Made by a program: the position numbers and the translations under genes. This document shows positions 1 through 64,000 of a stretch of 64,000 nt of DNA, piece after piece. Source of the DNA: Caenispirillum bisanense (GTDB lineage Bacteria > Pseudomonadota > Alphaproteobacteria > Rhodospirillales > Rhodospirillaceae). How positions within the stretch are numbered: position 1 is the first letter of the stretch; the number at the start of each line of letters is the position of its first letter. The DNA lies in NCBI GenBank assembly GCA_945906455.1, contig CAMDRB010000001.1, positions 710 through 64,709 on the forward strand, written 5' to 3'. The notes under the pieces were generated by a model. The model saw only the letters and a program-made list of their open reading frames with translations, was not told where the DNA came from and did no database searches.

Positions 1-125
1 CAACCCTGCGCAATTGGGAACAGGGGCGCAACGCCATCGACCCGGCGGCACGCTCGCTGTTGCTGGTCGTCGCACGCAATCCCAAGGCAGCGCTCGCCGC
101 GCTGGCGTCGGCCGCGGCCGCGTAG
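1..125 (+). CDS. C-terminal fragment of an XRE/MqsA-like helix-turn-helix protein (5' end outside the window)
   Basis: The open frame enters from the left edge and reads ...TLRNWEQGRNAIDPAARSLLLVVARNPKAALAALASAAAA, with TAG at 123-125. The NWEQGR..P...AR.LL motif is typical of small HTH antitoxin/regulator proteins. Confidence 0.45.
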   Translation, partial: TLRNWEQGRNAIDPAARSLLLVVARNPKAALAALASAAAA

Positions 126-132
126 AAAATTG

Positions 133-532
133 CGCCAGATGGCCTATAAGCCGGGTTCTGTCCCTGAGTCGAAACTCAATGGATGGCCATTCCTCTGGGA
201 TGCGCATTGCTGCGCACCTCGACGCGACCGACCCGGACGACGGTGCGGAAACCCACCTTTCGGCGTAGCAAGCTACCCGAACGGCCGTCCCTATTTGGTC
301 TTGCTCCAGGTGGGGTTTACCTTGCCGCCGCTGTTACCAGCCGCGCGGTGCGCTCTTACCGCACCATTTCACCCTTACCGGCACACCCTTTTACGGGCGG
401 GTCGGCGGTTTGTTTTCTGTGGCACTTTCCCTGGGGTTGCCCCCGCCGGACGTTATCCGGCACCTTGCTTCCGTGGAGCCCGGACTTTCCTCCCTTTGCG
501 TGAGCAAAGAGCGGCCATCCAGCCATCTGGCG
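133..532 (-). ncRNA. rnpB: RNase P RNA (bacterial type A)
   Basis: The reverse complement contains the universally conserved GGAGGAAAGTCCGGGCTCC, GGTAAGGGTGAAATGGTGCGGTAAGAGCGCACC and ACAGAACCCGGCTTATAGGCC blocks. The P1 stem is formed by GCCAGATGGC (5') and GCCATCTGGC (3'). Confidence 0.92.
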
Positions 533-539
533 CGACCGT

Positions 540-568
540 ACAATGAGCGGCGGCTTACCCGGCGTCAA
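540..568 (-). promoter_or_regulatory. Putative sigma70-type promoter of rnpB
   Basis: On the minus strand: TTGACG (563-568), a 17-nt spacer, CATTGT (540-545), then about 7 nt to the first base of the P1 stem. Confidence 0.35.
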
Positions 569-593
569 GTATTGGCCCGGCGTCAAGTATTGG
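558..593. repeat. Perfect 18-bp tandem duplication (2 copies of cccggcgtcaagtattgg)
   Basis: 558-575 is identical to 576-593. The repeat spans the amidase stop codon and the -35-like TTGACG upstream of rnpB. Confidence 0.95.
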
Positions 594-1341
594 CCCGGGA
601 TGATGCGAAGCGTACGGCCACGGCGGCGATGCGCGCGGCGGTGGCGCTATCAAGCAGCCCGTCGACCCGGTCCTGGCGATAGCGCGATTGAAAGGCGGCA
701 ATAACGTCGGTGACCGCGGACTCCGGGCGCAGGATGTCGCTGCCGAGTTCCGGGGTCATCGGCACCGCGTAGCCGATTTCCGAGAGCCTGCGCAAAGCTC
801 GGTTCAAGTCCGGATGACCGGGAACCGTGACCGTGTCCTCGGGCCAAAGGCCGATGCCGTGGGTGGCGAGCTCCCGCCACGGAAACAGCTCGCCGGGATC
901 GGTTTTACGTCCCGGAGCCACGTCGGAGTGGCCCAACACATCGCAAGCAGCGATGCCGTGACGGAGCATGGTGCCCTGCGCAAGTGTGATCAACGCCTCG
1001 ATCTGCGGTGTGGGAAATGGGCGATAACCGTATTCATGACCGGGATTGACGATCTCGATTCCGACCGACGTGCTGTTGATGTCATGAACGCCGCGCCAGA
1101 ACGAAGCGCCGGCGTGCCAGGCGCGTTTATCCTCGGCCACCAGGCAGTAAACCGCGCCATCTTCGTCGACGACATAGTGCGCGCTAACCTCGGCCTTGGC
1201 ATCGCATAGGCGATCAAGGGCTTCCTGGCAGGATTTCATGCCGGTGTAGTGCACGACCAAGTGGCGCACGCGGACGCTGCCGTCGATGGCGAGGCGGGGT
1301 CCGAAGTTGGGCGATGCGAGCGTTTTGATGACAAGAGTCAT
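583..1341 (-). CDS. N-acetylmuramoyl-L-alanine amidase (AmpD/amidase_2 family) with a C-terminal peptidoglycan-binding-like region
   Basis: Motifs HYTGM, AHYVVDEDG, WHAG, SVGIEIVNPGH and GHSDVAPGRKTDPG match AmpD-type amidases. The start is taken at MTLVIK. Confidence 0.85.
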   Translation of the reverse strand: MTLVIKTLASPNFGPRLAIDGSVRVRHLVVHYTGMKSCQEALDRLCDAKAEVSAHYVVDEDGAVYCLVAEDKRAWHAGASFWRGVHDINSTSVGIEIVNPGHEYGYRPFPTPQIEALITLAQGTMLRHGIAACDVLGHSDVAPGRKTDPGELFPWRELATHGIGLWPEDTVTVPGHPDLNRALRRLSEIGYAVPMTPELGSDILRPESAVTDVIAAFQSRYRQDRVDGLLDSATAARIAAVAVRFASSRANT

Positions 1342-1511
1342 GAACAAAGAAACGAAGATCGGGACCAGCCACGCTGGAGCAAGCCTGATTATATACCGGT
1401 GCGTTCGCCGATGCTCCGAATTTGTCTAAATCCGCGACATATGCTAACTGATAGGCAGTGAAATCGGCGGCTTTACGGTCCCTTGGACGGGAAGCCAAAA
1501 GGGAGAACTCG

Positions 1512-3296
1512 ATGACGACCTACTCCGTTCCTTTGCGCGAAATGCGCTTTGTGCTGCACGACGTTTTTGGCGCCGCCGACACGTTGACGGCATTGCCCGG
1601 GTTTGCCGACGCCACCGCCGATGTCATGGATGCGGTCCTCGATGAGTGCGCCAAGTTGTGCGAAGGCGTGCTCTTCCCGATCAACCAGAGCGGCGACCAG
1701 GAAGGCTGCACCATCAAGGACGGCAAGGTCACGACCCCCAAGGGTTTCAGGGAGGCCTACAAACAATATGCCGAGGGCGGCTGGTGCGGCCTGACGGCCG
1801 ATCCTGAATTTGGCGGTCAGGGTTTGCCCGAAACCATCGACTACCTGGTGGGCGAGATGGTCGGTTCGGCCAACCTCTCGCTCGGCCTCTATCCCGGCTT
1901 GACGCAAGGTACGATTCTCGCGCTCACGGCCTTCGGTACACCCGAGCAGAAGAAAGTCTATTTGCCCAAGCTGATCAGCGGCGCATGGCAAGGCACCATG
2001 TGCCTGACCGAGTCCCATGCCGGCTCGGACCTCGGCCTTTTGCGCACCAAGGCGGTACCGAACAGTGACGGCAGCTACAGCGTCACCGGCACCAAGATTT
2101 TCATTTCCGCCGGCGAGCACGACATGACCGAGAATCACGTCCACCTGGTCCTCGCGCGCCTGCCCGATGCGCCCGAAGGCAGCCGGGGCATTTCGATGTT
2201 CCTGGTGCCAAAGTTCCTGCCCAACGCCGACGGCTCGCCGGGCAAGCCCAACGCCGCCGCCGCCGGATCGATCGAGCATAAGATGGGGATGAAGGGTTCG
2301 GTCACCTGCGTCATGAACTTCGACGGCGCCAAGGGCTGGCTGGTGGGTCAGCCGCACAAGGGCCTCGCGGGTATGTTCGTGATGATGAATAAGGAGCGCC
2401 TGTTCGTCGGCAGCCAGGGCATCAGCGTCGGCGAGGTCGCCTATCAAAGTGCTGTCACCTACGCCAAGGACCGCCTGCAGGGCCGCGCCGCGGCGACGCC
2501 TTCGCGTCCCGACCAGGCCGCCGATCCGATCATCGTTCATCCCGACATTCGCAACCGCTTGCTGGCGTCCCGCGCGATTGTCGAAGCCTTGCGCGCGCTC
2601 TCGGTTTGGACTCACATCCAGGTGGATATTTCCCACAAACATCCCGACGCCGAGGTCCGCCAACGCGCCGACGACATGGTTGGCCTGATGACGCCGATTG
2701 TTAAGGCCGGTGGCACGGACTACGGCTCGGAAATCGCCAATGCTTGTTTGCAAGTTCTGGGTGGCCACGGCTACATCCGCGAACACGGCATGGAGCAGCT
2801 GGTGCGCGATGTTCGCATCACGCAAATATACGAAGGCACCAACACCATCCAGGCGCTGGACCTGGTGGGGCGCAAACTCGGCATCGACGGCGGACGCCTG
2901 TTCACCGGCTGGCTGAAGGAAGTCGATGATACCTTGAGCCGCGTCTCCGGTCGCAACGACATGGCCGAGTTCGCGGCACCTTTGAAGGATTCGTTGGAAC
3001 GGCTGAAGGCCGCAACCGCCTGGCTGCTTGAAGAATCTAAGCACGACCCGAACGCGCGCGCCGCCGCCGCCAACGACTATTTGCGCCTGTTCGGGTTGAC
3101 GGCGTTTGCCTGGATGTGGGTGTCGATGATCGAAGCAGCCCTGGCCAAGAAGGACAGCGACGCCGAATTCACAGCCACCAAGCTGCATGTCGGTCGCTAT
3201 TTCATGCAACGACTGCTGCCGCAGGTCGGTGGGCTGGATGCGGTTATGCGCGCCGGCAGCAAATCGCTGATGGCCCTCGCGGAAGGCGCATTCTGA
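1512..3296 (+). CDS. Acyl-CoA dehydrogenase (long form with C-terminal extension)
   Basis: About 595 aa with CLTESHAGSDL, GTKIFISAGEHD and QIYEGTNTIQALDL motifs. A GGGAGA RBS lies upstream of the ATG at 1512. Confidence 0.88.
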   Translation: MTTYSVPLREMRFVLHDVFGAADTLTALPGFADATADVMDAVLDECAKLCEGVLFPINQSGDQEGCTIKDGKVTTPKGFREAYKQYAEGGWCGLTADPEFGGQGLPETIDYLVGEMVGSANLSLGLYPGLTQGTILALTAFGTPEQKKVYLPKLISGAWQGTMCLTESHAGSDLGLLRTKAVPNSDGSYSVTGTKIFISAGEHDMTENHVHLVLARLPDAPEGSRGISMFLVPKFLPNADGSPGKPNAAAAGSIEHKMGMKGSVTCVMNFDGAKGWLVGQPHKGLAGMFVMMNKERLFVGSQGISVGEVAYQSAVTYAKDRLQGRAAATPSRPDQAADPIIVHPDIRNRLLASRAIVEALRALSVWTHIQVDISHKHPDAEVRQRADDMVGLMTPIVKAGGTDYGSEIANACLQVLGGHGYIREHGMEQLVRDVRITQIYEGTNTIQALDLVGRKLGIDGGRLFTGWLKEVDDTLSRVSGRNDMAEFAAPLKDSLERLKAATAWLLEESKHDPNARAAAANDYLRLFGLTAFAWMWVSMIEAALAKKDSDAEFTATKLHVGRYFMQRLLPQVGGLDAVMRAGSKSLMALAEGAF

Positions 3297-6200
3297 TCTC
3301 GCTGCGTTCACCGGTTTTCGTCAAGGCGCTGCTCGCGGCGGCGGGCGTATTGATAACTCTTGGCGGGCTTCTGGTTGCGCCGAACCTGATCGACTGGACG
3401 CCCTACCGCGCGGCCTTCGCCGAACGCTTATTCGCCGCCACCGGTCGCAAAGTTTCGATCGACGGCGACGTGGACTTTGTATTGTTGCCGCGCCCGGCCT
3501 TCAACGCCAACGAAGTGCGGATCAACGGGGCGGTCGCCGACGATTTTGTCGCGATCGAGCGCCTCAGCGCGCGCCTAGCGGTTTTCCCCCTGCTGAAGGG
3601 CGAGTTCGCGTTCCGCGAACTTGTCCTCATGCGCCCCGAGGCCCGCCTAACGCGCGATCTGGAAGGCCGGATCGATTTCTTGCCCGCTTTCCTGGCATCG
3701 GAGCGCTCCCAGGCATCGCCGGTGCCTTCGGATTCAGCGACGACACCGTTCGATTGGGACGTGGAACGCGTGGTGATCGAGGGTGGGGTCGCCAGCCTTC
3801 GCGACAGCGCCGATGGCGCGATATTTACCGTGCACGGCGTCGATCTGGCCGTAGGCGCACCGCAAGTGGCGCCGGTTACGATTGCCGGGAATTTTGTTGT
3901 CGCCGACGTTCCGATGACGCTCAACGCTGTCATCGGCCGCGTCGGTGGTGGGGTGAACACGGTGTCGGCTACTTTGGGTCTTGCCGAGGCCGATACCGCC
4001 GCCAAGTTCTCAGGAACGTTTGCGCCCTCTCGTGACTGGGAGGTTCGCGGTGATCTCAATATCGCGAGCGCAACCGCGGCGGCGTTGATGGCGTCCTTGG
4101 ACCTGGTCGATGCGGCTTCGCTTCTCCCGCAGGCCCTGCAAGGCGCACTTTCCCTCGACGCCAAGATCCGGGGAAACCGTAGCGCTGTTTTCGCCGATCC
4201 GCTGGTCGCCGATATCGGCGGCACACCGGCGCGGGGCACGTTGAATTGGCGCGCGGCCGATGGAAATCCCGACGCCTCGCCCATGATCGATCTGACCATC
4301 GAGGTCGGTACGGTGCAAGTGGAGGCTTGGCGGTTTGCTGAAGCTAACGCGAGCATTCCGAAATCCTTTGCAACGCGAAATAAATTTGCCGTGGTAAAGA
4401 CCGCCCACGCCCAGGCGGCGGCCCCGCCGCTGACGAATGTCGGCTTGTTGACGGCCTTCAAAAAAACCAACGCGAAGATCGGCGTACGGATTCCGGTATT
4501 GTCCTATCGCGGTCAGACGCTGCGCGGTGGCGCGCTCGCAGCCTCGATCGCCGAGGGCGTGCTGACCGTCTCCGATGCCTCGGTCGAACTTCCCGCCGCA
4601 ACCTACGTCAAGGCTGCCGGTCTGGTCCGGCTGGAGCAGGCGCCGGTGTTCGAAGGCATTCTCGATATGCAGACCGGAGATCTGCGCGGCATGCTCGCCT
4701 GGCTCGGCTTCGATATCGATCCCGCGCGGCGTCTGCCCGGCCGGCTGAGCAATGCGACGCTGCGCGCGGGGCTGCAAGGCACGCCGGCACGCATCGCGCT
4801 CGGAGACATTTCCGCAACCATCGACACCAGCGCTATCACCGGGAGCATGTCCTGGGCGCGCGAAGGCGGCGCGCGTTCAACAATGGGCCTCGACCTCGCG
4901 GTCAACGCGCTCAATATCGATATCTATGCGCCGTTGTTCAAGGAGCCGACTCCCGAGGCAGCGGTCGCCTCCGGCGGCAGCCCGCCGGATAAGCCCACGA
5001 CTTACGGGGTCACGCCGACATTCACGGCGTTTTCCGCTTTGGCCGATTTTGATGCCGAGATGCGTCTGCGAATCGATTCAGTTACGGCGGGCGGCATCGC
5101 CAACGGCAAGGTCGGGCTTGATCTTGCGCTCAAGGACGCGACACTGACCGTGCGGAGCGCATCCTTTGAAAATGTCGGCGGCGCCACGGCATGGTTCAGC
5201 GGCGGCATTGGCGGCTTCGGCGTGAGCCCAAACTTCGACAATCTAAAGTTTGACCTGAGCACGCCCGATTTGGTCAGGGTTGGTCGCGCCTTCGGATTTG
5301 AGGTGCCAACGCCGCTCCGGTCACTCTCGCCGGTTTCGCTCACGGGAGTCGTCAAGGGCGGCCTCGCCCAGGCCGACCTTACCGCGACCCTCAAGGCCGC
5401 CAACCTTTCGATTCGCGCCGACGGTCAGGCTTTGACACTGGACCATCAGCCCCATCTGACGCTGAAGGTCGAAGCCTCGGAGCCCAGTTACGCCGCGCTC
5501 CTGAAGGCCGCCGGCGCGCCGTGGCCGCTCAATCTGGCTGATCCCGGCGCGGTCAAGTTTACCGCCCAGGTGACCCACCAGCGGTCCGAGACGAAAATCG
5601 AAGCCCTTGAATTTCGCATCGGCGAGCATGCTATTACCGGATCGTTGAACATCGCGCGCGGGCAAGGTCTCCCGGAGGTCACGGGATCATTGAGCGGCGT
5701 CGCACTGGCGGTCGACAAGCTCTGGCCGCGCGAGTCCCCCGCGCGCCAGATCACCCCGCGCCAGATCACCCCGCGCCCGGTCGCGACACGTCCTGTCCAG
5801 GGCAATGCGCGCGGTGCCGCGATCGCATCGGCCTGGTCCGATGAGTCCTTCGACTGGCGATTTTTGAGCGGATGGCGTGGGACAATCGAACTCTCAGGCC
5901 GCTCTCTCAGTCTGCGGGGGATCGCCGTGCGCGATTTTTCCTGCCGGATTGTCGTCGCCGACGATGCCGCGGAGATCGTCGACTGGAACGGCAAGGTGTT
6001 CGGCGCGCCGGGGCAAATTTATTTGCGCGCATCGGCATTGCCCGTGCCGTCGCTTCAAGGTGAATTGGCATTTCTCGGCGGCGACCTCGGCGCTGTCGCG
6101 GCATCGGTGAATGGTGGAACGGGGGGCGAAACCGGCGGCCTCAAGTCGGGAGGCAAGGCCGATTTCGCTGGGAGTTTCCGCACGCAGGGGGCGAGCCCGG

Positions 6201-6601
6201 CGGCCTTGGTGGCCGGCCTCGCCGGCTCGGGCACCGTCAAGATCACGACGGCCGATGCCGGCAGCGGCGTCATCTCGGGGCTCCTGGGCGCGGTTGCTGC
6301 CGCCAACCAGCTCGAGGGATTGGCGTCCGGTTCGCAAGGCGGGGGACCGGTGACGCTCGAATCGCGGGTTTCCGCCACGGCGGGGCGGATCAAGATCGAG
6401 GACGCCACCGTGGCGTCGAAATCCTACGGCGGCGCCTTTACCGGCATGATCGATCTGCCAGGCTGGCAGGTGGATCTCGCGGGCAAACTCAGATTGGAAT
6501 CGCGGACCCCGGGAGCGGCCGCGCGTCCCGAGACCGTGGCCATCACGATCAAAGGCGCGCTCGATCTTCCGAACATCATGCTGCTGCCGGTCTCGCCCTA
6601 G
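3290..6601 (+). CDS. AsmA-family outer-membrane biogenesis protein
   Basis: An N-terminal TM segment (VFVKALLAAAGVLITLGGLLVA) is followed by LIDWTPYRAAF...KVSIDGDVDFVLLPRPAF, typical of the AsmA N-domain, then a long Ala/Gly-rich periplasmic body. The start is uncertain: ATT 3290 or CTG 3293 after GGAAGG, versus ATG 3116, which would overlap the upstream gene by 181 nt. Confidence 0.75.
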   Translation: MLISLRSPVFVKALLAAAGVLITLGGLLVAPNLIDWTPYRAAFAERLFAATGRKVSIDGDVDFVLLPRPAFNANEVRINGAVADDFVAIERLSARLAVFPLLKGEFAFRELVLMRPEARLTRDLEGRIDFLPAFLASERSQASPVPSDSATTPFDWDVERVVIEGGVASLRDSADGAIFTVHGVDLAVGAPQVAPVTIAGNFVVADVPMTLNAVIGRVGGGVNTVSATLGLAEADTAAKFSGTFAPSRDWEVRGDLNIASATAAALMASLDLVDAASLLPQALQGALSLDAKIRGNRSAVFADPLVADIGGTPARGTLNWRAADGNPDASPMIDLTIEVGTVQVEAWRFAEANASIPKSFATRNKFAVVKTAHAQAAAPPLTNVGLLTAFKKTNAKIGVRIPVLSYRGQTLRGGALAASIAEGVLTVSDASVELPAATYVKAAGLVRLEQAPVFEGILDMQTGDLRGMLAWLGFDIDPARRLPGRLSNATLRAGLQGTPARIALGDISATIDTSAITGSMSWAREGGARSTMGLDLAVNALNIDIYAPLFKEPTPEAAVASGGSPPDKPTTYGVTPTFTAFSALADFDAEMRLRIDSVTAGGIANGKVGLDLALKDATLTVRSASFENVGGATAWFSGGIGGFGVSPNFDNLKFDLSTPDLVRVGRAFGFEVPTPLRSLSPVSLTGVVKGGLAQADLTATLKAANLSIRADGQALTLDHQPHLTLKVEASEPSYAALLKAAGAPWPLNLADPGAVKFTAQVTHQRSETKIEALEFRIGEHAITGSLNIARGQGLPEVTGSLSGVALAVDKLWPRESPARQITPRQITPRPVATRPVQGNARGAAIASAWSDESFDWRFLSGWRGTIELSGRSLSLRGIAVRDFSCRIVVADDAAEIVDWNGKVFGAPGQIYLRASALPVPSLQGELAFLGGDLGAVAASVNGGTGGETGGLKSGGKADFAGSFRTQGASPAALVAGLAGSGTVKITTADAGSGVISGLLGAVAAANQLEGLASGSQGGGPVTLESRVSATAGRIKIEDATVASKSYGGAFTGMIDLPGWQVDLAGKLRLESRTPGAAARPETVAITIKGALDLPNIMLLPVSP
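5744..5773. repeat. 15-bp in-frame tandem duplication (cgccagatcaccccg x2) inside asmA-family gene
   Basis: It encodes RQITP-RQITP. The two copies are identical. Confidence 0.9.
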
Positions 6602-6816
6602 ATTCGGTTTTGCTTCTGCAGCTCGCGCAGCACAAAGACGCGGATGGCGCTGGAAAGGTTGCCGTTACGTGCGCCGTCGACGTTGGCAATCAGCGTGTTG
6701 ATAGAGGTTTTTTTGCGCAGGGCGATGTCGCGCAGCGCGTCCCAAAACGGCGCCTCGATCGATACGCTGGTGCGATGACCGGCGATGTCCACCGAGCGCT
6801 TCTTCACTTCAGACAT
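6598..6816 (-). CDS. Small ribbon-helix-helix domain protein
   Basis: 72 aa. KRSVDIAGHRTSVSIEAPFWDALRDIA...INTLIANVD resembles RHH_4-type proteins. It starts 6 nt downstream of the fumC stop. Confidence 0.6.
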   Translation of the reverse strand: MSEVKKRSVDIAGHRTSVSIEAPFWDALRDIALRKKTSINTLIANVDGARNGNLSSAIRVFVLRELQKQNRI

Positions 6817-6822
6817 ACAGTC

Positions 6823-8217
6823 TCAATCATGCGGACCAGTCATCTCGGCGGGTTTGATCCACGCGTCAAACTGCGCCGAGGTAACGTGGCCCGATTTCAA
6901 CGCCGCCTGCTTCAACGTCAAGCTTTCGGCGTGGGCGGACTTGGCGATCTGGGCGGATTTGTCATAGCCGATATGCGGCGCCAGCGCCGTCACCAGCATC
7001 AGTGAATTCTCGACATGGTGGGCAATCGCCGCTTTGTCGGGTTTCAAGCCGCTTACGCAATGGGTGACAAAGCTGACGATGGCGTCACTGAGCAGGCGGA
7101 TCGACTGCAGGATGTTGTAGGCGATCACCGGTTTGAAGACATTGAGTTCCAAATGACCGTGGGACCCGGCGACCGAGATCGTCATGTGGTTGCCCATGAC
7201 TTGGGCGCAAACCATGGTCAGGGCCTCGGCCTGTGTTGGGTTAACTTTTCCGGGCATGATCGAAGAGCCGGGCTCGTTGGCGGGCAGGATCAATTCGCCA
7301 AGGCCCGAGCGCGGGCCCGACGCCAGCAGGCGGATATCGTTGGCGATTTTCATGAGCGATACGGCGATGGTGTTCAAAGCGCCGGAGACTTCGACCATGG
7401 CATCGTGCGTCGCCAGGGATTCGAAAAAGTTCGTCGATGGCCAGAACGCGATATCGGTCTGTTTGCGCAGCTCGCCGCAGAACTTGTCAGCGAAGCCCTT
7501 CTTGGAATTGAGGCCGGTGCCGACAGCCGTACCGCCCTGGGCAAGGCGCGTGAGGCGGGGCATGGTGGCTTTCAAACGCTCGACGCCGTAGCCGGCCTGG
7601 GCGGCGTAGCCCGAGAATTCCTGGCCGAGCGTCAAGGGCGTTGCGTCCTGCAAGTGAGTCCGGCCGATCTTGACGATCTCGGCGAAGGCCTCGGCCTTGT
7701 TGTCGAGGCTGCCATGGAGTCTTTCCAATGCCGGCATCAGCCGCAAGGTCACTTCCTGGGCAACGGCGATGTGCATGACCGCCGGGAAACTATCGTTGGA
7801 CGACTGGCCGAGGTTGACGTGGTCGTTGGGATGAACCGGGCTTTTGCCGCCCCTCTTGCCGGTGAGGATTTCGTTGGCACGCCCGGCGATGACTTCGTTG
7901 GCGTTCATGTTGGTCTGGGTGCCGGAACCGGTCTGCCAGACCACCAGCGGAAACTCGTCGTCGAGCTTGCCGTCGGCGACTTCCTGGGCGGCTTGGGCGA
8001 TGACGTCGGCGATCTCCGCCGGCAGTTCGCCGAGAATCTTATTGGCCAGGGCCGCTGCGCGCTTCTGGGTGCCGAAGGCGCGGACCAAGGCGAGCGGCAT
8101 GCGCTCGCCGCCGATCTTGAAGTTCTCAATACTGCGTTGGGTCTGGGCCCCCCAATAGCGGTCGGCGGGAACCCCGACAGGCCCCATGGTGTCGGTTTCG
8201 GTGCGGGTGGACATCAT
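6823..8217 (-). CDS. fumC: Class II fumarate hydratase
   Basis: 464 aa with the [13 protein letters not shown] signature, [22 protein letters not shown] at the N-terminus and [12 protein letters not shown]. The start is taken at ATGATG 8217. Confidence 0.95.
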
Positions 8218-8227
8218 TGCCTCGCTT

Positions 8228-8845
8228 TCAACCCAAAACTGCAAGGAATGTGGCGGCGGCGTCAAGGGCGGCCGTCAGATTTTGGTCCTGCGTCAGTCCG
8301 GAGGCCTTACGCGGCTTGAGGTCGTGGTCGCCGTCTTCCGCCCAGTGGACGTGGATGGCGGGCGAAAGCGCCAAGGCCGAGACTGCCTCACAGTCGCCTA
8401 AGGGATCGCGCGTGCCCTGACATATAAGTGTAGGAGTCTTGAGGGCGACGAGGTGGGATGTGCGCGGCTTGTCCTTACGGCCGGCACCGTAAAACGGATA
8501 GCCGAGGCAAATGAGGCCCTTAACTTTCTTTTCGTCGGCGATCAGGCTGGCCATGCGCCCACCCATGGACTTGCCGCCGATGACAAGGCGCGAAGCGCCG
8601 AGGTCGGCGATCACGGCCCGCCACGTCTCCAACAAAACCGGCTGGCGGTCGGGCGGTCGGCGTTTGCCGTTCTCGCGGCGCGTGGCCATGTAAGGAAACT
8701 CAAACCGGGCGACGCGGTGACCTCGCGCGGCCAGTCCTTCGGCGAAGAAATTCATGAAGGGCGTGTCCATGGGCGCGCCCGCGCCGTGCGCCAGAACAAT
8801 GGTGAGGGGCGCGGAGGATGGGCCGTTGTGGATGAAATCAGGCAT
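8228..8845 (-). CDS. Alpha/beta hydrolase (COG3571-like, dienelactone-hydrolase fold)
   Basis: [18 protein letters not shown] and [11 protein letters not shown] (a GxSxG nucleophile elbow). A GGGAG RBS precedes the ATG at 8845. Confidence 0.7.
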
Positions 8846-8864
8846 GGCCGACTCCCAACTCAAT

Positions 8865-8904
8865 TGTCATCCTTGGGCGCGCGAAGCGCGTCCCGAGGAT
8901 CCAG
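8865..8904. repeat. Palindromic intergenic repeat unit (gtcatcc..gggcgcgcgaagcgcgtccc..ggatcc)
   Basis: An internal GC-rich hairpin is flanked by gtcatcc and ggatcc. It forms an inverted pair with 8990-9024. Confidence 0.7.
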
Positions 8905-8989
8905 AGCAGTAGCGATGAACGGCTGCCGCAATCACTGGTGTTTGCTGGAAGGACGGTTCGTTCAATATGCCGACAGCGCTTCATTTACC

Positions 8990-9024
8990 CTGGATCCCCG
9001 GGTCAAGCCCGGGGATGACGGCGG
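8990..9024. repeat. Palindromic intergenic repeat unit, opposite orientation (ggatcc ccgggtcaagcccgg ggatgac)
   Basis: The reverse complement reads gtcatcc ccgggcttgacccgg ggatcc. It has the same termini as the unit at 8865-8904. Confidence 0.7.
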
Positions 9025-9083
9025 AGTGTGATGCGCCACCGGCGCCAAAGCACGAGGGTGGAGTATGGAGCGCCGTCGGCGCT

Positions 9084-10703
9084 CTAAAGCTGCGAGAAAA
9101 AATCGTTGCCTTTGTCGTCGACGACGATGAACGCCGGGAAGTCCTCGACCTCGATTTTCCACACGGCTTCCATGCCCAGTTCGCCGTATTCCAGGACTTC
9201 GACCTTCTTGATGGAGTTTTCCGCGAGCAGGGCGGCGGCGCCGCCGATCGAGCCCAAGTAGAATCCGCCGTGTTTCTTGCAGGCCTCGGTTACGACCTTC
9301 GAGCGATTGCCCTTGGCCAGCATGACCATCGAGCCGCCGTGGGCCTGGAACTCGTCAACGTAGGAATCCATGCGCCCCGCCGTGGTCGGACCGAAGGCGC
9401 CTGAGGCGTAGCCTTTGGGAGTCTTGGCCGGCCCGGCGTAATAGATCGGATGCTGCTTGATGTAATCGGGAAGCCCTTCGCCACGGTCGAGGCGCTCTTT
9501 CAGCTTGGCGTGGGCGATGTCGCGCGCGACCACCATAGGCCCGGTCAACGAGACGCGGGTCTTGGTGGGGTAGCGGCTGAGGATCTTGCGGATCTCGCTC
9601 ATGGGCTGGTTGAGGTCGATCTTAATGACGTCGCCGGAAAGTTTCTCACTCTTGATATCAGGCATGAACTGGACGGGATTGGTCTCCAGCTGTTCAAGGT
9701 AGATGCCGTCGCGGCTGATCTTGCCGAGAATCTGACGGTCGGCGGAACAGGAAACACCGATGCCGACCGGCACCGAAGCGCCGTGGCGGGGCAGGCGGAT
9801 CACGCGCACATCGTGGCAAAAATACTTGCCGCCGAACTGCGCGCCGATGCCGATCTTGCGCGTCATCTCTAGGACTTCGGCTTCCATGGCGAGGTCGCGG
9901 AAGGCCTGGCCGTGCACACCGCCCGTGGTCGGTAGGCCGTCGAGATAACGCGCCGAGGCGAGCTTCACGGTCTTCAAGGTCATTTCGGCCGAGGTGCCGC
10001 CGATGACAATGGCGAGGTGATAGGGTGGGCAGGCCGAGGTGCCGATGTTTTTGACTTCTTCTTCGAGGAACTTTTTCAGGCCCGCCGGATTAAGCAAGGC
10101 TTTGGTTTTTTGGAAAAGATAACTCTTGTTGGCCGAGCCGCCGCCCTTGGCCATGAACATGAATTTGTAGGTATCGCCCGGCACGGCAAATAGGTCGATC
10201 TGCGCCGGCAGATTGTTGCCGGTGTTCTTTTCCTCGAACAGCGAGGTTGGCGACATCTGCGAATAGCGCAGATTGAGCTTGTTATAGGCCTCACACACGC
10301 CCTCGGTGATCGCCTGGGAGTCGCTCCCGTCCACCCAGATCTGTTGGCCTTTCTTACCCATGACGATGGCTGTGCCGGTGTCCTGGCACATGGGCAGCAC
10401 AAAGCCGGCCGAGATATTGGCGTTCTTCATTAATTCCAGGGCGACGAAGCGGTCGTTGGGCGAAGCCTCGGGATCGTCGAGGATGGCACGCAGCTGCTTG
10501 AGATGTCCGGGCCTGAGGAGATGCGAAAGATCGCGAAAGGCCTCGGCGGTCAGCCGCGTAATCGCCGACGGTGCAACCGTGATGATCTCCTGGCCGCGAA
10601 ACTTCTCGACCGCCACGCCGTCCGTGGAAACCTTGCGGTAGGGTGTATCGTCGCGGCCGAGAGGGAAGATTTCGGCGAAGGCTGCGTCCAACATAAGCGG
10701 CAT
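9084..10703 (-). CDS. fumA: Class I (Fe-S, fused alpha/beta) fumarate hydratase
   Basis: 539 aa. The [38 protein letters not shown] and GPTTAGRMD motifs are characteristic of FumA/FumB-type hydratases. Confidence 0.9.
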
Positions 10704-10763
10704 CCGTGTGTGGGAGGGGCTTGCAGGTGGGGGCGGGATCGCGGGGGCTAAAGGCCGGCGCGT

Positions 10764-11354
10764 CTACTTCTTACGAAAAGCGTCCAGCGTCACGACCTTG
10801 CTCGCGGTGTTTTCCTCGGGTTCGGCCCGCATAGCGGCAAGCGAGGCGCCCTTGCTCGGTGATGACGTAGCCATGCGTCCGCTTTTCAGGCGTTGGGAAA
10901 CCTTGGCCGAATCCACCGGCAGTATCTCGTCGATGGGTGGATCGCCGGCGTCGTCGTTTTCGGCATCGGCATCCTCGTCGGCGCCCGTACGTTCCTCGAA
11001 TTCAACATGAAACTGCAGGCCGAACTTGGCGTGGGGATCGGCGAAGGCCGTCACGGCGGCGAACGGAATGACCAGTCGCTGGTTGACGCCGTTGAAACTG
11101 AGGACAATCTCGAAGAATTCCTCGTGCACCGCCAGGTCCCAGAATTGGTGCTGGAGAACGATGGTCATTTCACTGGGGTGCAGGGCCCTCATACTGGCGG
11201 CGATTTGCACGCCAGGGGCGGTGGTATCGAAGGTGATGTAAAAGTGGTGGGCGCCCGGCAATCCTTGCGCCGCGGTGATTTTGAGGGCCTGGCGCAACAC
11301 GCCGCGTAGCGCGTCTTCGACCATGCGCTCATAGCTGAGTGACGTGATATCCAT
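10764..11354 (-). CDS. sspB: SspB-family ClpXP adaptor (alphaproteobacterial type)
   Basis: The N-terminal domain YERMVEDALRGVLRQAL...HHFYITFDT...MTIVLQHQFWDL is followed by an acidic, disordered tail, matching stringent starvation protein B architecture. Confidence 0.75.
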   Translation of the reverse strand: MDITSLSYERMVEDALRGVLRQALKITAAQGLPGAHHFYITFDTTAPGVQIAASMRALHPSEMTIVLQHQFWDLAVHEEFFEIVLSFNGVNQRLVIPFAAVTAFADPHAKFGLQFHVEFEERTGADEDADAENDDAGDPPIDEILPVDSAKVSQRLKSGRMATSSPSKGASLAAMRAEPEENTASKVVTLDAFRKK

Positions 11355-11499
11355 ATTTCGGAAATGCCCGCCTTCAAGAAGCCAAATTCGGCATGATGCT
11401 CAAGTTGGAGTATTCTCCCCGGGACAGGCGTCGGGTTCAATCGATTTTAACTCAAGGATATCAGCTGGGCCGCAGCCATTCCTCCCGACGGTCAGATGC

Positions 11500-11848
11500 A
11501 ATTTGAATCCGACGGCTGATGAAAGTGGGGGGGCTTCTGTTGCCCGGTGCCCCCCCGAACCGCGCTTTGGACGTATATTACCTAGCGGCCGTTAGGCAGC
11601 GAGGCGAACGTCCTCAACGAGTGCAACGTTGTCGTTGGCACTTTTAGATATGGCCCGATAACGGCGGAACCATGCCGGGAACAACTACTGTCTTTACTGC
11701 GCACGTCGAGCCTGATTCGCCCCCATAACGCCCCGGCTGAAACTTGCGTTCCAGGTCCGGGGCTAAAATGGTGGAGGCGCCGGGTACTGCCCCCGGGTCC
11801 GCTACGCCTATGCCACAGCAGGTTTAGCGCCATAGCCGCTTGCGCGGC
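11500..11848 (-). ncRNA. ssrA: Two-piece (circularly permuted) tmRNA
   Basis: On the minus strand the acceptor piece ends in ...CGCCUCCACCA (CCA at 11769-11771). After about 44 nt the coding piece begins GGGGGCGAAUCAGGCUCGACG at 11724. The 7-bp acceptor stem includes a G3:U wobble, the AlaRS identity element. The tag ORF at 11592-11639 reads ANDNVALVEDVRLAA-TAA. The 3' end is approximate. Confidence 0.88.
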
Positions 11849-11854
11849 ACAGCC

Positions 11855-11883
11855 AATATAGAGCGGTTCGCCGATTTTTGCCA
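11855..11883 (-). promoter_or_regulatory. Putative ssrA promoter
   Basis: On the minus strand: TGGCAA, a 17-nt spacer, then TATATT, about 80 nt upstream of the CCA end of the acceptor piece. Confidence 0.4.
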
Positions 11884-11972
11884 CCTTCGTCCACCCTTCC
11901 ACCCCGAAACGAGCGTATGCAAGGTGTTACAGGCGCTTGGGCGAGGCCCGAGTTTGGCGCTATAAGACGTAT

Positions 11973-12767
11973 ATGCAGCAGTATCTTGATTTGCTCGACC
12001 TCGTTCTCCGGTCGGGCGTAAAGAAGTCCGACCGTACGGGAACCGGCACGCTCAGTGTGTTCGGTCACCAGATGCGCTTCGACCTGGCGGCCGGATTTCC
12101 GCTGCTGACGACCAAGAAGCTGCACGTCAAATCAATCATCGTCGAACTGCTTTGGTTCCTGAAGGGCGATACCAATGTCGCTTACCTCAAGGAGAACGGC
12201 GTATCGATCTGGAACGAATGGGCGGATGACAAAGGCGATTTGGGGCCGGTCTACGGATACCAGTGGCGGTCGTGGCCGACGCCCGACGGGGGAAAGATCG
12301 ATCAAATTGCCACGGTGATCGCCGGCCTTAAGAAAAACCCCGACAGCCGCCGGCATATTGTTACCGCCTGGAACCCGGCCGATGTTGACCGGATGGCGTT
12401 GCCGCCTTGCCATTGCCTGTTTCAGTTCTATGTCGCCGACGGCAAGCTTTCGTGCCAGCTCTATCAACGCAGCGCCGATATTTTCCTGGGCGTGCCGTTC
12501 AATATCGCGTCGTATGCGCTGCTTACGCAAATGGTGGCGCACGTGACCGGGTTAAAGCCCGGCGAGTTCATCCATACCCTCGGAGATGCTCACATCTACG
12601 CCAATCATATGGAGCAGGCGCATACCCAACTCGCGCGGGCGCCACGAGCGTTACCGCGGCTGCAGATCAATCCAGCGGTCAGCGATATTTCTGGGTTCGC
12701 CTATGACGACTTCAAGCTGGAAAACTACGATCCGCATCCGCACATCGCGGCTAAAGTCGCGGTGTAA
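11973..12767 (+). CDS. thyA: Thymidylate synthase
   Basis: 264 aa starting [12 protein letters not shown], with [12 protein letters not shown] and DAHIYANH motifs. Confidence 0.96.
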
Positions 12768-12771
12768 AAAA

Positions 12772-12797
12772 ATGAGCGGATCGCAAGATCCGCTCAT
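12772..12797. terminator. Bidirectional hairpin terminator between thyA and the convergent small gene
   Basis: An 11-bp perfect stem atgagcggatc / gatccgctcat has a GCAA loop. It is flanked by an A-run upstream and TTTGTTT downstream. Confidence 0.75.
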
Positions 12798-12823
12798 TTG
12801 TTTCGGGCCTTGGACGCGTGACC

Positions 12824-13111
12824 TTATTTCTTCTTGCCCTTGGCGGCGTAGGCCGCAATTAGGTCTTCGAATTTCTTCTGAACCTCGTTGAACTCGTTGA
12901 TCGAGCATTTATTGAACTCGGCGAACTTTGCCTGGTACGCGTCGAAATTGTCTGCGATCACGTCCATCTCTTTGCTGACGACGGTGGCGCCGTCGGCCGG
13001 AAGCTCAGGAGCAACGGGTTTCGTGCCGCAATCGGCGGCAGCCCAAGCGCCGCTTGTTCCCAGCATTGTCAGAGCTAAGGCGGCCCCGAAAATCATTGTC
13101 GTCCGATTCAT
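12824..13111 (-). CDS. Small secreted protein of unknown function
   Basis: 95 aa from MNRTTMIFGAALALTMLGTSGAWA (signal peptide). The mature part is helical and Lys-rich, with 2 Cys. Confidence 0.55.
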   Translation of the reverse strand: MNRTTMIFGAALALTMLGTSGAWAAADCGTKPVAPELPADGATVVSKEMDVIADNFDAYQAKFAEFNKCSINEFNEVQKKFEDLIAAYAAKGKKK

Positions 13112-13364
13112 GAATTTTTCCTCTCTGCAAACCTTGTTCTGAAACACTCGTTCTGGAACTTTCACCCGGCATTGCGACCCCGGGCCGATCGGGCGGGAAA
13201 CGTTCCCGCCTCAAGCTGACGCAACCTTCAGCGACCTCGTAAGTCTAACACGTGATTTTCCGGGAAGTCTAATTCCCTTCTCGCTGATATGTCATGTATC
13301 CCCCGTGAATGTGGTATTTTCACGCAGACTTTAAGGCGCCCCCGCGGCAAGGGAAAAAGCAGTC

Positions 13365-13901
13365 ATGGCGGTGGAAAATGCCCTCGTCCAGCCCATCCGG
13401 ATAGCCTTGGTGGTGGCCCGGGCCGAGAATGGGGTCATCGGCAAGGACGGTAAGCTGCCCTGGCATATCTCGACCGAGCTGCAATATTTCAAGCGCCTGA
13501 CGCTGGGCAAGCCGGTGATCATGGGCCGCAAGACATATGAATCGATCGGGAAGCCATTGCCGCGCCGCACAAATATAGTGGTCACGCGGGACCAGAACTG
13601 GCAGGCCGCGGGCCTCACCGTCGCCCCGGATCTGCCGACGGCCTTTGCACTGGCGTACGAAGACGCTCACCGAACCGGCGCCGATGAGATCATGGTCATT
13701 GGCGGAGCCGACATATACCGCCAGGCCTTGGACCGTGCCAGCCGGGTTTATTTGACCGAGATCCACGGCGCCTTCGACGGCGACACGGTCCTCGATCTCG
13801 ACGTGTCGTCAAATTGGCGGGAGGGTTCGCGTGAGCGCCATCCAGCGGATTCGGTGGGCGGACCGGAGTTCAGTTTCGTGATCCTGGACCGCGTGTCCTG
13901 A
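13365..13901 (+). CDS. folA: Dihydrofolate reductase
   Basis: IALVVARAENGVIGKDGKLPW, GKPVIMGRKTYESIG and VIGGADIYRQAL motifs. Confidence 0.93.
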   Translation: MAVENALVQPIRIALVVARAENGVIGKDGKLPWHISTELQYFKRLTLGKPVIMGRKTYESIGKPLPRRTNIVVTRDQNWQAAGLTVAPDLPTAFALAYEDAHRTGADEIMVIGGADIYRQALDRASRVYLTEIHGAFDGDTVLDLDVSSNWREGSRERHPADSVGGPEFSFVILDRVS

Positions 13902-13933
13902 GCCCCTTCCCAGCCGGGCTAAATTTCGGGCGA

Positions 13934-16090
13934 TTACGGCGCTAGGCGGCAGGCCGCGGTCATGTCGGCGACAACGCGGGCGGCACTGTTGGTCATGAGA
14001 TTCTGGAGATAGCCGGTAAAGACAGCATCGGCCCGGACGTTGTAGTGGTAGACGCCATTCGCCGAAAAACCGGCAGCAGCTTCAAGGGCGGGCATGGCCA
14101 CCACCTTTTGGCTGTTAGCGGCGATCGTACCTGTCGGGTAGGTTCCGATCCGCTGGCCGCTCAAGGCATTGTAAATGCCGAGAGCCGGCGAAATATTGGC
14201 CGATCCGGTATTGTGAATCACAATCGTAGAAGGATATCCGCTATCCATCAGCGAGGAGTGCACATTGGTGAGTGTGGTCTGGCCGCTCGACTGCGAATCA
14301 CAGGTGCTGAGATTGGAGAGGATGCCACCGGTTTTTTGCCAGAGGACGTTCTGGAACGTGCCGGTAAAGGTCGGCTGCACCGAAATCGAATAGGTCGCCG
14401 ACTTGGTGAAAGTCGCGCTGGCGTTGTTTTCAATTTCCTCGATTGAAAACTGACGCGAGCTGCCGCCGGGCAAGCTTGGGCTTCTCCAAGTGCCAAGCGT
14501 CGTGCCGGTGGCATAATCCGCGAGCACGACGTCGACTGTGCCTGCGGCGGTCCCGGCGTTGTAGAAGCGCAGGAACGATACCATGCTGGCTTGCGTCGAG
14601 CCGAAGATGCTGGCGACGCGCAGGCCTGCAACCGACGCCGCGGCAGCGCCGCTCCCCGGCGTCCAGCTGACCCAGCCGCTGACAAGTGTCTGATTCCAAG
14701 AATCGTACCAGGGTCCGCCGGCCTGGTCGTCGAGGTCCTCGGCATAGGAGAGCGAGCCGACGAGATAGCGTTGGTTCGTACCCGGATCTGTATAGAAGAA
14801 CGCGCCGCCCGAATTGCCACCGGACGCGTCGACAAGAAATTCGCGGACGTGCAACGAACGATAGCTGAAAAAGGACGTCGACGTCTCGCCACCCGAGTCG
14901 GAATAGAGACCGTAGGCGTCTTTGTTCTGGATTTCCGCCGGATAGCCAGCGCTGGTTATGGGTGACGACGTACTGTTATACATGACCGGCATAAAAGTCG
15001 CGGTGTGCGTGAAGGGCGTTTTGAATTCCAGTGCGCCGAGGTCATGTCGATAGTCGGTGATGATGTAGGAATTCTCGCCTGATATCTGCGCCCACTGCGC
15101 GGTGGTCTGCACCGAAGAGATGTCCGACTTAAGTCCATAAGGACGTATGGGTATGTCGTCGCCCAGCGTGGCTTGGTTTTGGCCGGGATAAACCCGGGCC
15201 GAAGCGATATAGCCGCCACGACCTTTGTTGTGGACACAGTGCCCGGCGGTCAAAGCGACGTAAGGGCTGACGAGTGTGGCACTGCAGCGGAAGTTGGTGC
15301 CGTTCGGATAGGTCGCCGACAAATAGGCCATCGTATTCCACGGATAGACTTGTGCATTCAGAACTGGCTCGCGGTCGTCGACGCCGGCCGTTGCCGGCGC
15401 CGCATGGTCCCGGAGAATCATGCCCGACGGCAGGTCGCGCCCGCGTTCCCGCTCGGGTCCGGGCGACGTAGCGGAGCCGATGTCGGCAAAGTCCTTGCCG
15501 GCGGGCAGCGGCGGCAGGTCCCCAAAGCCCAATGGTTTTTCCGTGCTGGTAGTGGTATCGGCCGGAGGCGGCGGTTTGCGAAGGCGTTTGAGTGGCTCGG
15601 GTTGCACGTTGGCCGGTTCGATATCTTCGGGTCGGCCAGGGGCGGCTTGGTCCCGGGCAGCTTGGGCCGCGGCCGATGCGCGCTCCGCGGTATCCATGGC
15701 CGGCGCGCCAACGGCAAATGAGTTGGTGAGAAACGTTGCCGCCTCGTCGCGAGCGAGCTGGCGCGTCGTCGGGCGAACGAGGCTGATGCAGGCAAGCCGC
15801 GGCTGCCCACCCGCGATGATAAAGCTCTCGTACCATTCGCTGTAGCCGCCGTTGATCACCTGGCCGATGTGGCGCGTGTCTGCCGGCGCGGCTTGCGATA
15901 CGGCGGCGCAGTCGTATGCCGACATGTCCGGCAAGTGGGGAGGGGCCTGGGAGGGGCTCTGTGCAGCAGCGCTGAGAGCGAAGAAACCCGGATTACCGAT
16001 CGCGACGGCACCGAGCAGGAGCGCCACGGCTGAGCGGCCAAGCCAAATAGATTCGGCGCGGTTGCGGGTCTGGTCGCGGGATAGATTCAT
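13934..16090 (-). CDS. Secreted trypsin-like (S1 family) serine peptidase with N-terminal region, Pro-rich linker and duplicated C-terminal domain
   Basis: Signal peptide WLGRSAVALLLGAVAIGNPGFFALSAAAQ. The catalytic motifs are LTAGHCV (His), RHDLGALEF (Asp) and GGNSGGAFF (Ser). The start is ATG 16090, or 16117 as an alternative. Confidence 0.75.
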   Translation of the reverse strand: MNLSRDQTRNRAESIWLGRSAVALLLGAVAIGNPGFFALSAAAQSPSQAPPHLPDMSAYDCAAVSQAAPADTRHIGQVINGGYSEWYESFIIAGGQPRLACISLVRPTTRQLARDEAATFLTNSFAVGAPAMDTAERASAAAQAARDQAAPGRPEDIEPANVQPEPLKRLRKPPPPADTTTSTEKPLGFGDLPPLPAGKDFADIGSATSPGPERERGRDLPSGMILRDHAAPATAGVDDREPVLNAQVYPWNTMAYLSATYPNGTNFRCSATLVSPYVALTAGHCVHNKGRGGYIASARVYPGQNQATLGDDIPIRPYGLKSDISSVQTTAQWAQISGENSYIITDYRHDLGALEFKTPFTHTATFMPVMYNSTSSPITSAGYPAEIQNKDAYGLYSDSGGETSTSFFSYRSLHVREFLVDASGGNSGGAFFYTDPGTNQRYLVGSLSYAEDLDDQAGGPWYDSWNQTLVSGWVSWTPGSGAAAASVAGLRVASIFGSTQASMVSFLRFYNAGTAAGTVDVVLADYATGTTLGTWRSPSLPGGSSRQFSIEEIENNASATFTKSATYSISVQPTFTGTFQNVLWQKTGGILSNLSTCDSQSSGQTTLTNVHSSLMDSGYPSTIVIHNTGSANISPALGIYNALSGQRIGTYPTGTIAANSQKVVAMPALEAAAGFSANGVYHYNVRADAVFTGYLQNLMTNSAARVVADMTAACRLAP

Positions 16091-16228
16091 GGATTCCAAG
16101 CTACTCCGTCGGCGCAATCTACCCCGTCCCTAAATTAGTATGTTTTGCCGCCGAAGGCGATATGGAACTAAGGCTCGGCAGGACTTGGAGAAAGCCCATA
16201 TTCTCAGCCGATCTCAAGAGCGAAACTA

Positions 16229-16320
16229 GAGCACGTCCCGGAAAAGTGGGTACCGGTTTTCCGCCGGCGAAGGCCGGCAACTATTAGATGCGCGCCTTCG
16301 CGCGCCGGCGGGACGTGCTC
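16229..16320. repeat. About 92-bp MITE-like structured intergenic element
   Basis: It has 12-bp terminal inverted repeats gagcacgtcccg / cgggacgtgctc and internal hairpins gccggc-gaag-gccggc and gcgcgc-cttc-gcgcgc. Its first 36 nt, with the core AAGTGGGTACCGG, recur inverted at 23095-23130. Confidence 0.7.
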
Positions 16321-16347
16321 AAGATATTGATTTAGAGGCCTTCTCAT

Positions 16348-16373
16348 CCGGCGCGGTGAGTCATCCGCGCCGG
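16348..16373 (-). terminator. Hairpin immediately downstream of apbC (possible terminator, no U-tract)
   Basis: A 9-bp stem ccggcgcgg / ccgcgccgg with an 8-nt loop lies 9 nt after the apbC stop. Confidence 0.3.
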
Positions 16374-16381
16374 GAAGGACT

Positions 16382-17488
16382 CTAAGGCGCGGGTGGCCGC
16401 ATTGCGCCCATGGATATCGTCGGTGCTTTTTTTCCACCGGCATTGAGTTTGTCCCAGATGCTCTCTGCAATCCTGATATAGGCCTTTGCGTGTACGCCGT
16501 CAGGCTCAGCGGCGACGATCGGCGTGCCGCCGTCCGAGGTCATGCGAATTTTCAAATCGAGCGGAACCTCACCAAGAAAATCGGCACCCAATTCTTCGGC
16601 GGTGCGCCGAGCGCCGCCATGATCGAAAATGTGGTCACGATTGCCGCACTTAGGGCAAACGTAATAGCTCATATTTTCGATGACACCGAGGATCGGAACC
16701 TCGACCTTGCGAAACATATTGAGGCCCTTGCGAGCATCCAGCAGCGCGATGTCCTGCGGGGTGGATACGATCACGGCGCCGGCCAGGGGCACGCGCTGCG
16801 ACATGGTGAGCTGGGTATCGCCAGTGCCCGGCGGCATGTCCACGACCATGACGTCGAGATCGCCCCATGCCACGTCGCGCAGCATTTGTTCCAAGGCTCC
16901 CATCACCATCGGGCCGCGCCAAACGATCGGATTGTCTTCGGCGATCATGAAGCCCATCGACATCACTTTGACGCCGTGATTTTCGAGGGGATATACTTTT
17001 TTCCCGTCGGACGCCGGCTTCTTGCCGGCGAGGCCCATCATCCGTGGCATGGATGGTCCGAAAATGTCGGCATCAAACATCGCCACCCTGCGGCCCAGGC
17101 GCGCGAAGGCGACCGCTAGATTGGCGGCGGTCGTGGATTTTCCAACCCCGCCCTTACCCGAGGCGACGGCGACTATAAATCTAACGCCGGGAAGTTCTAT
17201 GTGCTCACGTCCGCCTTTCGGAGCCGGCTTTTCCTTTTCGGCTTCGGCGGTCAGAACAGCGGTCACCGAACGGACACCCGGCAAGCTATGCACGGTCTTC
17301 TCGGCCGAGGCGCGCACCGGCTCGAGCTGCTGTCCAAGCTTCGCGGGCACCTCTAGCGTAAACGTGACATGGCCGTCCTTGATCAAAATGTCCTTTAGCC
17401 AGCCCCGGGCAACGACGTCGATGCCGCCCGTGCCTGAATCCACGGTCCGAAGCGCCGCGACAATCCGCTCCTGGGTCACATCGGCCAT
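16382..17488 (-). CDS. apbC: Mrp/NBP35/ApbC-family Fe-S cluster carrier ATPase
   Basis: N-terminal MIP18-like domain, Walker A SGKGGVGKSTTAANLA and the CPKCG metal-binding motif. The start is taken at MADVTQ. Confidence 0.9.
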   Translation of the reverse strand: MADVTQERIVAALRTVDSGTGGIDVVARGWLKDILIKDGHVTFTLEVPAKLGQQLEPVRASAEKTVHSLPGVRSVTAVLTAEAEKEKPAPKGGREHIELPGVRFIVAVASGKGGVGKSTTAANLAVAFARLGRRVAMFDADIFGPSMPRMMGLAGKKPASDGKKVYPLENHGVKVMSMGFMIAEDNPIVWRGPMVMGALEQMLRDVAWGDLDVMVVDMPPGTGDTQLTMSQRVPLAGAVIVSTPQDIALLDARKGLNMFRKVEVPILGVIENMSYYVCPKCGNRDHIFDHGGARRTAEELGADFLGEVPLDLKIRMTSDGGTPIVAAEPDGVHAKAYIRIAESIWDKLNAGGKKAPTISMGAMRPPAP

Positions 17489-17764
17489 GGGCGGATTTCC
17501 TTCCTTGTTCGTGCGGCACCGCTCGTTCTTTCGCCGCACCTTGAAAATGGTGTAGCCCCAACCCCATATGAGCGATGGGCGTAAGCTGAGCCCGAGGGCT
17601 GCTTACCCGCTGTTGTTACAGGCCTGGGAGGTGTCGCCCAATGGCTCTTGAGGCTACATTGCAGCACAAGCACGGTTGTCCTATAACTTGGTTAGGCAAT
17701 CTCAGCAGATTTTGGTCAGGTTTCCGGCACGCACTATGGCCGGCGCAGGTGAAGGATTAATCCA

Positions 17765-18868
17765 TTGTTTTATAAACAACAAGGCGGAGGCCCCTGGGGC
17801 GGCGGCGGCGGCGGCAATAACCCCTGGGGCGGACGCGACCGCAGCGGCAGCAATCCGGCGCCGGATCTCGAGGAAATTCTTAAGCGCAGCCAGGAGCGGC
17901 TCCGGCGCATGATGCCGGGCGGCTTCGGCAATCTGCGCGGGCTTTGGCTCATTGCCGCAGTCGTACTCGTGTTTTGGGGCGTCAGCGGGTTCTACCGCGT
18001 GCAGCCCGATGAGCAGGGCGTCGAACTGCTCTTTGGAAAGTACGTCAAGACCACGCAGCCCGGCTTGAATTACTGGTTTCCGATCCCGATCGGCGAAGTC
18101 ATTCGCCCAAAAGTGACTCAGACGAACCAGGTCACGGTAGGATTTCGTGGAACCGGGCCCAATATCCGCGAGGTCCCGCAGGAGAGCCATATCCTCGCCG
18201 GTGACCAGAATATCGCCGACATTCAGTTCGTTGTGCAGTGGCGTATCCGCGAAGCCGGTAATTTCCTCTTCAACATGCGTGACCCCGAACTGACGGTGAA
18301 GGCGGCCGCGGAGAGCGCATTGCGCGAGGTGGTGGGGCGCAATCCGTTGCAGTCCGTGATGACCAATCAGCGTGATCTCATCGCCCAGCAATCGCGCGAC
18401 CTGCTGCAGACGATCATGGATGGCTATAACTCCGGCGTCACAATCCTCGATCTGCGCATTCAAAAGGCCGATCCGCCCAAGGAAGTGATCGACGCCTTCA
18501 ATGACGTCCAGCGCGCTAAGCAGGACGAAGAACGCCTACGCAACGAAGCGCTGGCCTATCGCAATGACATTGTTCCGCGCGCGAAGGGTGAAGCGGCTCG
18601 GATGGTCCAGAACGCGACCGCCGAAAAAGAAAAGTTAGTGAAGGAGGCGGAAGGTCAGGCCGCGCGATTCACCGCGTTCTACCAGACCTACGTCGCCAAT
18701 AAGGACATCACCACGCGCCGCATGTATCTCGAGACCATGCAGGAGGTGTTGAGCAAGTCTGAAAAGATCATCATCGACGAAAACGGCAAGGGATCGGGCG
18801 TCGTGCCCTATCTGCCGTTGCCGGCGATCGGCAGGAAACCGCAGCCTCAGCCGGGAGCCGGCCAATGA
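17765..18868 (+). CDS. hflK: FtsH protease modulator HflK
   Basis: Gly-rich N-terminus (GGGPWGGGGGG) and a TM segment, followed by an SPFH/band-7 domain. It overlaps hflC by 4 nt. The start is TTG. Confidence 0.88.
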   Translation: MFYKQQGGGPWGGGGGGNNPWGGRDRSGSNPAPDLEEILKRSQERLRRMMPGGFGNLRGLWLIAAVVLVFWGVSGFYRVQPDEQGVELLFGKYVKTTQPGLNYWFPIPIGEVIRPKVTQTNQVTVGFRGTGPNIREVPQESHILAGDQNIADIQFVVQWRIREAGNFLFNMRDPELTVKAAAESALREVVGRNPLQSVMTNQRDLIAQQSRDLLQTIMDGYNSGVTILDLRIQKADPPKEVIDAFNDVQRAKQDEERLRNEALAYRNDIVPRAKGEAARMVQNATAEKEKLVKEAEGQAARFTAFYQTYVANKDITTRRMYLETMQEVLSKSEKIIIDENGKGSGVVPYLPLPAIGRKPQPQPGAGQ

Positions 18869-19728
18869 GCCCACGTATGGTTGCCGGCTTTGTGATCGTT
18901 GTCGGAGCGCTTCTGCTGGCCTCCAGCGCGCTGTTCACGGTCCACCAAACCCAACAGGCCTTGGTCTTGCAGTTCGGCGAGCCCAAGAGCGTCATCGCCG
19001 AACCCGGCTTGCACTTCAAACTGCCCTTCATTCAGGACGTGTACTACTACGACTCGCGCGTCCTCGACCTCGATCCCCCGGGCCAGGACATGTCGCTGAT
19101 CGACCAGCGGCGCATCAATGTCGACTCCTTCGCCCGGTATCGCATTGTCGATCCGCTGAAGTTCTACCAGACCGTGTTGACCGAAACCGCCTTCCGCGAT
19201 CGTTTCGGGAATATCCTGAACGGCAGCGTCCGCGACGCTCTTGGCCGCACGGATCTTGCCGATGTGCTTGGCTCCAAGCGCCAGGACGTTATGCATGAGA
19301 TCACGCTAGCGGTGAGCCGGCGCGCCGAGGAGTTCGGGATCAAGGTGGTGGAAGTCCGTATCGGTCGCACCGAATTGACGGCGGATACCACGCAGGCGAC
19401 CTACAATCGGATGCGATCGGACCGCATGGCCGAGGCCGCCGATTTTCGTGGCCGGGGCCAGGAACAAAAATCGCGCATCGAGGCCGACGCCGACCGTGAG
19501 CGGACGATCATTATTGCCGAGGCGCAAAAAGAGTCGCAGACCCTCCTGGGCACGGGCGAAGCCGAGAGCCGGCGTATCCTGAATACAGCTCAGGGCAAGG
19601 ACGCCGAGTTTTACGGCTTCTTCCGGGCCATGGAAGCCTACCGCGGCGCCTTCGGCGAAGGCACGACCATGGTGCTGTCGCCCAATGCGGAATTCTTTAA
19701 GTATTTCAATAATATGACTGGAAAGTAA
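18865..19728 (+). CDS. hflC: FtsH protease modulator HflC
   Basis: SPFH domain protein with an N-terminal TM segment, FTVHQTQQALVLQFGEP, and its position after hflK. Confidence 0.88.
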   Translation: MSPRMVAGFVIVVGALLLASSALFTVHQTQQALVLQFGEPKSVIAEPGLHFKLPFIQDVYYYDSRVLDLDPPGQDMSLIDQRRINVDSFARYRIVDPLKFYQTVLTETAFRDRFGNILNGSVRDALGRTDLADVLGSKRQDVMHEITLAVSRRAEEFGIKVVEVRIGRTELTADTTQATYNRMRSDRMAEAADFRGRGQEQKSRIEADADRERTIIIAEAQKESQTLLGTGEAESRRILNTAQGKDAEFYGFFRAMEAYRGAFGEGTTMVLSPNAEFFKYFNNMTGK

Positions 19729-19895
19729 CGGCGGTTTCCGCGGTCGCGCGCGGTCAGCGGCCGCGATTTATCGGCGGCCCTTTGCCGCGAAAAGGCCCGT
19801 TCGACCGGCGGCCGAGAAGCCCCGCTTGCCCGGCCCCTGGCTTTCGGAGAGACTCGCCGCCACTGCAATGCCTTATGGCAAAGGAGAATCTGCCC

Positions 19896-21338
19896 GTGAA
19901 ATCCATCCTCGGTTTCGCCGCCGCCGCGGCGGTTGCCGTTTGCGTCATGCCGGCCGCGGCGCGCAATGCGCCCGATAGTTTCGCCGATCTTGCCGCGCGA
20001 CTTAGCCCGGCGGTTGTCAATATTTCCACCAGCCAGAACGTCGAGCGCAAGAAGGGCGGCGATGAAATTCCATGGGATGAATTCTTCCCGGATCAATTCC
20101 AGAACCGAAGAGGCGGTGAAGCCCCAGACGGAAAAGCGCCGCCGCGCCGCCAAACGTCGCTTGGTTCCGGTTTCATCATCGACAAGGCCGGTTATATCGT
20201 TACCAACAACCACGTCGTTGAAGATGCCGACCAGATTTCAGTGATCTTAGAGGACGATACGGTTCTGGAAGCCAAGCTCGTCGGCCGCGATGCCAAGGTT
20301 GACGTCGCGCTTTTGAAGGTCGAGGCCAAGTCCGACTTACCGGTCGTGAACTGGGGAAATTCCAACGGCGCCCGTGTCGGTGACTGGGTCCTTGCCATCG
20401 GTAATCCCTTCGGGCTTTCGGGCACCGTGACCACGGGCATCATCTCGGCGCGCTCGCGCGATATCAAGGCCGGGCAATACGACGATTTCATTCAGACCGA
20501 CGCCTCGATCAATCGCGGCAATTCGGGTGGTCCGCTCTTCAACATGGACGGCCAAGTCATCGGTGTCAACACGGCAATCTACTCGCCGTCGGGCGGCAGC
20601 GTCGGAATCGGATTTGCGGCTTCGGCTAATCTCGTGCGCCCCGTGCTCGACGACTTGCGCAAATACGGCCGCACCCGCCGCGGCTGGATCGGTGTCCAGA
20701 TTCAGAGTGTCACCGAGGAAATCGCACAGAGCCTTGGTCTTGATAAGGCGCGCGGCGCTTTGGTGTCGAGGGTCACCGAAAACGGCCCGGCCGTCGCCTC
20801 CGGGATTGAGTCCAGCGACATCATCTTGAACTTCGACGGCAAACCAATCGATAAAATGTCCGAATTGCCGCGCGTCGTCGCGGAGTCCGGCATCGACAAG
20901 ACCGTCAACGTCCAATTGTGGCGCAAAGGCACGCAGAAAACCGTCAAACTGAAGGTCGGCGAATTGCGCGACGAAAATGAAAAAGTCGTGGCGAGCTTGG
21001 GAGCCCCCGACACGACCAAGCAGGAGGTCAAGAAGACCGAGATCAAGGAGCTCGGCGTAACTGTCGTCGAAATTAGCGACGAGACACGCGCGAAGTACAC
21101 GATTCCGGCAAGTGTACGCGGACTGGTGATTGTCGAAATCGACGAATCCAGCGATGCGGCGCTGAAGGGCCTGCGCCCGGGCGACGTAATCGATGAGATC
21201 CAGCAGATCTATATCGCCAACCCCGCCGACGCCGCCGCGGCGATCCGCCGCGCCAAGGAAGGCTCGCGCTCAGTTGTGTTGGTCCGGGTGATGAACGGCG
21301 GCGGTATCCGCCTCATTCCTATCAAGCTGGCCGGCTGA
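19896..21338 (+). CDS. degP: Periplasmic Do/DegP/HtrA-family serine endoprotease (two PDZ domains)
   Basis: Catalytic motifs TNNHVV, DVALLKV and GNSGGPLF, with two PDZ-like segments. The start is a GTG 9 nt after AAGGAG and gives the signal peptide KSILGFAAAAAVAVCVMPAAA. An alternative ATG lies at 19875. Confidence 0.88.
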   Translation: MKSILGFAAAAAVAVCVMPAAARNAPDSFADLAARLSPAVVNISTSQNVERKKGGDEIPWDEFFPDQFQNRRGGEAPDGKAPPRRQTSLGSGFIIDKAGYIVTNNHVVEDADQISVILEDDTVLEAKLVGRDAKVDVALLKVEAKSDLPVVNWGNSNGARVGDWVLAIGNPFGLSGTVTTGIISARSRDIKAGQYDDFIQTDASINRGNSGGPLFNMDGQVIGVNTAIYSPSGGSVGIGFAASANLVRPVLDDLRKYGRTRRGWIGVQIQSVTEEIAQSLGLDKARGALVSRVTENGPAVASGIESSDIILNFDGKPIDKMSELPRVVAESGIDKTVNVQLWRKGTQKTVKLKVGELRDENEKVVASLGAPDTTKQEVKKTEIKELGVTVVEISDETRAKYTIPASVRGLVIVEIDESSDAALKGLRPGDVIDEIQQIYIANPADAAAAIRRAKEGSRSVVLVRVMNGGGIRLIPIKLAG

Positions 21339-21380
21339 CAACGCCCGTCAGGGCCGTGTGATTTCGAGCTTAGGTCGGCA

Positions 21381-21827
21381 ATGCGGGTTGATTTTTACCA
21401 TCTCCAAGCCTCGCCGGTTGAAGTGGCGCTGCCGCAACTTTTAGAGCGGGTACTCCAGGCCGGACACCGCGCCGTGGTCATGGCCGGTTCGGAAGACCGG
21501 GTTGAAGTGCTCGCGAATCATCTGTGGACATATGATCCCGACGCCTGGCTTCCTCACGGCACGCTCAAGGATGGATTTGCCGAAGACCAGCCGATCTGGC
21601 TGACCGATCGGGACGAAAATCCCAACGCGGCGCGGATGCTGATTCTGACCGACGGCATGACGTCCACTCGCCTGGCCGACTTCGATCGCTGCCTGGACGT
21701 GTTCGACGGCAATAACCCCCAGGCGACGGCGGCGGCGAGGGACCGCTGGTCCGTGGCCAAGGCGGCCGGCCACGAGCTCCATTACTGGCAGCAGACCGAC
21801 ACCGGCTGGAAGGAAAAGGCGACCTGA
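21381..21827 (+). CDS. holC: DNA polymerase III chi subunit
   Basis: 148 aa with MRVDFYHL...LLERVLQAGHRAVV...LWTYDPDAWLPHG, typical of HolC. Confidence 0.85.
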   Translation: MRVDFYHLQASPVEVALPQLLERVLQAGHRAVVMAGSEDRVEVLANHLWTYDPDAWLPHGTLKDGFAEDQPIWLTDRDENPNAARMLILTDGMTSTRLADFDRCLDVFDGNNPQATAAARDRWSVAKAAGHELHYWQQTDTGWKEKAT

Positions 21828-21919
21828 GGACCGGGTCTGGTGCCGGTTGCATGGGCCGCCCGGCTTGTCTATAACCCCGCCACCTTCAGCAATTCCTTCA
21901 CGCTTTACATAGGTTGACC

Positions 21920-22342
21920 ATGGCTCTCGAACGCACATTCTCCATCATCAAGCCCGATGCCACCCGCCGTAACTTGACCGGTAAGGTCAATGCTTTGCTG
22001 GAAGCCGGTGGTTTGCGGATCGTCGCCCAGAAGCGCCTACGCTTGAGCACAGCCCAGGCCGAAGCCTTTTACGGGGTTCACAAGGACCGACCGTTTTTCA
22101 GAAGCCTCGTGGATTTCATGACCTCGGGCCCAATCGTCGCCCAGGTGCTCGAGGGCGAAAATGCTGTGGCGCGCAACCGTGAAATTATGGGAGCCACCAA
22201 TCCCGCCAACGCCGCCGAAGGCACGATCCGCAAGGTGTTCGCCGAGTCTATTGAAGCTAACTCCGCCCACGGATCGGACTCGGCCGAAAACGCCGCCATT
22301 GAGATCGCGTTTTTCTTCTCGGGCATCGATATCGTCGGCTGA
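21920..22342 (+). CDS. ndk: Nucleoside-diphosphate kinase
   Basis: 140 aa with [24 protein letters not shown] and NSAHGSDS motifs. Confidence 0.96.
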
Positions 22343-22387
22343 GCGGCGGCGGCGGGACGCACGCGCAAGTCAACAGGAGGGACAGTC

Positions 22388-23008
22388 ATGGCGGCGCTTG
22401 CGGCTCGCCCGACCATTGCATTCCTCGCCTCCCACTATGGCACGAATATGCGTACCATCGTTGCCGCCTGTCGTGACGGCCGCTTGCGCGCGACACCGGT
22501 GGTATTGATCAGCAACAACGGCGACAGCGCCGCCATCGCCTGGGCGAAGCAGAATCGCCTGCCCGCGGTCCACATAAGCGCAAGGACCGCCGGCTCCGAG
22601 GCTGCGGCCGATGCCGCCATCGCCGCCACGCTTGCGCAACACGGTGCCGACCTGGTCGTGCTGGCGGGCTATATGCGCAAGCTGGGGCGCGAGACTCTCG
22701 GCGCATTTGCCAAACGCATTCTCAATGTCCACCCGTCGCTCTTGCCGAAATTCGGCGGGACCGGCATGTATGGGCATCACGTCCATGAAGCCGTCCTCAA
22801 GGCCGGTGAGGCCGAGACCGGCGCCACCATCCACTTGGTCGACGACGAATACGATCACGGACCGGTTGTCGCCCAGGCGCGGGTCGTTGTGGTGGCCGGT
22901 GATACGCCGGATACTCTGGCCGCGCGCGTCCAGGCCAAGGAGCAGGAACTGTTTCCGGATACCTTAAAGCGGATCATTGCGCGCGAGATTAATCTCGATC
23001 GTCTGTGA
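22388..23008 (+). CDS. purN: Phosphoribosylglycinamide formyltransferase
   Basis: 206 aa with LVVLAGYMRKL, ILNVHPSLLPKFGG and GATIHLVDDEYDHGP motifs. Confidence 0.85.
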   Translation: MAALAARPTIAFLASHYGTNMRTIVAACRDGRLRATPVVLISNNGDSAAIAWAKQNRLPAVHISARTAGSEAAADAAIAATLAQHGADLVVLAGYMRKLGRETLGAFAKRILNVHPSLLPKFGGTGMYGHHVHEAVLKAGEAETGATIHLVDDEYDHGPVVAQARVVVVAGDTPDTLAARVQAKEQELFPDTLKRIIAREINLDRL

Positions 23009-23027
23009 TCGGCCAAGACCTTCGGTG

Positions 23028-23130
23028 CCTAGACCGCAATCCGAGCATATTGAATCGCGATTGCGGTCTAGATTCTTGATGTGGTCGCATTATTTGCGGC
23101 GAACCGGTACCCACTTCGCCGGATAATGCT
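23028..23130. repeat. Structured intergenic repeat: 13-bp-stem hairpin plus inverted copy of the AAGTGGGTACCGG element
   Basis: The stem ctagaccgcaatc / gattgcggtctag spans 23028-23070. The reverse complement of 23095-23130 reads GAGCATTATCCGGCGAAGTGGGTACCGGTTCGCCGC and aligns with 16229-16264. Confidence 0.65.
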
Positions 23131-24255
23131 CTATGCCCTCAAATGCATGTCGGCATCGGTAAAGGTGACGTCCAGGGGCTCGATGACGACGCGCTTGGCC
23201 CCGGCTTCGACGACCCCGGCGGACCAAGCGGCGACGCCTGAGGCCTTGGCAGCGGCAACGGTTTTTTCAACATCTTCGGCCGCGACGAAAAGAGCCAAGC
23301 CCGCGCCCATGTTGAAGGTGGCGTAGGCATCGGCGTCACTCAAGCCCGCCGCCTCCCGAATAAACGTGAGCACGGGCGGTACCGGCGGCACGGTATGGAA
23401 TCGATAAGTTAGCGGTGAGTCATAGCGCATGATCTTGCGCCAGCCGTGGCCGGTGATGTTGGCGATGTAATGCGGGATCACGCCCGCCGCGAACACCGCT
23501 TCGGTCACGGGCGAGTAGAGAACGGTGGGATCGAGCAGGGCATCGCCGTAGAGGCGACCGTCGCTCAGGGTCGTCCGGTAGCCTGCAGGAAGCGAGCCCG
23601 CGAGTTTGCGCGCTAGCGAAACGCCGTTGGCGTGAATGCCGCTGGAGGCCAGGAGGACAATGACGTCACCCGGCCTCATTCTGTTGAGCAGCGTCAAGCG
23701 ATCGCGCGGCTTGACGATGCCGATGCACGACGCCGCGAGATCGATGGTACCGGCTTCGACGACCCCGGCGAGGCTGGGTGTTTCGCCGCCGCCCCAAGAG
23801 ACGCCGCAGTGGTCGCAAGCCGCTTTCCATCCGCGCACGAGATCCCGGGCGCGTTCTTTATCGTCGAACCATGCGCTGCTGCCGGCCGCCCAATAGGCCT
23901 GAACCGAAATCGGGGTCGCGCCCACGGTAATAATGTCGTTGATCGCCATGGCCAGAGTGTCTTGGGCGAGGGCGTCGAAATAGGTCCGGCCGGTGATCCC
24001 ACGCATGGCGTCGGCAATCAATACCTTGGTGCCCAAGCATTCGGTAATTGACGCCAAAAGAAATTCGCCGACGTCCACTACGTAAGCGGATTCGCCCCGC
24101 GAAGCGGCGACCTCGCGGAAGCCAGAATGCGCCAAATTCGCCGCGGTCTCGCGAGCGGCGCGCTGGGCGTCGATTTTGAGCGGGTCAATCTTGGAATAGT
24201 CGACCCCGGCGTCTTTGTAGGCTAAACCGATGGGACGCGTGGGTTGTTGAGCCAT
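23131..24255 (-). CDS. AIR-synthase (PurM) family protein, probable phosphoribosylformylglycinamidine cyclo-ligase of a divergent type
   Basis: Family motifs are present: YKDAGVD, LGTK, DTLAMAINDIITVGATP, GGGETP and SSGIHANGVSLARK. The N-terminal region differs from the canonical DAGNALVERIK form. Confidence 0.7.
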   Translation of the reverse strand: MAQQPTRPIGLAYKDAGVDYSKIDPLKIDAQRAARETAANLAHSGFREVAASRGESAYVVDVGEFLLASITECLGTKVLIADAMRGITGRTYFDALAQDTLAMAINDIITVGATPISVQAYWAAGSSAWFDDKERARDLVRGWKAACDHCGVSWGGGETPSLAGVVEAGTIDLAASCIGIVKPRDRLTLLNRMRPGDVIVLLASSGIHANGVSLARKLAGSLPAGYRTTLSDGRLYGDALLDPTVLYSPVTEAVFAAGVIPHYIANITGHGWRKIMRYDSPLTYRFHTVPPVPPVLTFIREAAGLSDADAYATFNMGAGLALFVAAEDVEKTVAAAKASGVAAWSAGVVEAGAKRVVIEPLDVTFTDADMHLRA

Positions 24256-24312
24256 GTGGGTGGATCAGGCGTCTGCTGGCCGTGCTAAAATGCCGCTGGA
24301 TTTGAGGCGAAT

Positions 24313-25590
24313 ATGAAGGCGAACATACTGGATCGACGGCGCTTTGCAATGGGCCTGGCCGGAATTGCCCTATGGTCAATCGGCGCGGCTGTCGGCCTTG
24401 CCGAGGGGTCGTTTTTCAACCCGGCGGCGGCGCAATCGATTCAGGCAACCATGGGCCCCGGTCCGGTTACCGGCCCCGACCTGTTTGTGGCCAATGCCGT
24501 TGCCGTCGATGTTACAGCCGCCAGCGTCACCGAAGCACGCGAACGCGGGCTAACCCAAGGCCGGGTCGTCGGGTTCCGAACGGTATTAGGTCGGCTTGTC
24601 GCCCGTGATGATCTCGCCAACGTGCCCGAGCTCACGGCTGTCCAAATTATCGACATGGTACGCGATTTCTCCATCGCCAATGAACGCAGTTCGGCGGTGC
24701 GTTATCTGGCCGATCTGACCGTGCGATTCGATCCCGTCAGCGTTAGGCGCCTCCTGCGTAATGCCAACATTCCCCTCACGGAAACACTGAGTAAGCCGTT
24801 GGTCGTGGTTCCCTTGATGCGCGAGGACGCGAACGCGAACTGGAAGTTGTGGGAAGATGCCAATATATGGCGCGGCGCGTGGTCGCTGGTGCCTGCCGAT
24901 CTTGGACTCGTTTCCCTCATCGTACCTGCCGGTAACGCCGAGGATGCCGCGCTTCTCAACGCCGAGCAGGCGGCAGGGAAGGACCTGACGGCGCTCAATC
25001 GACTTGCCGAGCGTTACGGCGCCGGCGGCACCGTGATCGCCTTGGCAACGGGTACACCTGAAGGCATACAGATCACGCTGGGCGAACTGCGGAATGACCT
25101 GCCATCGGCAGAACTGAGCCTGATCCACCCCGCCGAGCCCGGCCGGGCGCGCGACCTGTTATTGGCGGCGGCGGCGACCGCCGCGGCCGAAGCCGTCCAG
25201 GAAAATTGGAAGCAACGCAACCGCGTAACCTTCGGCGGCACGACACAGATAACCGCCCTGGTGCCGGTGGTCGACCTTAGGGAGTGGCTGACGGTCAAAA
25301 ACCGGCTCAGTGAAGTTCCGCTGATCGATCGCCTTGAACTGCAGGCCATTACCCGGGACCGTGCACAAATCACGCTGCATTACGCGGGCGCGCAACGCCA
25401 GTTGGAACTGGCGATGTCGCAGCACGATCTCGCCTTGACGCAGCAGGACGGTGTTTGGATCATTCAGGTGCGGGGCGGCGTCTCGGCAACTCGCGTCCCC
25501 GGCAATTCCGAGCTCGAAACTCCGCCTTTGGGCGAACCCTCGCTCTGGGAGCCAGGTTTGCCGCCGCCAGGCGCGGATCCACCTCAGTAA
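24313..25590 (+). CDS. Exported protein of unknown function (possibly DUF2066 family)
   Basis: The N-terminus has a Tat-like DRRRFAMGLAGIAL signal. Its position between purM and hda matches the conserved DUF2066 neighbourhood. The family assignment is from memory only. Confidence 0.45.
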   Translation: MKANILDRRRFAMGLAGIALWSIGAAVGLAEGSFFNPAAAQSIQATMGPGPVTGPDLFVANAVAVDVTAASVTEARERGLTQGRVVGFRTVLGRLVARDDLANVPELTAVQIIDMVRDFSIANERSSAVRYLADLTVRFDPVSVRRLLRNANIPLTETLSKPLVVVPLMREDANANWKLWEDANIWRGAWSLVPADLGLVSLIVPAGNAEDAALLNAEQAAGKDLTALNRLAERYGAGGTVIALATGTPEGIQITLGELRNDLPSAELSLIHPAEPGRARDLLLAAAATAAAEAVQENWKQRNRVTFGGTTQITALVPVVDLREWLTVKNRLSEVPLIDRLELQAITRDRAQITLHYAGAQRQLELAMSQHDLALTQQDGVWIIQVRGGVSATRVPGNSELETPPLGEPSLWEPGLPPPGADPPQ

Positions 25591-25593
25591 ATC

Positions 25594-26268
25594 ATGTCGG
25601 ACGATCGCCAGCTCGTACTCGACCTTGGGCACCGCCCAGCCTTCGGCCGCGATGATTTTTTGGTGGCGCCGGGCAACCGCGAGGCGGTTGATTGGATTGA
25701 CCGCTGGCCGGCGTGGCCAGGCCACGCACTGGCGATTTTCGGACCCGCGGGTTGCGGCAAGTCGCATTTGGCCCAGGTCTTTGCCTTACGGGCAGAGGCC
25801 CCGGTGTTGGCGGCGACGGACGTGCGCGTCGAGACGGTTCCTCATCTGATCGAAGGCCGCAGCGCACTGGCGTTGGAAATTGGCGAGACAGCGATCGATC
25901 CGCGCGGACTATTGCATCTCTTCAATGCGCTAAAAGAGCAGGGCGGCCATCTACTCCTGACGTCGCGTGAACCGCCCGCGCGCTGGCCTGTCGTGCTCTT
26001 GGATCTAAAGTCGCGATTGGCGGCAATTCAGGCGGTGCGAATCTCCGCCCCCGACGACGCCATGATCGAGGCCGTGCTGGTAAAATTGTTTGCTGATCGC
26101 CAGATTGCCGTCGGCCCGGGCGCGATTGCCTATTTGCTCCGCCGCATCGATCGCAGCTTTGCGGCCGCCAGGGCGGTTGTCGCCCAGGCCGACAGCGCGG
26201 CGCTGACGGATAAGCGTGCGGTTACGATTCCGCTGTTGAAGCAGGTTCTTGGCGAGGCCACGGAATAG
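25594..26268 (+). CDS. hdaA: DnaA-related regulatory protein HdaA
   Basis: 224 aa with QLVLDL, a Walker A GPAGCGKSHL and an AAA+ core similar to DnaA domain III. Confidence 0.82.
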   Translation: MSDDRQLVLDLGHRPAFGRDDFLVAPGNREAVDWIDRWPAWPGHALAIFGPAGCGKSHLAQVFALRAEAPVLAATDVRVETVPHLIEGRSALALEIGETAIDPRGLLHLFNALKEQGGHLLLTSREPPARWPVVLLDLKSRLAAIQAVRISAPDDAMIEAVLVKLFADRQIAVGPGAIAYLLRRIDRSFAAARAVVAQADSAALTDKRAVTIPLLKQVLGEATE

Positions 26269-26287
26269 TCGGGCCGAAATTATTTCT

Positions 26288-26815
26288 TTAGTCGTCGGCA
26301 AGATCGCTGGGTTGGATGAAGCCGGCCAAGATGCCGCCACCGGCCTTTACCTCGCGCCAGTAGGCGACGTTGAATTGCAAGCTGCACAAGGCGCCGGTTG
26401 GAAACTTCACCTTGAGAGCCGCAAGTTCCTTCGCGTGGCCAGAGGCCGCGTTGCGCGCGAGCGAGCGAGCGGTTGTGTGGAACGCGGGATTGTGCCCGAT
26501 GATCATGACGCCATCGGCAGCGTCCGGCAGGCCCCTGATGAATTCCATGAGGTTGCCCTGGTCCACGAGGTATAGCTGATCGCAAAAGCCGATCGACACG
26601 CTGGGCAAGGCCGGCGCAACAAGTTGCCAGGTGTCGCGGGTGCGCTGGGCGGTCGAGCAGAAAACCTGCTTAAGCTGAAAATTGCTCTCGGCCAAGTAGC
26701 CGGCAAGGGCCTTCGCGGACCGTATTCCGCGCGCGGCGAGAGGCCGGGCGTGGTCGGTACCGTCGGCGGCTTTACCGGCCGCTTTGGCGTGGCGGAGGAG
26801 GTGAAGGGTTCTCAA
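26288..26815 (-). CDS. Histidine phosphatase family protein (SixA-like)
   Basis: The RHAKA motif is near the N-terminus (LHLLRHAKA), followed by a later GHNP motif. Length is 175 aa. Confidence 0.75.
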   Translation of the reverse strand: MRTLHLLRHAKAAGKAADGTDHARPLAARGIRSAKALAGYLAESNFQLKQVFCSTAQRTRDTWQLVAPALPSVSIGFCDQLYLVDQGNLMEFIRGLPDAADGVMIIGHNPAFHTTARSLARNAASGHAKELAALKVKFPTGALCSLQFNVAYWREVKAGGGILAGFIQPSDLADD

Positions 26816-26980
26816 GGCCTAAATCCGTGGTTACGCGAGAAACTTTCCATAGGGGCGGACGGTATGATACTCTGTAAGGCGCGGAAATCATTGCAATTTG
26901 GTGTTTTTTCCGTGGCGGGTATTGCGTCCAGCGCCGGGCCGGGGTGGAATCATACGACGATGCTCTAAGGGGATACGCCA

Positions 26981-29185
26981 ATGGTGCCGTCCGAGCCACT
27001 GTCGAAAGGCGCTGCAAAGGGGCCTGGCCGAGTCCAGGGCCAATCCCAGGCCATGCAACCGTTCGACGTAGCGTCATTCCCGCCGCGGGAACGCTTTATC
27101 AACCGCGAGCTCTCGTGGCTGGCATTCAACAGCCGCGTCCTCGAGGAGGCGCGCAACCCGCGCCATCCAGTGCTGGAACGCGTCCGCTTCCTGTCGATCT
27201 CGGCGTCGAACCTAGACGAGTTTTACATGGTGCGCGTTGCCGGCCTCAAGGGTCAGGTGAACGCGGGCGTGACGCTGCCTTCGGCTGATGGGCTGACGCC
27301 GCAGGAGCAGCTTGATCTCATCAACGAGGCCGTCCGCGGCTTGTTTAAGGAACAGGACGAGACGTGGATCACATTGAAGGCGATATTGGCCAAGGAAGGC
27401 ATCCATGTCGTCGGCCCCCAGGATCTTACCGGCGACGACCGCCAGGTGCTCGAAAAGCGGTTCATGGACCACATGTTCCCGATTTTCACGCCCCTGGCCG
27501 TCGATCCCGCCCATCCGTTCCCATTCATCCCCAATCTGGGCCACGCGCTCGTGCTGCAGCTTGTGCGCATCGCCGACGGCGAATTGATGCGTGCATTGGT
27601 GCCGATTCCACAGCAAGTGCAGCGCTTCGTCAGGCTCAAGGGGCCGGTCATCCGCTTCATTCTTGTCGAGGACCTGGTGCTGATGTTCTCGGGGGCCCTG
27701 TTCCCGGGTTTCAAAGTGCTGCAGGCCGGCCACTTTCGTGTCATCCGCGATACTGAAATGGAAATCGACGAGGAAGCCGAGGATCTGGTCGGTAGTTTCG
27801 AAAGCGCCTTGAAACGCCGCCGCCGCGGCACCTGCATCCGGCTCGCCCTCGCGGGGGACATGCCGCCCGGCCAGATCAAAGTGATCTGCGACGAGTTGGA
27901 GGTGTCGCTTGACGACTCTTTCAAGATCGACGGCATGATCGGCCAGACCGATCTGAAACAGCTGATTACCGACGACCGGTCCGACTTGCTTTTCCCGCCC
28001 TACAATGCCCGTTTCCCCGAACGCATCCGCGATTTCGGCGGCGACTGCTTCGCTTCCATCCGCCAAAAGGACATCGTCGTTCACCACCCCTACGAGTCCT
28101 TTGATGTGGTGGTGCAGTTTCTGCGTCAGGCAGCGCGTGATCCCAACGTGCTCTCGATTAAACAGACGCTCTACCGCACCAGCAAAGACAGCCCAATCGT
28201 CAAGGCCTTGGTGGAAGCCGCCGAAGCCGGCAAGTCAGTCACGGCCATGGTCGAGTTGAAAGCCCGCTTTGACGAGGAAGCCAATATACGCTGGGCTAGA
28301 GACTTAGAGCGAGCCGGCGCGAGTGTCGTGTTCGGGTTCGTCAATTTGAAAACCCACGCCAAGATTTCACTCGTCGTGCGCCGCGAAGGATCGGAGACCC
28401 GCTCCTATGTCCACTTCGGGACTGGAAATTACCACTCGGTCACCGCCAAGATTTATACCGACTTGTCGTTCTTCACGTGCGACCCGATCTTGTGCCGCGA
28501 TGCCACGCGCGTATTCAATTACATGACCGGCTACGCCCAGCCGGATTCCCTCGAAAAATTGGCCATCGCGCCCATCGGCTTGCGCCGGAAGTTGATGGCG
28601 CTGATCGAGGATGAAATCGCATTTGTGGCGGAGGGGAGGCCCGGGACGATCTGGGCGAAAATGAATTCCATCGTCGATCCGGGAATCATCGACGCGCTCT
28701 ACCGTGCCTCGCAGGCTGGCGTAAAGATCGACATGGTGATCCGCGGCATTTGTGGCCTCAGGCCAGGCGTGCCGGGCCTGTCGGAGAATACTCGCGTGAA
28801 GAGTATCGTCGGGCGATTTCTTGAGCATTCGCGCATCGTCTGCTTTGGAAACGGCCACGAAATGCCCTCACGCAAGGCGAAGATTTTCATTTCATCGGCC
28901 GACTTGATGCCGCGCAACCTGGATGCTCGGGTCGAAACGTTTGTGCCGGTCGAGAATGCGACCGTTCACCAGCAGATCCTTGACCAGATCATGGTCGTCA
29001 ATTTCAACGACAACCTGCAAAGTTGGGATCTAGGCGCCGATGGCTCCTACGTCCGCGAATCCGTCGGCGAGCAGCCGTTCTCGGCTCACGAATACTTCAT
29101 GACCAATCCCAGCCTTTCAGGCCAAGGCAGCGCCGTAGAACGGGCAAAAAAACGCGTACCCAAGCTGGTTCCCAGCCGTCGCTAA
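26981..29185 (+). CDS. ppk1: Polyphosphate kinase 1
   Basis: 734 aa with [20 protein letters not shown] at the N-terminus and two PLD-like HxK motifs (KTHAK.. / HSR). An AAGGGGA RBS precedes the ATG at 26981. Confidence 0.93.
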
Positions 29186-29242
29186 AGCTGTTATCAAGCG
29201 CCTCTGATTTAATGCGAATCTGAGCGAGCGGACGCCGGGGAT

Positions 29243-30757
29243 ATGGGCAATAAGGAGTCGACCGTACCGTCGGTGCTTGAGGCCGGGACACGTCTCCGGC
29301 CGGTGGCGGTGATCGATGTCGGCTCGAATTCCGTGCGCCTGGTGGTCTACAGCGGCTTGACCCGCACGCCGATTCCCCTGCACAACGAAAAGGTCATTTG
29401 CGCCTTAGGCAAGGGCCTGGAGAAGACCGGCCAGCTCAATTCCGAGGGCGTCGGCATGGCCTTCGACACTGTCGCGCGGTTCGTCAGGATCGCGCGATCT
29501 CTAGGCGTGGAGCATATCGACACGCTGGCGACCGCGGCCGTGCGCGACGCCGAAGACGGCGCGGCATTCGCCCGCGCCCTTGAGAAGCGCTGCGACATCA
29601 AAGTGCAGATTTTGACCGGCAAGCAAGAGGCGCGGCGTTCGGCGCTCGGCGTCCTGTGCGGCATTCCAGACGCCGACGGCGTTGTCGCCGACCTCGGCGG
29701 GGGAAGTCTGGAATTGGTCAAGATCGGCGGCGGGGAGATGAGCGAACACACGACCTTGCCGCTCGGTCTCTTGCGCCTGACGGAGGCCGCGGACGGCGAC
29801 AGCGGCCGGGCGATTTCAATCATCAACAAGGCCGTCGACCAGCATAAATGGGTGTCCAAGACCAAGGACAAGACTCTGTTCGCTGTCGGCGGCGCTTGGC
29901 GGTCACTGGCGCGGGTTTGCATCGCGCAAATGAACTATCCGCTCCATGTGCTTGACAACTTCACGCTCGACCGGGCTCAGGCGATTTCGCTATTTGAGGT
30001 GATATCGCGCCTCAGCCCGAAGAGCCTGGAGAAGATCAAAGGCGTCTCGCGTAGTCGCCTTGCCACCTTGCCTTTAGCGGCGGCGGTGCTTGAGCGCCTC
30101 TTGGAAATCAACAGGCCGCGGGCTCTGGTGTTCTCAATCTACGGTATGCGCGAGGGCCAGTTTTTCAAGTCTTTGCCGGAAAATCTGCGCAAGCAGGATC
30201 CGTTGGTCAGCCTGGCCGAAGAAATCGCCCGCAGCGCCGGCCGCTCAACGGCGGCGGGTCACGAAACCTTCGAATGGATGATGCCGCTTTTCAAGGATGA
30301 GTCGGCAGGCCAAAAAAAATTGCGCCTGGCCGCATGCCTCTTGCGCGACGTCTGGTGGACGGAACATTCCGACTACCGCGCCGAACAGGCCTTCCTGCGC
30401 GTACTGCGCTTGCCGTACCTGGGCCTGGGTCACGAGGATCGCGCCGGCCTGGCCTTGGCGCTTTATTACCGCTACGCCAGCGACCCGTCGGAACCGATCA
30501 TAAAGCAGGCCCATGCCTTACTGCCGGATTCCCGCGTACACCGTGTCCAAACCATCGGGCTCGCGTTGCGCCTGGCCTATGCTTTGTCCGCGGGCGCGCC
30601 GAGCGTGGTGAAACGGACCAGTCTGAAAATCAGTGCAGCAACCTTGATATTATCGGTTCCGGACAGCGACGCTCTGTTCAAATCGGGCCCCTACTTGCGG
30701 CGTGTGAAACGCATCGCCGATCACCTGGGGCTTGATGGGCGCGTCGACCGGGTGTGA
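29243..30757 (+). CDS. ppx: Exopolyphosphatase (Ppx/GppA family)
   Basis: AVIDVGSNSVRLVVY and DLGGGSLEL motifs (ASKHA fold). It lies immediately after ppk1. Confidence 0.9.
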   Translation: MGNKESTVPSVLEAGTRLRPVAVIDVGSNSVRLVVYSGLTRTPIPLHNEKVICALGKGLEKTGQLNSEGVGMAFDTVARFVRIARSLGVEHIDTLATAAVRDAEDGAAFARALEKRCDIKVQILTGKQEARRSALGVLCGIPDADGVVADLGGGSLELVKIGGGEMSEHTTLPLGLLRLTEAADGDSGRAISIINKAVDQHKWVSKTKDKTLFAVGGAWRSLARVCIAQMNYPLHVLDNFTLDRAQAISLFEVISRLSPKSLEKIKGVSRSRLATLPLAAAVLERLLEINRPRALVFSIYGMREGQFFKSLPENLRKQDPLVSLAEEIARSAGRSTAAGHETFEWMMPLFKDESAGQKKLRLAACLLRDVWWTEHSDYRAEQAFLRVLRLPYLGLGHEDRAGLALALYYRYASDPSEPIIKQAHALLPDSRVHRVQTIGLALRLAYALSAGAPSVVKRTSLKISAATLILSVPDSDALFKSGPYLRRVKRIADHLGLDGRVDRV

Positions 30758-30771
30758 CAACGCCCGTCTTT

Positions 30772-31926
30772 CTACCTCTCAAACACCTCAACGTGTTTGC
30801 CGTCGGCTGAGAGTCCAATCGCGAGCTTGCCGTGTTTTAATCGCAGGGCGTCCTCGCCGAACAACTCGCGCCGCCAGCCGTGTAGTGCTGGAACGTCGGC
30901 GGTGTCCGACACGGCGATGGCGTCGACATCGTCGCTCGATGCGATCAGTTTCTGGGCGACGTCGTGGGTTTCGCTGCGCGCCTTGAGCAGAAGTTTCAAG
31001 AGCTCGGTGACCGCACGTGGCGCGGGGTTGTCCCAACTGTCATCGCGGTCGAGTCGCGGGCACTCCGAATCGGGCACGGCCCGGCCCTTGACGACGGCGG
31101 CGAGCACGCCTTCGACGTATCGGCCGCTGGCGAGTGGCTTGGCCAGCCGCGAACGCTTGATGTCGTCAACCGTCGCCGGCATGTTCGCGGCGAGCTCCAA
31201 GATCGCATCGTCCTTGGCCACGCGCTGCCGGGGCAGGTCGAGGCTTTGCGCCGTGATCTCGCGCCAGGCCGCCAGCTCGCGCAAGACCGCGAGCATGCGC
31301 GGCGCGCGGGTGCGAGCGCGCAAGCGCCGCCACATCTCAAGGGGCTCAATCGTATAGGTCTTCGGGCTTGTCAAGACGGCGTCCTCTTCATCCAGCCAGG
31401 ACGCCCGCCCAGATTTTTCCAGGCGCTGGCGCAGGGCGCGGTAAACCTTGCGCAGGTGAGTTACATCACCCAGTGCATAAGTAACCTGACGTTCGGTGAG
31501 GGGGCGTTGGGACCAGTCCGTGAACCGCTGGGACTTATCAAGGTTGGCGCCGGCAAGCTTCGAGACCAGGGCCTCGTAGCCGATCTGGTCGCCGAAGCCG
31601 CAGACCATGGCGGCGATCTGGGTATCGAAAACCGGGGCCGGTACTTCACCCGTGGCATTGAAGAAGATTTCAAGGTCCTGGCGTCCCGCGTGAAACACCT
31701 TGAGTACGGCTCGATCGGCCAGCAGGTCGTAGAGCGGCTTCAAATTCATGTTCGGGGCGAGCGGGTCGATGCAATAGGCTTCGTCGGGCCCGGCCACCTG
31801 AACCAGGCAAAGCTTTGCCCAATACGTGGTCTCGCGCATGAACTCGGTATCGACCGTGATGAAATCGGCTCCCTTGAGACGGTCGCAGAACGCCGCGAGG
31901 GCCGCAGTATCGGTAAGGAGGCTCAT
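30772..31926 (-). CDS. rnd: Ribonuclease D
   Basis: 384 aa with the DEDD exonuclease motifs VDTEF, HAGRQDLE and YALGDV, plus an HRDC region. Confidence 0.9.
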   Translation of the reverse strand: MSLLTDTAALAAFCDRLKGADFITVDTEFMRETTYWAKLCLVQVAGPDEAYCIDPLAPNMNLKPLYDLLADRAVLKVFHAGRQDLEIFFNATGEVPAPVFDTQIAAMVCGFGDQIGYEALVSKLAGANLDKSQRFTDWSQRPLTERQVTYALGDVTHLRKVYRALRQRLEKSGRASWLDEEDAVLTSPKTYTIEPLEMWRRLRARTRAPRMLAVLRELAAWREITAQSLDLPRQRVAKDDAILELAANMPATVDDIKRSRLAKPLASGRYVEGVLAAVVKGRAVPDSECPRLDRDDSWDNPAPRAVTELLKLLLKARSETHDVAQKLIASSDDVDAIAVSDTADVPALHGWRRELFGEDALRLKHGKLAIGLSADGKHVEVFER

Positions 31927-32132
31927 GGGCCAGTCTTAATAGGTCGCGAACACGGTCGCAACCACCGAGCGGGCGCAACCGCCGAACGGGCGGAAAAACC
32001 CCGGGCCGCCGCCACGTTCGGCCTAGTTTAGCGCGGAAGTCTTGACAAAAGGCTGTGTTCGGTGTGGTTTCACGCCGCTCCCGGAGACCCGACGCCCAAA
32101 GGGATCGCCGGGAATTTTACGAGGACCTGGCG

Positions 32133-33950
32133 ATGCACCGCTATCGAACACATACCTGCGGCGCCCTCCGGCCGGAGGACGCTGGAAAAGAGGTGCGGAT
32201 TTCAGGATGGGTTCATCGCAAACGCGATCACGGCAATCTGCTATTTGTCGATCTGCGCGATCAGTATGGCCTGACGCAATGCGTCTCCGACACCTCCAGC
32301 GCGGTGTTCAAGGTTTTGGAAGCGGCGCGACCTGAGACTGTGCTCTGTGTGTCGGGCAAGGTCGTGCCGCGTTCGCCCGAAACCGTCAACGATAAGCTAC
32401 CCACCGGCCGCATCGAACTCGTGGCGAGCGGTGTCGAGGTGCTGTCCGAAGCCGCCGTGCTGCCCATGCAAGTTGCCGGCGAACAGGAATATCCGGAAGA
32501 GATGCGCCTTTCCTACCGGTTCCTCGACCTGCGCCGGGAAAAGATGCGCGACAATATCCTGCTGCGCTCTAACATCATCGCCAGCATCCGCAAGCGCATG
32601 TGGGCGGCCGGTTTCGTCGAATACCAAACCCCGATCCTGACGGCGTCGTCACCTGAGGGCGCTCGGGATTTTCTCGTGCCCTCGCGTCTGCATCCGGGAA
32701 AATTTTATGCGCTGCCCCAGGCGCCGCAGCAATTCAAGCAACTGCTCATGACGTCGGGCTTTGACCGCTATTTCCAGATCGCGCCGTGCTTTCGCGACGA
32801 GGACAGCCGTGCCGACCGGTCACCCGGAGAGTTCTATCAACTCGACTTCGAAATGGCGTTTGTCACCCAGGATGACGTGTTCGATACCATCGCGCCGGTA
32901 CTCGCCGGCGTTTTCGAAGAATTCGCCAACGGCCGCCCCGTCACCAAGGTCCCCTTCCCACGGATTACTTACAGCGATGCCCTGCTCAAGTACGGCAGCG
33001 ACAAGCCGGATTTGCGCAATCCGCTTTTGGTCGGCGATGTGACCGAAGCTTTCAGGGGCTCAAGCTTTGGCCTGTTCGCGCGCAACATTGACAAGGGCGC
33101 AATCGTGCGCGCGGTCCCGGCGCCACAATCCGCCGACCAGCCGCGCAGCTGGTTCGACAAACTCAACGCATGGGCGCGGGAGAACGGCGCCGGTGGTCTC
33201 GGCTATATTCAGTACAAAGACGGCGAGGCGCGGGGGCCGATCGCCAAGAACCTCGATGCCGATCGTGTCGCCGCGATCAAGGCCGCAACCGGCGTGAGCG
33301 ACGGCGACTCGGTGTTTTTCGCCTGCGATCAACCCGAAGTGGCCGCCAAATTCTCTGGTCTTGTGCGCACCAAGATTTGCGATGAATTGGGCCTGCTGGA
33401 CCGCGACAAGTTCATGTTCTGCTGGATCGTCGACTTCCCGATGTTTGAGCGCAACAAGGACACGGGCCAGATCGAGTTCAGCCACAATCCGTTCTCCATG
33501 CCCCAGGGCGGCATGGAGGCGCTCTTGAATCAGGACCCGCTGACCATCAAGGCCTTTCAATACGACATTGTCTGCAACGGCGTCGAGCTATCGTCGGGCG
33601 CTATCCGCAATCACCGCCCCGACATCATGTACAAAGCCTTCGAGATCGCAGGCTACAAGAAAGAAGAAGTCGAAGCGCGCTTCGGCGGCATGTTGAATGC
33701 CTTCAAGTACGGCGCGCCGCCTCACGGCGGCTCGGCGCCGGGCATCGACCGCATTGTCATGCTGCTGGCGGACGAACCCAACCTCCGCGAGGTCATTCTC
33801 TTTCCGATGACTGGCCGGGCCGAGGATCTGCTGATGCAAGCGCCGAATAGCGTGTCGGCGAAGCAGCTCAAGGAGCTGCACATCAAGTTGGACTTGCCAA
33901 AAGACGCAGGGCCGAAGGATTCGGCGAAATCAGCACCGGCCGCCGAATAA
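32133..33950 (+). CDS. aspS: Aspartate--tRNA ligase
   Basis: 605 aa from [13 protein letters not shown], with class II motifs [10 protein letters not shown] and GGSAPGIDR. Confidence 0.95.
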
Positions 33951-33961
33951 ATTGCGCGGAC

Positions 33962-34717
33962 TTACCGCGCCTTCAGGCCGTATTTTTCACGGCATTCCTG
34001 TTTGATCTTGTACATGGCTACATCGGCGGCTTCGAGCAGCTCCTTCAATTCGGCCTTGGCTGAATACATGTGGACGCCACAGCTCGCCTTAATCGGAATC
34101 TGTTTCTTGTTCCAGGCCGCATGGGCGTTGTTGAGTTTGCGATCCAGTTCTTCAGCGCGGCGGACGCCATTGCGCTTGTTGGATCGCGGCAAGAGCACGG
34201 CGAATTCGTCACCGCCCAGGCGACCAACGTAGTCGGTATCGCGGATATGGCCGCGTAGGAGTTCCGACACGGCGCGCAACACCTCGTCGCCGGCGGCGTG
34301 GCCAAGCGTGTCGTTGATCGGCTTGAACTCGTCGAGATCGACCATAATCAATACGCCGCCGACGCCATGGCGGCGTGCCACCGATAGTTTGTGGGTCAGA
34401 CAATCTTAAAATCCGCGGCGATTGAGTACGCGGGTGAGGGCGTCGGTCGTCGCCAGGCCCTCGAGGTCCGCGATACGCTTTTCCTGCAGTCGCAGATGAT
34501 CGGAGATTTCCGCCACCAGCGAATGGGTAAGCGCTGCGATTTCCTTGATCGCTTTCGCACCGTCGTTAGGCTTCTCGATCTTCACTTGTTCGGTGAAACG
34601 AACAAGCTGGGACAGTTTTGTTACAATCGTATCCGGCGCAAGTTCGTGCGAAGGCGCGCGTTTCAGTTCCGGCAGCCCTGGCATCACGGCGTCTCCTGGA
34701 CGGCAAATGTGCGGCAC
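33962..34717 (-). pseudogene. GGDEF diguanylate cyclase interrupted by one in-frame TAA
   Basis: The two ORFs 34406-34717 and 33962-34381 are in the same frame. Read through, the sequence is ...TDALTRVLNRRGF-TAA-DCLTHKLSVARRHGVGGVLIMVDLDEFKPINDTLGHAAGD...RDTDYVGRLGGDEFAVLL, a continuous GGDEF domain with an RxxD I-site. Confidence 0.8.
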
Positions 34718-35079
34718 CCTGGCGACCGATTCCCATCGCTACGGGTCTCGATTCTCCTCGCGTCGGCAGGCTCGCCCTGTCCTCGATTTCCGCGATTTGG
34801 ACAGACCGCAAGCCCCAGCCTTGCACCAATTATGGGCCGTTTGCCGAATCCGAAGCTAGGACTGAATCGCAAGCCAATTATTATGCGCCATCGGCGGCCG
34901 TGAATCCTCTATCCCATTATAACTACAGAGTTTTAAATAGTTTTTTTACACGGATACACGATCCTCGTTGGTCGAAACATCCGGCAATCGCTCGTGGACC
35001 GCCTGTTCTAGTGCCCAACCCGGATCGCCCAGTGATAGTCTGACCGCCTTACCGTTTCCACTGGGGAGGCTACCCGCAC

Positions 35080-35946
35080 ATGAAGGCCTTGGGTTCTTGC
35101 GCACGCTCCGTTCCGGCTTTTGGCCTGGCCGCCTGGCTGATGGCGGCGAGCGGGGCCTGGGCCGCTAGCCCGGCGCTGTCCGCCTCCCGGCCCGCGTCCG
35201 ACAAGGCCGCCGTTGATCTCCTCTCACACCGTGCGATCTATGACATGTCGCTGATCAAAGTCAGCCAGAGTGACGGCGTGCGGGCTGCCTCGGGCACGAT
35301 GATCTACACGCTGACCGACCGCTGCGACGGCTATACCATCGAAACCGATCTCTCACTGAATCTCGCATTCGCCAACGGCAACGAGAATCAAATCGAGCAA
35401 AAGTATGTCGCCTGGGAGGCGAAGGACGGACGTTCGTCGACATTTCGCTTCCAAGTTCTCGAGAACGGTAAGCTCTCGAAAGCCTATCATGGCACCGTGA
35501 AGTTTCGGGAAGATGGCACTGGCACGGCCACTTATGATGCAGAAAACGTCTCGGTGTTTGATCTGCCGCGCGGCACGCTGCTGTCCACGGGTCACACCCT
35601 CGCGTTGCTCAAGAGCGCCACGGCCAACGAGCAATTCATGAGCAAGCTGGTGATCGACGGATCCTTCGACGCGGGTCCGTTCTGGATCACGGCCGCCATT
35701 GCGCCCGCGCAGAAAGGCGGCGTTCTATCGGTCAAGGGGGCGCCCGGACGCTTGAGCGAAGGACGGTATTGGCCGATCGGTATGGCCTATTTCCCGGCGA
35801 CCTCGGCCCAACCAATACCCGAATACGAAATATCGCAGAATTTACTGGGGACCGGAATTACGCTTTCCATGGTGCAAGATTTCGGCGGTTTCACGCTGGC
35901 TTTCAATCCGGTCAGGATGGAGCCCGTGACCGCGCCACCGTGCTAG
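35080..35946 (+). CDS. Periplasmic DUF1849/EipB-like protein, paralog 1
   Basis: Signal peptide AFGLAAWLMAASGAWA. LLSHRAIYDMSL... and a C-terminal ...FNPVRMEPV...APPC resemble the cell-envelope-integrity EipB family (from memory). Confidence 0.5.
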   Translation: MKALGSCARSVPAFGLAAWLMAASGAWAASPALSASRPASDKAAVDLLSHRAIYDMSLIKVSQSDGVRAASGTMIYTLTDRCDGYTIETDLSLNLAFANGNENQIEQKYVAWEAKDGRSSTFRFQVLENGKLSKAYHGTVKFREDGTGTATYDAENVSVFDLPRGTLLSTGHTLALLKSATANEQFMSKLVIDGSFDAGPFWITAAIAPAQKGGVLSVKGAPGRLSEGRYWPIGMAYFPATSAQPIPEYEISQNLLGTGITLSMVQDFGGFTLAFNPVRMEPVTAPPC

Positions 35947-35995
35947 CCCGGATCAGCGTGATCGAGGGTTCGGCAGCAACGGGGGAAGGGACAAG

Positions 35996-36838
35996 ATGCG
36001 CGGACACGTGAGTGTATTCGCGGCGGCGATGTTCATTGCGGCCCCTTTAGCCTTTCACGGGAATGCGCGCGCGGCCGATCTCATTCCCTATGAAGCGATT
36101 TACGCGCTGCGCCTCACGCATGCCAGCTCATCCGGCGGGCCGCGGGCGGCGGTTGGTACTTTCGAATCACGATTTATTGAAACCTGCCAGGGCTGGGACA
36201 CGAAGTCGCACACGACTTTAAGCCTGACATTCAGCGATGGCGGCGTATTCACGAACGAGCGATTCTTTTCGTCTTTGGAAGCCAAGAGCGGCCGAGATTA
36301 TTCCTTCGCGGCGTTGACGCTCAAGAACGGTAAGACGGTCGAAGCCTACAAGGGTACGGCAACTTTGGCGAGCCGTGGCGGACGAGCCAGATATGAATTG
36401 CCGGCGCGAGAGGGCGAGAAGCGGAGCCACATCATTTCCCTGGTGCTGCCGCAAGGTACGCTATTTCCGGCGGCATACTCTCTGGCCCTGTTGGGTTCGG
36501 CCGAGCAAGGCACGCCGTTGTTCCGCAGAGTTGTCTTGAGCGGGTCCTCGTCTGTCGGGCCGCGCGTTTTGTCGACCGCCATCGGTCCGCGCCTCGCGGC
36601 AGGAGAGGTCGAGGCCGCGGGCATCGATCGTATGCTGGTCGAAATGCCGTCATGGCGGATGAGTTCGGCTTATTTCAACTTCTTTGAGAAACGCGATATC
36701 CCCAATTTTGAGATGTTCTTAAGGCTCTCAAAATCGGGAGTGACGGAGTCGTTCGAACAAACCTTCCGTGACTTCACGGTGTCGGCCACCTTACAGCGGT
36801 TGCGCCGGCTCGATCGTCCGGTGTGCCCGACGCCCTAA
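35996..36838 (+). CDS. Periplasmic DUF1849/EipB-like protein, paralog 2
   Basis: Same architecture as the upstream gene: signal peptide, LIPYEAIYALRL, and a C-terminal Cys (RPVCPTP). The two are clearly paralogous. Confidence 0.5.
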   Translation: MRGHVSVFAAAMFIAAPLAFHGNARAADLIPYEAIYALRLTHASSSGGPRAAVGTFESRFIETCQGWDTKSHTTLSLTFSDGGVFTNERFFSSLEAKSGRDYSFAALTLKNGKTVEAYKGTATLASRGGRARYELPAREGEKRSHIISLVLPQGTLFPAAYSLALLGSAEQGTPLFRRVVLSGSSSVGPRVLSTAIGPRLAAGEVEAAGIDRMLVEMPSWRMSSAYFNFFEKRDIPNFEMFLRLSKSGVTESFEQTFRDFTVSATLQRLRRLDRPVCPTP

Positions 36839-36844
36839 AATGCT

Positions 36845-37765
36845 CTAAGGCCACAGCCACGCAGCCCCGCGAACGCCCCCGGCATCCCCGTGATGCGGCC
36901 GCGCAAGTTTTGTGACCACAGTGTCGGAAAACACGTAGGCCGGCCACAGCTTTGGCACGTCGGTGTAGAGCCGCGCGATATGCGACAGTCCACCGCCAAG
37001 CACGATCACGTGCGGATCAATTATATTTATAATTGTGGCGGACGCGCGCGCGAAGCGGTCGAGATAGCGCTCGATCGCTGCGCCGGCCTTGGCATCCCCA
37101 GTGTCGCTGCGGCTGGCAATTTCGGCAGCAGTCGCGGTCTCGCCGGTAGCCGCGGCAAAATCCCTGCTGAGCCCGGTGCCTGAAATGTAGGTCTCGTTGC
37201 ACCCCTGGAGGCCGCAATAGCAGTCGGGCCCTGGAATTTCATCGGCCCGCGGCCAGGGCAATGGGTTGTGTCCCCACTCACCGCTTATGGCGTTGGGGCC
37301 GCGGACCAGGTGTTTGTCGATGACAAGTCCGCCGCCGGCGCCGGTTCCAAGGATGGCGCCAAAGACAATTGCATCATCCGCGCCGGCACCGTCCACGGCT
37401 TCAGACAAAGCAAAACAATCGGCGTCGTTCGCCAGCCGCACAGGTCGACTCAGCGCGTCGGCCAGGTCGCGGTCGAGCGCATGACCAATAAGGCAAAGGG
37501 AGTTGGCATTCTTGATTAGCCCCGTGGCCGGAGAGATCGTCCCAGGAATGCCCACGCCGACGGAGGCCTGTAGCCGACCCGCAAGACTTTGCGTTGCCGA
37601 ATCGGCGGTCGCGACCAGAGCCGCGATCGTTCGCACCGTCGCCTGGTAGTCGCCCGCGGGTGTGGCCGCCCGGTGGCGGAATCGCTCTACGCCCTCGCGA
37701 TCGAAGGCCGCGACCTCGATCTTGGTTCCACCGAGATCTACCCCGACTCGAATGTTCGCGCTCAC
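36845..37765 (-). CDS. ROK-family sugar kinase
   Basis: VGVDLGGTKIEVAAFD ATP-binding motif and the zinc motif CYCGLQGCNETYISG. The start is a GTG after GAGAGG. Confidence 0.82.
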   Translation of the reverse strand: MSANIRVGVDLGGTKIEVAAFDREGVERFRHRAATPAGDYQATVRTIAALVATADSATQSLAGRLQASVGVGIPGTISPATGLIKNANSLCLIGHALDRDLADALSRPVRLANDADCFALSEAVDGAGADDAIVFGAILGTGAGGGLVIDKHLVRGPNAISGEWGHNPLPWPRADEIPGPDCYCGLQGCNETYISGTGLSRDFAAATGETATAAEIASRSDTGDAKAGAAIERYLDRFARASATIINIIDPHVIVLGGGLSHIARLYTDVPKLWPAYVFSDTVVTKLARPHHGDAGGVRGAAWLWP

Positions 37766-37878
37766 GCTTGTGGCCTCTCGACTGGGCAAAATATCGGCCT
37801 CGGCGAAGAATATATTGTTCTCGGCGCCGACAACACACTATATGAGCTTCGGATTCACTCCATGAGACCCACGACGCC

Positions 37879-38955
37879 ATGACCGAGCAGCCTCGACGCC
37901 CCCTTAACAAGGATAACGACGCGCTGCGCTTTCCCCTGGCGGAGGCGCCCGCACCGGGAACCGTCATCGATGTGGCGCCCGGCGTGAAATGGCTGCGCAT
38001 GCCGCTGCCTTTTGCTCTCAATCACATAAACCTGTGGGTACTCGACGACGGCGATGGCTGGACACTCATTGACACCGGCATCAATTCCTCGGACACCCGT
38101 GGACTTTGGGCGGCGCTCTTCGCCGGGCCCCTCAAAGCCAAGCCGGTCAAACGAATCCTCTGCACCCATTATCATCCCGACCACTTTGGCCTCGCCGGAT
38201 GGCTGACCGAGGCGCACGGCGTACCCCTCTGGGTCACGCGCGAAGAAATTGAGACGGCGCGCTACATCCTCGCACAGACCCCTGATGTGTCGGTGTCGTT
38301 AGCTTCGCGGCTCTATACGCGGGCGGGCCTTGGAAGCGCGCTGCCGGCGATGTTGGCGGTGCGCGGCGAGGGCTACAAGGGCAGGGTGTCGGCCTTGCCC
38401 GAGAAGTATATTGCCCTCGATCCGACTAGACCTGTCGAGGCGGCCGGCGCCACCTGGCGCATTGTCATAGGCGAGGGGCACTCGCCGCAACTCGCTGCAC
38501 TGTATGCCGCGTCGCTCGGTGTCCTGATTTCCGGCGACCAGGTATTGCCGGGCATTTCGCCCAATGTCAGCGTTCGCGATTCCCAACCCGACAGCAATCC
38601 GTTGAAGGCCTTTCTCGAAAGCCTCATGCGCTTCCGCGCGTTACCCAACGACACGCTGGTGCTGCCGTCCCACAAAATGCCGTTCTACGGATTGCACGAA
38701 CGAGTCGATCAACTCATAGCTCACCACCTTGACCGCCTCGGCGTTGCGCGCACGGCCTGCGCGAACGGCGCCACCGCAGGCGAGGTTATGCAGGCAATGT
38801 TCAGGCGCGATTTTGACCCTCATCAACTCGCCTTTGCCTTGGGCGAAACGCTCGCGCATCTCAATTATCTCATTGTCAACGGCGATATCGTACGCGAAGA
38901 GACGCCCGCTGGCGTTGATCGCTACCGAGCGATCTCGTCCGCGGCGGCGGCCTGA
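37879..38955 (+). CDS. MBL-fold metallo-hydrolase
   Basis: THYHPDHFG metal-binding motif, 358 aa. Confidence 0.8.
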   Translation: MTEQPRRPLNKDNDALRFPLAEAPAPGTVIDVAPGVKWLRMPLPFALNHINLWVLDDGDGWTLIDTGINSSDTRGLWAALFAGPLKAKPVKRILCTHYHPDHFGLAGWLTEAHGVPLWVTREEIETARYILAQTPDVSVSLASRLYTRAGLGSALPAMLAVRGEGYKGRVSALPEKYIALDPTRPVEAAGATWRIVIGEGHSPQLAALYAASLGVLISGDQVLPGISPNVSVRDSQPDSNPLKAFLESLMRFRALPNDTLVLPSHKMPFYGLHERVDQLIAHHLDRLGVARTACANGATAGEVMQAMFRRDFDPHQLAFALGETLAHLNYLIVNGDIVREETPAGVDRYRAISSAAAA

Positions 38956-39002
38956 GCTTCTAGTCCGGTACCGCCCGCCCGCGCGGCCTGGTAGAGTTAG
39001 CC

Positions 39003-39932
39003 ATGACAACCCTGGTCCTTAGCCACGAAAGTTACCTCGCCCACGACACGGGCTCCCATCACCCGGAATGTCCTGACCGCCTGCGCAGCGTTTTGAAGGC
39101 GCTCGATCAATCGGCGCTCACAGGACTGATCCGTGAAAATGCCCCGGAGGCCACGGCCGCGGAGATCGCGCGCGCGCATCCCGGCAGCTATGTCAGTGAC
39201 ATTCTCGCCGCCATGCCGGGCCAGGGCTTGCATTACCTGGACGGCGACACCGTGGTTTCGCCGGGCTCGGCCGAAGCTATGATGCGCGCTGCCGGGGCGG
39301 CGGTGCGCGCGGTCAACGCCGTGGTCGCCGGCGAGGCCGACAACGCCTTCTGCGCCGTGCGCCCGCCGGGCCACCACGCCGAGTCGGCCCGGCCGATGGG
39401 ATTTTGCCTGGTCAACAATGCCGCCGTCGCCGCATTACATGCACGCTCCGTCCACGGATGCCAGCGCGTCGCGGTGATTGATTTCGATGTCCATCACGGC
39501 AACGGCACCCAGGAAATGTTCTGGGACGACGCCGAGGCCTTCTATGCCTCCACCCACCAGTTCCCGTTTTACCCGGGAACGGGGTCGCGCCGGGAACGGG
39601 GCGAGCACAACAACGTGGTCAACGTCCCGCTTGCGGCGGGCGATCGGGGTGATGTCTTCCGCAGCGGACTTCAGGACGATATCCTGCCCGCGCTGGCCGC
39701 CTTTATGCCGGATTTTGTGATAATTTCCGCCGGCTTCGACGCCCATAAGGATGACCCCTTAGGACAGCTCAGATTGACGGAAACCGACTTTGCCTGGGCG
39801 ACCGCGGCGATCATGGACATGGCCCGCAAAGCCTGCGGCGGACGGGTGGTATCGGTACTCGAAGGCGGTTACAACCTGGGCGCTCTGGCGGACTGCGTGA
39901 CGGCACATGTGGAGACCTTGAAGGATCACTGA
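39003..39932 (+). CDS. Histone-deacetylase-family (acetoin utilisation / acetylpolyamine-type) deacetylase
   Basis: RPPGHHA, DFDVHHGNGTQ and EGGY motifs. Confidence 0.88.
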   Translation: MTTLVLSHESYLAHDTGSHHPECPDRLRSVLKALDQSALTGLIRENAPEATAAEIARAHPGSYVSDILAAMPGQGLHYLDGDTVVSPGSAEAMMRAAGAAVRAVNAVVAGEADNAFCAVRPPGHHAESARPMGFCLVNNAAVAALHARSVHGCQRVAVIDFDVHHGNGTQEMFWDDAEAFYASTHQFPFYPGTGSRRERGEHNNVVNVPLAAGDRGDVFRSGLQDDILPALAAFMPDFVIISAGFDAHKDDPLGQLRLTETDFAWATAAIMDMARKACGGRVVSVLEGGYNLGALADCVTAHVETLKDH

Positions 39933-39933
39933 T

Positions 39934-40188
39934 ATGGCTAAGACCCCAAATGATGCAGGTGCGGAGATTGCCGCCCTCGGCTTCGAGGACGCCATGAAGG
40001 AGTTGGAACGGATCGTGCGCGATCTGGAAAGCGGTCAGGTCAAACTCGACGACGCCGTCAAGGCTTACGAACGGGGGGCGGCGTTGAAGCGCCATTGCGA
40101 AGCCAAGCTGGCCGAGGCCCGCGCTAAGGTTGAAAAGATTACTGGCGTCGGCAAGAGCCTTGGATTGGAGCCGGTCGATCGTGAGTAG
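39934..40188 (+). CDS. xseB: Exodeoxyribonuclease VII small subunit
   Basis: 84 aa with FEDAMKELERIVRDLESGQVKLDDAVKAYERG. Confidence 0.9.
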   Translation: MAKTPNDAGAEIAALGFEDAMKELERIVRDLESGQVKLDDAVKAYERGAALKRHCEAKLAEARAKVEKITGVGKSLGLEPVDRE

Positions 40189-41110
40189 CGCCGCCACACT
40201 CGCGAATTCCACAACCGGTGTCACGAGCGCTTTTCAGGCCGAACTGATCGCCGTCGCCGCTGCCGCCAACTCCGAATTGGATCGGCTCTTGCCGACGGTA
40301 CCCGGCCCTGAAGGCCGGGTCGTCGAAGCCATGCGCTACGCCGCCCTCGATGGCGGAAAACGCCTGCGGCCGTTTCTCGCCGTCGCCGCCGCCGATTTGT
40401 TCGATGTGCCGCGCGCGCGGTCGATGCGCGCCGCGGCGGCGGTGGAAATGGTGCATTGTTACTCGCTGGTCCACGACGACCTTCCGGCCATGGACGACGA
40501 CGATCTGCGCCGCGGCCGTCCCACTGTCCATAAAAAATTCGACGAAGCCACGGCGATTCTCGCGGGCGATGCGCTTTTGACCGAAGCTTTCGCCGTGCTC
40601 GCCGATCCCGAAACGCATCCTGACGGCGCGGTGCGCGCCGACCTCGTGGCTGAACTGGCGCGCGCTTCAGGCTCATCGGGCATGGTCGGCGGCCAGATGA
40701 TCGACCTCATGTCGGCGTCGCTGACCATGGATGAAGCGGGGCTAAAGCGGCTGCAGAATCTCAAGACCGGCTGCATCATTGCCGCCGCCTGCCGCATGGG
40801 CGCGGTGCTGGCAGGGGCGCCAGCGTCAACGGTCGATATTCTTGGCAGCTACGGCATGGACCTGGGCCTGGCCTTTCAAATCGCCGACGATGTCCTTGAC
40901 GTCGAATCCACGGCCGCCGAAACCGGCAAGGCCACCGGCAAGGACGCGGCCGCCGGCAAGGCCACATTCGTCTCCCGCGTCGGCCTTGAGGCCGCGAAAA
41001 ACCTCGCCAAAACGCTCGCAAATCAGGCCAGTAACCATCTGATTATATTTGGAAATAAGGCCGATTTTCTCCGCGAGGCCGCAGGGTTCGCGGTGACACG
41101 GCGCACCTGA
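40181..41110 (+). CDS. ispA: Polyprenyl (farnesyl/geranyl) diphosphate synthase
   Basis: First DDxxD motif ([17 protein letters not shown]) and second (FQIADDVLD). The GTG start overlaps the xseB stop by 8 nt. Confidence 0.9.
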
Positions 41111-41156
41111 TACAGTCTCGGCTGGTTTGCTAGTTTTCTATCCAGGGGTGCTTGCT

Positions 41157-43106
<1,950 letters not shown>

Positions 43107-43117
43107 ACGGCTCTCGA

Positions 43118-43861
43118 TTGAAGACGCCAAAAATCCGACTGGACGAGCTATTGGTGGCGCGCAGCCTCGCCGAAAATCCGGCCAAGGCGCAAGCGTTCGT
43201 GATGGCGGGGTTAGTCTATAGCGGCGAGCAAAAACTGACCTCGCCGGGCGCCAGGGTCAGCGCCGACTTACCGCTGCTCGTCCGGGGCGCGGAACATCCC
43301 TGGGTATCGCGCGGCGGCCTGAAACTGGCCCACGGCCTCGCGCATTTTGCCTTCGATGCCAAAGACCGGATCTGTCTCGATCTCGGTGCCTCGACCGGCG
43401 GGTTCAGCGATGTGTTGCTGCAATCCGGCGCCGCCAGGGTTTATGCCGTCGACGTCGGTTATGGGCAGCTCGCGCACAAATTGCGCATCGATCCGCGCGT
43501 GGTCGTGCTGGAACGCACCAATGCGCGTGCGCTTGATCGCGAGCTGGTGCCCGATCCGCTCGCCGCCATTGTCTGCGATGCCAGCTTCATCGGTTTGCGG
43601 ACGATCCTGCCGGCCGCTCTGGCGCTGGCTGCGCCGGGCGCGTGGCTGGTCGCGCTGATCAAACCGCAGTTTGAAGTCGGCAAGGACAAGGTCGGCGAGG
43701 GCGGCATCGTCCGCGATCCGGCGCTTCACGCCGAAGTCTGCGATGCGATCACGGTATGGATGAACGATCAGCCCGGCTGGCGCGTGACCGGCGTAACGCA
43801 AAGCCCGATCACGGGAGCTGAAGGAAACATCGAATTTCTAATAGGTGCTGTCCGCGCGTAG
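43118..43861 (+). CDS. tlyA: TlyA-family rRNA 2'-O-methyltransferase
   Basis: S4-like N-terminus (RLDELLVARSLAE), the SAM-binding motif LDLGASTGGFSDVLL, and GNIEFL at the C-terminus. Confidence 0.88.
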   Translation: MKTPKIRLDELLVARSLAENPAKAQAFVMAGLVYSGEQKLTSPGARVSADLPLLVRGAEHPWVSRGGLKLAHGLAHFAFDAKDRICLDLGASTGGFSDVLLQSGAARVYAVDVGYGQLAHKLRIDPRVVVLERTNARALDRELVPDPLAAIVCDASFIGLRTILPAALALAAPGAWLVALIKPQFEVGKDKVGEGGIVRDPALHAEVCDAITVWMNDQPGWRVTGVTQSPITGAEGNIEFLIGAVRA

Positions 43862-43920
43862 GGCCGCTTACCTCACCGCCACCGGCGCCATTAGGAGTTG
43901 CGGAACGCGCTATTGATGTT

Positions 43921-43948
43921 CAGTATATTTCTATTATACTGGAAATAT
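43921..43948. promoter_or_regulatory. Putative ArsR operator (overlapping inverted repeats)
   Basis: cagtata (43921-27) pairs with tatactg (43935-41), and atatttc (43925-31) pairs with gaaatat (43942-48). The repeats abut the arsR ATG in an AT-rich patch. Confidence 0.45.
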
Positions 43949-44309
43949 GGAATCGAATCTTGCCGTCACAGCGCTTGGGGCGTTGGCTAACGATGCTCGC
44001 CTCGCGATCTACCGTCACTTAGTGGCCGCCGGCCCGGAGGGTTTGCCCGTTGGGCAGATTGGCGGCAAGCTGAAAATGCCCGGGGCCACCTTGTCTTTTC
44101 ACCTGTCGCAGCTCCAAAACGCGGGCTTGATCGCATCGCGCCGTGACGGCCGCCGATTGATACAAACAGCTAATTTTGAATGCATGAACGAACTCGTGGC
44201 GTATCTGACTGAGAACTGCTGCGGGGGCAAGTCCTGCGATCCGATCTGCAAGCCCAACATAGCTCGCCGAACCGCAAGGGCTCGCCGGGGGACGACTGTG
44301 AATGCCTGA
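43947..44309 (+). CDS. arsR: ArsR/SmtB-family metalloregulator
   Basis: Winged-HTH LGALANDARLAIYRHL...VGQIGGKLKMPGATLSFHLSQLQNAGLI and a Cys-rich C-terminal part (ENCCGGKSCDPIC). Confidence 0.85.
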   Translation: MESNLAVTALGALANDARLAIYRHLVAAGPEGLPVGQIGGKLKMPGATLSFHLSQLQNAGLIASRRDGRRLIQTANFECMNELVAYLTENCCGGKSCDPICKPNIARRTARARRGTTVNA

Positions 44310-44814
44310 GCGGATGCGAAATGTGTTGTTCCTTTGCACTGGGAACTCGGCGAGAAGCATTCTCGCCGAGGCGCTCCTTAATCATTGGGGAAAGGATAAC
44401 TTCAAGGGCTACAGCGCCGGAAGTTTTCCGAAGGGGGACGTCCATCCCCTCGCATTGGAGACTCTTACTCGCTTGGGCCTGTCAACGACGGGATACCGTT
44501 CTAAGAGCTGGAGTGAATTTGCCGAGCCCGGCGCACCGCATATGGACTACATTTTGACCGTCTGCGATCAGGCGGCGGGTGAGCTATGCCCGGTATGGCC
44601 TGGACACCCCATAACGGCACATTGGGGCGTTCCCGATCCCGCAGCGGTTCACGGCACGCGCGAAGAGCAGCTGGCCGCCTTCCGCGAAACTGCTCATATC
44701 CTGCAACTGCGCATCCAATATTTTCTCACGTTCCGCTTCAAGGAAATGCGCCGGGCGGACCTACAAAAACAGCTGGCCGAAGCCGGCAAGCTGACATCAA
44801 ATACGCTCGTATGA
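44302..44814 (+). CDS. arsC: Arsenate reductase, LMW-PTPase (thioredoxin-coupled) type
   Basis: P-loop LFLCTGNSARSILAE and the downstream Cys pair VCDQAAGELCPVW. It overlaps arsR by 8 nt. Confidence 0.88.
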   Translation: MPERMRNVLFLCTGNSARSILAEALLNHWGKDNFKGYSAGSFPKGDVHPLALETLTRLGLSTTGYRSKSWSEFAEPGAPHMDYILTVCDQAAGELCPVWPGHPITAHWGVPDPAAVHGTREEQLAAFRETAHILQLRIQYFLTFRFKEMRRADLQKQLAEAGKLTSNTLV

Positions 44815-45494
44815 ACACCAATCGCGACTCAACCCCGCTCCGTAAACAATGCGGCGCGGAGTTCATTGCCACGGCATTCCTGTTGATCGCCATTGTTGGA
44901 TCGGGAATTGCCGCAGACCGACTTTCCGGCGGTAACCAGGGCCTGGCGCTGCTCGCCAACGCGGCGGCGACGAGTGGGGCGCTGTTTGCCATCATTTTGA
45001 CCTTTGCCCCGACTTCTGGCGCGCACATGAATCCGGCGGTCACGCTCGTCGCAGCCTGGTCGGGAAATTTCGCGTGGAAAAACGTCTTCCCCTACGCTCT
45101 GGCGCAGGTGCTCGGGGCCGTGTTGGGCACGTGGATTGCCCACGGCATGTTCGATCTGGAGATTCTTGAAATCAGCTCGCACACGCGCACGGGAGCGGGA
45201 CAGTGGCTGGCTGAATTTATCGCAACGGTTGGACTTCTGGGCGTCATACGAGGCTGCGCCGCATACTCTGTGCCGACTGCCGCCGCGGCAGTCGCAGCTT
45301 ATATCGGCGGCGCATACTGGTTCACTGCCTCTACGTCGTTTGCCAATCCTGCCGTGACGATCGCACGCTCACTCACCGACACGTTTTCGGGGATTCGTCC
45401 GGCTGATGTGCCGGCGTTCATTGGGGCACAATTAATGGCCGCGGCGGCGATTGGGCTCATGCTCCGCGCTAAAGCCCCGAAAGACCGGCCATAA
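44811..45494 (+). CDS. aqpS: MIP-family aquaglyceroporin (arsenite channel candidate)
   Basis: 227 aa with two NPA boxes (HMNPAV, FANPAV). It has an ATGA overlap with the arsC stop. Confidence 0.82.
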   Translation: MNTNRDSTPLRKQCGAEFIATAFLLIAIVGSGIAADRLSGGNQGLALLANAAATSGALFAIILTFAPTSGAHMNPAVTLVAAWSGNFAWKNVFPYALAQVLGAVLGTWIAHGMFDLEILEISSHTRTGAGQWLAEFIATVGLLGVIRGCAAYSVPTAAAAVAAYIGGAYWFTASTSFANPAVTIARSLTDTFSGIRPADVPAFIGAQLMAAAAIGLMLRAKAPKDRP

Positions 45495-45631
45495 GGCAGC
45501 CGTCGTTTTTAAGAGATTTCGATTTCGCCGCCGCCGGCATGTGGGGCAATCAATTTTCGCTGCCAGCCCCCGGCGCCGTCTGCCGCAAGGTCTTGGCGCG
45601 ATTGCAAAAAGGCCGTCGGCACGAGCCATCG

Positions 45632-46141
45632 TTATTCGCAGGCGACCAGGCCGCCCACCGGAAGGATGTATTCCCAGCCGTCGTCTTGTTGAAGGCGCAG
45701 AGTGCCTTGCGAAACGACCACGCCCCGGTCCATGCCGGCGCGCGTTTCAAAGCCAACGTTGATTTGAATGCGGTGACCTGGATAGGTAAAAGTCTGGTTT
45801 TCGTATTGTCCGAAGGCCTCACGGCCGTCGATCACGATGCGTTTCATCCCCACTTCCTCGCCGTCGATCACCGCCCGTCCCGTACCCTCCCTGGCGCCGA
45901 AGAAGATCAGTTTACGTTCGGCGTTCCGCAGCCAGAGGAACATCGCGCATTCGCCGGCTGCCAACTTGCGGGGCGGCAAAGTCCCAATATGCGATTCCCC
46001 GCCGGAGGCCTGCGGCACCGACCCGGCGGCGCCTTGAAGCAAGGTCGGACGCGGTAGGGTTGAGCAAGCCGTAAGGCCAGCGGCAATCGAGATAGCCAGC
46101 ACCCTTTGTAAGAGGCCCGTCACGAATCCTTGCCCACTCAT
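45632..46141 (-). CDS. Lipoprotein of unknown function, last gene of the gsp transcription block
   Basis: Signal and lipobox VLAISIAAGLTAC|S, 169 aa, starting 13 nt after the gspN stop on the same strand. Confidence 0.65.
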   Translation of the reverse strand: MSGQGFVTGLLQRVLAISIAAGLTACSTLPRPTLLQGAAGSVPQASGGESHIGTLPPRKLAAGECAMFLWLRNAERKLIFFGAREGTGRAVIDGEEVGMKRIVIDGREAFGQYENQTFTYPGHRIQINVGFETRAGMDRGVVVSQGTLRLQQDDGWEYILPVGGLVACE

Positions 46142-46154
46142 GTCAATTCCACCT

Positions 46155-46883
46155 TCAACTCCAACGGCCGTGCTGCGTCAACGACATGGCGCCGTCGACA
46201 TAAATAAATCCAATGCTGGAAAGCACGCTCTTGACGGTTTCGTCCATCGTACGCGCATCCACTTGAATGTTGAAGGTGCCGTCGTTGATCAGGCGCAAGG
46301 TCACGGCGACGGCTTCGGCGCGGTCACCGCCGGTCAGCGGCACGACCAACACGCCGTCGCGGCAGGCGACGGCGCCCGTAAGCAGCGGTCCGTGCCAATC
46401 CAGTCCGGCGGGGCGCTCGACCAAGGCGTCGGTGCGCATGTCCGCATCGACCGAGCGGCATCCTGCCCTCGAGAAATCGGCGTGCCGAAGAACCATACTC
46501 ACGGCGCCGTTTAGGGGCAATAAGACCGGCAGCAAAGCCATATCCGACGAGAACGTAAAGTCCTTCACGACCACACTTGAATTGGCCCAGAGCGTAATCG
46601 AGCCGCCGCCGGACATTCCCGGCCCTGCCAACGCCACTTCGAGGTCGAGCCGCGCGAGCAGCAATGAGAGGGGGCTGACTGTCACCGCAACATCGCCGAT
46701 CGCTCGACCGCGCCATGTTAGGCCACTGATTCGGCCGCTCCACAGCAAGCCATCCGCTCGATTGAAGCTAAGCCCGCGATCGGCGAGATCGAACGCGGCC
46801 ACGGTCACGCCAAGCGGCAGCGAAGCCAGCGCGAAGAGGGTAAAGCAGACGCCGAATAGCGCGAACAAAGTCCGGTTCCTCAC
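46155..46883 (-). CDS. gspN: Type II secretion system protein N
   Basis: 242 aa with an N-terminal TM segment, a LWSGRISGLTWRGRAIGDV-type motif, and its position after gspM. Confidence 0.7.
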   Translation of the reverse strand: MRNRTLFALFGVCFTLFALASLPLGVTVAAFDLADRGLSFNRADGLLWSGRISGLTWRGRAIGDVAVTVSPLSLLLARLDLEVALAGPGMSGGGSITLWANSSVVVKDFTFSSDMALLPVLLPLNGAVSMVLRHADFSRAGCRSVDADMRTDALVERPAGLDWHGPLLTGAVACRDGVLVVPLTGGDRAEAVAVTLRLINDGTFNIQVDARTMDETVKSVLSSIGFIYVDGAMSLTQHGRWS

Positions 46884-47353
46884 TTCGCGCCTCCGCCGGC
46901 AAAGGTAATCTGAGCCCTGACGGATCCGCCTTCACTCTTCTGGATCGAAGCTCTAGCCACAGAAATTCCGTAGCGTTCCTGGAGGGCGGTTATCCATTTG
47001 TACAACGCCGGCGAACCAACGTCGTCAAGCCACACGTCCAGGTCGTTGTTTTCGTGGGGTTGAAGGCGGGTAATGGCAAGCCCTTGTTCGGATGCCACCA
47101 GGCCGACGGCCGTGCGTGCCTCAACATGCGCCCGCGCGACAGCTCCCGACCGAAGCCCCTCAATTTCGCTCGCGTCGGCTTCAACCTGGGCCAAAAGGGC
47201 GACGGCGTTTTCAAAGTCGGTCTTGGCCCCCAGGCGATAGGCGACCAGCGGCTTCATGCCGAACTGGACGGCGCACAAGACGAGCAGTAGGCCGCCGAGG
47301 CCGACGAGCGCTGCTTTTTCCCGCTGCGTACGTTCATGCCACCACTGCATCAC
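46880..47353 (-). CDS. gspM: Type II secretion system protein M
   Basis: 157 aa, single TM after RTQREKAAL, with 4-nt overlaps on both sides. Confidence 0.7.
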   Translation of the reverse strand: MMQWWHERTQREKAALVGLGGLLLVLCAVQFGMKPLVAYRLGAKTDFENAVALLAQVEADASEIEGLRSGAVARAHVEARTAVGLVASEQGLAITRLQPHENNDLDVWLDDVGSPALYKWITALQERYGISVARASIQKSEGGSVRAQITFAGGGAK

Positions 47354-48582
47354 GGCACCCGCACCACGATATCGGTAACGATGCGGTCACCGTCCTGTCG
47401 CGCACCGCCTTCCTGGACGGTCCCGCCGTTCTTTCTTATGGCAGTGTTAATACGTTCGATGACGTCATAAGAAGGCAGCGACATCGTTACCGAAGTTTCG
47501 CCGCCCTTAGCGTCAAATCTCAACACCTGAATTTCACTACCGTCAGTTTCCGAAACCACAGCAAACAGCATCGTGCTCGTCTGCAAGAATCCGGTCGACC
47601 CGCGGGCCTTGAGCTCCTGCAAATGAGCGCGGATTTGCGCACGCGGGTTTACGACCCGCTTGACGTCCGGGAAAACCCGGCGAAAAACCGCCTCGGTGCG
47701 CGCCGTCGCAAATTCCGCCTGTCGATGCAGACGCATACTGTCGACGACCAGGTAGGTCAGAGCAAGCACCGCCGTTGCGCCCACCAGGATGGCGGTCCGG
47801 CGCCAGTCCCGACCAACGGCGGCCCAATCCCGCCGTGGGGCGTAATCCCCCTGGAGCAGATTGATATGCGCGCCACCACGCACGGCCGCATGGGCCATTT
47901 GCAAAAGGCCAGGGTCGGAGAGCGATTCTAGTTTGGCAATGCCGCGATAAGCCTTCAAAGGCCCTCTCAACAGGGCCTCGGCGTCGCCCGTGATGAGACG
48001 CAGGCTGCGAATATTCTTAAACGAATCACCAAGGACCCAGTCGAGGACAGTGGGTTCGATAGTGAAGGCCGCAGCCCCCGGACCGAGGCGGACCGAAACC
48101 ATGCCGGCACGGCCGAGCACGACAGCCTCATGGGGCGCTGCCGTTACCGCCAAGAAATCGGGCACGAGAATGTCAGCCTTCAGCGCCATGCTCTCAAGTC
48201 GCGCTAGCCATGATCTCATAGTGTCGCGAGATACCGCCAAGATAGCCCGGCCTTCGTTTGCCGATTCTGGCGCCAGAGCAAAATGCATTTCAGCGCTGTC
48301 GACGGCAAGGTCGTCTTCAAGCATGAACGCTGCCGCCTTGCGCAACTGGACTTCAGTCTGGGCCGGCAGCGCTACGGTCCGCGCGAGGACGGATGCTCCG
48401 GATACGACAACCCAAGTTTCGGCTGGCCATGTCGCGGCCGGAGCTTCACCTTCGGCGAATTCTAATTTTCGGCCGGGTTCGATGATTCCCGAGCGCACGA
48501 TGGCAGCAGAGTCTTTACCAAATATACCCCACACCGAAGGCGCATCAGGAGACTCTGCCAAGATGACGATGAGGACTGTCAT
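47350..48582 (-). CDS. gspL: Type II secretion system protein L
   Basis: 410 aa with a cytoplasmic actin-like N-domain, one TM (AILVGATAVLALTYLVV) and a periplasmic C-domain. Its position between gspK and gspM supports the call. Confidence 0.72.
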   Translation of the reverse strand: MTVLIVILAESPDAPSVWGIFGKDSAAIVRSGIIEPGRKLEFAEGEAPAATWPAETWVVVSGASVLARTVALPAQTEVQLRKAAAFMLEDDLAVDSAEMHFALAPESANEGRAILAVSRDTMRSWLARLESMALKADILVPDFLAVTAAPHEAVVLGRAGMVSVRLGPGAAAFTIEPTVLDWVLGDSFKNIRSLRLITGDAEALLRGPLKAYRGIAKLESLSDPGLLQMAHAAVRGGAHINLLQGDYAPRRDWAAVGRDWRRTAILVGATAVLALTYLVVDSMRLHRQAEFATARTEAVFRRVFPDVKRVVNPRAQIRAHLQELKARGSTGFLQTSTMLFAVVSETDGSEIQVLRFDAKGGETSVTMSLPSYDVIERINTAIRKNGGTVQEGGARQDGDRIVTDIVVRVP

Positions 48583-49598
48583 CAGTCGAAGGTCCCGTAT
48601 CTGCGGGCATGGGTCGTGAGACGTCCACCGTCGTCCACTTCAACCAGAGAATTCATGGTGAATTCAGCCTCGTGAAATTGCACCGTGCTTGCCACGTCGA
48701 AATAATGGGTCTTGAGAACGAACTGCCGGCGGGTGGGTTCATCGATCGCTAGCCCCGAAAACGCATCCAGGGAGAAGAATCGATCGGTGCTGGAAAACCC
48801 GTCTAAGGGCCGAGCGGCGATGAGACGCTGCGCTTCGGTGAGTCGCAGCTCAGGCCCAGCCAGCATGACCAAGAGCGCGGCCTGGCTCTCGCGCACGGTA
48901 TTGATGTTGATCCGGCTAAGGTCATTGGTCGGCAAAGCGCAGACGAGAGGCCGTAGCCGCTGATAAATCTCCTCGGTGTAGCCGGAAATGGCGCGCAGTT
49001 CGCTGGGCTCGGCGAGGAGTGTGCCGGCGGTGCGGTAAGGCACTAGACGAGCGCCGTAGTATTCGTCTTCGGCTCCGTAGGCCGCCGATTCCCCGTCGCT
49101 ATCAACCCAATCGACCAAAGACGCCGCCAGCGCCGCGCTCAGCCGCCGGTCGAACTCCAAGGCCGTTAGCAATGCGATATATTGTTCCTGACCGGTAGCC
49201 CGGACGATGGTGAGGCCCGTCGGTCCGCGTTCGGCGACGCTGTTAAGGTTGAAACAAGTTCCCCCGTCCGTGATCCGGCCGGAAATCGAACCGCCGTCAA
49301 TCGCGAACGCGACGCCGTCCTTCGCCCAGGGATCGCGCAATGTCGAACGCGAGGAGCTCACCTTCCAGCTTCGCCAGAGCACCTGACGAGCCATGGCTTC
49401 GGCTCCGAGCGCGTACCATGACATCTGATCGGAGATGCGGATATTGGCAGTTCGCCGAACCGCGAAGCGAATGTCATCGGTAACGGCGATGGCAACCGAG
49501 GACATGACGGTGACCAAAAGCAGGACGATGAGCAAGGCCACGCCTCGCTCATGGTGCGCGCCCCGATAGCCCCTCCCGGACATCCTTTCAAACACCAT
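48582..49598 (-). CDS. gspK: Type II secretion minor pseudopilin K
   Basis: 338 aa. The N-terminal hydrophobic segment RGVALLIVLLLVTVMSSVAIA lacks Glu5, as GspK does. Size and operon position fit. Confidence 0.78.
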   Translation of the reverse strand: MVFERMSGRGYRGAHHERGVALLIVLLLVTVMSSVAIAVTDDIRFAVRRTANIRISDQMSWYALGAEAMARQVLWRSWKVSSSRSTLRDPWAKDGVAFAIDGGSISGRITDGGTCFNLNSVAERGPTGLTIVRATGQEQYIALLTALEFDRRLSAALAASLVDWVDSDGESAAYGAEDEYYGARLVPYRTAGTLLAEPSELRAISGYTEEIYQRLRPLVCALPTNDLSRININTVRESQAALLVMLAGPELRLTEAQRLIAARPLDGFSSTDRFFSLDAFSGLAIDEPTRRQFVLKTHYFDVASTVQFHEAEFTMNSLVEVDDGGRLTTHARRYGTFD

Positions 49599-49610
49599 GA
49601 CCCACCTTCC

Positions 49611-50216
49611 TCAATTCGCAGGCGTAAGAAAAGCTTGGCGAATCTCGCCCAGCCCAGCGACAGTTACAGTAACCGCAATCGCTTTCGGCAGTTCGGCGTT
49701 TTCCGACACCGCACGCCATCTGTCGATCCAATTTCCGGCGGAGAAAAACGAAACCCGCGCACTGCTCACATTCGCAAGGAGTCTGGTGGTTATCGTCGCC
49801 GTACCGGGCGCGGGATCGAGATAGGGACGCGTGCGGCGGAGGAGTTCGGCCCCATCGAGAATGTATTCCACGTATTGTAGCGAGCTGCGCGCTTCCTCGC
49901 CCGCAGGGTTGTTCCAACCCCGGCGGACAAATGACACCAAGACATTCTTGTCCTGTGCCGACGATGTCGCGAAGCTGCTTCGAGATTGTCCGCCATAAGC
50001 GTTGCGCACGGCGCGCGGCGCGAGCTGGCCGAGATCGGCCTTCATCACGGCACGAGCGACCTGGATATCTTGGATGGCCGCTGAAGAGCGGTGGAAGGCC
50101 TCTTTGTTGCGCAGTGTCAGATTGAGAATGCCGACCGAGGCGGCGGTCAGCAGCGAAAAGGCCAGCAATGCCGCCAGCATTTCCACCAAGGTAAACCCGC
50201 GCGCTACGGCCGTCAT
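49611..50216 (-). CDS. gspJ: Type II secretion minor pseudopilin J
   Basis: Prepilin motif ARG|FTLVEMLAALLAF, 201 aa. Confidence 0.8.
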   Translation of the reverse strand: MTAVARGFTLVEMLAALLAFSLLTAASVGILNLTLRNKEAFHRSSAAIQDIQVARAVMKADLGQLAPRAVRNAYGGQSRSSFATSSAQDKNVLVSFVRRGWNNPAGEEARSSLQYVEYILDGAELLRRTRPYLDPAPGTATITTRLLANVSSARVSFFSAGNWIDRWRAVSENAELPKAIAVTVTVAGLGEIRQAFLTPAN

Positions 50217-50614
50217 CGCAAACCCCGAAAGGCGCTAACCGCGATCAAGGCCGACTCTCCCGGCGCGATACGTACCGCGACGTCGACGCGCTTGATATCT
50301 CGATCGCTGGTCGCGCTCACGGCCCGAGACCATACCCAAGCCTGGCCGGCAATTTCGGTTTCACCGTTGGTCTCACCGAGCGGAAGTTCAACCGGCGCGG
50401 CAACGGCCTCAACCAGCAGATTTTCGGCAATAATCTCGGCAAACAAGCGGTCGCGGACAGCGGAAGACAGGCTTGCGCTAACGCCCTGCACATTCAGCAG
50501 CGCGAGCACGGCAATGCTCAGGACGCCTAGTGCGACTAAGACTTCCACCAGGGTAAATCCGCGGTCGCGGCGTTGATCAGGGTTTGTCGAATACGACAAC
50601 TTCGCCTCTTTCAT
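50213..50614 (-). CDS. gspI: Type II secretion minor pseudopilin I
   Basis: Prepilin motif DRG|FTLVEVLVALGVLSIA. The start is uncertain (ATG 50614 or a TTG about 50599 after AAGAGG). Confidence 0.78.
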   Translation of the reverse strand: MKEAKLSYSTNPDQRRDRGFTLVEVLVALGVLSIAVLALLNVQGVSASLSSAVRDRLFAEIIAENLLVEAVAAPVELPLGETNGETEIAGQAWVWSRAVSATSDRDIKRVDVAVRIAPGESALIAVSAFRGLR

Positions 50615-51101
50615 TACTCGAAACAACATATTGATCGGAGCCTTCGGCGAGCGACATAGAGAAAGGTGTGACCACACCCGTTGGATCAAACACCACACTC
50701 GGCATGACGCCCTTCGCTTCGACGCGTGTCGGGGAGCGCAGCCCGGCGTTGGCCGCCCGGTTCATGTCGGCGACGACGCCGGGTCTCCAGGACTTGCGTT
50801 CAAAGGCCCGCTCGCCTGACCATTCCCGCCACTTACCAGCGTCAAGATAGTAAAAGGCGTAGCCCTCGGACGTGACCAGTAGCCCGGTAGATACGCCTTT
50901 GATAATGCTCTCTTGGGCAAGAAGCTTGGCGCGCGCCGCGAGCGCACGCGCGTCATTGCGCAGCGAACCGGTTTTCCCATGCAGGGTGAAGACAGCCACG
51001 CTGGTGAGAAGGCCAATGATCACGAGCACGACCAACGTCTCAACCAGCGTGAAGCCGCGCGGCTTCCGCTCTCGGCGCTTAATTCCAGTTGCCGATGTCA
51101 C
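50577..51101 (-). CDS. gspH: Type II secretion minor pseudopilin H
   Basis: Prepilin motif PRG|FTLVETLVVLVIIGLL. The GTG start at 51101 overlaps the end of gspG. The longer ORF to 51443 is rejected because it runs through gspG. Confidence 0.75.
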   Translation of the reverse strand: MTSATGIKRRERKPRGFTLVETLVVLVIIGLLTSVAVFTLHGKTGSLRNDARALAARAKLLAQESIIKGVSTGLLVTSEGYAFYYLDAGKWREWSGERAFERKSWRPGVVADMNRAANAGLRSPTRVEAKGVMPSVVFDPTGVVTPFSMSLAEGSDQYVVSSNERGEVVVFDKP

Positions 51102-51540
51102 CGTCGAGCCCTTCTCCGCCAAGTTTGCGATTGGCGCCAAGTGAATAGATATCGAACGGCCCCCGCTCGCCGGGAAAAACATACTGATAGGGTACTCCCC
51201 AAGGATCGCTGGGCAACCGTCGGATATAGGCGTCTTTGCGGTAGCGGTCAGGCTGCGCGAGTTCATCGGGGGCCCTGACCAACGCGTCAAGCCCTTGTTC
51301 CATGGTTGGGTAAGCAAGAGTGTCGAGCCGGTACATTTCAATCGCCTGGGAAATGAGCATGACATCGGCCTTGGCCTTCTCAACCATGGCCTTATCCTGG
51401 CTCGGCAGGACATTGAGCACGACGAAGGTCGAGAGCAGGCCAATGATTACGATCACGACCATCAGTTCGACTAGCGTAAAACCCGCCTCGGCGTGGCGCT
51501 TAGCTGTAAGCCGGAACGGCATTTTCAATAGTGCGGTCAT
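51079..51540 (-). CDS. gspG: Type II secretion major pseudopilin G
   Basis: AEAG|FTLVELMVVIVIIGLL followed by DKAMVEKAKADV...IEMYRLD...YP, the highly conserved GspG core. Confidence 0.92.
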   Translation of the reverse strand: MTALLKMPFRLTAKRHAEAGFTLVELMVVIVIIGLLSTFVVLNVLPSQDKAMVEKAKADVMLISQAIEMYRLDTLAYPTMEQGLDALVRAPDELAQPDRYRKDAYIRRLPSDPWGVPYQYVFPGERGPFDIYSLGANRKLGGEGLDGDIGNWN

Positions 51541-51557
51541 CGGGAGGTGTTCCAGAT

Positions 51558-52787
51558 CTACAAGAGGGCAAGCGAATTGAGTTGCAGGATCGGCATGAGG
51601 ATGGCGAGCATGATCAAGGCGACCACGCCGCCCATGGCCACCACGATCAATGGCTCCAGCAACCCGATGGCGATTGACGTAAAGGACTCGAATTCGCTTT
51701 CGAGATGATCGGCAGCCTTGGTCAACATGACATCAAGCTTTCCGGTATTTTCCCCGACTGCGGACATATAGATGACCATGGGGGGAAAGAGATTCGCCCG
51801 GCGCAGGCTGTTGGAGAGGCTGGTCCCCTCCTTGATCGAGTTTATTACGCGTCCAACCGCTTCGATCAGGACGAGATTCGACAGCGTGGTTTTCGCCGCG
51901 GCGAGACCCTCGATCAGGGGCGAACCGCTCGCGATCAAGGTGCTGAGGGTGCGGGCCAACCGCGCGGCATAAAGCCCCCGCAAAAGCTTTCCGAGTACCG
52001 GCAAGTCAAGCACAAGACGGTCCACGCGGCGGCGGAAGGATTCACGCTTGAGGGCGTGCCCGAATCCAATAAGGCCCAGAATTATGATGAATAGTCCGGC
52101 GAGGCCGAAGCGGCTCAATCCATCGGAAAGCGCAATTAGCATGCGCGTTAAGAAAGGGAGTTCCTGGCCCATCCCGTCAAATTGCGACACGACCTTCGGG
52201 ACAACGAACACCATCAATATCGCGACAACGACCACGGCTACGGCTGACAAGACCAACGGATAGATCAGCGCCGCAGTCACTTTCGCACGCAACCGCGCGG
52301 TTTTCTCCAAATGGTCCGCGAGTCGATCCAAGACCGACCCGAGGTTGCCGGAGATCTCGCCGGCGCCTATCAGGGCGCGGTAAAGCGGCGAAAAGACGCG
52401 CCCATGCTGTGCCATGGCGTCCGCCAGACGAAAGCCTTCCAAGACACCCGCCCGCACCGCCAAAAGCGTGGCTCGCATTGCCTTATTGTCGGATTGCAGG
52501 GCAATGGTCTGCAGGGACTCTTCCAACGGCGCGGCGGCGCTCACCATCGTTGCGAGTTGGCGCGTCATGACCATCACGGCAGACGGCCCCGGCGGCCGGC
52601 GGTGCAGCCACGACCTAAACGAGAGGGGGATTCCGCCTTTGCGATCCTCGGATACCGAGGACAGTTTGATCGGCATCAGGCGGCTTTCCCGAAGCTGGCG
52701 ACGGGCGAGCCGGGCCGTATCGGCCGACACGACGCCGGTCCTGACGCCGCCTCTGTGGTCCAATGCTTCGTATTCAAATGCCGGCAT
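51558..52787 (-). CDS. gspF: Type II secretion inner-membrane platform protein F
   Basis: 409 aa, a duplicated GspF domain, three TM segments, MPAFEYEALD at the N-terminus. Confidence 0.92.
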   Translation of the reverse strand: MPAFEYEALDHRGGVRTGVVSADTARLARRQLRESRLMPIKLSSVSEDRKGGIPLSFRSWLHRRPPGPSAVMVMTRQLATMVSAAAPLEESLQTIALQSDNKAMRATLLAVRAGVLEGFRLADAMAQHGRVFSPLYRALIGAGEISGNLGSVLDRLADHLEKTARLRAKVTAALIYPLVLSAVAVVVVAILMVFVVPKVVSQFDGMGQELPFLTRMLIALSDGLSRFGLAGLFIIILGLIGFGHALKRESFRRRVDRLVLDLPVLGKLLRGLYAARLARTLSTLIASGSPLIEGLAAAKTTLSNLVLIEAVGRVINSIKEGTSLSNSLRRANLFPPMVIYMSAVGENTGKLDVMLTKAADHLESEFESFTSIAIGLLEPLIVVAMGGVVALIMLAILMPILQLNSLALL

Positions 52788-52789
52788 GA

Positions 52790-54280
52790 CTAAGAATCCT
52801 GCCTAACGACACGGAAGACTTCCTCGACCGACGTCATGCCGTTCATCACGTGACGGAAGCCGCACTGCGCCAAAGTTTCCGTATCGCGGAATGCAACGGC
52901 GGTCAGTTCCTGTTCCGAGGCATTGTCATGAATTTTGGCGCGCAGGTCGTCGTGGACCGTGACGACTTCGTAAATGCCAAGGCGCCCGCGATAACCTGCG
53001 TTCTTGCACGCGGGGCAGCCGGTCGGCTTCCATAGGGTCACCGGGCCAGGACCTTCGAGGCCCAGCGCCGCGCATTCGGCCTGGCTGGCTGGAGCCGGCT
53101 TCTTACACGTCTCGCATAACCGGCGAACGAGTCGCTGCGCCACTACGGCCTTGATTGTGGACGCCAGGAGAAACGACTCAATTCCCATGTCACGTAGGCG
53201 CGTAACCGCGCTGATCGCGCTATTGGTGTGGACAGTCGAGAGTACAAGATGACCGGTCAAACTGCCTTGGACGGCAATCTGCGCGGTTTCGGCGTCGCGG
53301 ATTTCTCCGACCATGACGACGTCCGGATCCTGGCGAAGAATTGCGCGCAAGCCCGCGGCAAAGGTCATACCCACGCGAGGGTTGACCTGGGTCTGCCCAA
53401 CGCCGTCGAGGGCGTATTCCACGGGATCCTCGACCGTCAGGATATTTGTGGTCTTGTCGTTGAGCATGGATAGCGCCGCATACAGCGTCGTAGTCTTGCC
53501 CGAACCCGTCGGGCCGGTGGCAAGGACGATCCCGTTGGGTTCCGCGAGGGCCCTGCGGAATGCCGCCAAAGAACGGGGCTCCATGCCCAGTTGATCTAAC
53601 TCCATATGACCTTGCGTCTTGTCCAAGAGACGCATGACGACACGTTCGCCGTGTTGCGACGGTAATGTCGAAACGCGCACGTCCAGGGACTTCCCGCCGA
53701 TCGTCAGGGAGAGGCGCCCGTCTTGTGGCAGCCGCTTCTCGGCGATGTCGAGCCGCGCCATGACCTTGATGCGCGATACAAGAAGCGGCGCAATTCGACC
53801 GGCGAGACTGATAACTTCCTGCAATACACCGTCGATGCGCAGACGCACCGAGAGTTTATTTTCATAGGGTTCCACATGGATATCGGAGGCGCGGACCTTG
53901 ACGGCCTCGGCGATCAGGCCGTTGATCAGGCGGATGACCGGAGCTTCATCGGCAGCCTCGAGAAGATCAGCGACCTTCGGTATGCCCTCGATGAGGTGGC
54001 TGAGCGAATGATCACCGCTGAATTGATCGGCGATCTTGTCGGCCTCGATGCCGTCCAAGGCATAACTTTCCGCCAAGTGTCGTTCGAACACCGCCGGCGC
54101 GAGTGTTTCCAGCATGATCGGTACGCCCACAGCCCGGCGGGCCTCGAGAATTGCCTCAGCGCGCGGCCTTGCCAGAACACCCAGGCGCGCGATTTGACCG
54201 CGATTCAATACGATAATCCCGTGTTCCCGCGCGAAGGTGTAACTCAACGCCGATTCTACGCGATCAGGCAGGGCGTTCAT
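52790..54280 (-). CDS. gspE: Type II secretion ATPase E
   Basis: Walker A GPTGSGKTT, an Asp box, Walker B and a tetracysteine motif (CETC...CPAC). Confidence 0.95.
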   Translation of the reverse strand: MNALPDRVESALSYTFAREHGIIVLNRGQIARLGVLARPRAEAILEARRAVGVPIMLETLAPAVFERHLAESYALDGIEADKIADQFSGDHSLSHLIEGIPKVADLLEAADEAPVIRLINGLIAEAVKVRASDIHVEPYENKLSVRLRIDGVLQEVISLAGRIAPLLVSRIKVMARLDIAEKRLPQDGRLSLTIGGKSLDVRVSTLPSQHGERVVMRLLDKTQGHMELDQLGMEPRSLAAFRRALAEPNGIVLATGPTGSGKTTTLYAALSMLNDKTTNILTVEDPVEYALDGVGQTQVNPRVGMTFAAGLRAILRQDPDVVMVGEIRDAETAQIAVQGSLTGHLVLSTVHTNSAISAVTRLRDMGIESFLLASTIKAVVAQRLVRRLCETCKKPAPASQAECAALGLEGPGPVTLWKPTGCPACKNAGYRGRLGIYEVVTVHDDLRAKIHDNASEQELTAVAFRDTETLAQCGFRHVMNGMTSVEEVFRVVRQDS

Positions 54281-56325
54281 TTGGGTGCCCCACGCCCAGC
54301 CGCTTCGCCGCCGGGGGCCGGAATTGGATCGGCGCCGAGGATCTCGTTCGCAAATTCACCAAGCCGTGCGTTGCCATCGCCGCTGCTCCGCATCTGCTCG
54401 GACTGCATATAGTTAAATTTTCGCTCGGTGACCGCGCGAAGATCGCGCGCGTTGTTGATGATCGTCGGCCGCAGGAACACCATCAAATTCGTCCGCCGGC
54501 GCGATTTTGATTCGTTCTGAAAAAGCCTGCCCAATACTGGAATGTCGCCGAGCAACGGAACCTTGTCCAAAGAGATCTGTTCGTCGTCCTCGATCAAGCC
54601 GCCGAGAACGACGATTTGGCCGTTATCCGCCATGACGGTGGTCTCGATCTCGCGCTTATTGGTGACAAGCTCGGAGGATTGAGCGCTGACCGGGCCTAGA
54701 ACGCTGGAGACTTCCTGGCGGATAGAAAGCTTGATTGATTCGCCCTCATTGATTTGAGGTTTTACTTCGAGCTTGATGCCAACGTCCTTGCGCTCGATGG
54801 TGCGAAATGGATTGGTGTTGTTGCTGCCCAAGGCTTCGCCGGTCGTTATCGGTATTTCCCGGCCGACAAGAATTGAAGCCGCTTGATTGTCCATTGTCAT
54901 GATCGACGGCGTCGACAGGACGTTGGATCCGATATCGCGCTTCAGGGCATTGAGAATAACGCCGAAGATTGTTCCATTGCTTGACTGTCCGGCAAAACCG
55001 CCGAGGAAGCCGGCGGTACCAAGCAATGAGTCAACGGCCAGGCCTTGCAGCGCCTTTAGGGCATCGGTGTCTTCACCTTGAGTTTCGCGGTCAAGAACCA
55101 CCGCGCCTGTGGCCGCCAGTATACTCGGTGAAATATCGCCGGGAAAATTCGTCGCGGAGAAAGGAACTTGACTGCCCCTGCCGCCGGACAGGATGTACTG
55201 CACACCAAGCTGCTTTGCCGCCGAGTCCGAGACCTCGACAATGATCGCCTCGACTAGGACCTGAAGCCTCGGTATGTCGATTTGGCGAATAACCTCACTC
55301 AATTCCTGCTGAACGTCAGGCGAGGCGTTTATCACCAGGGCATTGGTTCCGCTGTGAACGGCGATGGTTGCCCGGCCCGGCTGGCCGCCAGCGCCATCCT
55401 TGGGCGGACTGCCTTTGGTCAAAGCGCTAATGCGCTCGAGTAACGGCAGCAGCTCTTCCGCCGCCACATACTTGAGGTGGACGACTTTCGTGTCCGCCGT
55501 CGATGCGCCCTGTGAGTCCAGTTTGTCGATGACCGGCTCAAGCATCTTGAGGAGCTCGGGCGGGCCGCGCAGGACAATACTATTGCTTCCCTCTAGCGGC
55601 ACGACGGTGAAATTGCTAAGGGCGTTATTGGCATCGCCTTGCGCCTTGGCAAGGTCGGAAACGACGCGCGCCATCTGTTCCGCCGAAGTATTTCGGAGCG
55701 TGATAATGCTGACGGTCGAGGGGTCACGGTCGAACGTGGCGACGACTTGGCGGATACGCCGGACGTTCGACGCATAGTCCACGACGATGACCGCATTGGT
55801 TCCGCGCGTCGTGACCACGCGACCCTGACGGTTGACCAGCGGCTGGATCATCTGCAGCGCGGTATTGACGTCGACGAAGCGCAGGTGAATCACTTCGGTG
55901 ATCAATTGATCGCCGCTGGCCGGCTGATCAAGCGGCGCTGCATCCTGCGCCGCGGACTCCTCAGGCACCACCCGGTAAGCACCACCGGAGGTCGGCAGCG
56001 CCGTGAAACCATTGGCGCGTAACGTCGAAAGGAAAAGGTCAAAGACATCATCGGGACTTAAGGCTGTCTGAGATATGACCGTGACCTTGCCTTGCACGCG
56101 GGGGTCGACGACGAAAGTCTTGCCGGTGAGTATCGAAACATCACCGATAAATGCTCGGATGTCGGCCTCACGCAGATTCAAGACCTGGTTTGGGCTTTGA
56201 CCTTGGCTCGGGTTTTGGGTGGCGCTTTGCGCCATAGCCCCACCCTCCCGCTCGCAAAAAATAGCGAGAAAGAGCCCCAGGGACGCGGCCAGAACCCGGC
56301 CACTCTGCTTGATATATTTATTCAT
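54277..56325 (-). CDS. gspD: Type II secretion secretin D
   Basis: 682 aa with a signal peptide, N0-N3 domains and a C-terminal secretin domain (VPLLGDIPVLGRLF). Confidence 0.93.
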   Translation of the reverse strand: MNKYIKQSGRVLAASLGLFLAIFCEREGGAMAQSATQNPSQGQSPNQVLNLREADIRAFIGDVSILTGKTFVVDPRVQGKVTVISQTALSPDDVFDLFLSTLRANGFTALPTSGGAYRVVPEESAAQDAAPLDQPASGDQLITEVIHLRFVDVNTALQMIQPLVNRQGRVVTTRGTNAVIVVDYASNVRRIRQVVATFDRDPSTVSIITLRNTSAEQMARVVSDLAKAQGDANNALSNFTVVPLEGSNSIVLRGPPELLKMLEPVIDKLDSQGASTADTKVVHLKYVAAEELLPLLERISALTKGSPPKDGAGGQPGRATIAVHSGTNALVINASPDVQQELSEVIRQIDIPRLQVLVEAIIVEVSDSAAKQLGVQYILSGGRGSQVPFSATNFPGDISPSILAATGAVVLDRETQGEDTDALKALQGLAVDSLLGTAGFLGGFAGQSSNGTIFGVILNALKRDIGSNVLSTPSIMTMDNQAASILVGREIPITTGEALGSNNTNPFRTIERKDVGIKLEVKPQINEGESIKLSIRQEVSSVLGPVSAQSSELVTNKREIETTVMADNGQIVVLGGLIEDDEQISLDKVPLLGDIPVLGRLFQNESKSRRRTNLMVFLRPTIINNARDLRAVTERKFNYMQSEQMRSSGDGNARLGEFANEILGADPIPAPGGEAAGRGAPK

Positions 56326-56327
56326 CG

Positions 56328-57278
56328 TTACCGATCAACCGCGATTCTGTGAACTTTTCGTTGCCCTTTGCGCTCGATATCGAGCGTGAGGCGTTCGGCA
56401 TCGCCCAAGCTCGGGACAAGGGCCGTCAGGCTTGCGATATCGCTGACGGGCATGCCATTTACGGCCAGCAACACGTCGCCGGACACCAGGCCTGCCTGTT
56501 CAAGCAGAGTTGGCGTGGCGGACTGCAACACCACACCAGCAGCGCCCGTATCACCGGTCTGTGCTGTGAAGCGCAGGTTGCTGAACAGAGCCTTCGCCCC
56601 GACGTCTATCCGTCGCCACGGTTCAGCCGCTTCGGTCGCGGCCGAAAGCATGGCCGGGGATGATCTGTCCGTCGCTGGTCCTACGCCCGGCATGTCCGCC
56701 GGCGAAACCCCGGCAACCACCTTTTCCTTATCGAGACTGAGACTTTCCGTGACGCCATTGCGCCGAATGGTCACACGACCGGGTAAGACCTGCTCGAGCC
56801 GCACGCCGGGCATGATGTTCTGGCCGGCGAAGTAGACGTTTTGGGTATTGTCGACACCGGCGATTATCGCGCTGCCGCCGGCGCCGCCTTGGCCCACGCG
56901 GATTCCGAACAGCTGCAGGCTGAGCATCGTTTCAGGTGCATGTGCGGCGGCCCCGCCCGAGGTCGCGGCAATCGCGCGGTGGAAGGGATCAAATGTTGTC
57001 AGCGCGCCGCTCCGCCAGGTCGAGCGCGATGCGGCCGGCGCCACCGCCTTGCCGACGGTCGCGAGAGCCTCGGACGATTCCGGCGATCCGATCAGAGTCC
57101 AGAGCAGCTGCGCAGCAAAGGCGGAAAGGCCGACGACGGCCACACCCTCGATCAATCCCCGCCACCGGGCCGCAGGCTGGGCGCGCAGCAGCCCGAGGCT
57201 CTGTGAGCCCCACCGCTCCATTCGCCGCGCCGTAGGCGCCAGCTTGAAATCGGGGAAACTCACCTCAGACATGCCCAT
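56328..57278 (-). CDS. gspC: Type II secretion protein C (TM + HR domain + PDZ)
   Basis: 316 aa with an N-terminal TM (VAVVGLSAFAAQLLWTL) and a C-terminal PDZ-like GLVSGDVLLAVNGMPV. It lies directly upstream of gspD. Confidence 0.78.
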   Translation of the reverse strand: MGMSEVSFPDFKLAPTARRMERWGSQSLGLLRAQPAARWRGLIEGVAVVGLSAFAAQLLWTLIGSPESSEALATVGKAVAPAASRSTWRSGALTTFDPFHRAIAATSGGAAAHAPETMLSLQLFGIRVGQGGAGGSAIIAGVDNTQNVYFAGQNIMPGVRLEQVLPGRVTIRRNGVTESLSLDKEKVVAGVSPADMPGVGPATDRSSPAMLSAATEAAEPWRRIDVGAKALFSNLRFTAQTGDTGAAGVVLQSATPTLLEQAGLVSGDVLLAVNGMPVSDIASLTALVPSLGDAERLTLDIERKGQRKVHRIAVDR

Positions 57279-57296
57279 TTCCCTTTAGAAACGGCG

Positions 57297-59891
57297 CTAG
57301 ACGCCAAATGAGAAGGACTGGCCAAGTTTGTAGGTGTCAACATTGACGGTCGTGCCTTCGTAGGCCTGCAGCGCCCGATACTTAGCGCCCGAAATATTTT
57401 CAGCTTTAAAGCTAACCTCGTATTCGCTTTCAAACACCGAGACCGTTCGGTTGTAGGTAAAATCCACACTTAAGGGCGGCCGCTCAAAAATTTCGGGCAA
57501 CGTCTGCGGCGCGGATGCGCGGATGCGCTTGCTCGAATAGTTCAGCAAAAGGGTCGCCGCCGACCCCGCCTCGGCATCCTCGTAGCCGACCTGAAAATTG
57601 GCGAGATACCGTGAGTGGCCTTGCAGCGCCCGGCCGTCCCGGATGATGAACGACGCCGGCAGGACTGTGCCGTTCTGACGGATAACAGTATCACCTGGCT
57701 TGATGTCGAGCTTGGATTCGCTCCAGGTGAAGTTTGTGGCCGCGAAGAAATTCTTGGTCGACAACCATTCTTGCTGCCACGGCGATTCCAAAACATATTT
57801 AAATTCGGCCTCGACGCCGTAGAGCTCGGCGCGCGGCACGTTCTGAAAAGTGGTCTGCTGGTTGTCGCCGGCTTCGTTGATGGTTTCTTCGACCGGGCTC
57901 GAAAGTTTCTTATAGAAACCGCCCAGGGTCACGTACTGTTCGTCGGCGAAATACCATTCCCACCGGCCGTCAATGTTAGTGATTCTGGAGTTGGTCAGGT
58001 TTGGATTGCCGACGAATTGCCGATCGGTATCGACGTCGATAAAGTCGGCCGGCGCCAATTCGCGGAACTGCGGGCGCCCGATGGTCTTCGATCCACCGAC
58101 GCGAACCTGCATGTTTTCAGCAAAGTTCCAGGTAATGGTCGCCGCCGGGAGCCAATAGCTCTCGTTAATCTCGGTTTCTACTCTTGTATTCGACGTGTAG
58201 AAGTCAAACGTATCGACCATCTGAGCGCCGGACTCGTATCGGCCGCCCAAGGCAGCGCGAACATAGTCGCCGACCTGCGCGTCCATCCCGACGTAGGCTC
58301 CATGCACCTGAAGGGCACCGGTGTAGGCTGGGGGCGCGGAACTGCCCGTGACCTCGGTGAGGACAAAACGGCCGGAATTGATGTTCTGATCGGAGAAAAT
58401 ATAGTCAATGCGCCGTGAAAGAAGCGCCGGCGGCAAGGGCCCCCCGGTCGGCAATAGACGATAGTCGCGTTGCTCGGAATCACGCGCGTTGTCGGTGTAG
58501 AGATAGCCCGCCTTCAAGACCATTTCGCGCTCGTTGAAGGTCGTTACTTTCGTCAAGTCGAGCGCGCCGGAGAAGAGCGTGTCATCGATCTTGCTGAATC
58601 GCGTCAGGTTTCGGCCTTGCGAGAAATCATAAGTGAGCTGGCCGGAGCCAAAATCGCGATACTGGGCAAAACGCTCATACGGAGCATCGCGCGTCGCGGT
58701 TGAGTACGAGCCCTTCCAATTGACGGTGAAGTCATCCTCGAGGTGATGCAGGCCGTCGATCTGATTGGTCCACATCTGGCGCTCGAACCACTCGGTATAG
58801 TCCCGGCGCACGATTGTGCCGAAATTCGCCGACAAGCCCTGCAGCGTACGCGCCTCCTTGGAGGTGTTGCGAATCAGGAGGCTGGTGAATTTTATCTCGT
58901 TGTTATCCCAGTCGGCGCCGAGGCCGAGCAAGGCATGCCAGCGAATGTCATTCTGCGTGCTGACAAAGTTGAAGTTGTCGGCAACCACCAGCACCCTGGC
59001 GCCTGCCGCGTTCGATCCAAACCGACCGTCCTGCTGCTGGCCGCGCTTGGTCCGCCAATTGTTGTCGTAGCCGGCAGAGACAAGAACGCCGTAACTGGTG
59101 TCGCCGCGCAGGAGCCGGTCGCCCATGGTCACGTCGAGCCCGAAATTTCCCGGGGTCGTGCCTTCGAAGACTACCCACAGATCCGAGTTGACCAGACTTC
59201 GGCCGATCGTCTGGAGCTCCGTATCCGAGAAATTCAAGGTGTTAATGCGCTTCTTGGAATCGATGGCCGCCTGCAGCGGATCCGGAATCGCGCGCGTGCC
59301 GCTGTCGAATCCTGCCCAATCGTAAGCTCCGCCCTCGTATAGCAGCCCGTTTTTCCAGGTAGTTTCGGTATTTCCGCTACCCGAGAGACTGACTTCAACG
59401 AACGACTCATCCGGGACGGTCTTGGTCTTGATTTCGAGCAAGCCTCCACCGAATTCACCGGAATATTGCGGCGAGTAGGTCTTCTGCGCCGACGCGCTCG
59501 CCAGAACCGCCGTGGGAAAAAGGTCGAGTGGGACAACGCGGCGGAGCGGTTCGGGGCTCGGCAGGGGAAGGCCATTGAGCATGGCGTTGGAGTAGCGTTC
59601 GCCCAGGCCCCGGATATAGATGAATTTTCCGCCGACCAGGCTCAAGCCCGTGACCCTGCGCAAAGATAACGCGATATTGCTATCGCCCTGCTTCTCGAGG
59701 TCCGCGGCGCTGATGAAGCTTGATATTTCGGATGTCTCGCGTTTGGGCTCGGGGATAAAGGCGCCACGAACGACAATTTCATCAACGGCATCGGCGGCCG
59801 GCGCTTGTTGGCCAGCTATCACGCTCGTGGACCAGCTCAGTGCGGTCGACGACAGCAGCGCCCCAGCCAGGATTGAACCAAAACGTTTCAT
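57297..59891 (-). CDS. TonB-dependent outer-membrane receptor (C-terminus truncated by in-frame TAG)
   Basis: Signal peptide, TonB box DEIVVRGAF, plug domain (IYIRGLGERYSNAMLNG) and a long beta-barrel. It ends ...SFSFGV-TAG, and the next codons read RRF-TAA. The ATG at 59891 follows an AGAGGTG RBS. Confidence 0.88.
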   Translation of the reverse strand: MKRFGSILAGALLSSTALSWSTSVIAGQQAPAADAVDEIVVRGAFIPEPKRETSEISSFISAADLEKQGDSNIALSLRRVTGLSLVGGKFIYIRGLGERYSNAMLNGLPLPSPEPLRRVVPLDLFPTAVLASASAQKTYSPQYSGEFGGGLLEIKTKTVPDESFVEVSLSGSGNTETTWKNGLLYEGGAYDWAGFDSGTRAIPDPLQAAIDSKKRINTLNFSDTELQTIGRSLVNSDLWVVFEGTTPGNFGLDVTMGDRLLRGDTSYGVLVSAGYDNNWRTKRGQQQDGRFGSNAAGARVLVVADNFNFVSTQNDIRWHALLGLGADWDNNEIKFTSLLIRNTSKEARTLQGLSANFGTIVRRDYTEWFERQMWTNQIDGLHHLEDDFTVNWKGSYSTATRDAPYERFAQYRDFGSGQLTYDFSQGRNLTRFSKIDDTLFSGALDLTKVTTFNEREMVLKAGYLYTDNARDSEQRDYRLLPTGGPLPPALLSRRIDYIFSDQNINSGRFVLTEVTGSSAPPAYTGALQVHGAYVGMDAQVGDYVRAALGGRYESGAQMVDTFDFYTSNTRVETEINESYWLPAATITWNFAENMQVRVGGSKTIGRPQFRELAPADFIDVDTDRQFVGNPNLTNSRITNIDGRWEWYFADEQYVTLGGFYKKLSSPVEETINEAGDNQQTTFQNVPRAELYGVEAEFKYVLESPWQQEWLSTKNFFAATNFTWSESKLDIKPGDTVIRQNGTVLPASFIIRDGRALQGHSRYLANFQVGYEDAEAGSAATLLLNYSSKRIRASAPQTLPEIFERPPLSVDFTYNRTVSVFESEYEVSFKAENISGAKYRALQAYEGTTVNVDTYKLGQSFSFGV

Positions 59892-59996
59892 TGCAGTCAC
59901 CTCTTTACTGATCCCCCGAGAGGGCTTGGACGCATTGTCCGGATGAGACCGCCCGGCGGCGGCTCCCTTTTGCCGCCACCGGGTTTTGAGTCTCGG

Positions 59997-62708
59997 TTAG
60001 CAGGCCGGCGTAGGTCCGCCCAAGCCGCATGACCAGCCCTGCCACCACGTGTCGGAGGCACCGCTGACTGCGCCGATATAGTTCGCCGCCGAGAAGAACG
60101 TACCCAGCGTCGTCGGGTTCACCGCGGCGCGCGCCGTTTCGGTCGGACCGTTGATGAACGTGCTGGTGAGGGTATCCGGCGTCGCCGTGGAATTATTCGT
60201 ACCGGCATTGAAAACCGCCGCCACCTGTACGTCCGTCACGTTGGTATCGACGGTGAAGGCAATCGGGCAGTCCAAGAGGACCGAGTTGTGGACAAGGCCC
60301 GATAACAAAGTAGAGGCGTCGTCGATATCCAGGCACTGCGGCGACCCAATAACCACACCATTCACAAACGTCCCGCCGACTCCGACCCGCTCAAGAATTG
60401 CCGCCGTGTGGGGCGCATTGGGTTGCCCGACAAGAGTGAAATTCGAGAACTTCGGCGCCGTCAGCGGCAATTTCGCATGGTCGGTCGGCAGATTGTCGAG
60501 TTCGAGCATATGGTCGCCTTCATCGGCGGCCTGCACCACGAGCGCGAACTGCATGTTGCCGTTCCAGCCCGCGGACCAGTCGAGCGAGTCGTCGCTGGCG
60601 CCGGTGACGACGATGTGTTTGAGATTGACCGTGCCACCGAACCATTCGATGCCGTCGTCGGAGCTGTTGTGGCTTTGGAGGTAGTCGATCTCGGTGCCCG
60701 CACCGACGCCGGCAATGGTGAGGTTCTGGAGTTCGTTGTTAGGTGTGATTTCGATGCCGCCGTGCTTGATCTGCATATATTTCAAGCGGCCGCTGCTGTC
60801 GTTGGCTATTGCGCCGCCGAAGAAGGCGGTCGTGCCTTCTACCTGAGCTTCGCAGTTGGCGAGCCCGCCGGGTCCCGGGCAGGAGTTGATCGGAGCGCGA
60901 CCGAGCACTACGAGGCCGCCCCACAAGCCGCGGGCGGTTGCTGCCGCGGTGTTGTTGACGTCTTGAAGTGCGGTAAACGTCACCGGCGCCGTCGGCGTGC
61001 CGTTGGCGAAGATCTTCGAACCCCGGTTCACGACCATGAAATCCGAAGTTCCGCTGCCGAAGATCGTAACGCCGGCATCGATCGTCAGATTGGATGGATC
61101 GCCGCCGGTCTTGGTGCCGTCACCGCCGACATCGATGCCGATGTCGACGCGGCCGCCCAGCTGATAGAGATTTCCGGCCGTGAGGTTTAGATCGGCCGTG
61201 TAGACCCCGCGCACTTCACAACGATTCTGGCCGAGTAGGGTGCCGATGTTGGTGGTCCCGGTCGGGCAGGTCGGCGGCGCGAACAGGCTGACCGTCCAAC
61301 CGAAGGCCCAATTGTTGCTGGCGGTTTCGGTCGACGAAAAGGCCCCGACATAGGTGGTATTGTCGAAGAAGCCGCTCAAGGTCGAAGCGTTGAATGGCGT
61401 CCGCGACAATTCCTGCGGGCCCGGGAAGTATTGACCGGTAAGCGAGGTGGCGCCGACGACGTTGTTCGTGCCGCCGGTGAAGACCGTCGCCACTTGCGCA
61501 TCGGTGACGTTAGTATCGACGGTGTAGGTCACCGGGCAATCCAAGGTGACCGACCGGTAGGTAAGAGTCGTCAGCAATGTCGACGCGTCGTCGATGTCGA
61601 GACATTGCGGCGAGCCTTTGACGATTCCGTTCACCATCGTTCCACCAACGCCGACACGCTGCAGAATGCCTGCCGTGTGCGGCGCATTGGGTTGTCCGAT
61701 AAACGTGAAGTTTGCGACTGTCGGCGCCGTCAATGGCAATTTGGCGTTATCCGTCGGCAGGTTGTCGGCCTCGACCATGTGGTCGCCTTCGTCGGTGGCT
61801 TGAACCACCAGGGCGTATTGGATGCGGCCGACCCATCCGGAGGCCCAGTCCAGCGAGTCGTCGCTGGCGCCGGTGATAACGACGTGCTTGAGGTTAACCG
61901 TGCCGCCGAACCACTCGATTCCGTCATCGGAGCTGTTGTGACTCTGGATGTAGTCGATGGTGGTGCCGGCGCCGACGCCGGCGAGCGTCAGGTTTTGAAG
62001 TTCGTTATTGGGGGTGATTTCGATGCCGCCGTGCTTGATCTGAACATAGCGCAGGGTGCCCGAGCTATCGTTCGGTAGCGCGCCGCCAAAGAAGGCCGTG
62101 GTGCCTTCGACCTGGGCTTCGCAGTTCGCAAGGCCGCCCGGTCCAGGGCAGGAGTTGATGGGAGCGCGGCCCAACATCACAAGTCCACCCCACTGGCTGC
62201 GGGACGTGGCAGTTGCCTGGCCGAGAATGTCTTGGCGGCTGGTGAAGACGATCGGCAAGGTCGCTGTTCCGTCGGCGATGATGCGCGAGCCGCGATTGAC
62301 GACAATGAAGTCCGAAGTTCCCGCGCCGAAAACGCGCACGCCGGGCTGGACGGTCAGGGTCACGGACTGACCGCCGGTCTTGGTGCCATCACCACCGACG
62401 TCGGCGCCGACATCGATGCGGCCATTAAGTTGGTAAATGACGCCGCTGGTCAGTGTCAGGTTAGAAAGGAGCGTTCCCGAGAGGGCGCAGGTGGTATTGT
62501 TGCCGACCGATGTCACCGCAGTCGTGCCGGCCGGACATGTTCCGGTCTGGCCGCCGGTACCGCCCGTGCCGCCGCCGCCGGTACCGCCGCCGCCGGTGTC
62601 AACTTGGCTGGTCTCACCTGGAGAAGTTACGCTGGCATCACTGCACGCCGCGAGCGCCAGGGCGGCGCAGGCAGCCACGATGAATTTCTTTAGCGGCTTG
62701 TTGGTCAT
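59997..62708 (-). CDS. 903-aa lipoprotein made of two tandem ~420-aa modules (predicted beta-helix-like), function unknown
   Basis: Lipobox LALAAC|S followed by a Gly/Thr linker (GGGGTGGGGTGGTGG). Module 1 maps to about 61272-62540 and module 2 to about 60000-61271. They share long identical blocks: GRAPINSCPGPGGLANCEAQVEGTTAFFGGA, IKHGGIEITPNNELQNLT, QSHNSSDDGIEWFGGTVNLKH. The ATG at 62708 follows GAGGGG. Confidence 0.8.
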   Translation of the reverse strand: MTNKPLKKFIVAACAALALAACSDASVTSPGETSQVDTGGGGTGGGGTGGTGGQTGTCPAGTTAVTSVGNNTTCALSGTLLSNLTLTSGVIYQLNGRIDVGADVGGDGTKTGGQSVTLTVQPGVRVFGAGTSDFIVVNRGSRIIADGTATLPIVFTSRQDILGQATATSRSQWGGLVMLGRAPINSCPGPGGLANCEAQVEGTTAFFGGALPNDSSGTLRYVQIKHGGIEITPNNELQNLTLAGVGAGTTIDYIQSHNSSDDGIEWFGGTVNLKHVVITGASDDSLDWASGWVGRIQYALVVQATDEGDHMVEADNLPTDNAKLPLTAPTVANFTFIGQPNAPHTAGILQRVGVGGTMVNGIVKGSPQCLDIDDASTLLTTLTYRSVTLDCPVTYTVDTNVTDAQVATVFTGGTNNVVGATSLTGQYFPGPQELSRTPFNASTLSGFFDNTTYVGAFSSTETASNNWAFGWTVSLFAPPTCPTGTTNIGTLLGQNRCEVRGVYTADLNLTAGNLYQLGGRVDIGIDVGGDGTKTGGDPSNLTIDAGVTIFGSGTSDFMVVNRGSKIFANGTPTAPVTFTALQDVNNTAAATARGLWGGLVVLGRAPINSCPGPGGLANCEAQVEGTTAFFGGAIANDSSGRLKYMQIKHGGIEITPNNELQNLTIAGVGAGTEIDYLQSHNSSDDGIEWFGGTVNLKHIVVTGASDDSLDWSAGWNGNMQFALVVQAADEGDHMLELDNLPTDHAKLPLTAPKFSNFTLVGQPNAPHTAAILERVGVGGTFVNGVVIGSPQCLDIDDASTLLSGLVHNSVLLDCPIAFTVDTNVTDVQVAAVFNAGTNNSTATPDTLTSTFINGPTETARAAVNPTTLGTFFSAANYIGAVSGASDTWWQGWSCGLGGPTPAC

Positions 62709-63150
62709 GATACCCCTCACAGATTACGAACACACATCCCACCGCAGTGCAGCATCGGTTCAATGCGGCGGGGTGGAGGGGGACGTATACTGAATGTTCA
62801 GAGACTCATCCGTGTCAGCCACGTGACGAATAGATGACAATCCGGCCCGATCTTCGCCACGCGCGGCCTCTCGACCATGGGCTTTGGGGCGGATAAGCTC
62901 TGTTTTCGAATCATCGACCTCGGCAGCGAGGAACGCGGCGATGACTTTGCTTGCGGGATCTCATGCGGGACGGTCAGGCAACCGCCGTGCGTCACGGGGC
63001 CAGAGGCACCCCACAAAATTCCCAAGGTAACGCGCTGCTGATTCGTCAGAAAATGTCACTAAACATTCATATTTCTTACATAATTATTTCATTGTTACTT
63101 TGACTTGGAAGGATCATTATTTCTCCAGTCAGTTTTACGTGGAGGACGGA

Positions 63151-63537
63151 ATGAAAAAGATTCTTGCATCCTGCTTAGTCGTAGCAAGCTTCGTCGGCAC
63201 GTCAGCCGTTGCGCAGTCCGCTGCGGAAGCAAACACCCTCGCCTACCAGGCCATTCAGCAGGGCCAATGGACGGAAGCAGAAAAAACGCTTCGCGAGGGC
63301 CTCGTGCAAAATCCGAATGACCCGATGCGCTTGCTCAATCTCGCTTATGTGTTGCAAAGCACGGGACGTCAGGACGAAGCGGCGAGCATCTATGGAAAGG
63401 TCTTGCAGCTTGACCGCGACCCCCTTGTCGCCGTCGGTCCCGACTCAAAAGTCAGACCGGCGCGGGCGAAGATTCTCGCCAAGAAGGGCATGGCATCGCT
63501 CGAGAGCGGCAAACAGCCCGCTTCGGCTCAACGCTGA
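63151..63537 (+). CDS. Small secreted TPR-like protein, paralog 1
   Basis: 128 aa with signal peptide MKKILASCLVVASFVGTSAVA and one TPR-like helix pair (GQWTEAEKTLREGLVQNPNDPMRLLNLAYVLQSTGRQDEAASIYGKVLQLD). Confidence 0.65.
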   Translation: MKKILASCLVVASFVGTSAVAQSAAEANTLAYQAIQQGQWTEAEKTLREGLVQNPNDPMRLLNLAYVLQSTGRQDEAASIYGKVLQLDRDPLVAVGPDSKVRPARAKILAKKGMASLESGKQPASAQR

Positions 63538-63608
63538 TCCCAATCTCTCGTGAATATTGACGGCGAGAACGCGCATCGTTTGCCCATTTGATTTTTGGGA
63601 GATTGTCG

Positions 63609-63980
63609 ATGAAAAATATTCTCATGACGTCCGTTTTCGCGGCGGGCTTGATGAGCGTGCCGGCCTTTGCCAGCTCAACTGATGCCAGCGGCCCGGCCTA
63701 CGACGCTATTTTGAAGGGCCAGTGGGCCGAAGCCGAATCCATGCTGCGGCAGGGCCTCGCGCAAAATCCGCAGGACGCATCGCGCCTTCTGAATCTCGCT
63801 TTTGTTCTGCAAAACACCGGCCGCCAGGCCGAAGCGACTGGCGTGTATGAGAAGGTACTGCAGCTTAATAGCAATCCCGTGGTCGCCGTGGCCGACCCCT
63901 ACACCATCGCCGTGCATCCGACCCGCGCTAAGCACATTGCAAGAAAAGGCATGGCCACGCTGGAAAGCGCCAAGCGCTAA
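63609..63980 (+). CDS. Small secreted TPR-like protein, paralog 2
   Basis: 123 aa with signal peptide MKNILMTSVFAAGLMSVPAFA. It is roughly half identical, by eye, to the upstream paralog over the mature region. A GGGAGA RBS is present. Confidence 0.65.
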   Translation: MKNILMTSVFAAGLMSVPAFASSTDASGPAYDAILKGQWAEAESMLRQGLAQNPQDASRLLNLAFVLQNTGRQAEATGVYEKVLQLNSNPVVAVADPYTIAVHPTRAKHIARKGMATLESAKR

Positions 63981-64000
63981 GCTCAACCGGGGATGTTAGC

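Follow-up and report, generated by a model that had tools for sequence, protein, structure and literature searches.

Whether a surface lipoprotein, a TonB-dependent receptor (TBDR) and a type II secretion system (T2SS) that are encoded side by side form one dedicated module, and what such a module would be used for, is the question raised by a block of 15 tightly packed genes in Caenispirillum bisanense. The block occupies 17 kb on the minus strand (45632-62708) of the analyzed stretch of 64,000 nucleotides, which is termed the window here, and encodes a lipoprotein with two repeats, a TBDR, GspC to GspN, and a small lipoprotein. All 15 co-directional genes predicted by an initial annotation were found in their places. 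The gsp genes, all on the minus strand, are gspC (56328..57272, with T2SSC and PDZ domains), the secretin gene gspD (54277..56325; TIGR02517, 553 bits), the ATPase gene gspE (52790..54280), gspF (51558..52787), gspG for the major pseudopilin (51079..51540), gspH (50577..51101, with an inferred GTG start), gspI (50213..50599, with an uncertain start at 50599, 50614, or 50629), gspJ (49611..50216), gspK (48582..49598), gspL (47350..48582), gspM (46880..47353), and gspN (46155..46883). The genes gspE to gspK were assigned with Pfam, and gspC and gspL to gspN with Pfam/NCBIfam. For gspC the second ATG (57272), which is used by public gene calls, was taken as the start, the first ATG being at 57278. 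The N-terminus of the gspD product reads as an ordinary signal peptide without a lipobox. The predicted compactness of the block was confirmed, but only four of the eleven gsp-gsp junctions, not most of them, are 4-nt overlaps (D/E, I/J, L/M, M/N). The remaining junctions are a 1-nt overlap (K/L), overlaps of about 23 nt (G/H and H/I, with inferred starts), and gaps of 2-17 nt; the gap between gspN and the small lipoprotein gene is 13 nt, as had been noted. The convergent neighbor of the block encodes an aquaporin, and gspO is not adjacent.

The published primers for elpS and cc0171 of Caulobacter led to a metagenome contig, L085, with a Caulobacter-like locus. Both the elpS start primer and the 3' primer find their sites in its 512-aa ORF, with a single mismatch each. 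Like published ElpS (PMC2996285), the ORF product ends with ...TACTSLPTN, carries LAGC at positions 17-20, and has Asn38. With 1-2 mismatches, the cc0171 qPCR primers also fit the TBDR gene downstream of the ORF. Judged by its sequence, the ORF is a near-identical ElpS ortholog. The homology of the window proteins to these Caulobacter-type proteins was observed directly: the two halves of the large lipoprotein are 42% and 40% identical to the ElpS ortholog (E 3e-82 and 2e-79), and for the TBDR, compared with its CC0171-like counterpart, the identity is 34% (E 4e-81). The proposal that a TBDR gene directly before gspC had not been described is refuted by two publications. Le Blastier et al. (2010; PMC2996285) reported the order cc0170 (elpS), cc0171 (TBDR), and gspC-N for Caulobacter, and its conservation in Xanthomonas, Sphingopyxis, and Hyphomonas, while Lu et al. 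(2008; PMC2585010) reported a TBDR gene upstream of xcsC in Xanthomonas. The block is thus a new example of a known cluster, real and largely ordinary. We regard it as probable that it represents, in an alphaproteobacterium, the ElpS/CC0171/Xcs-type T2SS locus of Caulobacter crescentus and Xanthomonas, and that it serves PhoB-controlled phosphorus scavenging, which is its most likely function.

The gene order and orientation are shared with the Caulobacter elpS locus (cc0170/CCNA_00169), in both lipoproteins a low-complexity tether comes after the lipobox, and a stem-loop follows the lipoprotein gene in both (for the Caulobacter type, in L085). In contrast to Caulobacter, the window has an extra lipoprotein gene after gspN, a premature amber codon in the TBDR gene, and no adjacent gspO. 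According to published descriptions, the Xanthomonas xcs cluster also has the 12-gene set xcsC-N including GspN, a TBDR gene and hypothetical genes directly upstream of xcsC (PMC2585010), and the ElpS homolog XAC0692 (PMC7777525); however, this cluster resides in gammaproteobacteria, which presumably acquired it from an alphaproteobacterium.

The large lipoprotein (59997..62708, minus strand) has 903 aa, whereas ElpS of the Caulobacter type has about 512 aa. A lipobox (LALAAC, Cys22) and a Gly/Thr-rich tether precede two tandem ElpS-type beta-helix repeats of about 423 aa each (repeat 1, about 61275-62537; repeat 2, 60000-61274; both minus strand), for which the precomputed Pfam assignment is PF28492 (Beta_helix_4). 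Identity is 67% between the protein halves and 75.9% between the DNA of the repeats (60193-61154 versus 61462-62423). This tandem duplication is specific to the window or its clade. Single-repeat members of the family occur in Luteimonas, a genus related to Xanthomonas. AlphaFold2 modeled repeat 2 as a right-handed beta-helix (pLDDT 95.8), and the invariant residues (QxHNxxDDGxExFGG, DDSxD, Q, Q, and D...E) are located on successive rungs of this model. The fold might argue for a CUT-type carbohydrate locus, in which a surface polysaccharide lyase or hydrolase would feed oligosaccharides to the TBDR, without a specific role for phosphate. The sole structural neighbors are pectate lyases, glucanases, alginate lyases, and tailspikes, the conserved acidic ladder may resemble the sites of Ca-dependent lyases, and the best NCBIfam match of the TBDR is TIGR01782, a Xanthomonas/Caulobacter subfamily rich in carbohydrate receptors. 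However, the Foldseek matches are weak (best E 1.3e-3, TM at most 0.4) and reveal only a generic likeness to polysaccharide lyases, hydrolases, tailspikes, and adhesins, and the TIGR01782 match reaches 196 bits, below the cut-off of 310.

The genomic context also speaks against such a carbohydrate locus, which we regard as quite improbable. No glycoside hydrolase, sugar transporter, or sugar regulator recurrently adjoins the lipoprotein-TBDR pair; the recurrent context consists of phoB, ppx, a Pho box, and phytase. In the window, a Pho-box-like element (62812..62840, minus strand; TTGTCAT-ctat-TCGTCAC-gtgg-CTGACAC) with three 11-bp-phased repeats was observed some 105-130 nt before the start codon (ATG) of the lipoprotein gene. 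When the upstream intergenic regions of the window and four relatives (L003, L088, L089, L090) were aligned, no other block was conserved as well as this element, which would be bound by PhoB. The pattern TGTCA-N6-TGTCA with at most one mismatch is present 130-185 nt upstream in 10 further loci (background 0.02 per 430 nt). The strict pattern is found in a minority of the 80 loci only, and the count of Pho-box patterns within the window is at chance level, without over-representation. The divergent neighbor is phoB (TIGR02154, 370 bits) in seven gammaproteobacterial loci of Rheinheimera/Arsukibacterium, ppx is near the pair in eight loci, and a phytase gene is near it in L088 and L089. The second T2SS of Pseudomonas aeruginosa, Hxc with LapA, differs in that its cargo is alkaline phosphatase, and to our knowledge no TBDR or ElpS-type lipoprotein belongs to its cluster. 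It is similar in that it is induced by phosphate starvation and serves phosphate acquisition (PMC7777525). While phosphate control of the window locus would rest on the upstream element, it is experimentally established for Caulobacter, where the elpS promoter depends on PhoB (PMC5172544, PMC11208175), the reads for elpS and the TBDR gene rise from hundreds or thousands to about 10^5, and the PhoB regulon includes elpS, the TBDR gene, gspG, and gspI (PMC11208175 supplements). cc0171 has been reported to be constitutively expressed (PMC2996285), which conflicts with the later RNA-seq results (PMC11208175 supplements). A phosphorylated polysaccharide as substrate would reconcile the carbohydrate reading with phosphorus scavenging.

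PulA and SslE require a T2SS for crossing the outer membrane. The block resembles Klebsiella pulA-pul and E. coli sslE-gsp in that T2SS genes adjoin the gene for a surface lipoprotein whose fate they affect, and it had been proposed that the T2SS likewise exports the large lipoprotein, with the TBDR importing the captured material and all genes forming one operon. Toxicity of elpS overexpression in T2SS-deficient Caulobacter would fit this proposal, as would 15 loci in which the pair is flanked by gspO, immediately before the lipoprotein gene, and by gspC. Such export is not a documented mechanism for this system, however. Caulobacter ElpS is surface-exposed and proteinase K-sensitive without the T2SS, in contrast to PulA and SslE, and the T2SS is needed only for its release, which is also protease-dependent; ElpS is associated with alkaline phosphatase activity (PMC2996285). 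In addition, pulA-pul and sslE-gsp have no TBDR, and their lipoproteins are unrelated in fold. Export by the T2SS is therefore unlikely in our view, even if somewhat less so than the carbohydrate reading.

Conservation was surveyed in 80 species/loci, 78 of which were informative for the TBDR and 71 for the T2SS. A TBDR gene follows the lipoprotein homolog in 78 of 78 loci, and a T2SS is adjacent in 43 of 71 (gspC-N co-directional after the pair in 38, divergently upstream in five), whereas no T2SS is present within 10 kb of the pair in the other 28. A single-repeat locus of Phenylobacterium also has the TBDR but no T2SS, which is a further argument against T2SS-dependent export. The obligate unit is therefore the lipoprotein plus the TBDR; the proposed three-part module has a linkage that extends beyond the window genome, but the T2SS is not an obligate part of it. 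The invariable pairing suggests capture followed by import, similar to SusCD of Bacteroidota and TbpBA/LbpBA of Neisseria, which also pair an outer-membrane lipoprotein gene with a TBDR gene. However, the window lipoprotein differs in its beta-helix from the SusD-like TPR fold and the TbpB-like lobe, and its gene precedes the TBDR gene, with a hairpin behind it. That the linkage has no function, pair and T2SS being independent modules on one island and the tight junction resulting from genome streamlining, would agree with the 28 loci without a T2SS nearby and with the description of the xcs region as an island acquired with flanking genes (PMC2585010). We consider this very improbable, as the adjacency spans several alphaproteobacterial families and two orientations, ElpS release in Caulobacter depends on the T2SS (PMC2996285), and gspG and gspI belong to the PhoB regulon.

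The junctions revealed how far the block may be one transcription unit. The gap between the large lipoprotein and TBDR genes, predicted to be about 100 nt, is 105 nt if the TBDR gene starts at the ATG (59891) and 96 nt if it starts at the GTG (59900). Folding identified a GC-rich stem-loop (59945..59994, minus strand) that starts 3 nt past the lipoprotein stop and has a 12-bp perfect stem and a 6-bp outer stem, without a U-tract; it is a candidate attenuator, partial terminator, or mRNA-stabilizing element. A hairpin of -20 kcal/mol or stronger within 90 nt past the lipoprotein stop was observed in 91% of 77 loci, including the window, compared to 9% of shuffled sequences, and in L085 a 13-bp stem with TTTTT behind it occupies the corresponding position. 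A second hairpin is present between TBDR gene and gspC in 86% of the co-directional relatives, with spacers of 45-330 nt. In contrast, the spacer has collapsed to 12 nt in the window, 9 nt in L088, and 25 nt in L003, without a hairpin, and the 12-nt spacer is specific to the window or its clade. Co-transcription of TBDR gene and gspC is thus likely in the window and its nearest relatives because the spacer appears too short for a terminator, a point in favor of the single operon assumed for T2SS-dependent export. However, hairpins flank the TBDR gene in most relatives, and in Caulobacter the counts fall about 600-fold from the TBDR gene to the next gene (PMC11208175 supplements). Therefore, the suggested single unit would be a derived feature of the clade and not a property of the system.

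Taking phosphorus scavenging as the preferred reading, we infer the following regulation, surface display, substrate, and T2SS role for the window organism. Under phosphate limitation, PhoB would act on the conserved Pho box and strongly induce transcription of the lipoprotein gene, and the stem-loop would pass a fraction of the transcripts into the TBDR gene. Only in the window clade would transcripts run on through the short spacer into gspC-N and the small lipoprotein gene. The large lipoprotein would be lipidated and shown on the outer membrane via its flexible tether, the conserved His/Asp/Glu ladder in each of its two beta-helix modules would bind or cleave a phosphorus-containing substrate, and the partner TBDR would take in what is captured or released. 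By analogy to Caulobacter, the T2SS would secrete a factor, probably a protease, which cuts the tether and frees the beta-helix modules into the medium; it may also secrete other scavenging enzymes.

Import might be impaired in the window strain because its TBDR allele lacks the C-terminal KRRF. The cc0171-type TBDR (57297..59891, minus strand; Plug and beta-barrel domains) has 864 aa as encoded and ends at an amber codon (57297-57299) four residues before an in-frame TAA (57285-57287). The guess that this TAA is the ancestral stop was correct: a 99.98% identical metagenome contig (L001) has AAG in place of TAG, so that its TBDR ends with ...GVKRRF-TAA, and about 70 orthologs have the same type of C-terminus (...[KR]xxF/W/Y). 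The amber mutation is specific to the window or its clade. The distance from TAG to gspC is 18 nt to the first ATG, and from TAA 6 nt, both as predicted; to the second ATG the values are 24 and 12 nt. The gspC ribosome-binding site (AGGGAA) abuts the ancestral TBDR stop.

The small lipoprotein (45632..46141, minus strand; 169 aa), whose gene is the thirteenth of the gsp operon, combines a lipobox (Cys26) and a disordered tether with a beta-barrel domain of eight strands that contains two invariant Cys. The core of the model has a pLDDT above 92. A PDB search gave no match (best E 0.06), and the protein does not resemble known pilotins; only 23 homologs were retrieved, none of them named. The gene also lies 23-32 nt after gspN in L086 and L087, with differing downstream neighbors, and this thirteenth operon gene is a lineage-specific feature of the window or its clade.

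The initial annotation had described 15 co-directional genes on the minus strand between 45632 and 62708, and all of them were recovered when the open reading frames were read in the window, which has a G+C content of about 61%. The twelve genes from gspC to gspN, i.e., the core genes gspC, D, E, F, G, H, I, J, K, L, and M plus gspN, score above Pfam or NCBIfam thresholds. Measurement also reproduced the reported junctions, namely 105 nt between the 903-aa lipoprotein gene and the TonB-dependent receptor (TBDR) gene, 13 nt from gspN to the small lipoprotein gene at the end of the block, and, ahead of gspC, 18 or 24 nt between the TAG stop of the TBDR gene and the first or second gspC ATG, or 6 or 12 nt when counted from an in-frame TAA further downstream. 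The 4-nt overlaps said to run through most of the gsp genes exist at four of the eleven gsp-gsp junctions; at the other seven the genes overlap by 1 nt or about 23 nt or are 2-17 nt apart. A MIP aquaporin gene lies downstream of the block and genes for TPR proteins lie upstream. A prepilin peptidase gene (gspO, Peptidase_A24) was not found flanking the block in the window, and it may be located elsewhere in the genome.

The first gene encodes a lipoprotein of 903 aa with the lipobox LALAAC and Cys22, followed by a Gly/Thr-rich tether; the lipobox Cys is invariant in an alignment of homologs (A1). The protein contains two repeats of about 423 aa, which are 75.9% identical at the DNA level, and the protein halves are 67% identical. 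Precomputed public gene calls assign it to PF28492 (Beta_helix_4), a family that is newer than the older Pfam release with which, together with NCBIfam, the scan of the lipoprotein gave no match. For the comparison with ElpS (cc0170/CCNA_00169), the gene of which lies next to that of the cc0171 TBDR in Caulobacter, the sequence used was an ortholog on a Caulobacter-like metagenome contig (L085), located by the published elpS/cc0171 primers. The qPCR primer ELPSF matched this one metagenome contig, and the 512-aa ORF found there has one mismatch each to the elpS start primer and the 3' fusion primer. Its C-terminus (...TACTSLPTN), LAGC at residues 17-20, and Asn38 are exactly as published for ElpS, and the cc0171 primers match the TBDR gene that follows it with 1-2 mismatches. 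The ElpS ortholog aligns twice with the window lipoprotein, with residues 74-485 (42% identity, E 3e-82) and with residues 480-894 (40% identity, E 2e-79), and the window TBDR is collinear with the CC0171-like TBDR of L085 (34% identity, E 4e-81). Therefore, the window contains a tandem-duplicated elpS, a cc0171-type TBDR gene, and a type II secretion system (T2SS) of the Xcs/Caulobacter type.

An exhaustive HMMER search with a one-repeat query yielded 5,699 clusters at 50% identity for the PF28492/ElpS family, whose proteins carry between one and six repeats. Brevundimonas, Phenylobacterium, and Luteimonas have single-repeat forms with a length of about 500 aa; with a Brevundimonas single-repeat query, Brevundimonas proteins fill the matches listed, and Caulobacter is not among them. 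Within every two-repeat homolog of the alignment (window 60000-62537), N-half and C-half share 60-82% identity, but each is only 41-50% identical to its counterpart in distant orthologs; even so, an N-half is slightly nearer to other N-halves, and a C-half to other C-halves. Such a pattern would fit concerted evolution by intragenic gene conversion, or else duplications that occurred repeatedly and independently.

The AlphaFold2 model of repeat 2 is a right-handed parallel beta-helix (pLDDT 95.8). Foldseek retrieved only generic beta-helices from the PDB, i.e., tailspikes, pectate lyases, and an adhesin, with E values of at least 1.3e-3 and TM scores of at most 0.4, and thus no enzymatic class can be assigned from the fold; a PDB sequence search with the lipoprotein family profile gave no match. 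When alignment and model are combined, the invariant motifs QxHNxxDDGxExFGG, DDSxD, Q, Q, and D...E come to lie on consecutive rungs of the beta-helix, and this acidic/His ladder suggests a metal-dependent binding or catalytic face. SusCD-type polysaccharide utilization loci differ in that their lipoprotein is SusD-like, whereas the partner of the receptor in the window is a beta-helix without a SusD-family match.

No described case of a TBDR gene immediately upstream of gspC in one unit was known to the initial annotation, but the arrangement of lipoprotein, TBDR, and gsp genes was already published in 2008-2010 for Caulobacter, Xanthomonas, and others. The same locus organization is present in Xanthomonas, Sphingopyxis alaskensis, and Hyphomonas neptunium (Le Blastier et al., PMC2996285), xcsC has a TBDR gene upstream of it in every case where the xcs cluster is present (Lu et al. 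2008, PMC2585010), and XAC0692 is the ElpS homolog in the xcs cluster (2020 review, PMC7777525). As this locus type has been known for so long, the system in the window is not of a new kind. It varies in that ElpS is duplicated in tandem, the TBDR-gspC junction is fused, one more lipoprotein gene is present, and the TBDR allele is truncated. The value of the locus is comparative, given the size of the ElpS family and its confident modelling as a beta-helix.

Two-repeat homologs were retrieved with 80 loci at the species level, in Hyphomonadaceae, Maricaulaceae, Parvularculaceae, other Alphaproteobacteria, and Rheinheimera/Arsukibacterium, a set outside Caulobacter, and the synteny of these loci was analyzed by tblastn with the window proteins. 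The expectation that the three components co-occur across genomes held throughout for the receptor, as a TBDR gene directly follows the lipoprotein gene in 78/78 informative loci, and in part for the secretion system, which is absent within 10 kb in 28 loci. The genes from gspC onward are co-directional and 3' of the TBDR gene in 38 loci (37 directly, and L034 at a distance of about 5 kb), and the T2SS is divergent and upstream in five. In 15 loci gspO lies just upstream of the lipoprotein gene, and therefore the lipoprotein-TBDR pair is inside the gsp cluster there. The ElpS-type lipoprotein is always paired with one type of TBDR, in the 78 informative loci and in the two single-repeat loci examined, one of which, from Phenylobacterium, has the TBDR and no T2SS. 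On this comparative sequence evidence, lipoprotein and TBDR form an obligate unit, of which the T2SS is a frequent, facultative partner.

A strong GC-rich hairpin occurs a few bases 3' of the lipoprotein stop codon in 91% of 77 loci, compared to 9% of shuffled sequences. In the window it is located at 59945-59994 on the minus strand, where a perfect stem of 12 bp is extended by an outer stem; on L085 a 13-bp stem is followed by TTTTT. A scan of the block for consensus promoters and terminators found nothing above shuffled expectation; the terminator part of the scan was blind to the block hairpins because it requires T-runs, which these lack. Of the 37 co-directional loci analyzed, 86% have a second hairpin between TBDR and gspC, within spacers that are mostly 45-330 nt long. 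The spacer is 12 nt in the window (from the ancestral stop), 9 nt in L088, the lipoprotein of which is 80% identical to that of the window, and 25 nt in L003, and all three lack the hairpin. In relatives at 67-71% identity it is 122-146 nt long. Hence, TBDR and gspC are indeed tightly coupled in these three loci, but the trait is derived and belongs to a small clade. Caulobacter RNA-seq counts (PMC11208175 supplement) agree with a modular layout outside this clade: upon induction they change from about 170-2,200 to about 180,000-320,000 for elpS (CCNA_00169) and from about 430-3,300 to about 96,000-152,000 for the TBDR gene (CCNA_00170), and for the next gene (CCNA_00171) from 12-84 to 115-507.

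These results also bear on the model of the initial annotation, in which the T2SS exports the lipoprotein, the TBDR imports what it captures or releases, and everything forms one operon. The compact junction speaks for such a model; however, the model contradicts the modular architecture of most relatives as well as the sole experimental case, Caulobacter ElpS, and we consider it unlikely for the clade of the window. Surface display of ElpS and its T2SS-dependent proteolytic release are known only from experiments with Caulobacter (PMC2996285).

The window protein has the Plug domain (PF07715, E 1.1e-9) and the 22-strand barrel domain (PF00593, E 1.1e-20) of a TBDR; with the TonB-Xanth-Caul subfamily model TIGR01782 it reaches 196 bits, short of the 310 that the curated cut-off requires. 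Over 9.2 kb, contig L001 and the window are 99.98% identical, but L001 has AAG instead of the TAG at 57297-57299 (minus strand), so that its TBDR reads through to end with ...SFGVKRRF at the TAA, and the C-termini of about 70 orthologs are of the type ...[KR]xxF/W/Y. The downstream TAA was thus correctly recognized as the ancestral stop, and the window allele, which ends with ...SFSFGV at the amber codon, encodes a TBDR without the last four residues (KRRF), including the C-terminal Phe. A C-terminal aromatic residue is the beta-signal normally used by outer-membrane barrels for assembly. The gene belongs to the TBDR family, and by comparison with its orthologs this allele is truncated. Two other contigs are also recorded with the truncated product; one of these, the Logan contig L091, terminates exactly one base before the variant position, which is suggestive of an assembly-graph branch at a real population polymorphism. 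The orthologs in a subgroup of seven loci (L033, L037, L038, L039, L051, L053, and L067) end with R, H, N, or L, and thus the terminal Phe is not universal in this receptor family.

Several observations link the locus to phosphate. The best-conserved block upstream of the lipoprotein gene in the window and in L003, L088, L089, and L090 is TTGTCAT-N4-TCGTCAC-N4-CTGACAC (62840-62812), i.e., three 11-bp-phased Pho-box-like repeats that represent a candidate PhoB site. A further 10 loci have TGTCA-N6-TGTCA, with one mismatch or none, at a distance of 130-185 nt upstream, compared to a background of 0.02 per 430 nt; within the window the count of Pho-box patterns is at chance level, and the support for the element is its conservation. 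No Pho box was found upstream of the Caulobacter-like elpS on L085 at up to two mismatches to TGTCA-N6-TGTCA. In Caulobacter the elpS promoter is PhoB-dependent (PMC5172544), and the listed PhoB regulon includes elpS, the TBDR gene, gspG, and gspI (PMC11208175). In seven Rheinheimera/Arsukibacterium loci the divergent neighbor is phoB (TIGR02154, 370 bits), and ppx is near the lipoprotein-TBDR pair in eight loci. In the window ppk (26981-29185, plus strand) and ppx (29243-30757, plus strand) lie about 15 kb from the block. On L087 a gene for a CYTH-CHAD protein (10645-12141, plus strand), which combines a triphosphate-tunnel enzyme with a polyphosphate-associated domain, directly follows the small lipoprotein gene and is another phosphorus-related neighbor. 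Phytase adjacency was rejected as a general feature, as only L088 and L089 have a phytase gene close to the pair. A second conserved block at 63054-63092 (plus strand) contains the four 11-bp-phased repeats TGTCAC, ATTCAT, TTACAT, and TTTCAT and looks like a Pho box for the opposite promoter, about 60-100 nt upstream of the first gene of a tandem pair of paralogs (63151-63537 and 63609-63980, both on the plus strand), which encode small secreted TPR proteins and are divergent from the lipoprotein gene. One copy is kept at this position in L003, L088, L089, and L090, and none in more distant loci.

The best-supported reading of the window locus is a PhoB-controlled phosphorus-scavenging module. 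The double beta-helix lipoprotein, tethered at the surface, would capture or process a phosphorus-containing substrate, and the product would be imported by the partner TBDR. The T2SS in this organism would be responsible for the proteolytic release of the lipoprotein, as in Caulobacter, and perhaps for the secretion of other enzymes. Because Caulobacter ElpS release has been attributed to a T2SS-secreted protease, a 727-aa protein with a trypsin-like domain (13934-16117, minus strand) is a possible candidate for this protease. The Pho box, the phoB neighbors, and the Caulobacter expression data make the pair an abundant and testable candidate for an unrecognized phosphorus acquisition route in aquatic and marine Alphaproteobacteria. 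A wider and tentative reading, which we regard as rather improbable, is that ElpS-type lipoprotein and TBDR are a very widespread, essentially uncharacterized outer-membrane acquisition system, with a beta-helix binder or enzyme that is specific for a phosphorus-containing polymer, which in the clade of the window is transcriptionally fused to a dedicated T2SS, perhaps a direct surface exporter. If true, this two-component system would be comparable in principle to SusCD and TbpBA, and in this clade uptake and secretion capacity would be induced jointly. With uptake and secretion genes in one compact unit, the clade is convenient for asking whether T2SS and TBDR share a substrate.

The last gene of the block encodes a lipoprotein of 169 aa that has no Pfam or NCBIfam match and only 23 homologs, all unnamed metagenome proteins. 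On L086 and L087 the small lipoprotein gene again follows gspN after 23-32 nt, although the downstream neighbors differ, and therefore it is a conserved thirteenth operon gene in this lineage. In the model the tether is disordered and eight strands form a beta-barrel, in which two cysteines are invariant; nothing alike was found in the PDB (best E 0.06). An identity as T2SS pilotin (GspS/PulS/OutS or AspS/YghG) was unsupported by sequence or fold, and no pilotin was among the matches. Because the window GspD has no lipobox, a pilotin-like role is possible, as is another accessory role.

Elsewhere in the window, two adjacent paralogous EipB-like genes (PF08904) are located at 35080-35946 and 35996-36838 (both plus strand), and a 1161-aa AsmA-family or DUF748-like protein, unrelated to the block, is encoded at 3116-6601 (plus strand).

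Follow-up and report, generated by a model that had tools for sequence, protein, structure and literature searches.

The 64-kb window (the whole stretch of DNA analysed) encodes, on its minus strand, a 903-aa lipoprotein followed by a TonB-dependent receptor (TBDR) and a complete type II secretion (T2SS) block. The features are given below in the order of transcription.

62812..62840 (-): triple Pho-box-like element with 11-bp phasing, 105-132 nt 5' of the ATG (TTGTCAT 62834-62840, TCGTCAC 62823-62829, CTGACAC 62812-62818)
62785..62789 (-): -10-like TATAC of a putative PhoB-dependent promoter, ~22 nt downstream of the third heptamer, no -35
62713..62718 (-): ribosome-binding site GAGGGG, 4 nt 5' of the ATG (from the sequence)
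59997..62708 (-): coding sequence of the 903-aa double-module ElpS-family lipoprotein (ATG 62706-62708, stop codon TAA 59997-59999)
62643..62708 (-): lipoprotein signal peptide (residues 1-21) and lipidated Cys22, with lipobox LAAC and Ser at +2 (from the sequence)
62610..62642 (-): post-lipobox peptide SDASVTSPGET, family motif [IV]-[AS]-S-P-G-[EA] (from conservation)
62538..62609 (-): Gly/Thr-rich disordered tether, residues 34-57 (from the structural model and low complexity)
61269..62537 (-): module 1, residues 58-480, predicted right-handed beta-helix with Cys pairs 58/74, 187/196 and 369/391 (from alignment and AlphaFold)
within 61269..62537 (-): acidic ladder of module 1, D261 D262 E265 / D283 D284 D287 / E313 (invariant residues)
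60000..61268 (-): module 2, residues 481-903, predicted right-handed beta-helix with Cys pairs 481/497, 610/619, 792/814 and 894/903 (from alignment and AlphaFold)
within 60000..61268 (-): acidic ladder of module 2, D684 D685 E688 / D706 D707 D710 / E736 (conserved residues)
59945..59994 (-): GC-rich stem-loop right after the stop codon, without a T-run (RNA fold -46.5 kcal/mol, z = -3.8)
57297..59900 (-): partner TBDR, Plug and beta-barrel (Pfam PF07715, PF00593), likely ATG 59889-59891
46155..57278 (-): complete T2SS block gspC-D-E-F-(G-H)-I-J-K-L-M-N (from Pfam matches)

The signal region gave only a weak LPAM_1 match in a profile scan. Behind the lipobox, S29, P30 and G31 are invariant in a 60-sequence alignment, and 45 of the 81 lipoprotein ORFs compared have the SPG motif, nearly all of the T2SS-linked ones among them. 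Low-complexity G/P/T tethers recur at this position across the loci compared; here the AlphaFold2 model has pLDDT <50 for residues 23-52, which are thus predicted to be disordered. The LAAC lipobox with Cys22 and this predicted disorder bear out the initial annotation, made from the sequence alone, of a lipoprotein with a Gly/Thr tether.

The TBDR gene starts 96 nt downstream of the lipoprotein gene, and its nearest NCBIfam model is TIGR01782 (TonB-Xanth-Caul), with a score below the cutoff. An orthologous receptor adjoins the lipoprotein gene in 76/80 genome loci by tblastn and in 75/81 by ORF clustering, so the proposed partnership of lipoprotein and receptor is supported. The ElpS/BT4056 family has also been classed among TonB-dependent transporter (TBDT)-associated surface lipoproteins, with proximity in 621 genera (preprint 10.1101/2023.03.17.533168). 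The gsp block matches the Pfam models T2SSC, Secretin, T2SSE, T2SSF, N_methyl (pseudopilins), T2SSI, J, K, L, M and N. A 3' structure comparable to the stem-loop reaches z < -2 in 37/57 loci versus 2/75 control windows taken within coding sequence. The stem-loop probably limits read-through into the receptor gene by uncoupling or attenuation, or else lends stability to the 3' end of the mRNA.

Fold and evolution of the two modules

When residues 1-485 are compared with residues 486-903 by BLASTP, 283/422 positions are identical (67%, 582 bits, E = 0), confirming the end-to-end tandem duplication, with modules of ~423 aa each. Residue-identical runs between the modules are of 32, 21, 19 and 15 residues (LGRAPINSCPGPGGLANCEAQVEGTTAFFGGA, QSHNSSDDGIEWFGGTVNLKH, QIKHGGIEITPNNELQNLT and GSPQCLDIDDASTLL). 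Their nucleotide identities are 0.84, 0.86, 0.88 and 0.78, respectively, in agreement with the "about 85 percent" estimated by eye for the best blocks. Six cysteines occupy equivalent positions in each module, as annotated, but the extra C-terminal pair of module 2 (894/903) had been overlooked. This pair is also present in single-module relatives and was lost from module 1; relative to ElpS, the last Cys of module 1 also serves as the first of module 2.

Structure prediction and Foldseek, two of the checks proposed with the initial annotation, returned confident beta-helix models and fold-generic matches. AlphaFold2 modelled the full protein with a pLDDT of 91.1 and one module with a pLDDT of 90.7 (pTM 0.92), and Foldseek searches with both models matched right-handed beta-helix proteins exclusively. 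The predicted fold of each module is thus the disulfide-patterned right-handed beta-helix that had been proposed, and falls in the pectin-lyase-like superfamily (IPR011050). Pfam and NCBIfam scans of the protein returned no domain match (the Pfam release used predates PF28492), and a profile search of PDB sequences gave 0 matches. A plain PDB sequence search matched scFv constructs, which is Gly-linker noise only. The protein has a pI of 4.4, and each module has 15 conserved acidic positions, which cluster on three successive coils; from sequence, this acidic ladder suggests metal-bridged ligand binding.

One reading of this fold makes the protein a CAZyme-like enzyme, a polysaccharide lyase or hydrolase anchored at the cell surface, which would degrade an acidic glycan and supply the TBDR with oligosaccharides as a source of carbon. 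Foldseek ranks PL6 alginate lyases, pectate lyases, GH87 and tailspike depolymerases highest, the receptor is nearest to a Xanthomonas/Caulobacter subfamily that includes sugar transporters, and the ladder is similar to the Ca2+ sites in pectate lyases. The Ca2+-dependent lyases of PL1, PL6 and PL9 (e.g. AlyGC, 5gkd, and Pel9A, 1ru4) share the fold class and likewise stack acidic residues on successive coils, and the PL6 enzyme AlyGC also has two tandem beta-helix domains. However, the likeness is at the level of fold only (E at least 5e-4, about 10% identity, TM at most 0.40). The matches are those of a generic beta-helix and therefore no function can be transferred. Neither sequence nor profile searches linked the protein to any lyase or hydrolase family, solved or in Pfam, and for PL1, PL6, PL9, GH28 and GH87 there was neither a family-model match nor an identifiable set of conserved lyase catalytic residues. 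Neither sugar-catabolic nor CAZyme genes recur as neighbours at the loci examined, and induction, in the family members studied, is specific to phosphate limitation. We regard an enzymatic role in glycan degradation as very unlikely. The glycan or pectin role raised in the initial annotation is unsupported, as the regulatory and contextual evidence all points to phosphorus acquisition.

Between the modules 88/165 four-fold sites differ, a divergence close to synonymous saturation; as had been proposed, the duplication is therefore not a recent one. That it was simply maintained by selection is an incomplete account: the identity of the module cores is 0.76 between module 1 and module 2 within one protein and 0.48 between orthologous cores across clades. 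In the tree the cores of the two modules are sister groups, whereas the module edges keep positional orthology. Because cores are more alike within a protein than between orthologues of different clades, and are sisters in the tree, the sequences indicate an ancient duplication overlaid by recurrent homogenisation of the cores in different lineages, that is, concerted evolution. Two simpler accounts were rejected. Recent gene conversion as the origin of the identical blocks is ruled out by the 12/19 four-fold sites that differ inside the 32-residue run, and an old duplication under purifying selection only does not explain the excess of within-protein core similarity. The repeated homogenisation suggests that both modules must retain the same specificity.

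Family membership and phosphate regulation

The 903-aa protein is a tandem-duplicated member of the ElpS family, an architectural variant of a known family and not a new type of system. Module 1 aligns with the C. vibrioides protein KSB90040.1 (P0521) at 46% identity over 438 aligned columns (E = 6e-114) and module 2 at 47% identity (E = 2e-121); this comparator is a C. vibrioides/endophyticus protein in the elpS position, standing in for CB15 CC_0170 itself. A homologue search with a Brevundimonas query recovered close Brevundimonas relatives only, and one with an Asticcacaulis query reached Caulobacter. P0437, a Caulobacter protein in the same 90%-identity cluster as P0521, lies upstream of a TBDR and gspC-K, and a lipoprotein gene preceding TBDR and gsp genes is the position that defines elpS/cc0170 (PMC2996285). 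The gene order at our locus, lipoprotein, TBDR, gspC..N, is the same as that of Caulobacter cc0170(elpS)-cc0171-gspC..N. The family PF28492 (Beta_helix_4; tag PF28492.1) is precomputed on a 100%-identical protein (P0001) and on all 120 homologues listed, and comprises >7,400 50%-identity clusters in Proteobacteria and Bacteroidota. The protein therefore combines full-length module homology, the PF28492 tag, a lipobox with tether, an adjoining TBDR and an adjoining T2SS. Its designation as uncharacterised fails at the family level, given the homology of its modules to the protein in the ElpS position and its PF28492 membership. A match to a well-characterised family, which was to count against that designation, was found in part: the family is partly characterised, through ElpS. 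Our literature search returned no paper on PF28492 and no biochemical or structural study of ElpS-like, Beta_helix_4 or XAC0692 proteins. Architectures in the family range from 1 to 9 modules. Two-module members number in the hundreds, the present protein being one among them.

ElpS of Caulobacter is induced by phosphate starvation, lipidated, associated with the outer membrane and surface exposed (Le Blastier 2010, PMC2996285). Palmitoylation and outer-membrane fractionation were shown, release was T2SS-dependent and sensitive to protease inhibitors, and the released form was cut at position 38, 18 residues past the lipid Cys (PMC2996285). By analogy, residues 34-57 of the tether are probably the site of proteolytic release in the 903-aa protein. 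Lipoprotein genes of this kind lie beside T2SS clusters in Caulobacter, Xanthomonas (xcs), Hyphomonas and Sphingopyxis (PMC2996285, PMC7777525), and among the loci analysed here gsp genes follow directly in ~35/80 (tblastn, gspC-F) or in 29-32 of about 80 (ORF clustering). The T2SS linkage noted from the sequence is thus supported, but the candidacy of the protein as T2SS cargo has to be qualified: Caulobacter requires the T2SS for the proteolytic release of ElpS and not for its delivery to the surface. Because ElpS does not need the T2SS to reach the surface, the status of T2SS substrate appears doubtful even for this founding protein.

Several homologues are labelled "trimeric autotransporter adhesin" by JGI, and the beta-helix adhesins Ag43 and PfbA are among the weak Foldseek matches. 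A surface adhesin whose link to the receptor is coincidental nevertheless seems to us extremely improbable. Domain scans and the AlphaFold model revealed no autotransporter barrel, C-terminal YadA-like anchor or coiled-coil stalk, the model consisting of two beta-helices and a Cys-bonded tail. Moreover, the protein is lipid anchored, receptor adjacency in 76 of 80 loci is not a coincidence, and ElpS is released into the medium (PMC2996285).

The region upstream of the gene contains two overlapping matches to YTGTCAY-N4-YTGTCAY at the Pho-box triplet, a pattern that occurs 6 times in the window versus 2.1 expected. In an alignment of the promoters of six orthologues the triplet is the sole conserved block, a footprint in otherwise diverged sequence. 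Pho-box scores are enriched upstream of homologues, with 29/78 (37%) versus 57/2000 random windows (2.9%). The -10-like element is kept as (A/T)TATA(C/A) in 5/6 of the orthologous promoters, P0003 having GTAAGA there. A scan for consensus sigma-70 promoters upstream of the gene found no -35/-10 pair, as would be expected because the promoter is probably activator-dependent. Genes that recur as neighbours across loci are phoR/phoB, gsp, ppx and exbB; phoR is immediately upstream in 17/81 loci and phoB in 16/81, with ppx, PHO4 and PhoU neighbours elsewhere. Membership of the lipoprotein gene in the Pho regulon is supported at the level of sequence. Phosphate depletion induces both ElpS and Fjoh_0546 of Flavobacterium johnsoniae; iron depletion does not induce ElpS. 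The Caulobacter PhoB regulon takes in the T2SS. In that organism cc0171 is reported to be constitutive and elpS induced, so the pair is not under strict co-regulation.

Capture model and comparison with known systems

We consider it likely that the protein is a Pho-regulon, surface-tethered capture protein for the adjoining TBDT, shed by T2SS-dependent proteolysis of its tether, with a predicted ligand that contains phosphorus. Under phosphate starvation PhoB would bind the triple Pho box and switch on transcription. The protein would leave the cytoplasm through Sec, receive its lipid on Cys22 and be directed to the outer membrane. It would then be displayed at the cell surface on a flexible tether of ~35 residues, a display that has been shown for Caulobacter ElpS. 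There the invariant Asp/Glu ladder on successive coils would most likely hold Ca2+ or another metal and, through it, capture a phosphorus ligand too big for porins, with phytate, polyphosphate and fragments of nucleic acids or other polyanionic organophosphates as candidates. The lipoprotein, acting as a tethered capture protein or as a lid, would then hand the ligand over to the co-encoded TBDT. As shown for ElpS, a T2SS-exported protease may cut the tether, which would free the modules into the medium and widen the capture radius. The tandem duplication would provide twice the binding units per anchor. The fold class is also common to Ca2+-dependent lyases that bind polyanions.

Several observations count against this capture model. 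Deletion of elpS left extracellular phosphatase activity unchanged, and no phosphate phenotype was reported for deletion of cc0171 (PMC2996285). The lack of strict co-regulation of elpS and cc0171 also counts here. The subfamily nearest to the TBDR (TIGR01782, below cutoff) is better known for carbohydrate uptake.

ElpS was first proposed to serve a separate secreted phosphatase as an accessory factor, by activating or stabilising that enzyme, since overexpression of ElpS raised supernatant pNPP phosphatase activity while refolded or immunoprecipitated ElpS was itself inactive (PMC2996285). The evidence for Pho regulation fits this proposal equally well. It leaves unexplained, however, why in Alpha- and Gammaproteobacteria and in Bacteroidota an orthologous TBDR is a near-universal neighbour. 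No phosphatase gene is among the conserved neighbours at the loci examined, and the unchanged phosphatase activity of the elpS deletion speaks against the proposal as well. An accessory role is in our judgement unlikely, though less so than a glycan-degrading one.

The uptake by bacteria of phosphorus compounds that exceed porin size is poorly understood. ElpS-family lipoprotein/TBDT pairs rank among the outer-membrane proteins most strongly induced by phosphate starvation in Caulobacter and Flavobacterium. The present analysis adds that the family is very large and tied to Pho boxes and phoBR across phyla, and that it comprises one- to many-module forms with cores that appear to evolve in concert. 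More speculatively, ElpS-type lipoproteins and their dedicated TBDTs could constitute a very widespread, so far unrecognised route by which metal-complexed phosphorus, condensed or organic (phytate, polyphosphate, polyanionic phosphoesters), is taken up across the outer membrane. In such a route, module number (1 to 9) might tune avidity, gene conversion might keep the cores identical, and the SPG peptide might signal surface sorting or T2SS-linked shedding. We offer this wider scenario tentatively; if true, the route would correspond, for phosphorus, to SusCD or TbpAB. Experimental handles are provided by the ladder of invariant acidic residues, the tether, the SPG peptide and the pair of equivalent modules.

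The proposed logic, in which a surface lipoprotein captures a substrate for a co-encoded TBDT, is that of SusD/SusC and TbpB/TbpA. SusD and TbpB are not homologous to the 903-aa protein, being alpha-helical (TPR-like) and of a beta-barrel/handle type, respectively; by analogy with ElpS, the beta-helix described here would sit on a long flexible tether and could be shed. Closer to it are BT4056 of Bacteroides thetaiotaomicron and Fjoh_0546, putative lids of non-SusC TBDTs. According to the literature these lipoproteins beside a TBDT are distant ElpS homologues (10.1101/2023.03.17.533168), likened here by description, and are assigned to the pectin-lyase-like superfamily. Phosphate depletion strongly induces Fjoh_0546, an abundant protein of the exoproteome. 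An AlphaFold-Multimer model of BT4055-BT4056 had few confident contacts (10.1101/2023.03.17.533168). The two proteins differ from ours in that they come from Bacteroidota and are encoded downstream of the TBDT, unlinked to a T2SS. The Hxc T2SS and LapA of Pseudomonas aeruginosa offer another parallel, a dedicated T2SS linked to phosphate starvation beside the gene of a phosphate-scavenging exoprotein (PMC7777525), but LapA, an alkaline phosphatase, is a genuine substrate of its T2SS and has neither a TBDR partner nor a beta-helix.

The closest known system is ElpS of Caulobacter crescentus itself, CC_0170 or CCNA_00169, with which the 903-aa protein shares the lipobox, the SPG peptide, the Gly-rich tether, the Cys pattern and a W-rich C-terminal tail. 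Pho-type regulation was shown for ElpS and has motif-level evidence for the 903-aa protein. ElpS, at about 486 aa and about 50 kDa, consists of a single module, whereas the 903-aa protein has two in tandem (90 kDa mature), and the apparent concerted evolution of module cores is a feature of the two-module form. The locus reveals no new kind of system: the ElpS family was already known, and what is new is its tandem double-module architecture.

Identity of the two-module lipoprotein

The lipoprotein had been described in the initial annotation as an uncharacterised tandem duplication, and its descriptive claims (the ORF, the duplication, the identical runs and the cysteines) were all borne out when checked.

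59997..62708, minus strand: lipoprotein ORF, ATG start with GAGGGG ahead, 903 aa
62610-62642, minus strand: post-lipid-Cys peptide [IV]-[AS]-S-P-G-[EA], residues 23-33, equivalent in the compared loci L001-L081

The N-terminus, MTNKPLKKFIVAACAALALAAC followed by S, is a lipoprotein signal whose lipobox, LAAC, ends in the lipid Cys22. Beyond this residue there are 14 cysteines, 12 of them invariant among 60 homologues, which fall into seven sequence-local pairs (58/74, 187/196, 369/391, 481/497, 610/619, 792/814 and 894/903). Six equivalent cysteines per module had been recognised at the outset; the extra C-terminal pair of module 2 had been overlooked. The N-terminal layout is kept across the family: lipid Cys, [IV]-[AS]-SPG-[EA], a G/P/T tether and C-P-x-G. 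SPG-type N-termini occur in essentially all loci linked to a type II secretion system (T2SS; gsp genes), a correlation confounded by phylogeny, and gammaproteobacterial phoR-adjacent loci carry CGGDININ instead. The conserved SPG peptide is a candidate signal for surface sorting or shedding.

The presumed orphan status of the protein did not hold. Every homologue has PF28492 (Beta_helix_4) as a precomputed Pfam tag; scans of the protein with an earlier copy of Pfam were empty because this model is newer. At E <= 1e-3 the family counts 7,434 representatives of 50%-identity clusters, of which 4,109 remain at E <= 1e-30; a single protein has between one and nine matched stretches. The smallest members (among P0121-P0269) have one module and ~450-500 aa, the largest have 2,000-2,800 aa and as many as nine such stretches, and three-module members (~1,290 aa) are typical in Alteromonas and Halieaceae. 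Caulobacter members were reached by way of an Asticcacaulis query. The C. endophyticus member has a TonB-dependent receptor (TBDR) gene and gspC-K directly downstream, and its 90%-identity cluster includes one C. vibrioides entry that aligns over the full length of module 1 (46% identity, E = 6e-114) and likewise of module 2 (47% identity, E = 2e-121). This match of each module to the protein at the Caulobacter elpS position means that the window protein is two units of ElpS, the phosphate-starvation surface lipoprotein, in tandem. Its membership of the ElpS family of surface lipoproteins is strongly supported.

Duplication and probable homogenisation of the modules

The two halves share 283/422 identities by BLASTP (67%, 582 bits, E = 0), and their longest identical runs, of 32, 21, 19 and 15 residues, have nucleotide identities of 0.78-0.88. 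Four-fold degenerate sites differ at 88 of 165 positions (~65% expected at saturation), and at 12 of 19 within the 32-residue identical run. The identical blocks of this gene are therefore held by purifying selection, as the initial reading of an old, selection-maintained repeat had proposed, and recent conversion is ruled out as their cause.

In 57 of 59 other two-module proteins, the first module (M1) is closest to M1 and the second (M2) to M2, a positional signal located in the module N-edge and C-terminal part. Within a protein, the M1 and M2 cores (module residues 46-345) have an average identity of 0.76, versus 0.48 for cross-clade orthologous cores, and in the core neighbour-joining tree the smallest clade with both modules of one protein has just 2-24 tips. 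The simplest reading is a single ancient duplication, after which the core was homogenised repeatedly in separate lineages; in the window lineage, the last homogenisation would be older than the split from orthologues now 76-80% identical. This concerted evolution is a new but secondary observation.

Genomic coupling and probable phosphate control

The elements that follow the lipoprotein gene are:

59945-59994, minus strand: strong stem-loop, rich in GC and lacking a T-run, in the gap that separates the lipoprotein stop from the TBDR start (-46.5 kcal/mol, z = -3.8)
57297-59900, minus strand: TonB-dependent receptor, next after the lipoprotein gene
46155-57278, minus strand: gspC-D-E-F-(G-H)-I-J-K-L-M-N, next after the TBDR gene

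An orthologue of this TBDR adjoins the lipoprotein gene in 76 of 80 loci, which span Alpha- and Gammaproteobacteria and some Bacteroidota, and gspC-F is next in ~35. Genetic coupling of the protein to a specific TBDR and T2SS is strongly supported. When all ORFs of 81 loci were clustered, the commonest neighbours besides Gsp were PhoR (17 loci) and an OmpR-type regulator (16), encoded directly upstream in Rheinheimera, Alteromonas, SAR86 and Steroidobacteraceae. GspO (14), a 2OG-Fe(II) oxygenase (12), ExbB/DUF3450 (6) and Ppx (5) also recur.

Three Pho-box heptamers with 11-bp phasing, TTGTCAT-ctat-TCGTCAC-gtgg-CTGACAC, lie 105-132 nt upstream of the ATG. When the promoter was aligned with five orthologous promoters (protein identity 64-80%), conservation was confined to these heptamers and a TATA(C/A) element ~22 nt downstream. 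Pho-box scores of 11 or higher, on a scale to 14, were found in 29/78 family upstream regions versus 57/2000 random 300-nt windows. A Pho-type promoter is strongly supported. A hairpin comparable to the stem-loop follows the lipoprotein gene in 37/57 related loci versus 2/75 coding controls; it may uncouple receptor from lipoprotein expression, and its recurrence fits the reported independent regulation of elpS and cc0171 in Caulobacter.

Other genes of the window and of related loci were also recorded.

26981-29185, plus strand: ppk1 (polyphosphate kinase 1), 1200 bits
29243-30757, plus strand: exopolyphosphatase-like ppx, directly after ppk1
40130-41110, plus strand: polyprenyl synthetase
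41127-43106, plus strand: dxs
44586-45494, plus strand: MIP-family channel
63100-63537 and 63588-63980, plus strand: pair of paralogous genes for small secreted TPR proteins of 145 and 130 aa

The ppk1-ppx pair is a second phosphorus-metabolism locus ~30 kb from the ElpS-like gene, and 5 other genomes have ppx next to their lipoprotein-TBDR pair. The TPR-protein genes are transcribed divergently from the promoter of the lipoprotein gene. Close orthologous contigs (L082, L083, L085-L088) keep one or two of them at this position; distant loci do not. The MIP channel, dxs and polyprenyl synthetase, which border the T2SS block at its far end, are ordinary housekeeping genes. The oxygenase gene (PF13640) lies 0.1-3 kb from the pair in L025, L026, L031, L038, L039, L042, L046, L059, L064, L075, L077 and L078. 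One homologue, P0487 (L084 4338-6251, 637 aa), has a weak PstS-like PBP_like_2 match N-terminal to its Beta_helix_4 module; its gene sits beside PHO4, PhoU_div and an ABC ATPase, with a TBDR next.

Fold, proposed role and comparison with ElpS

AlphaFold2 modelled the full protein (60-sequence alignment; pLDDT 91.1, pTM 0.65) as two all-beta domains after a disordered stretch at residues 23-52, and a single module with pLDDT 90.7 and pTM 0.92. Foldseek against the PDB matched exclusively right-handed parallel beta-helix proteins (PL6 alginate lyases, pectate lyases, GH87, tailspikes, Ag43), so the fold class guessed initially was correct. The statistics of these matches are poor (~10% identity, TM <= 0.40, E-values no better than 5e-4 with the full protein or 2.6e-3 with a single module), the module profile matched no PDB sequence, and no function can be transferred from solved structures. 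A glycan lyase or hydrolase serving carbon acquisition is improbable, and an adhesin more improbable still.

With a pI of 4.4, the mature protein is acidic. Per module, 15 acidic positions are conserved versus 7 basic ones, the acidic residues clustering on three successive coils in HNSSDDGIE-FGG and in TG-SDDS-D plus the following Glu. Since the modules are acidic, binding of an anionic ligand would have to go through a metal bridge, as it does in Ca2+-dependent beta-helix lyases. We propose that the protein would capture a phosphorus-containing ligand and hand it to the TBDR, and that T2SS-dependent proteolysis of the tether would shed the modules.

ElpS is a ~50-kDa palmitoylated, surface-exposed outer-membrane protein produced specifically under phosphate starvation, without induction by iron depletion (Le Blastier et al. 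2010, PMC2996285). It reaches the surface without the T2SS; its release needs the T2SS, is sensitive to protease inhibitors and yields a protein cleaved at residue 38, just past the lipid Cys region (PMC2996285). ElpS overexpression increases extracellular phosphatase activity and ElpS itself showed no such activity (PMC2996285); that the window protein activates a separate phosphatase is nevertheless unlikely, and we favour ligand capture. Our literature search on ElpS and relatives found no paper with a ligand, activity or structure.

Relatives are widespread. ElpS/BT4056 has been described as a TBDT-associated surface lipoprotein family of the pectin-lyase superfamily, its proximity to TBDT conserved in 621 genera (preprint 10.1101/2023.03.17.533168). 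Fjoh_0546 is among the Flavobacterium johnsoniae exoproteins most induced by phosphate depletion (PMC8115612), an ElpS homologue is encoded in the Xanthomonas xcs T2SS cluster (PMC7777525), and the Caulobacter PhoB regulon takes in the elpS-linked T2SS (PMC11208175). The initial observation is genuine and its description accurate; the protein is the two-module form of a known, partly characterised and very widespread family, and the gene order of the window is exactly that of C. crescentus, cc0170 (elpS) - cc0171 (TBDR) - gspC..N (PMC2996285).
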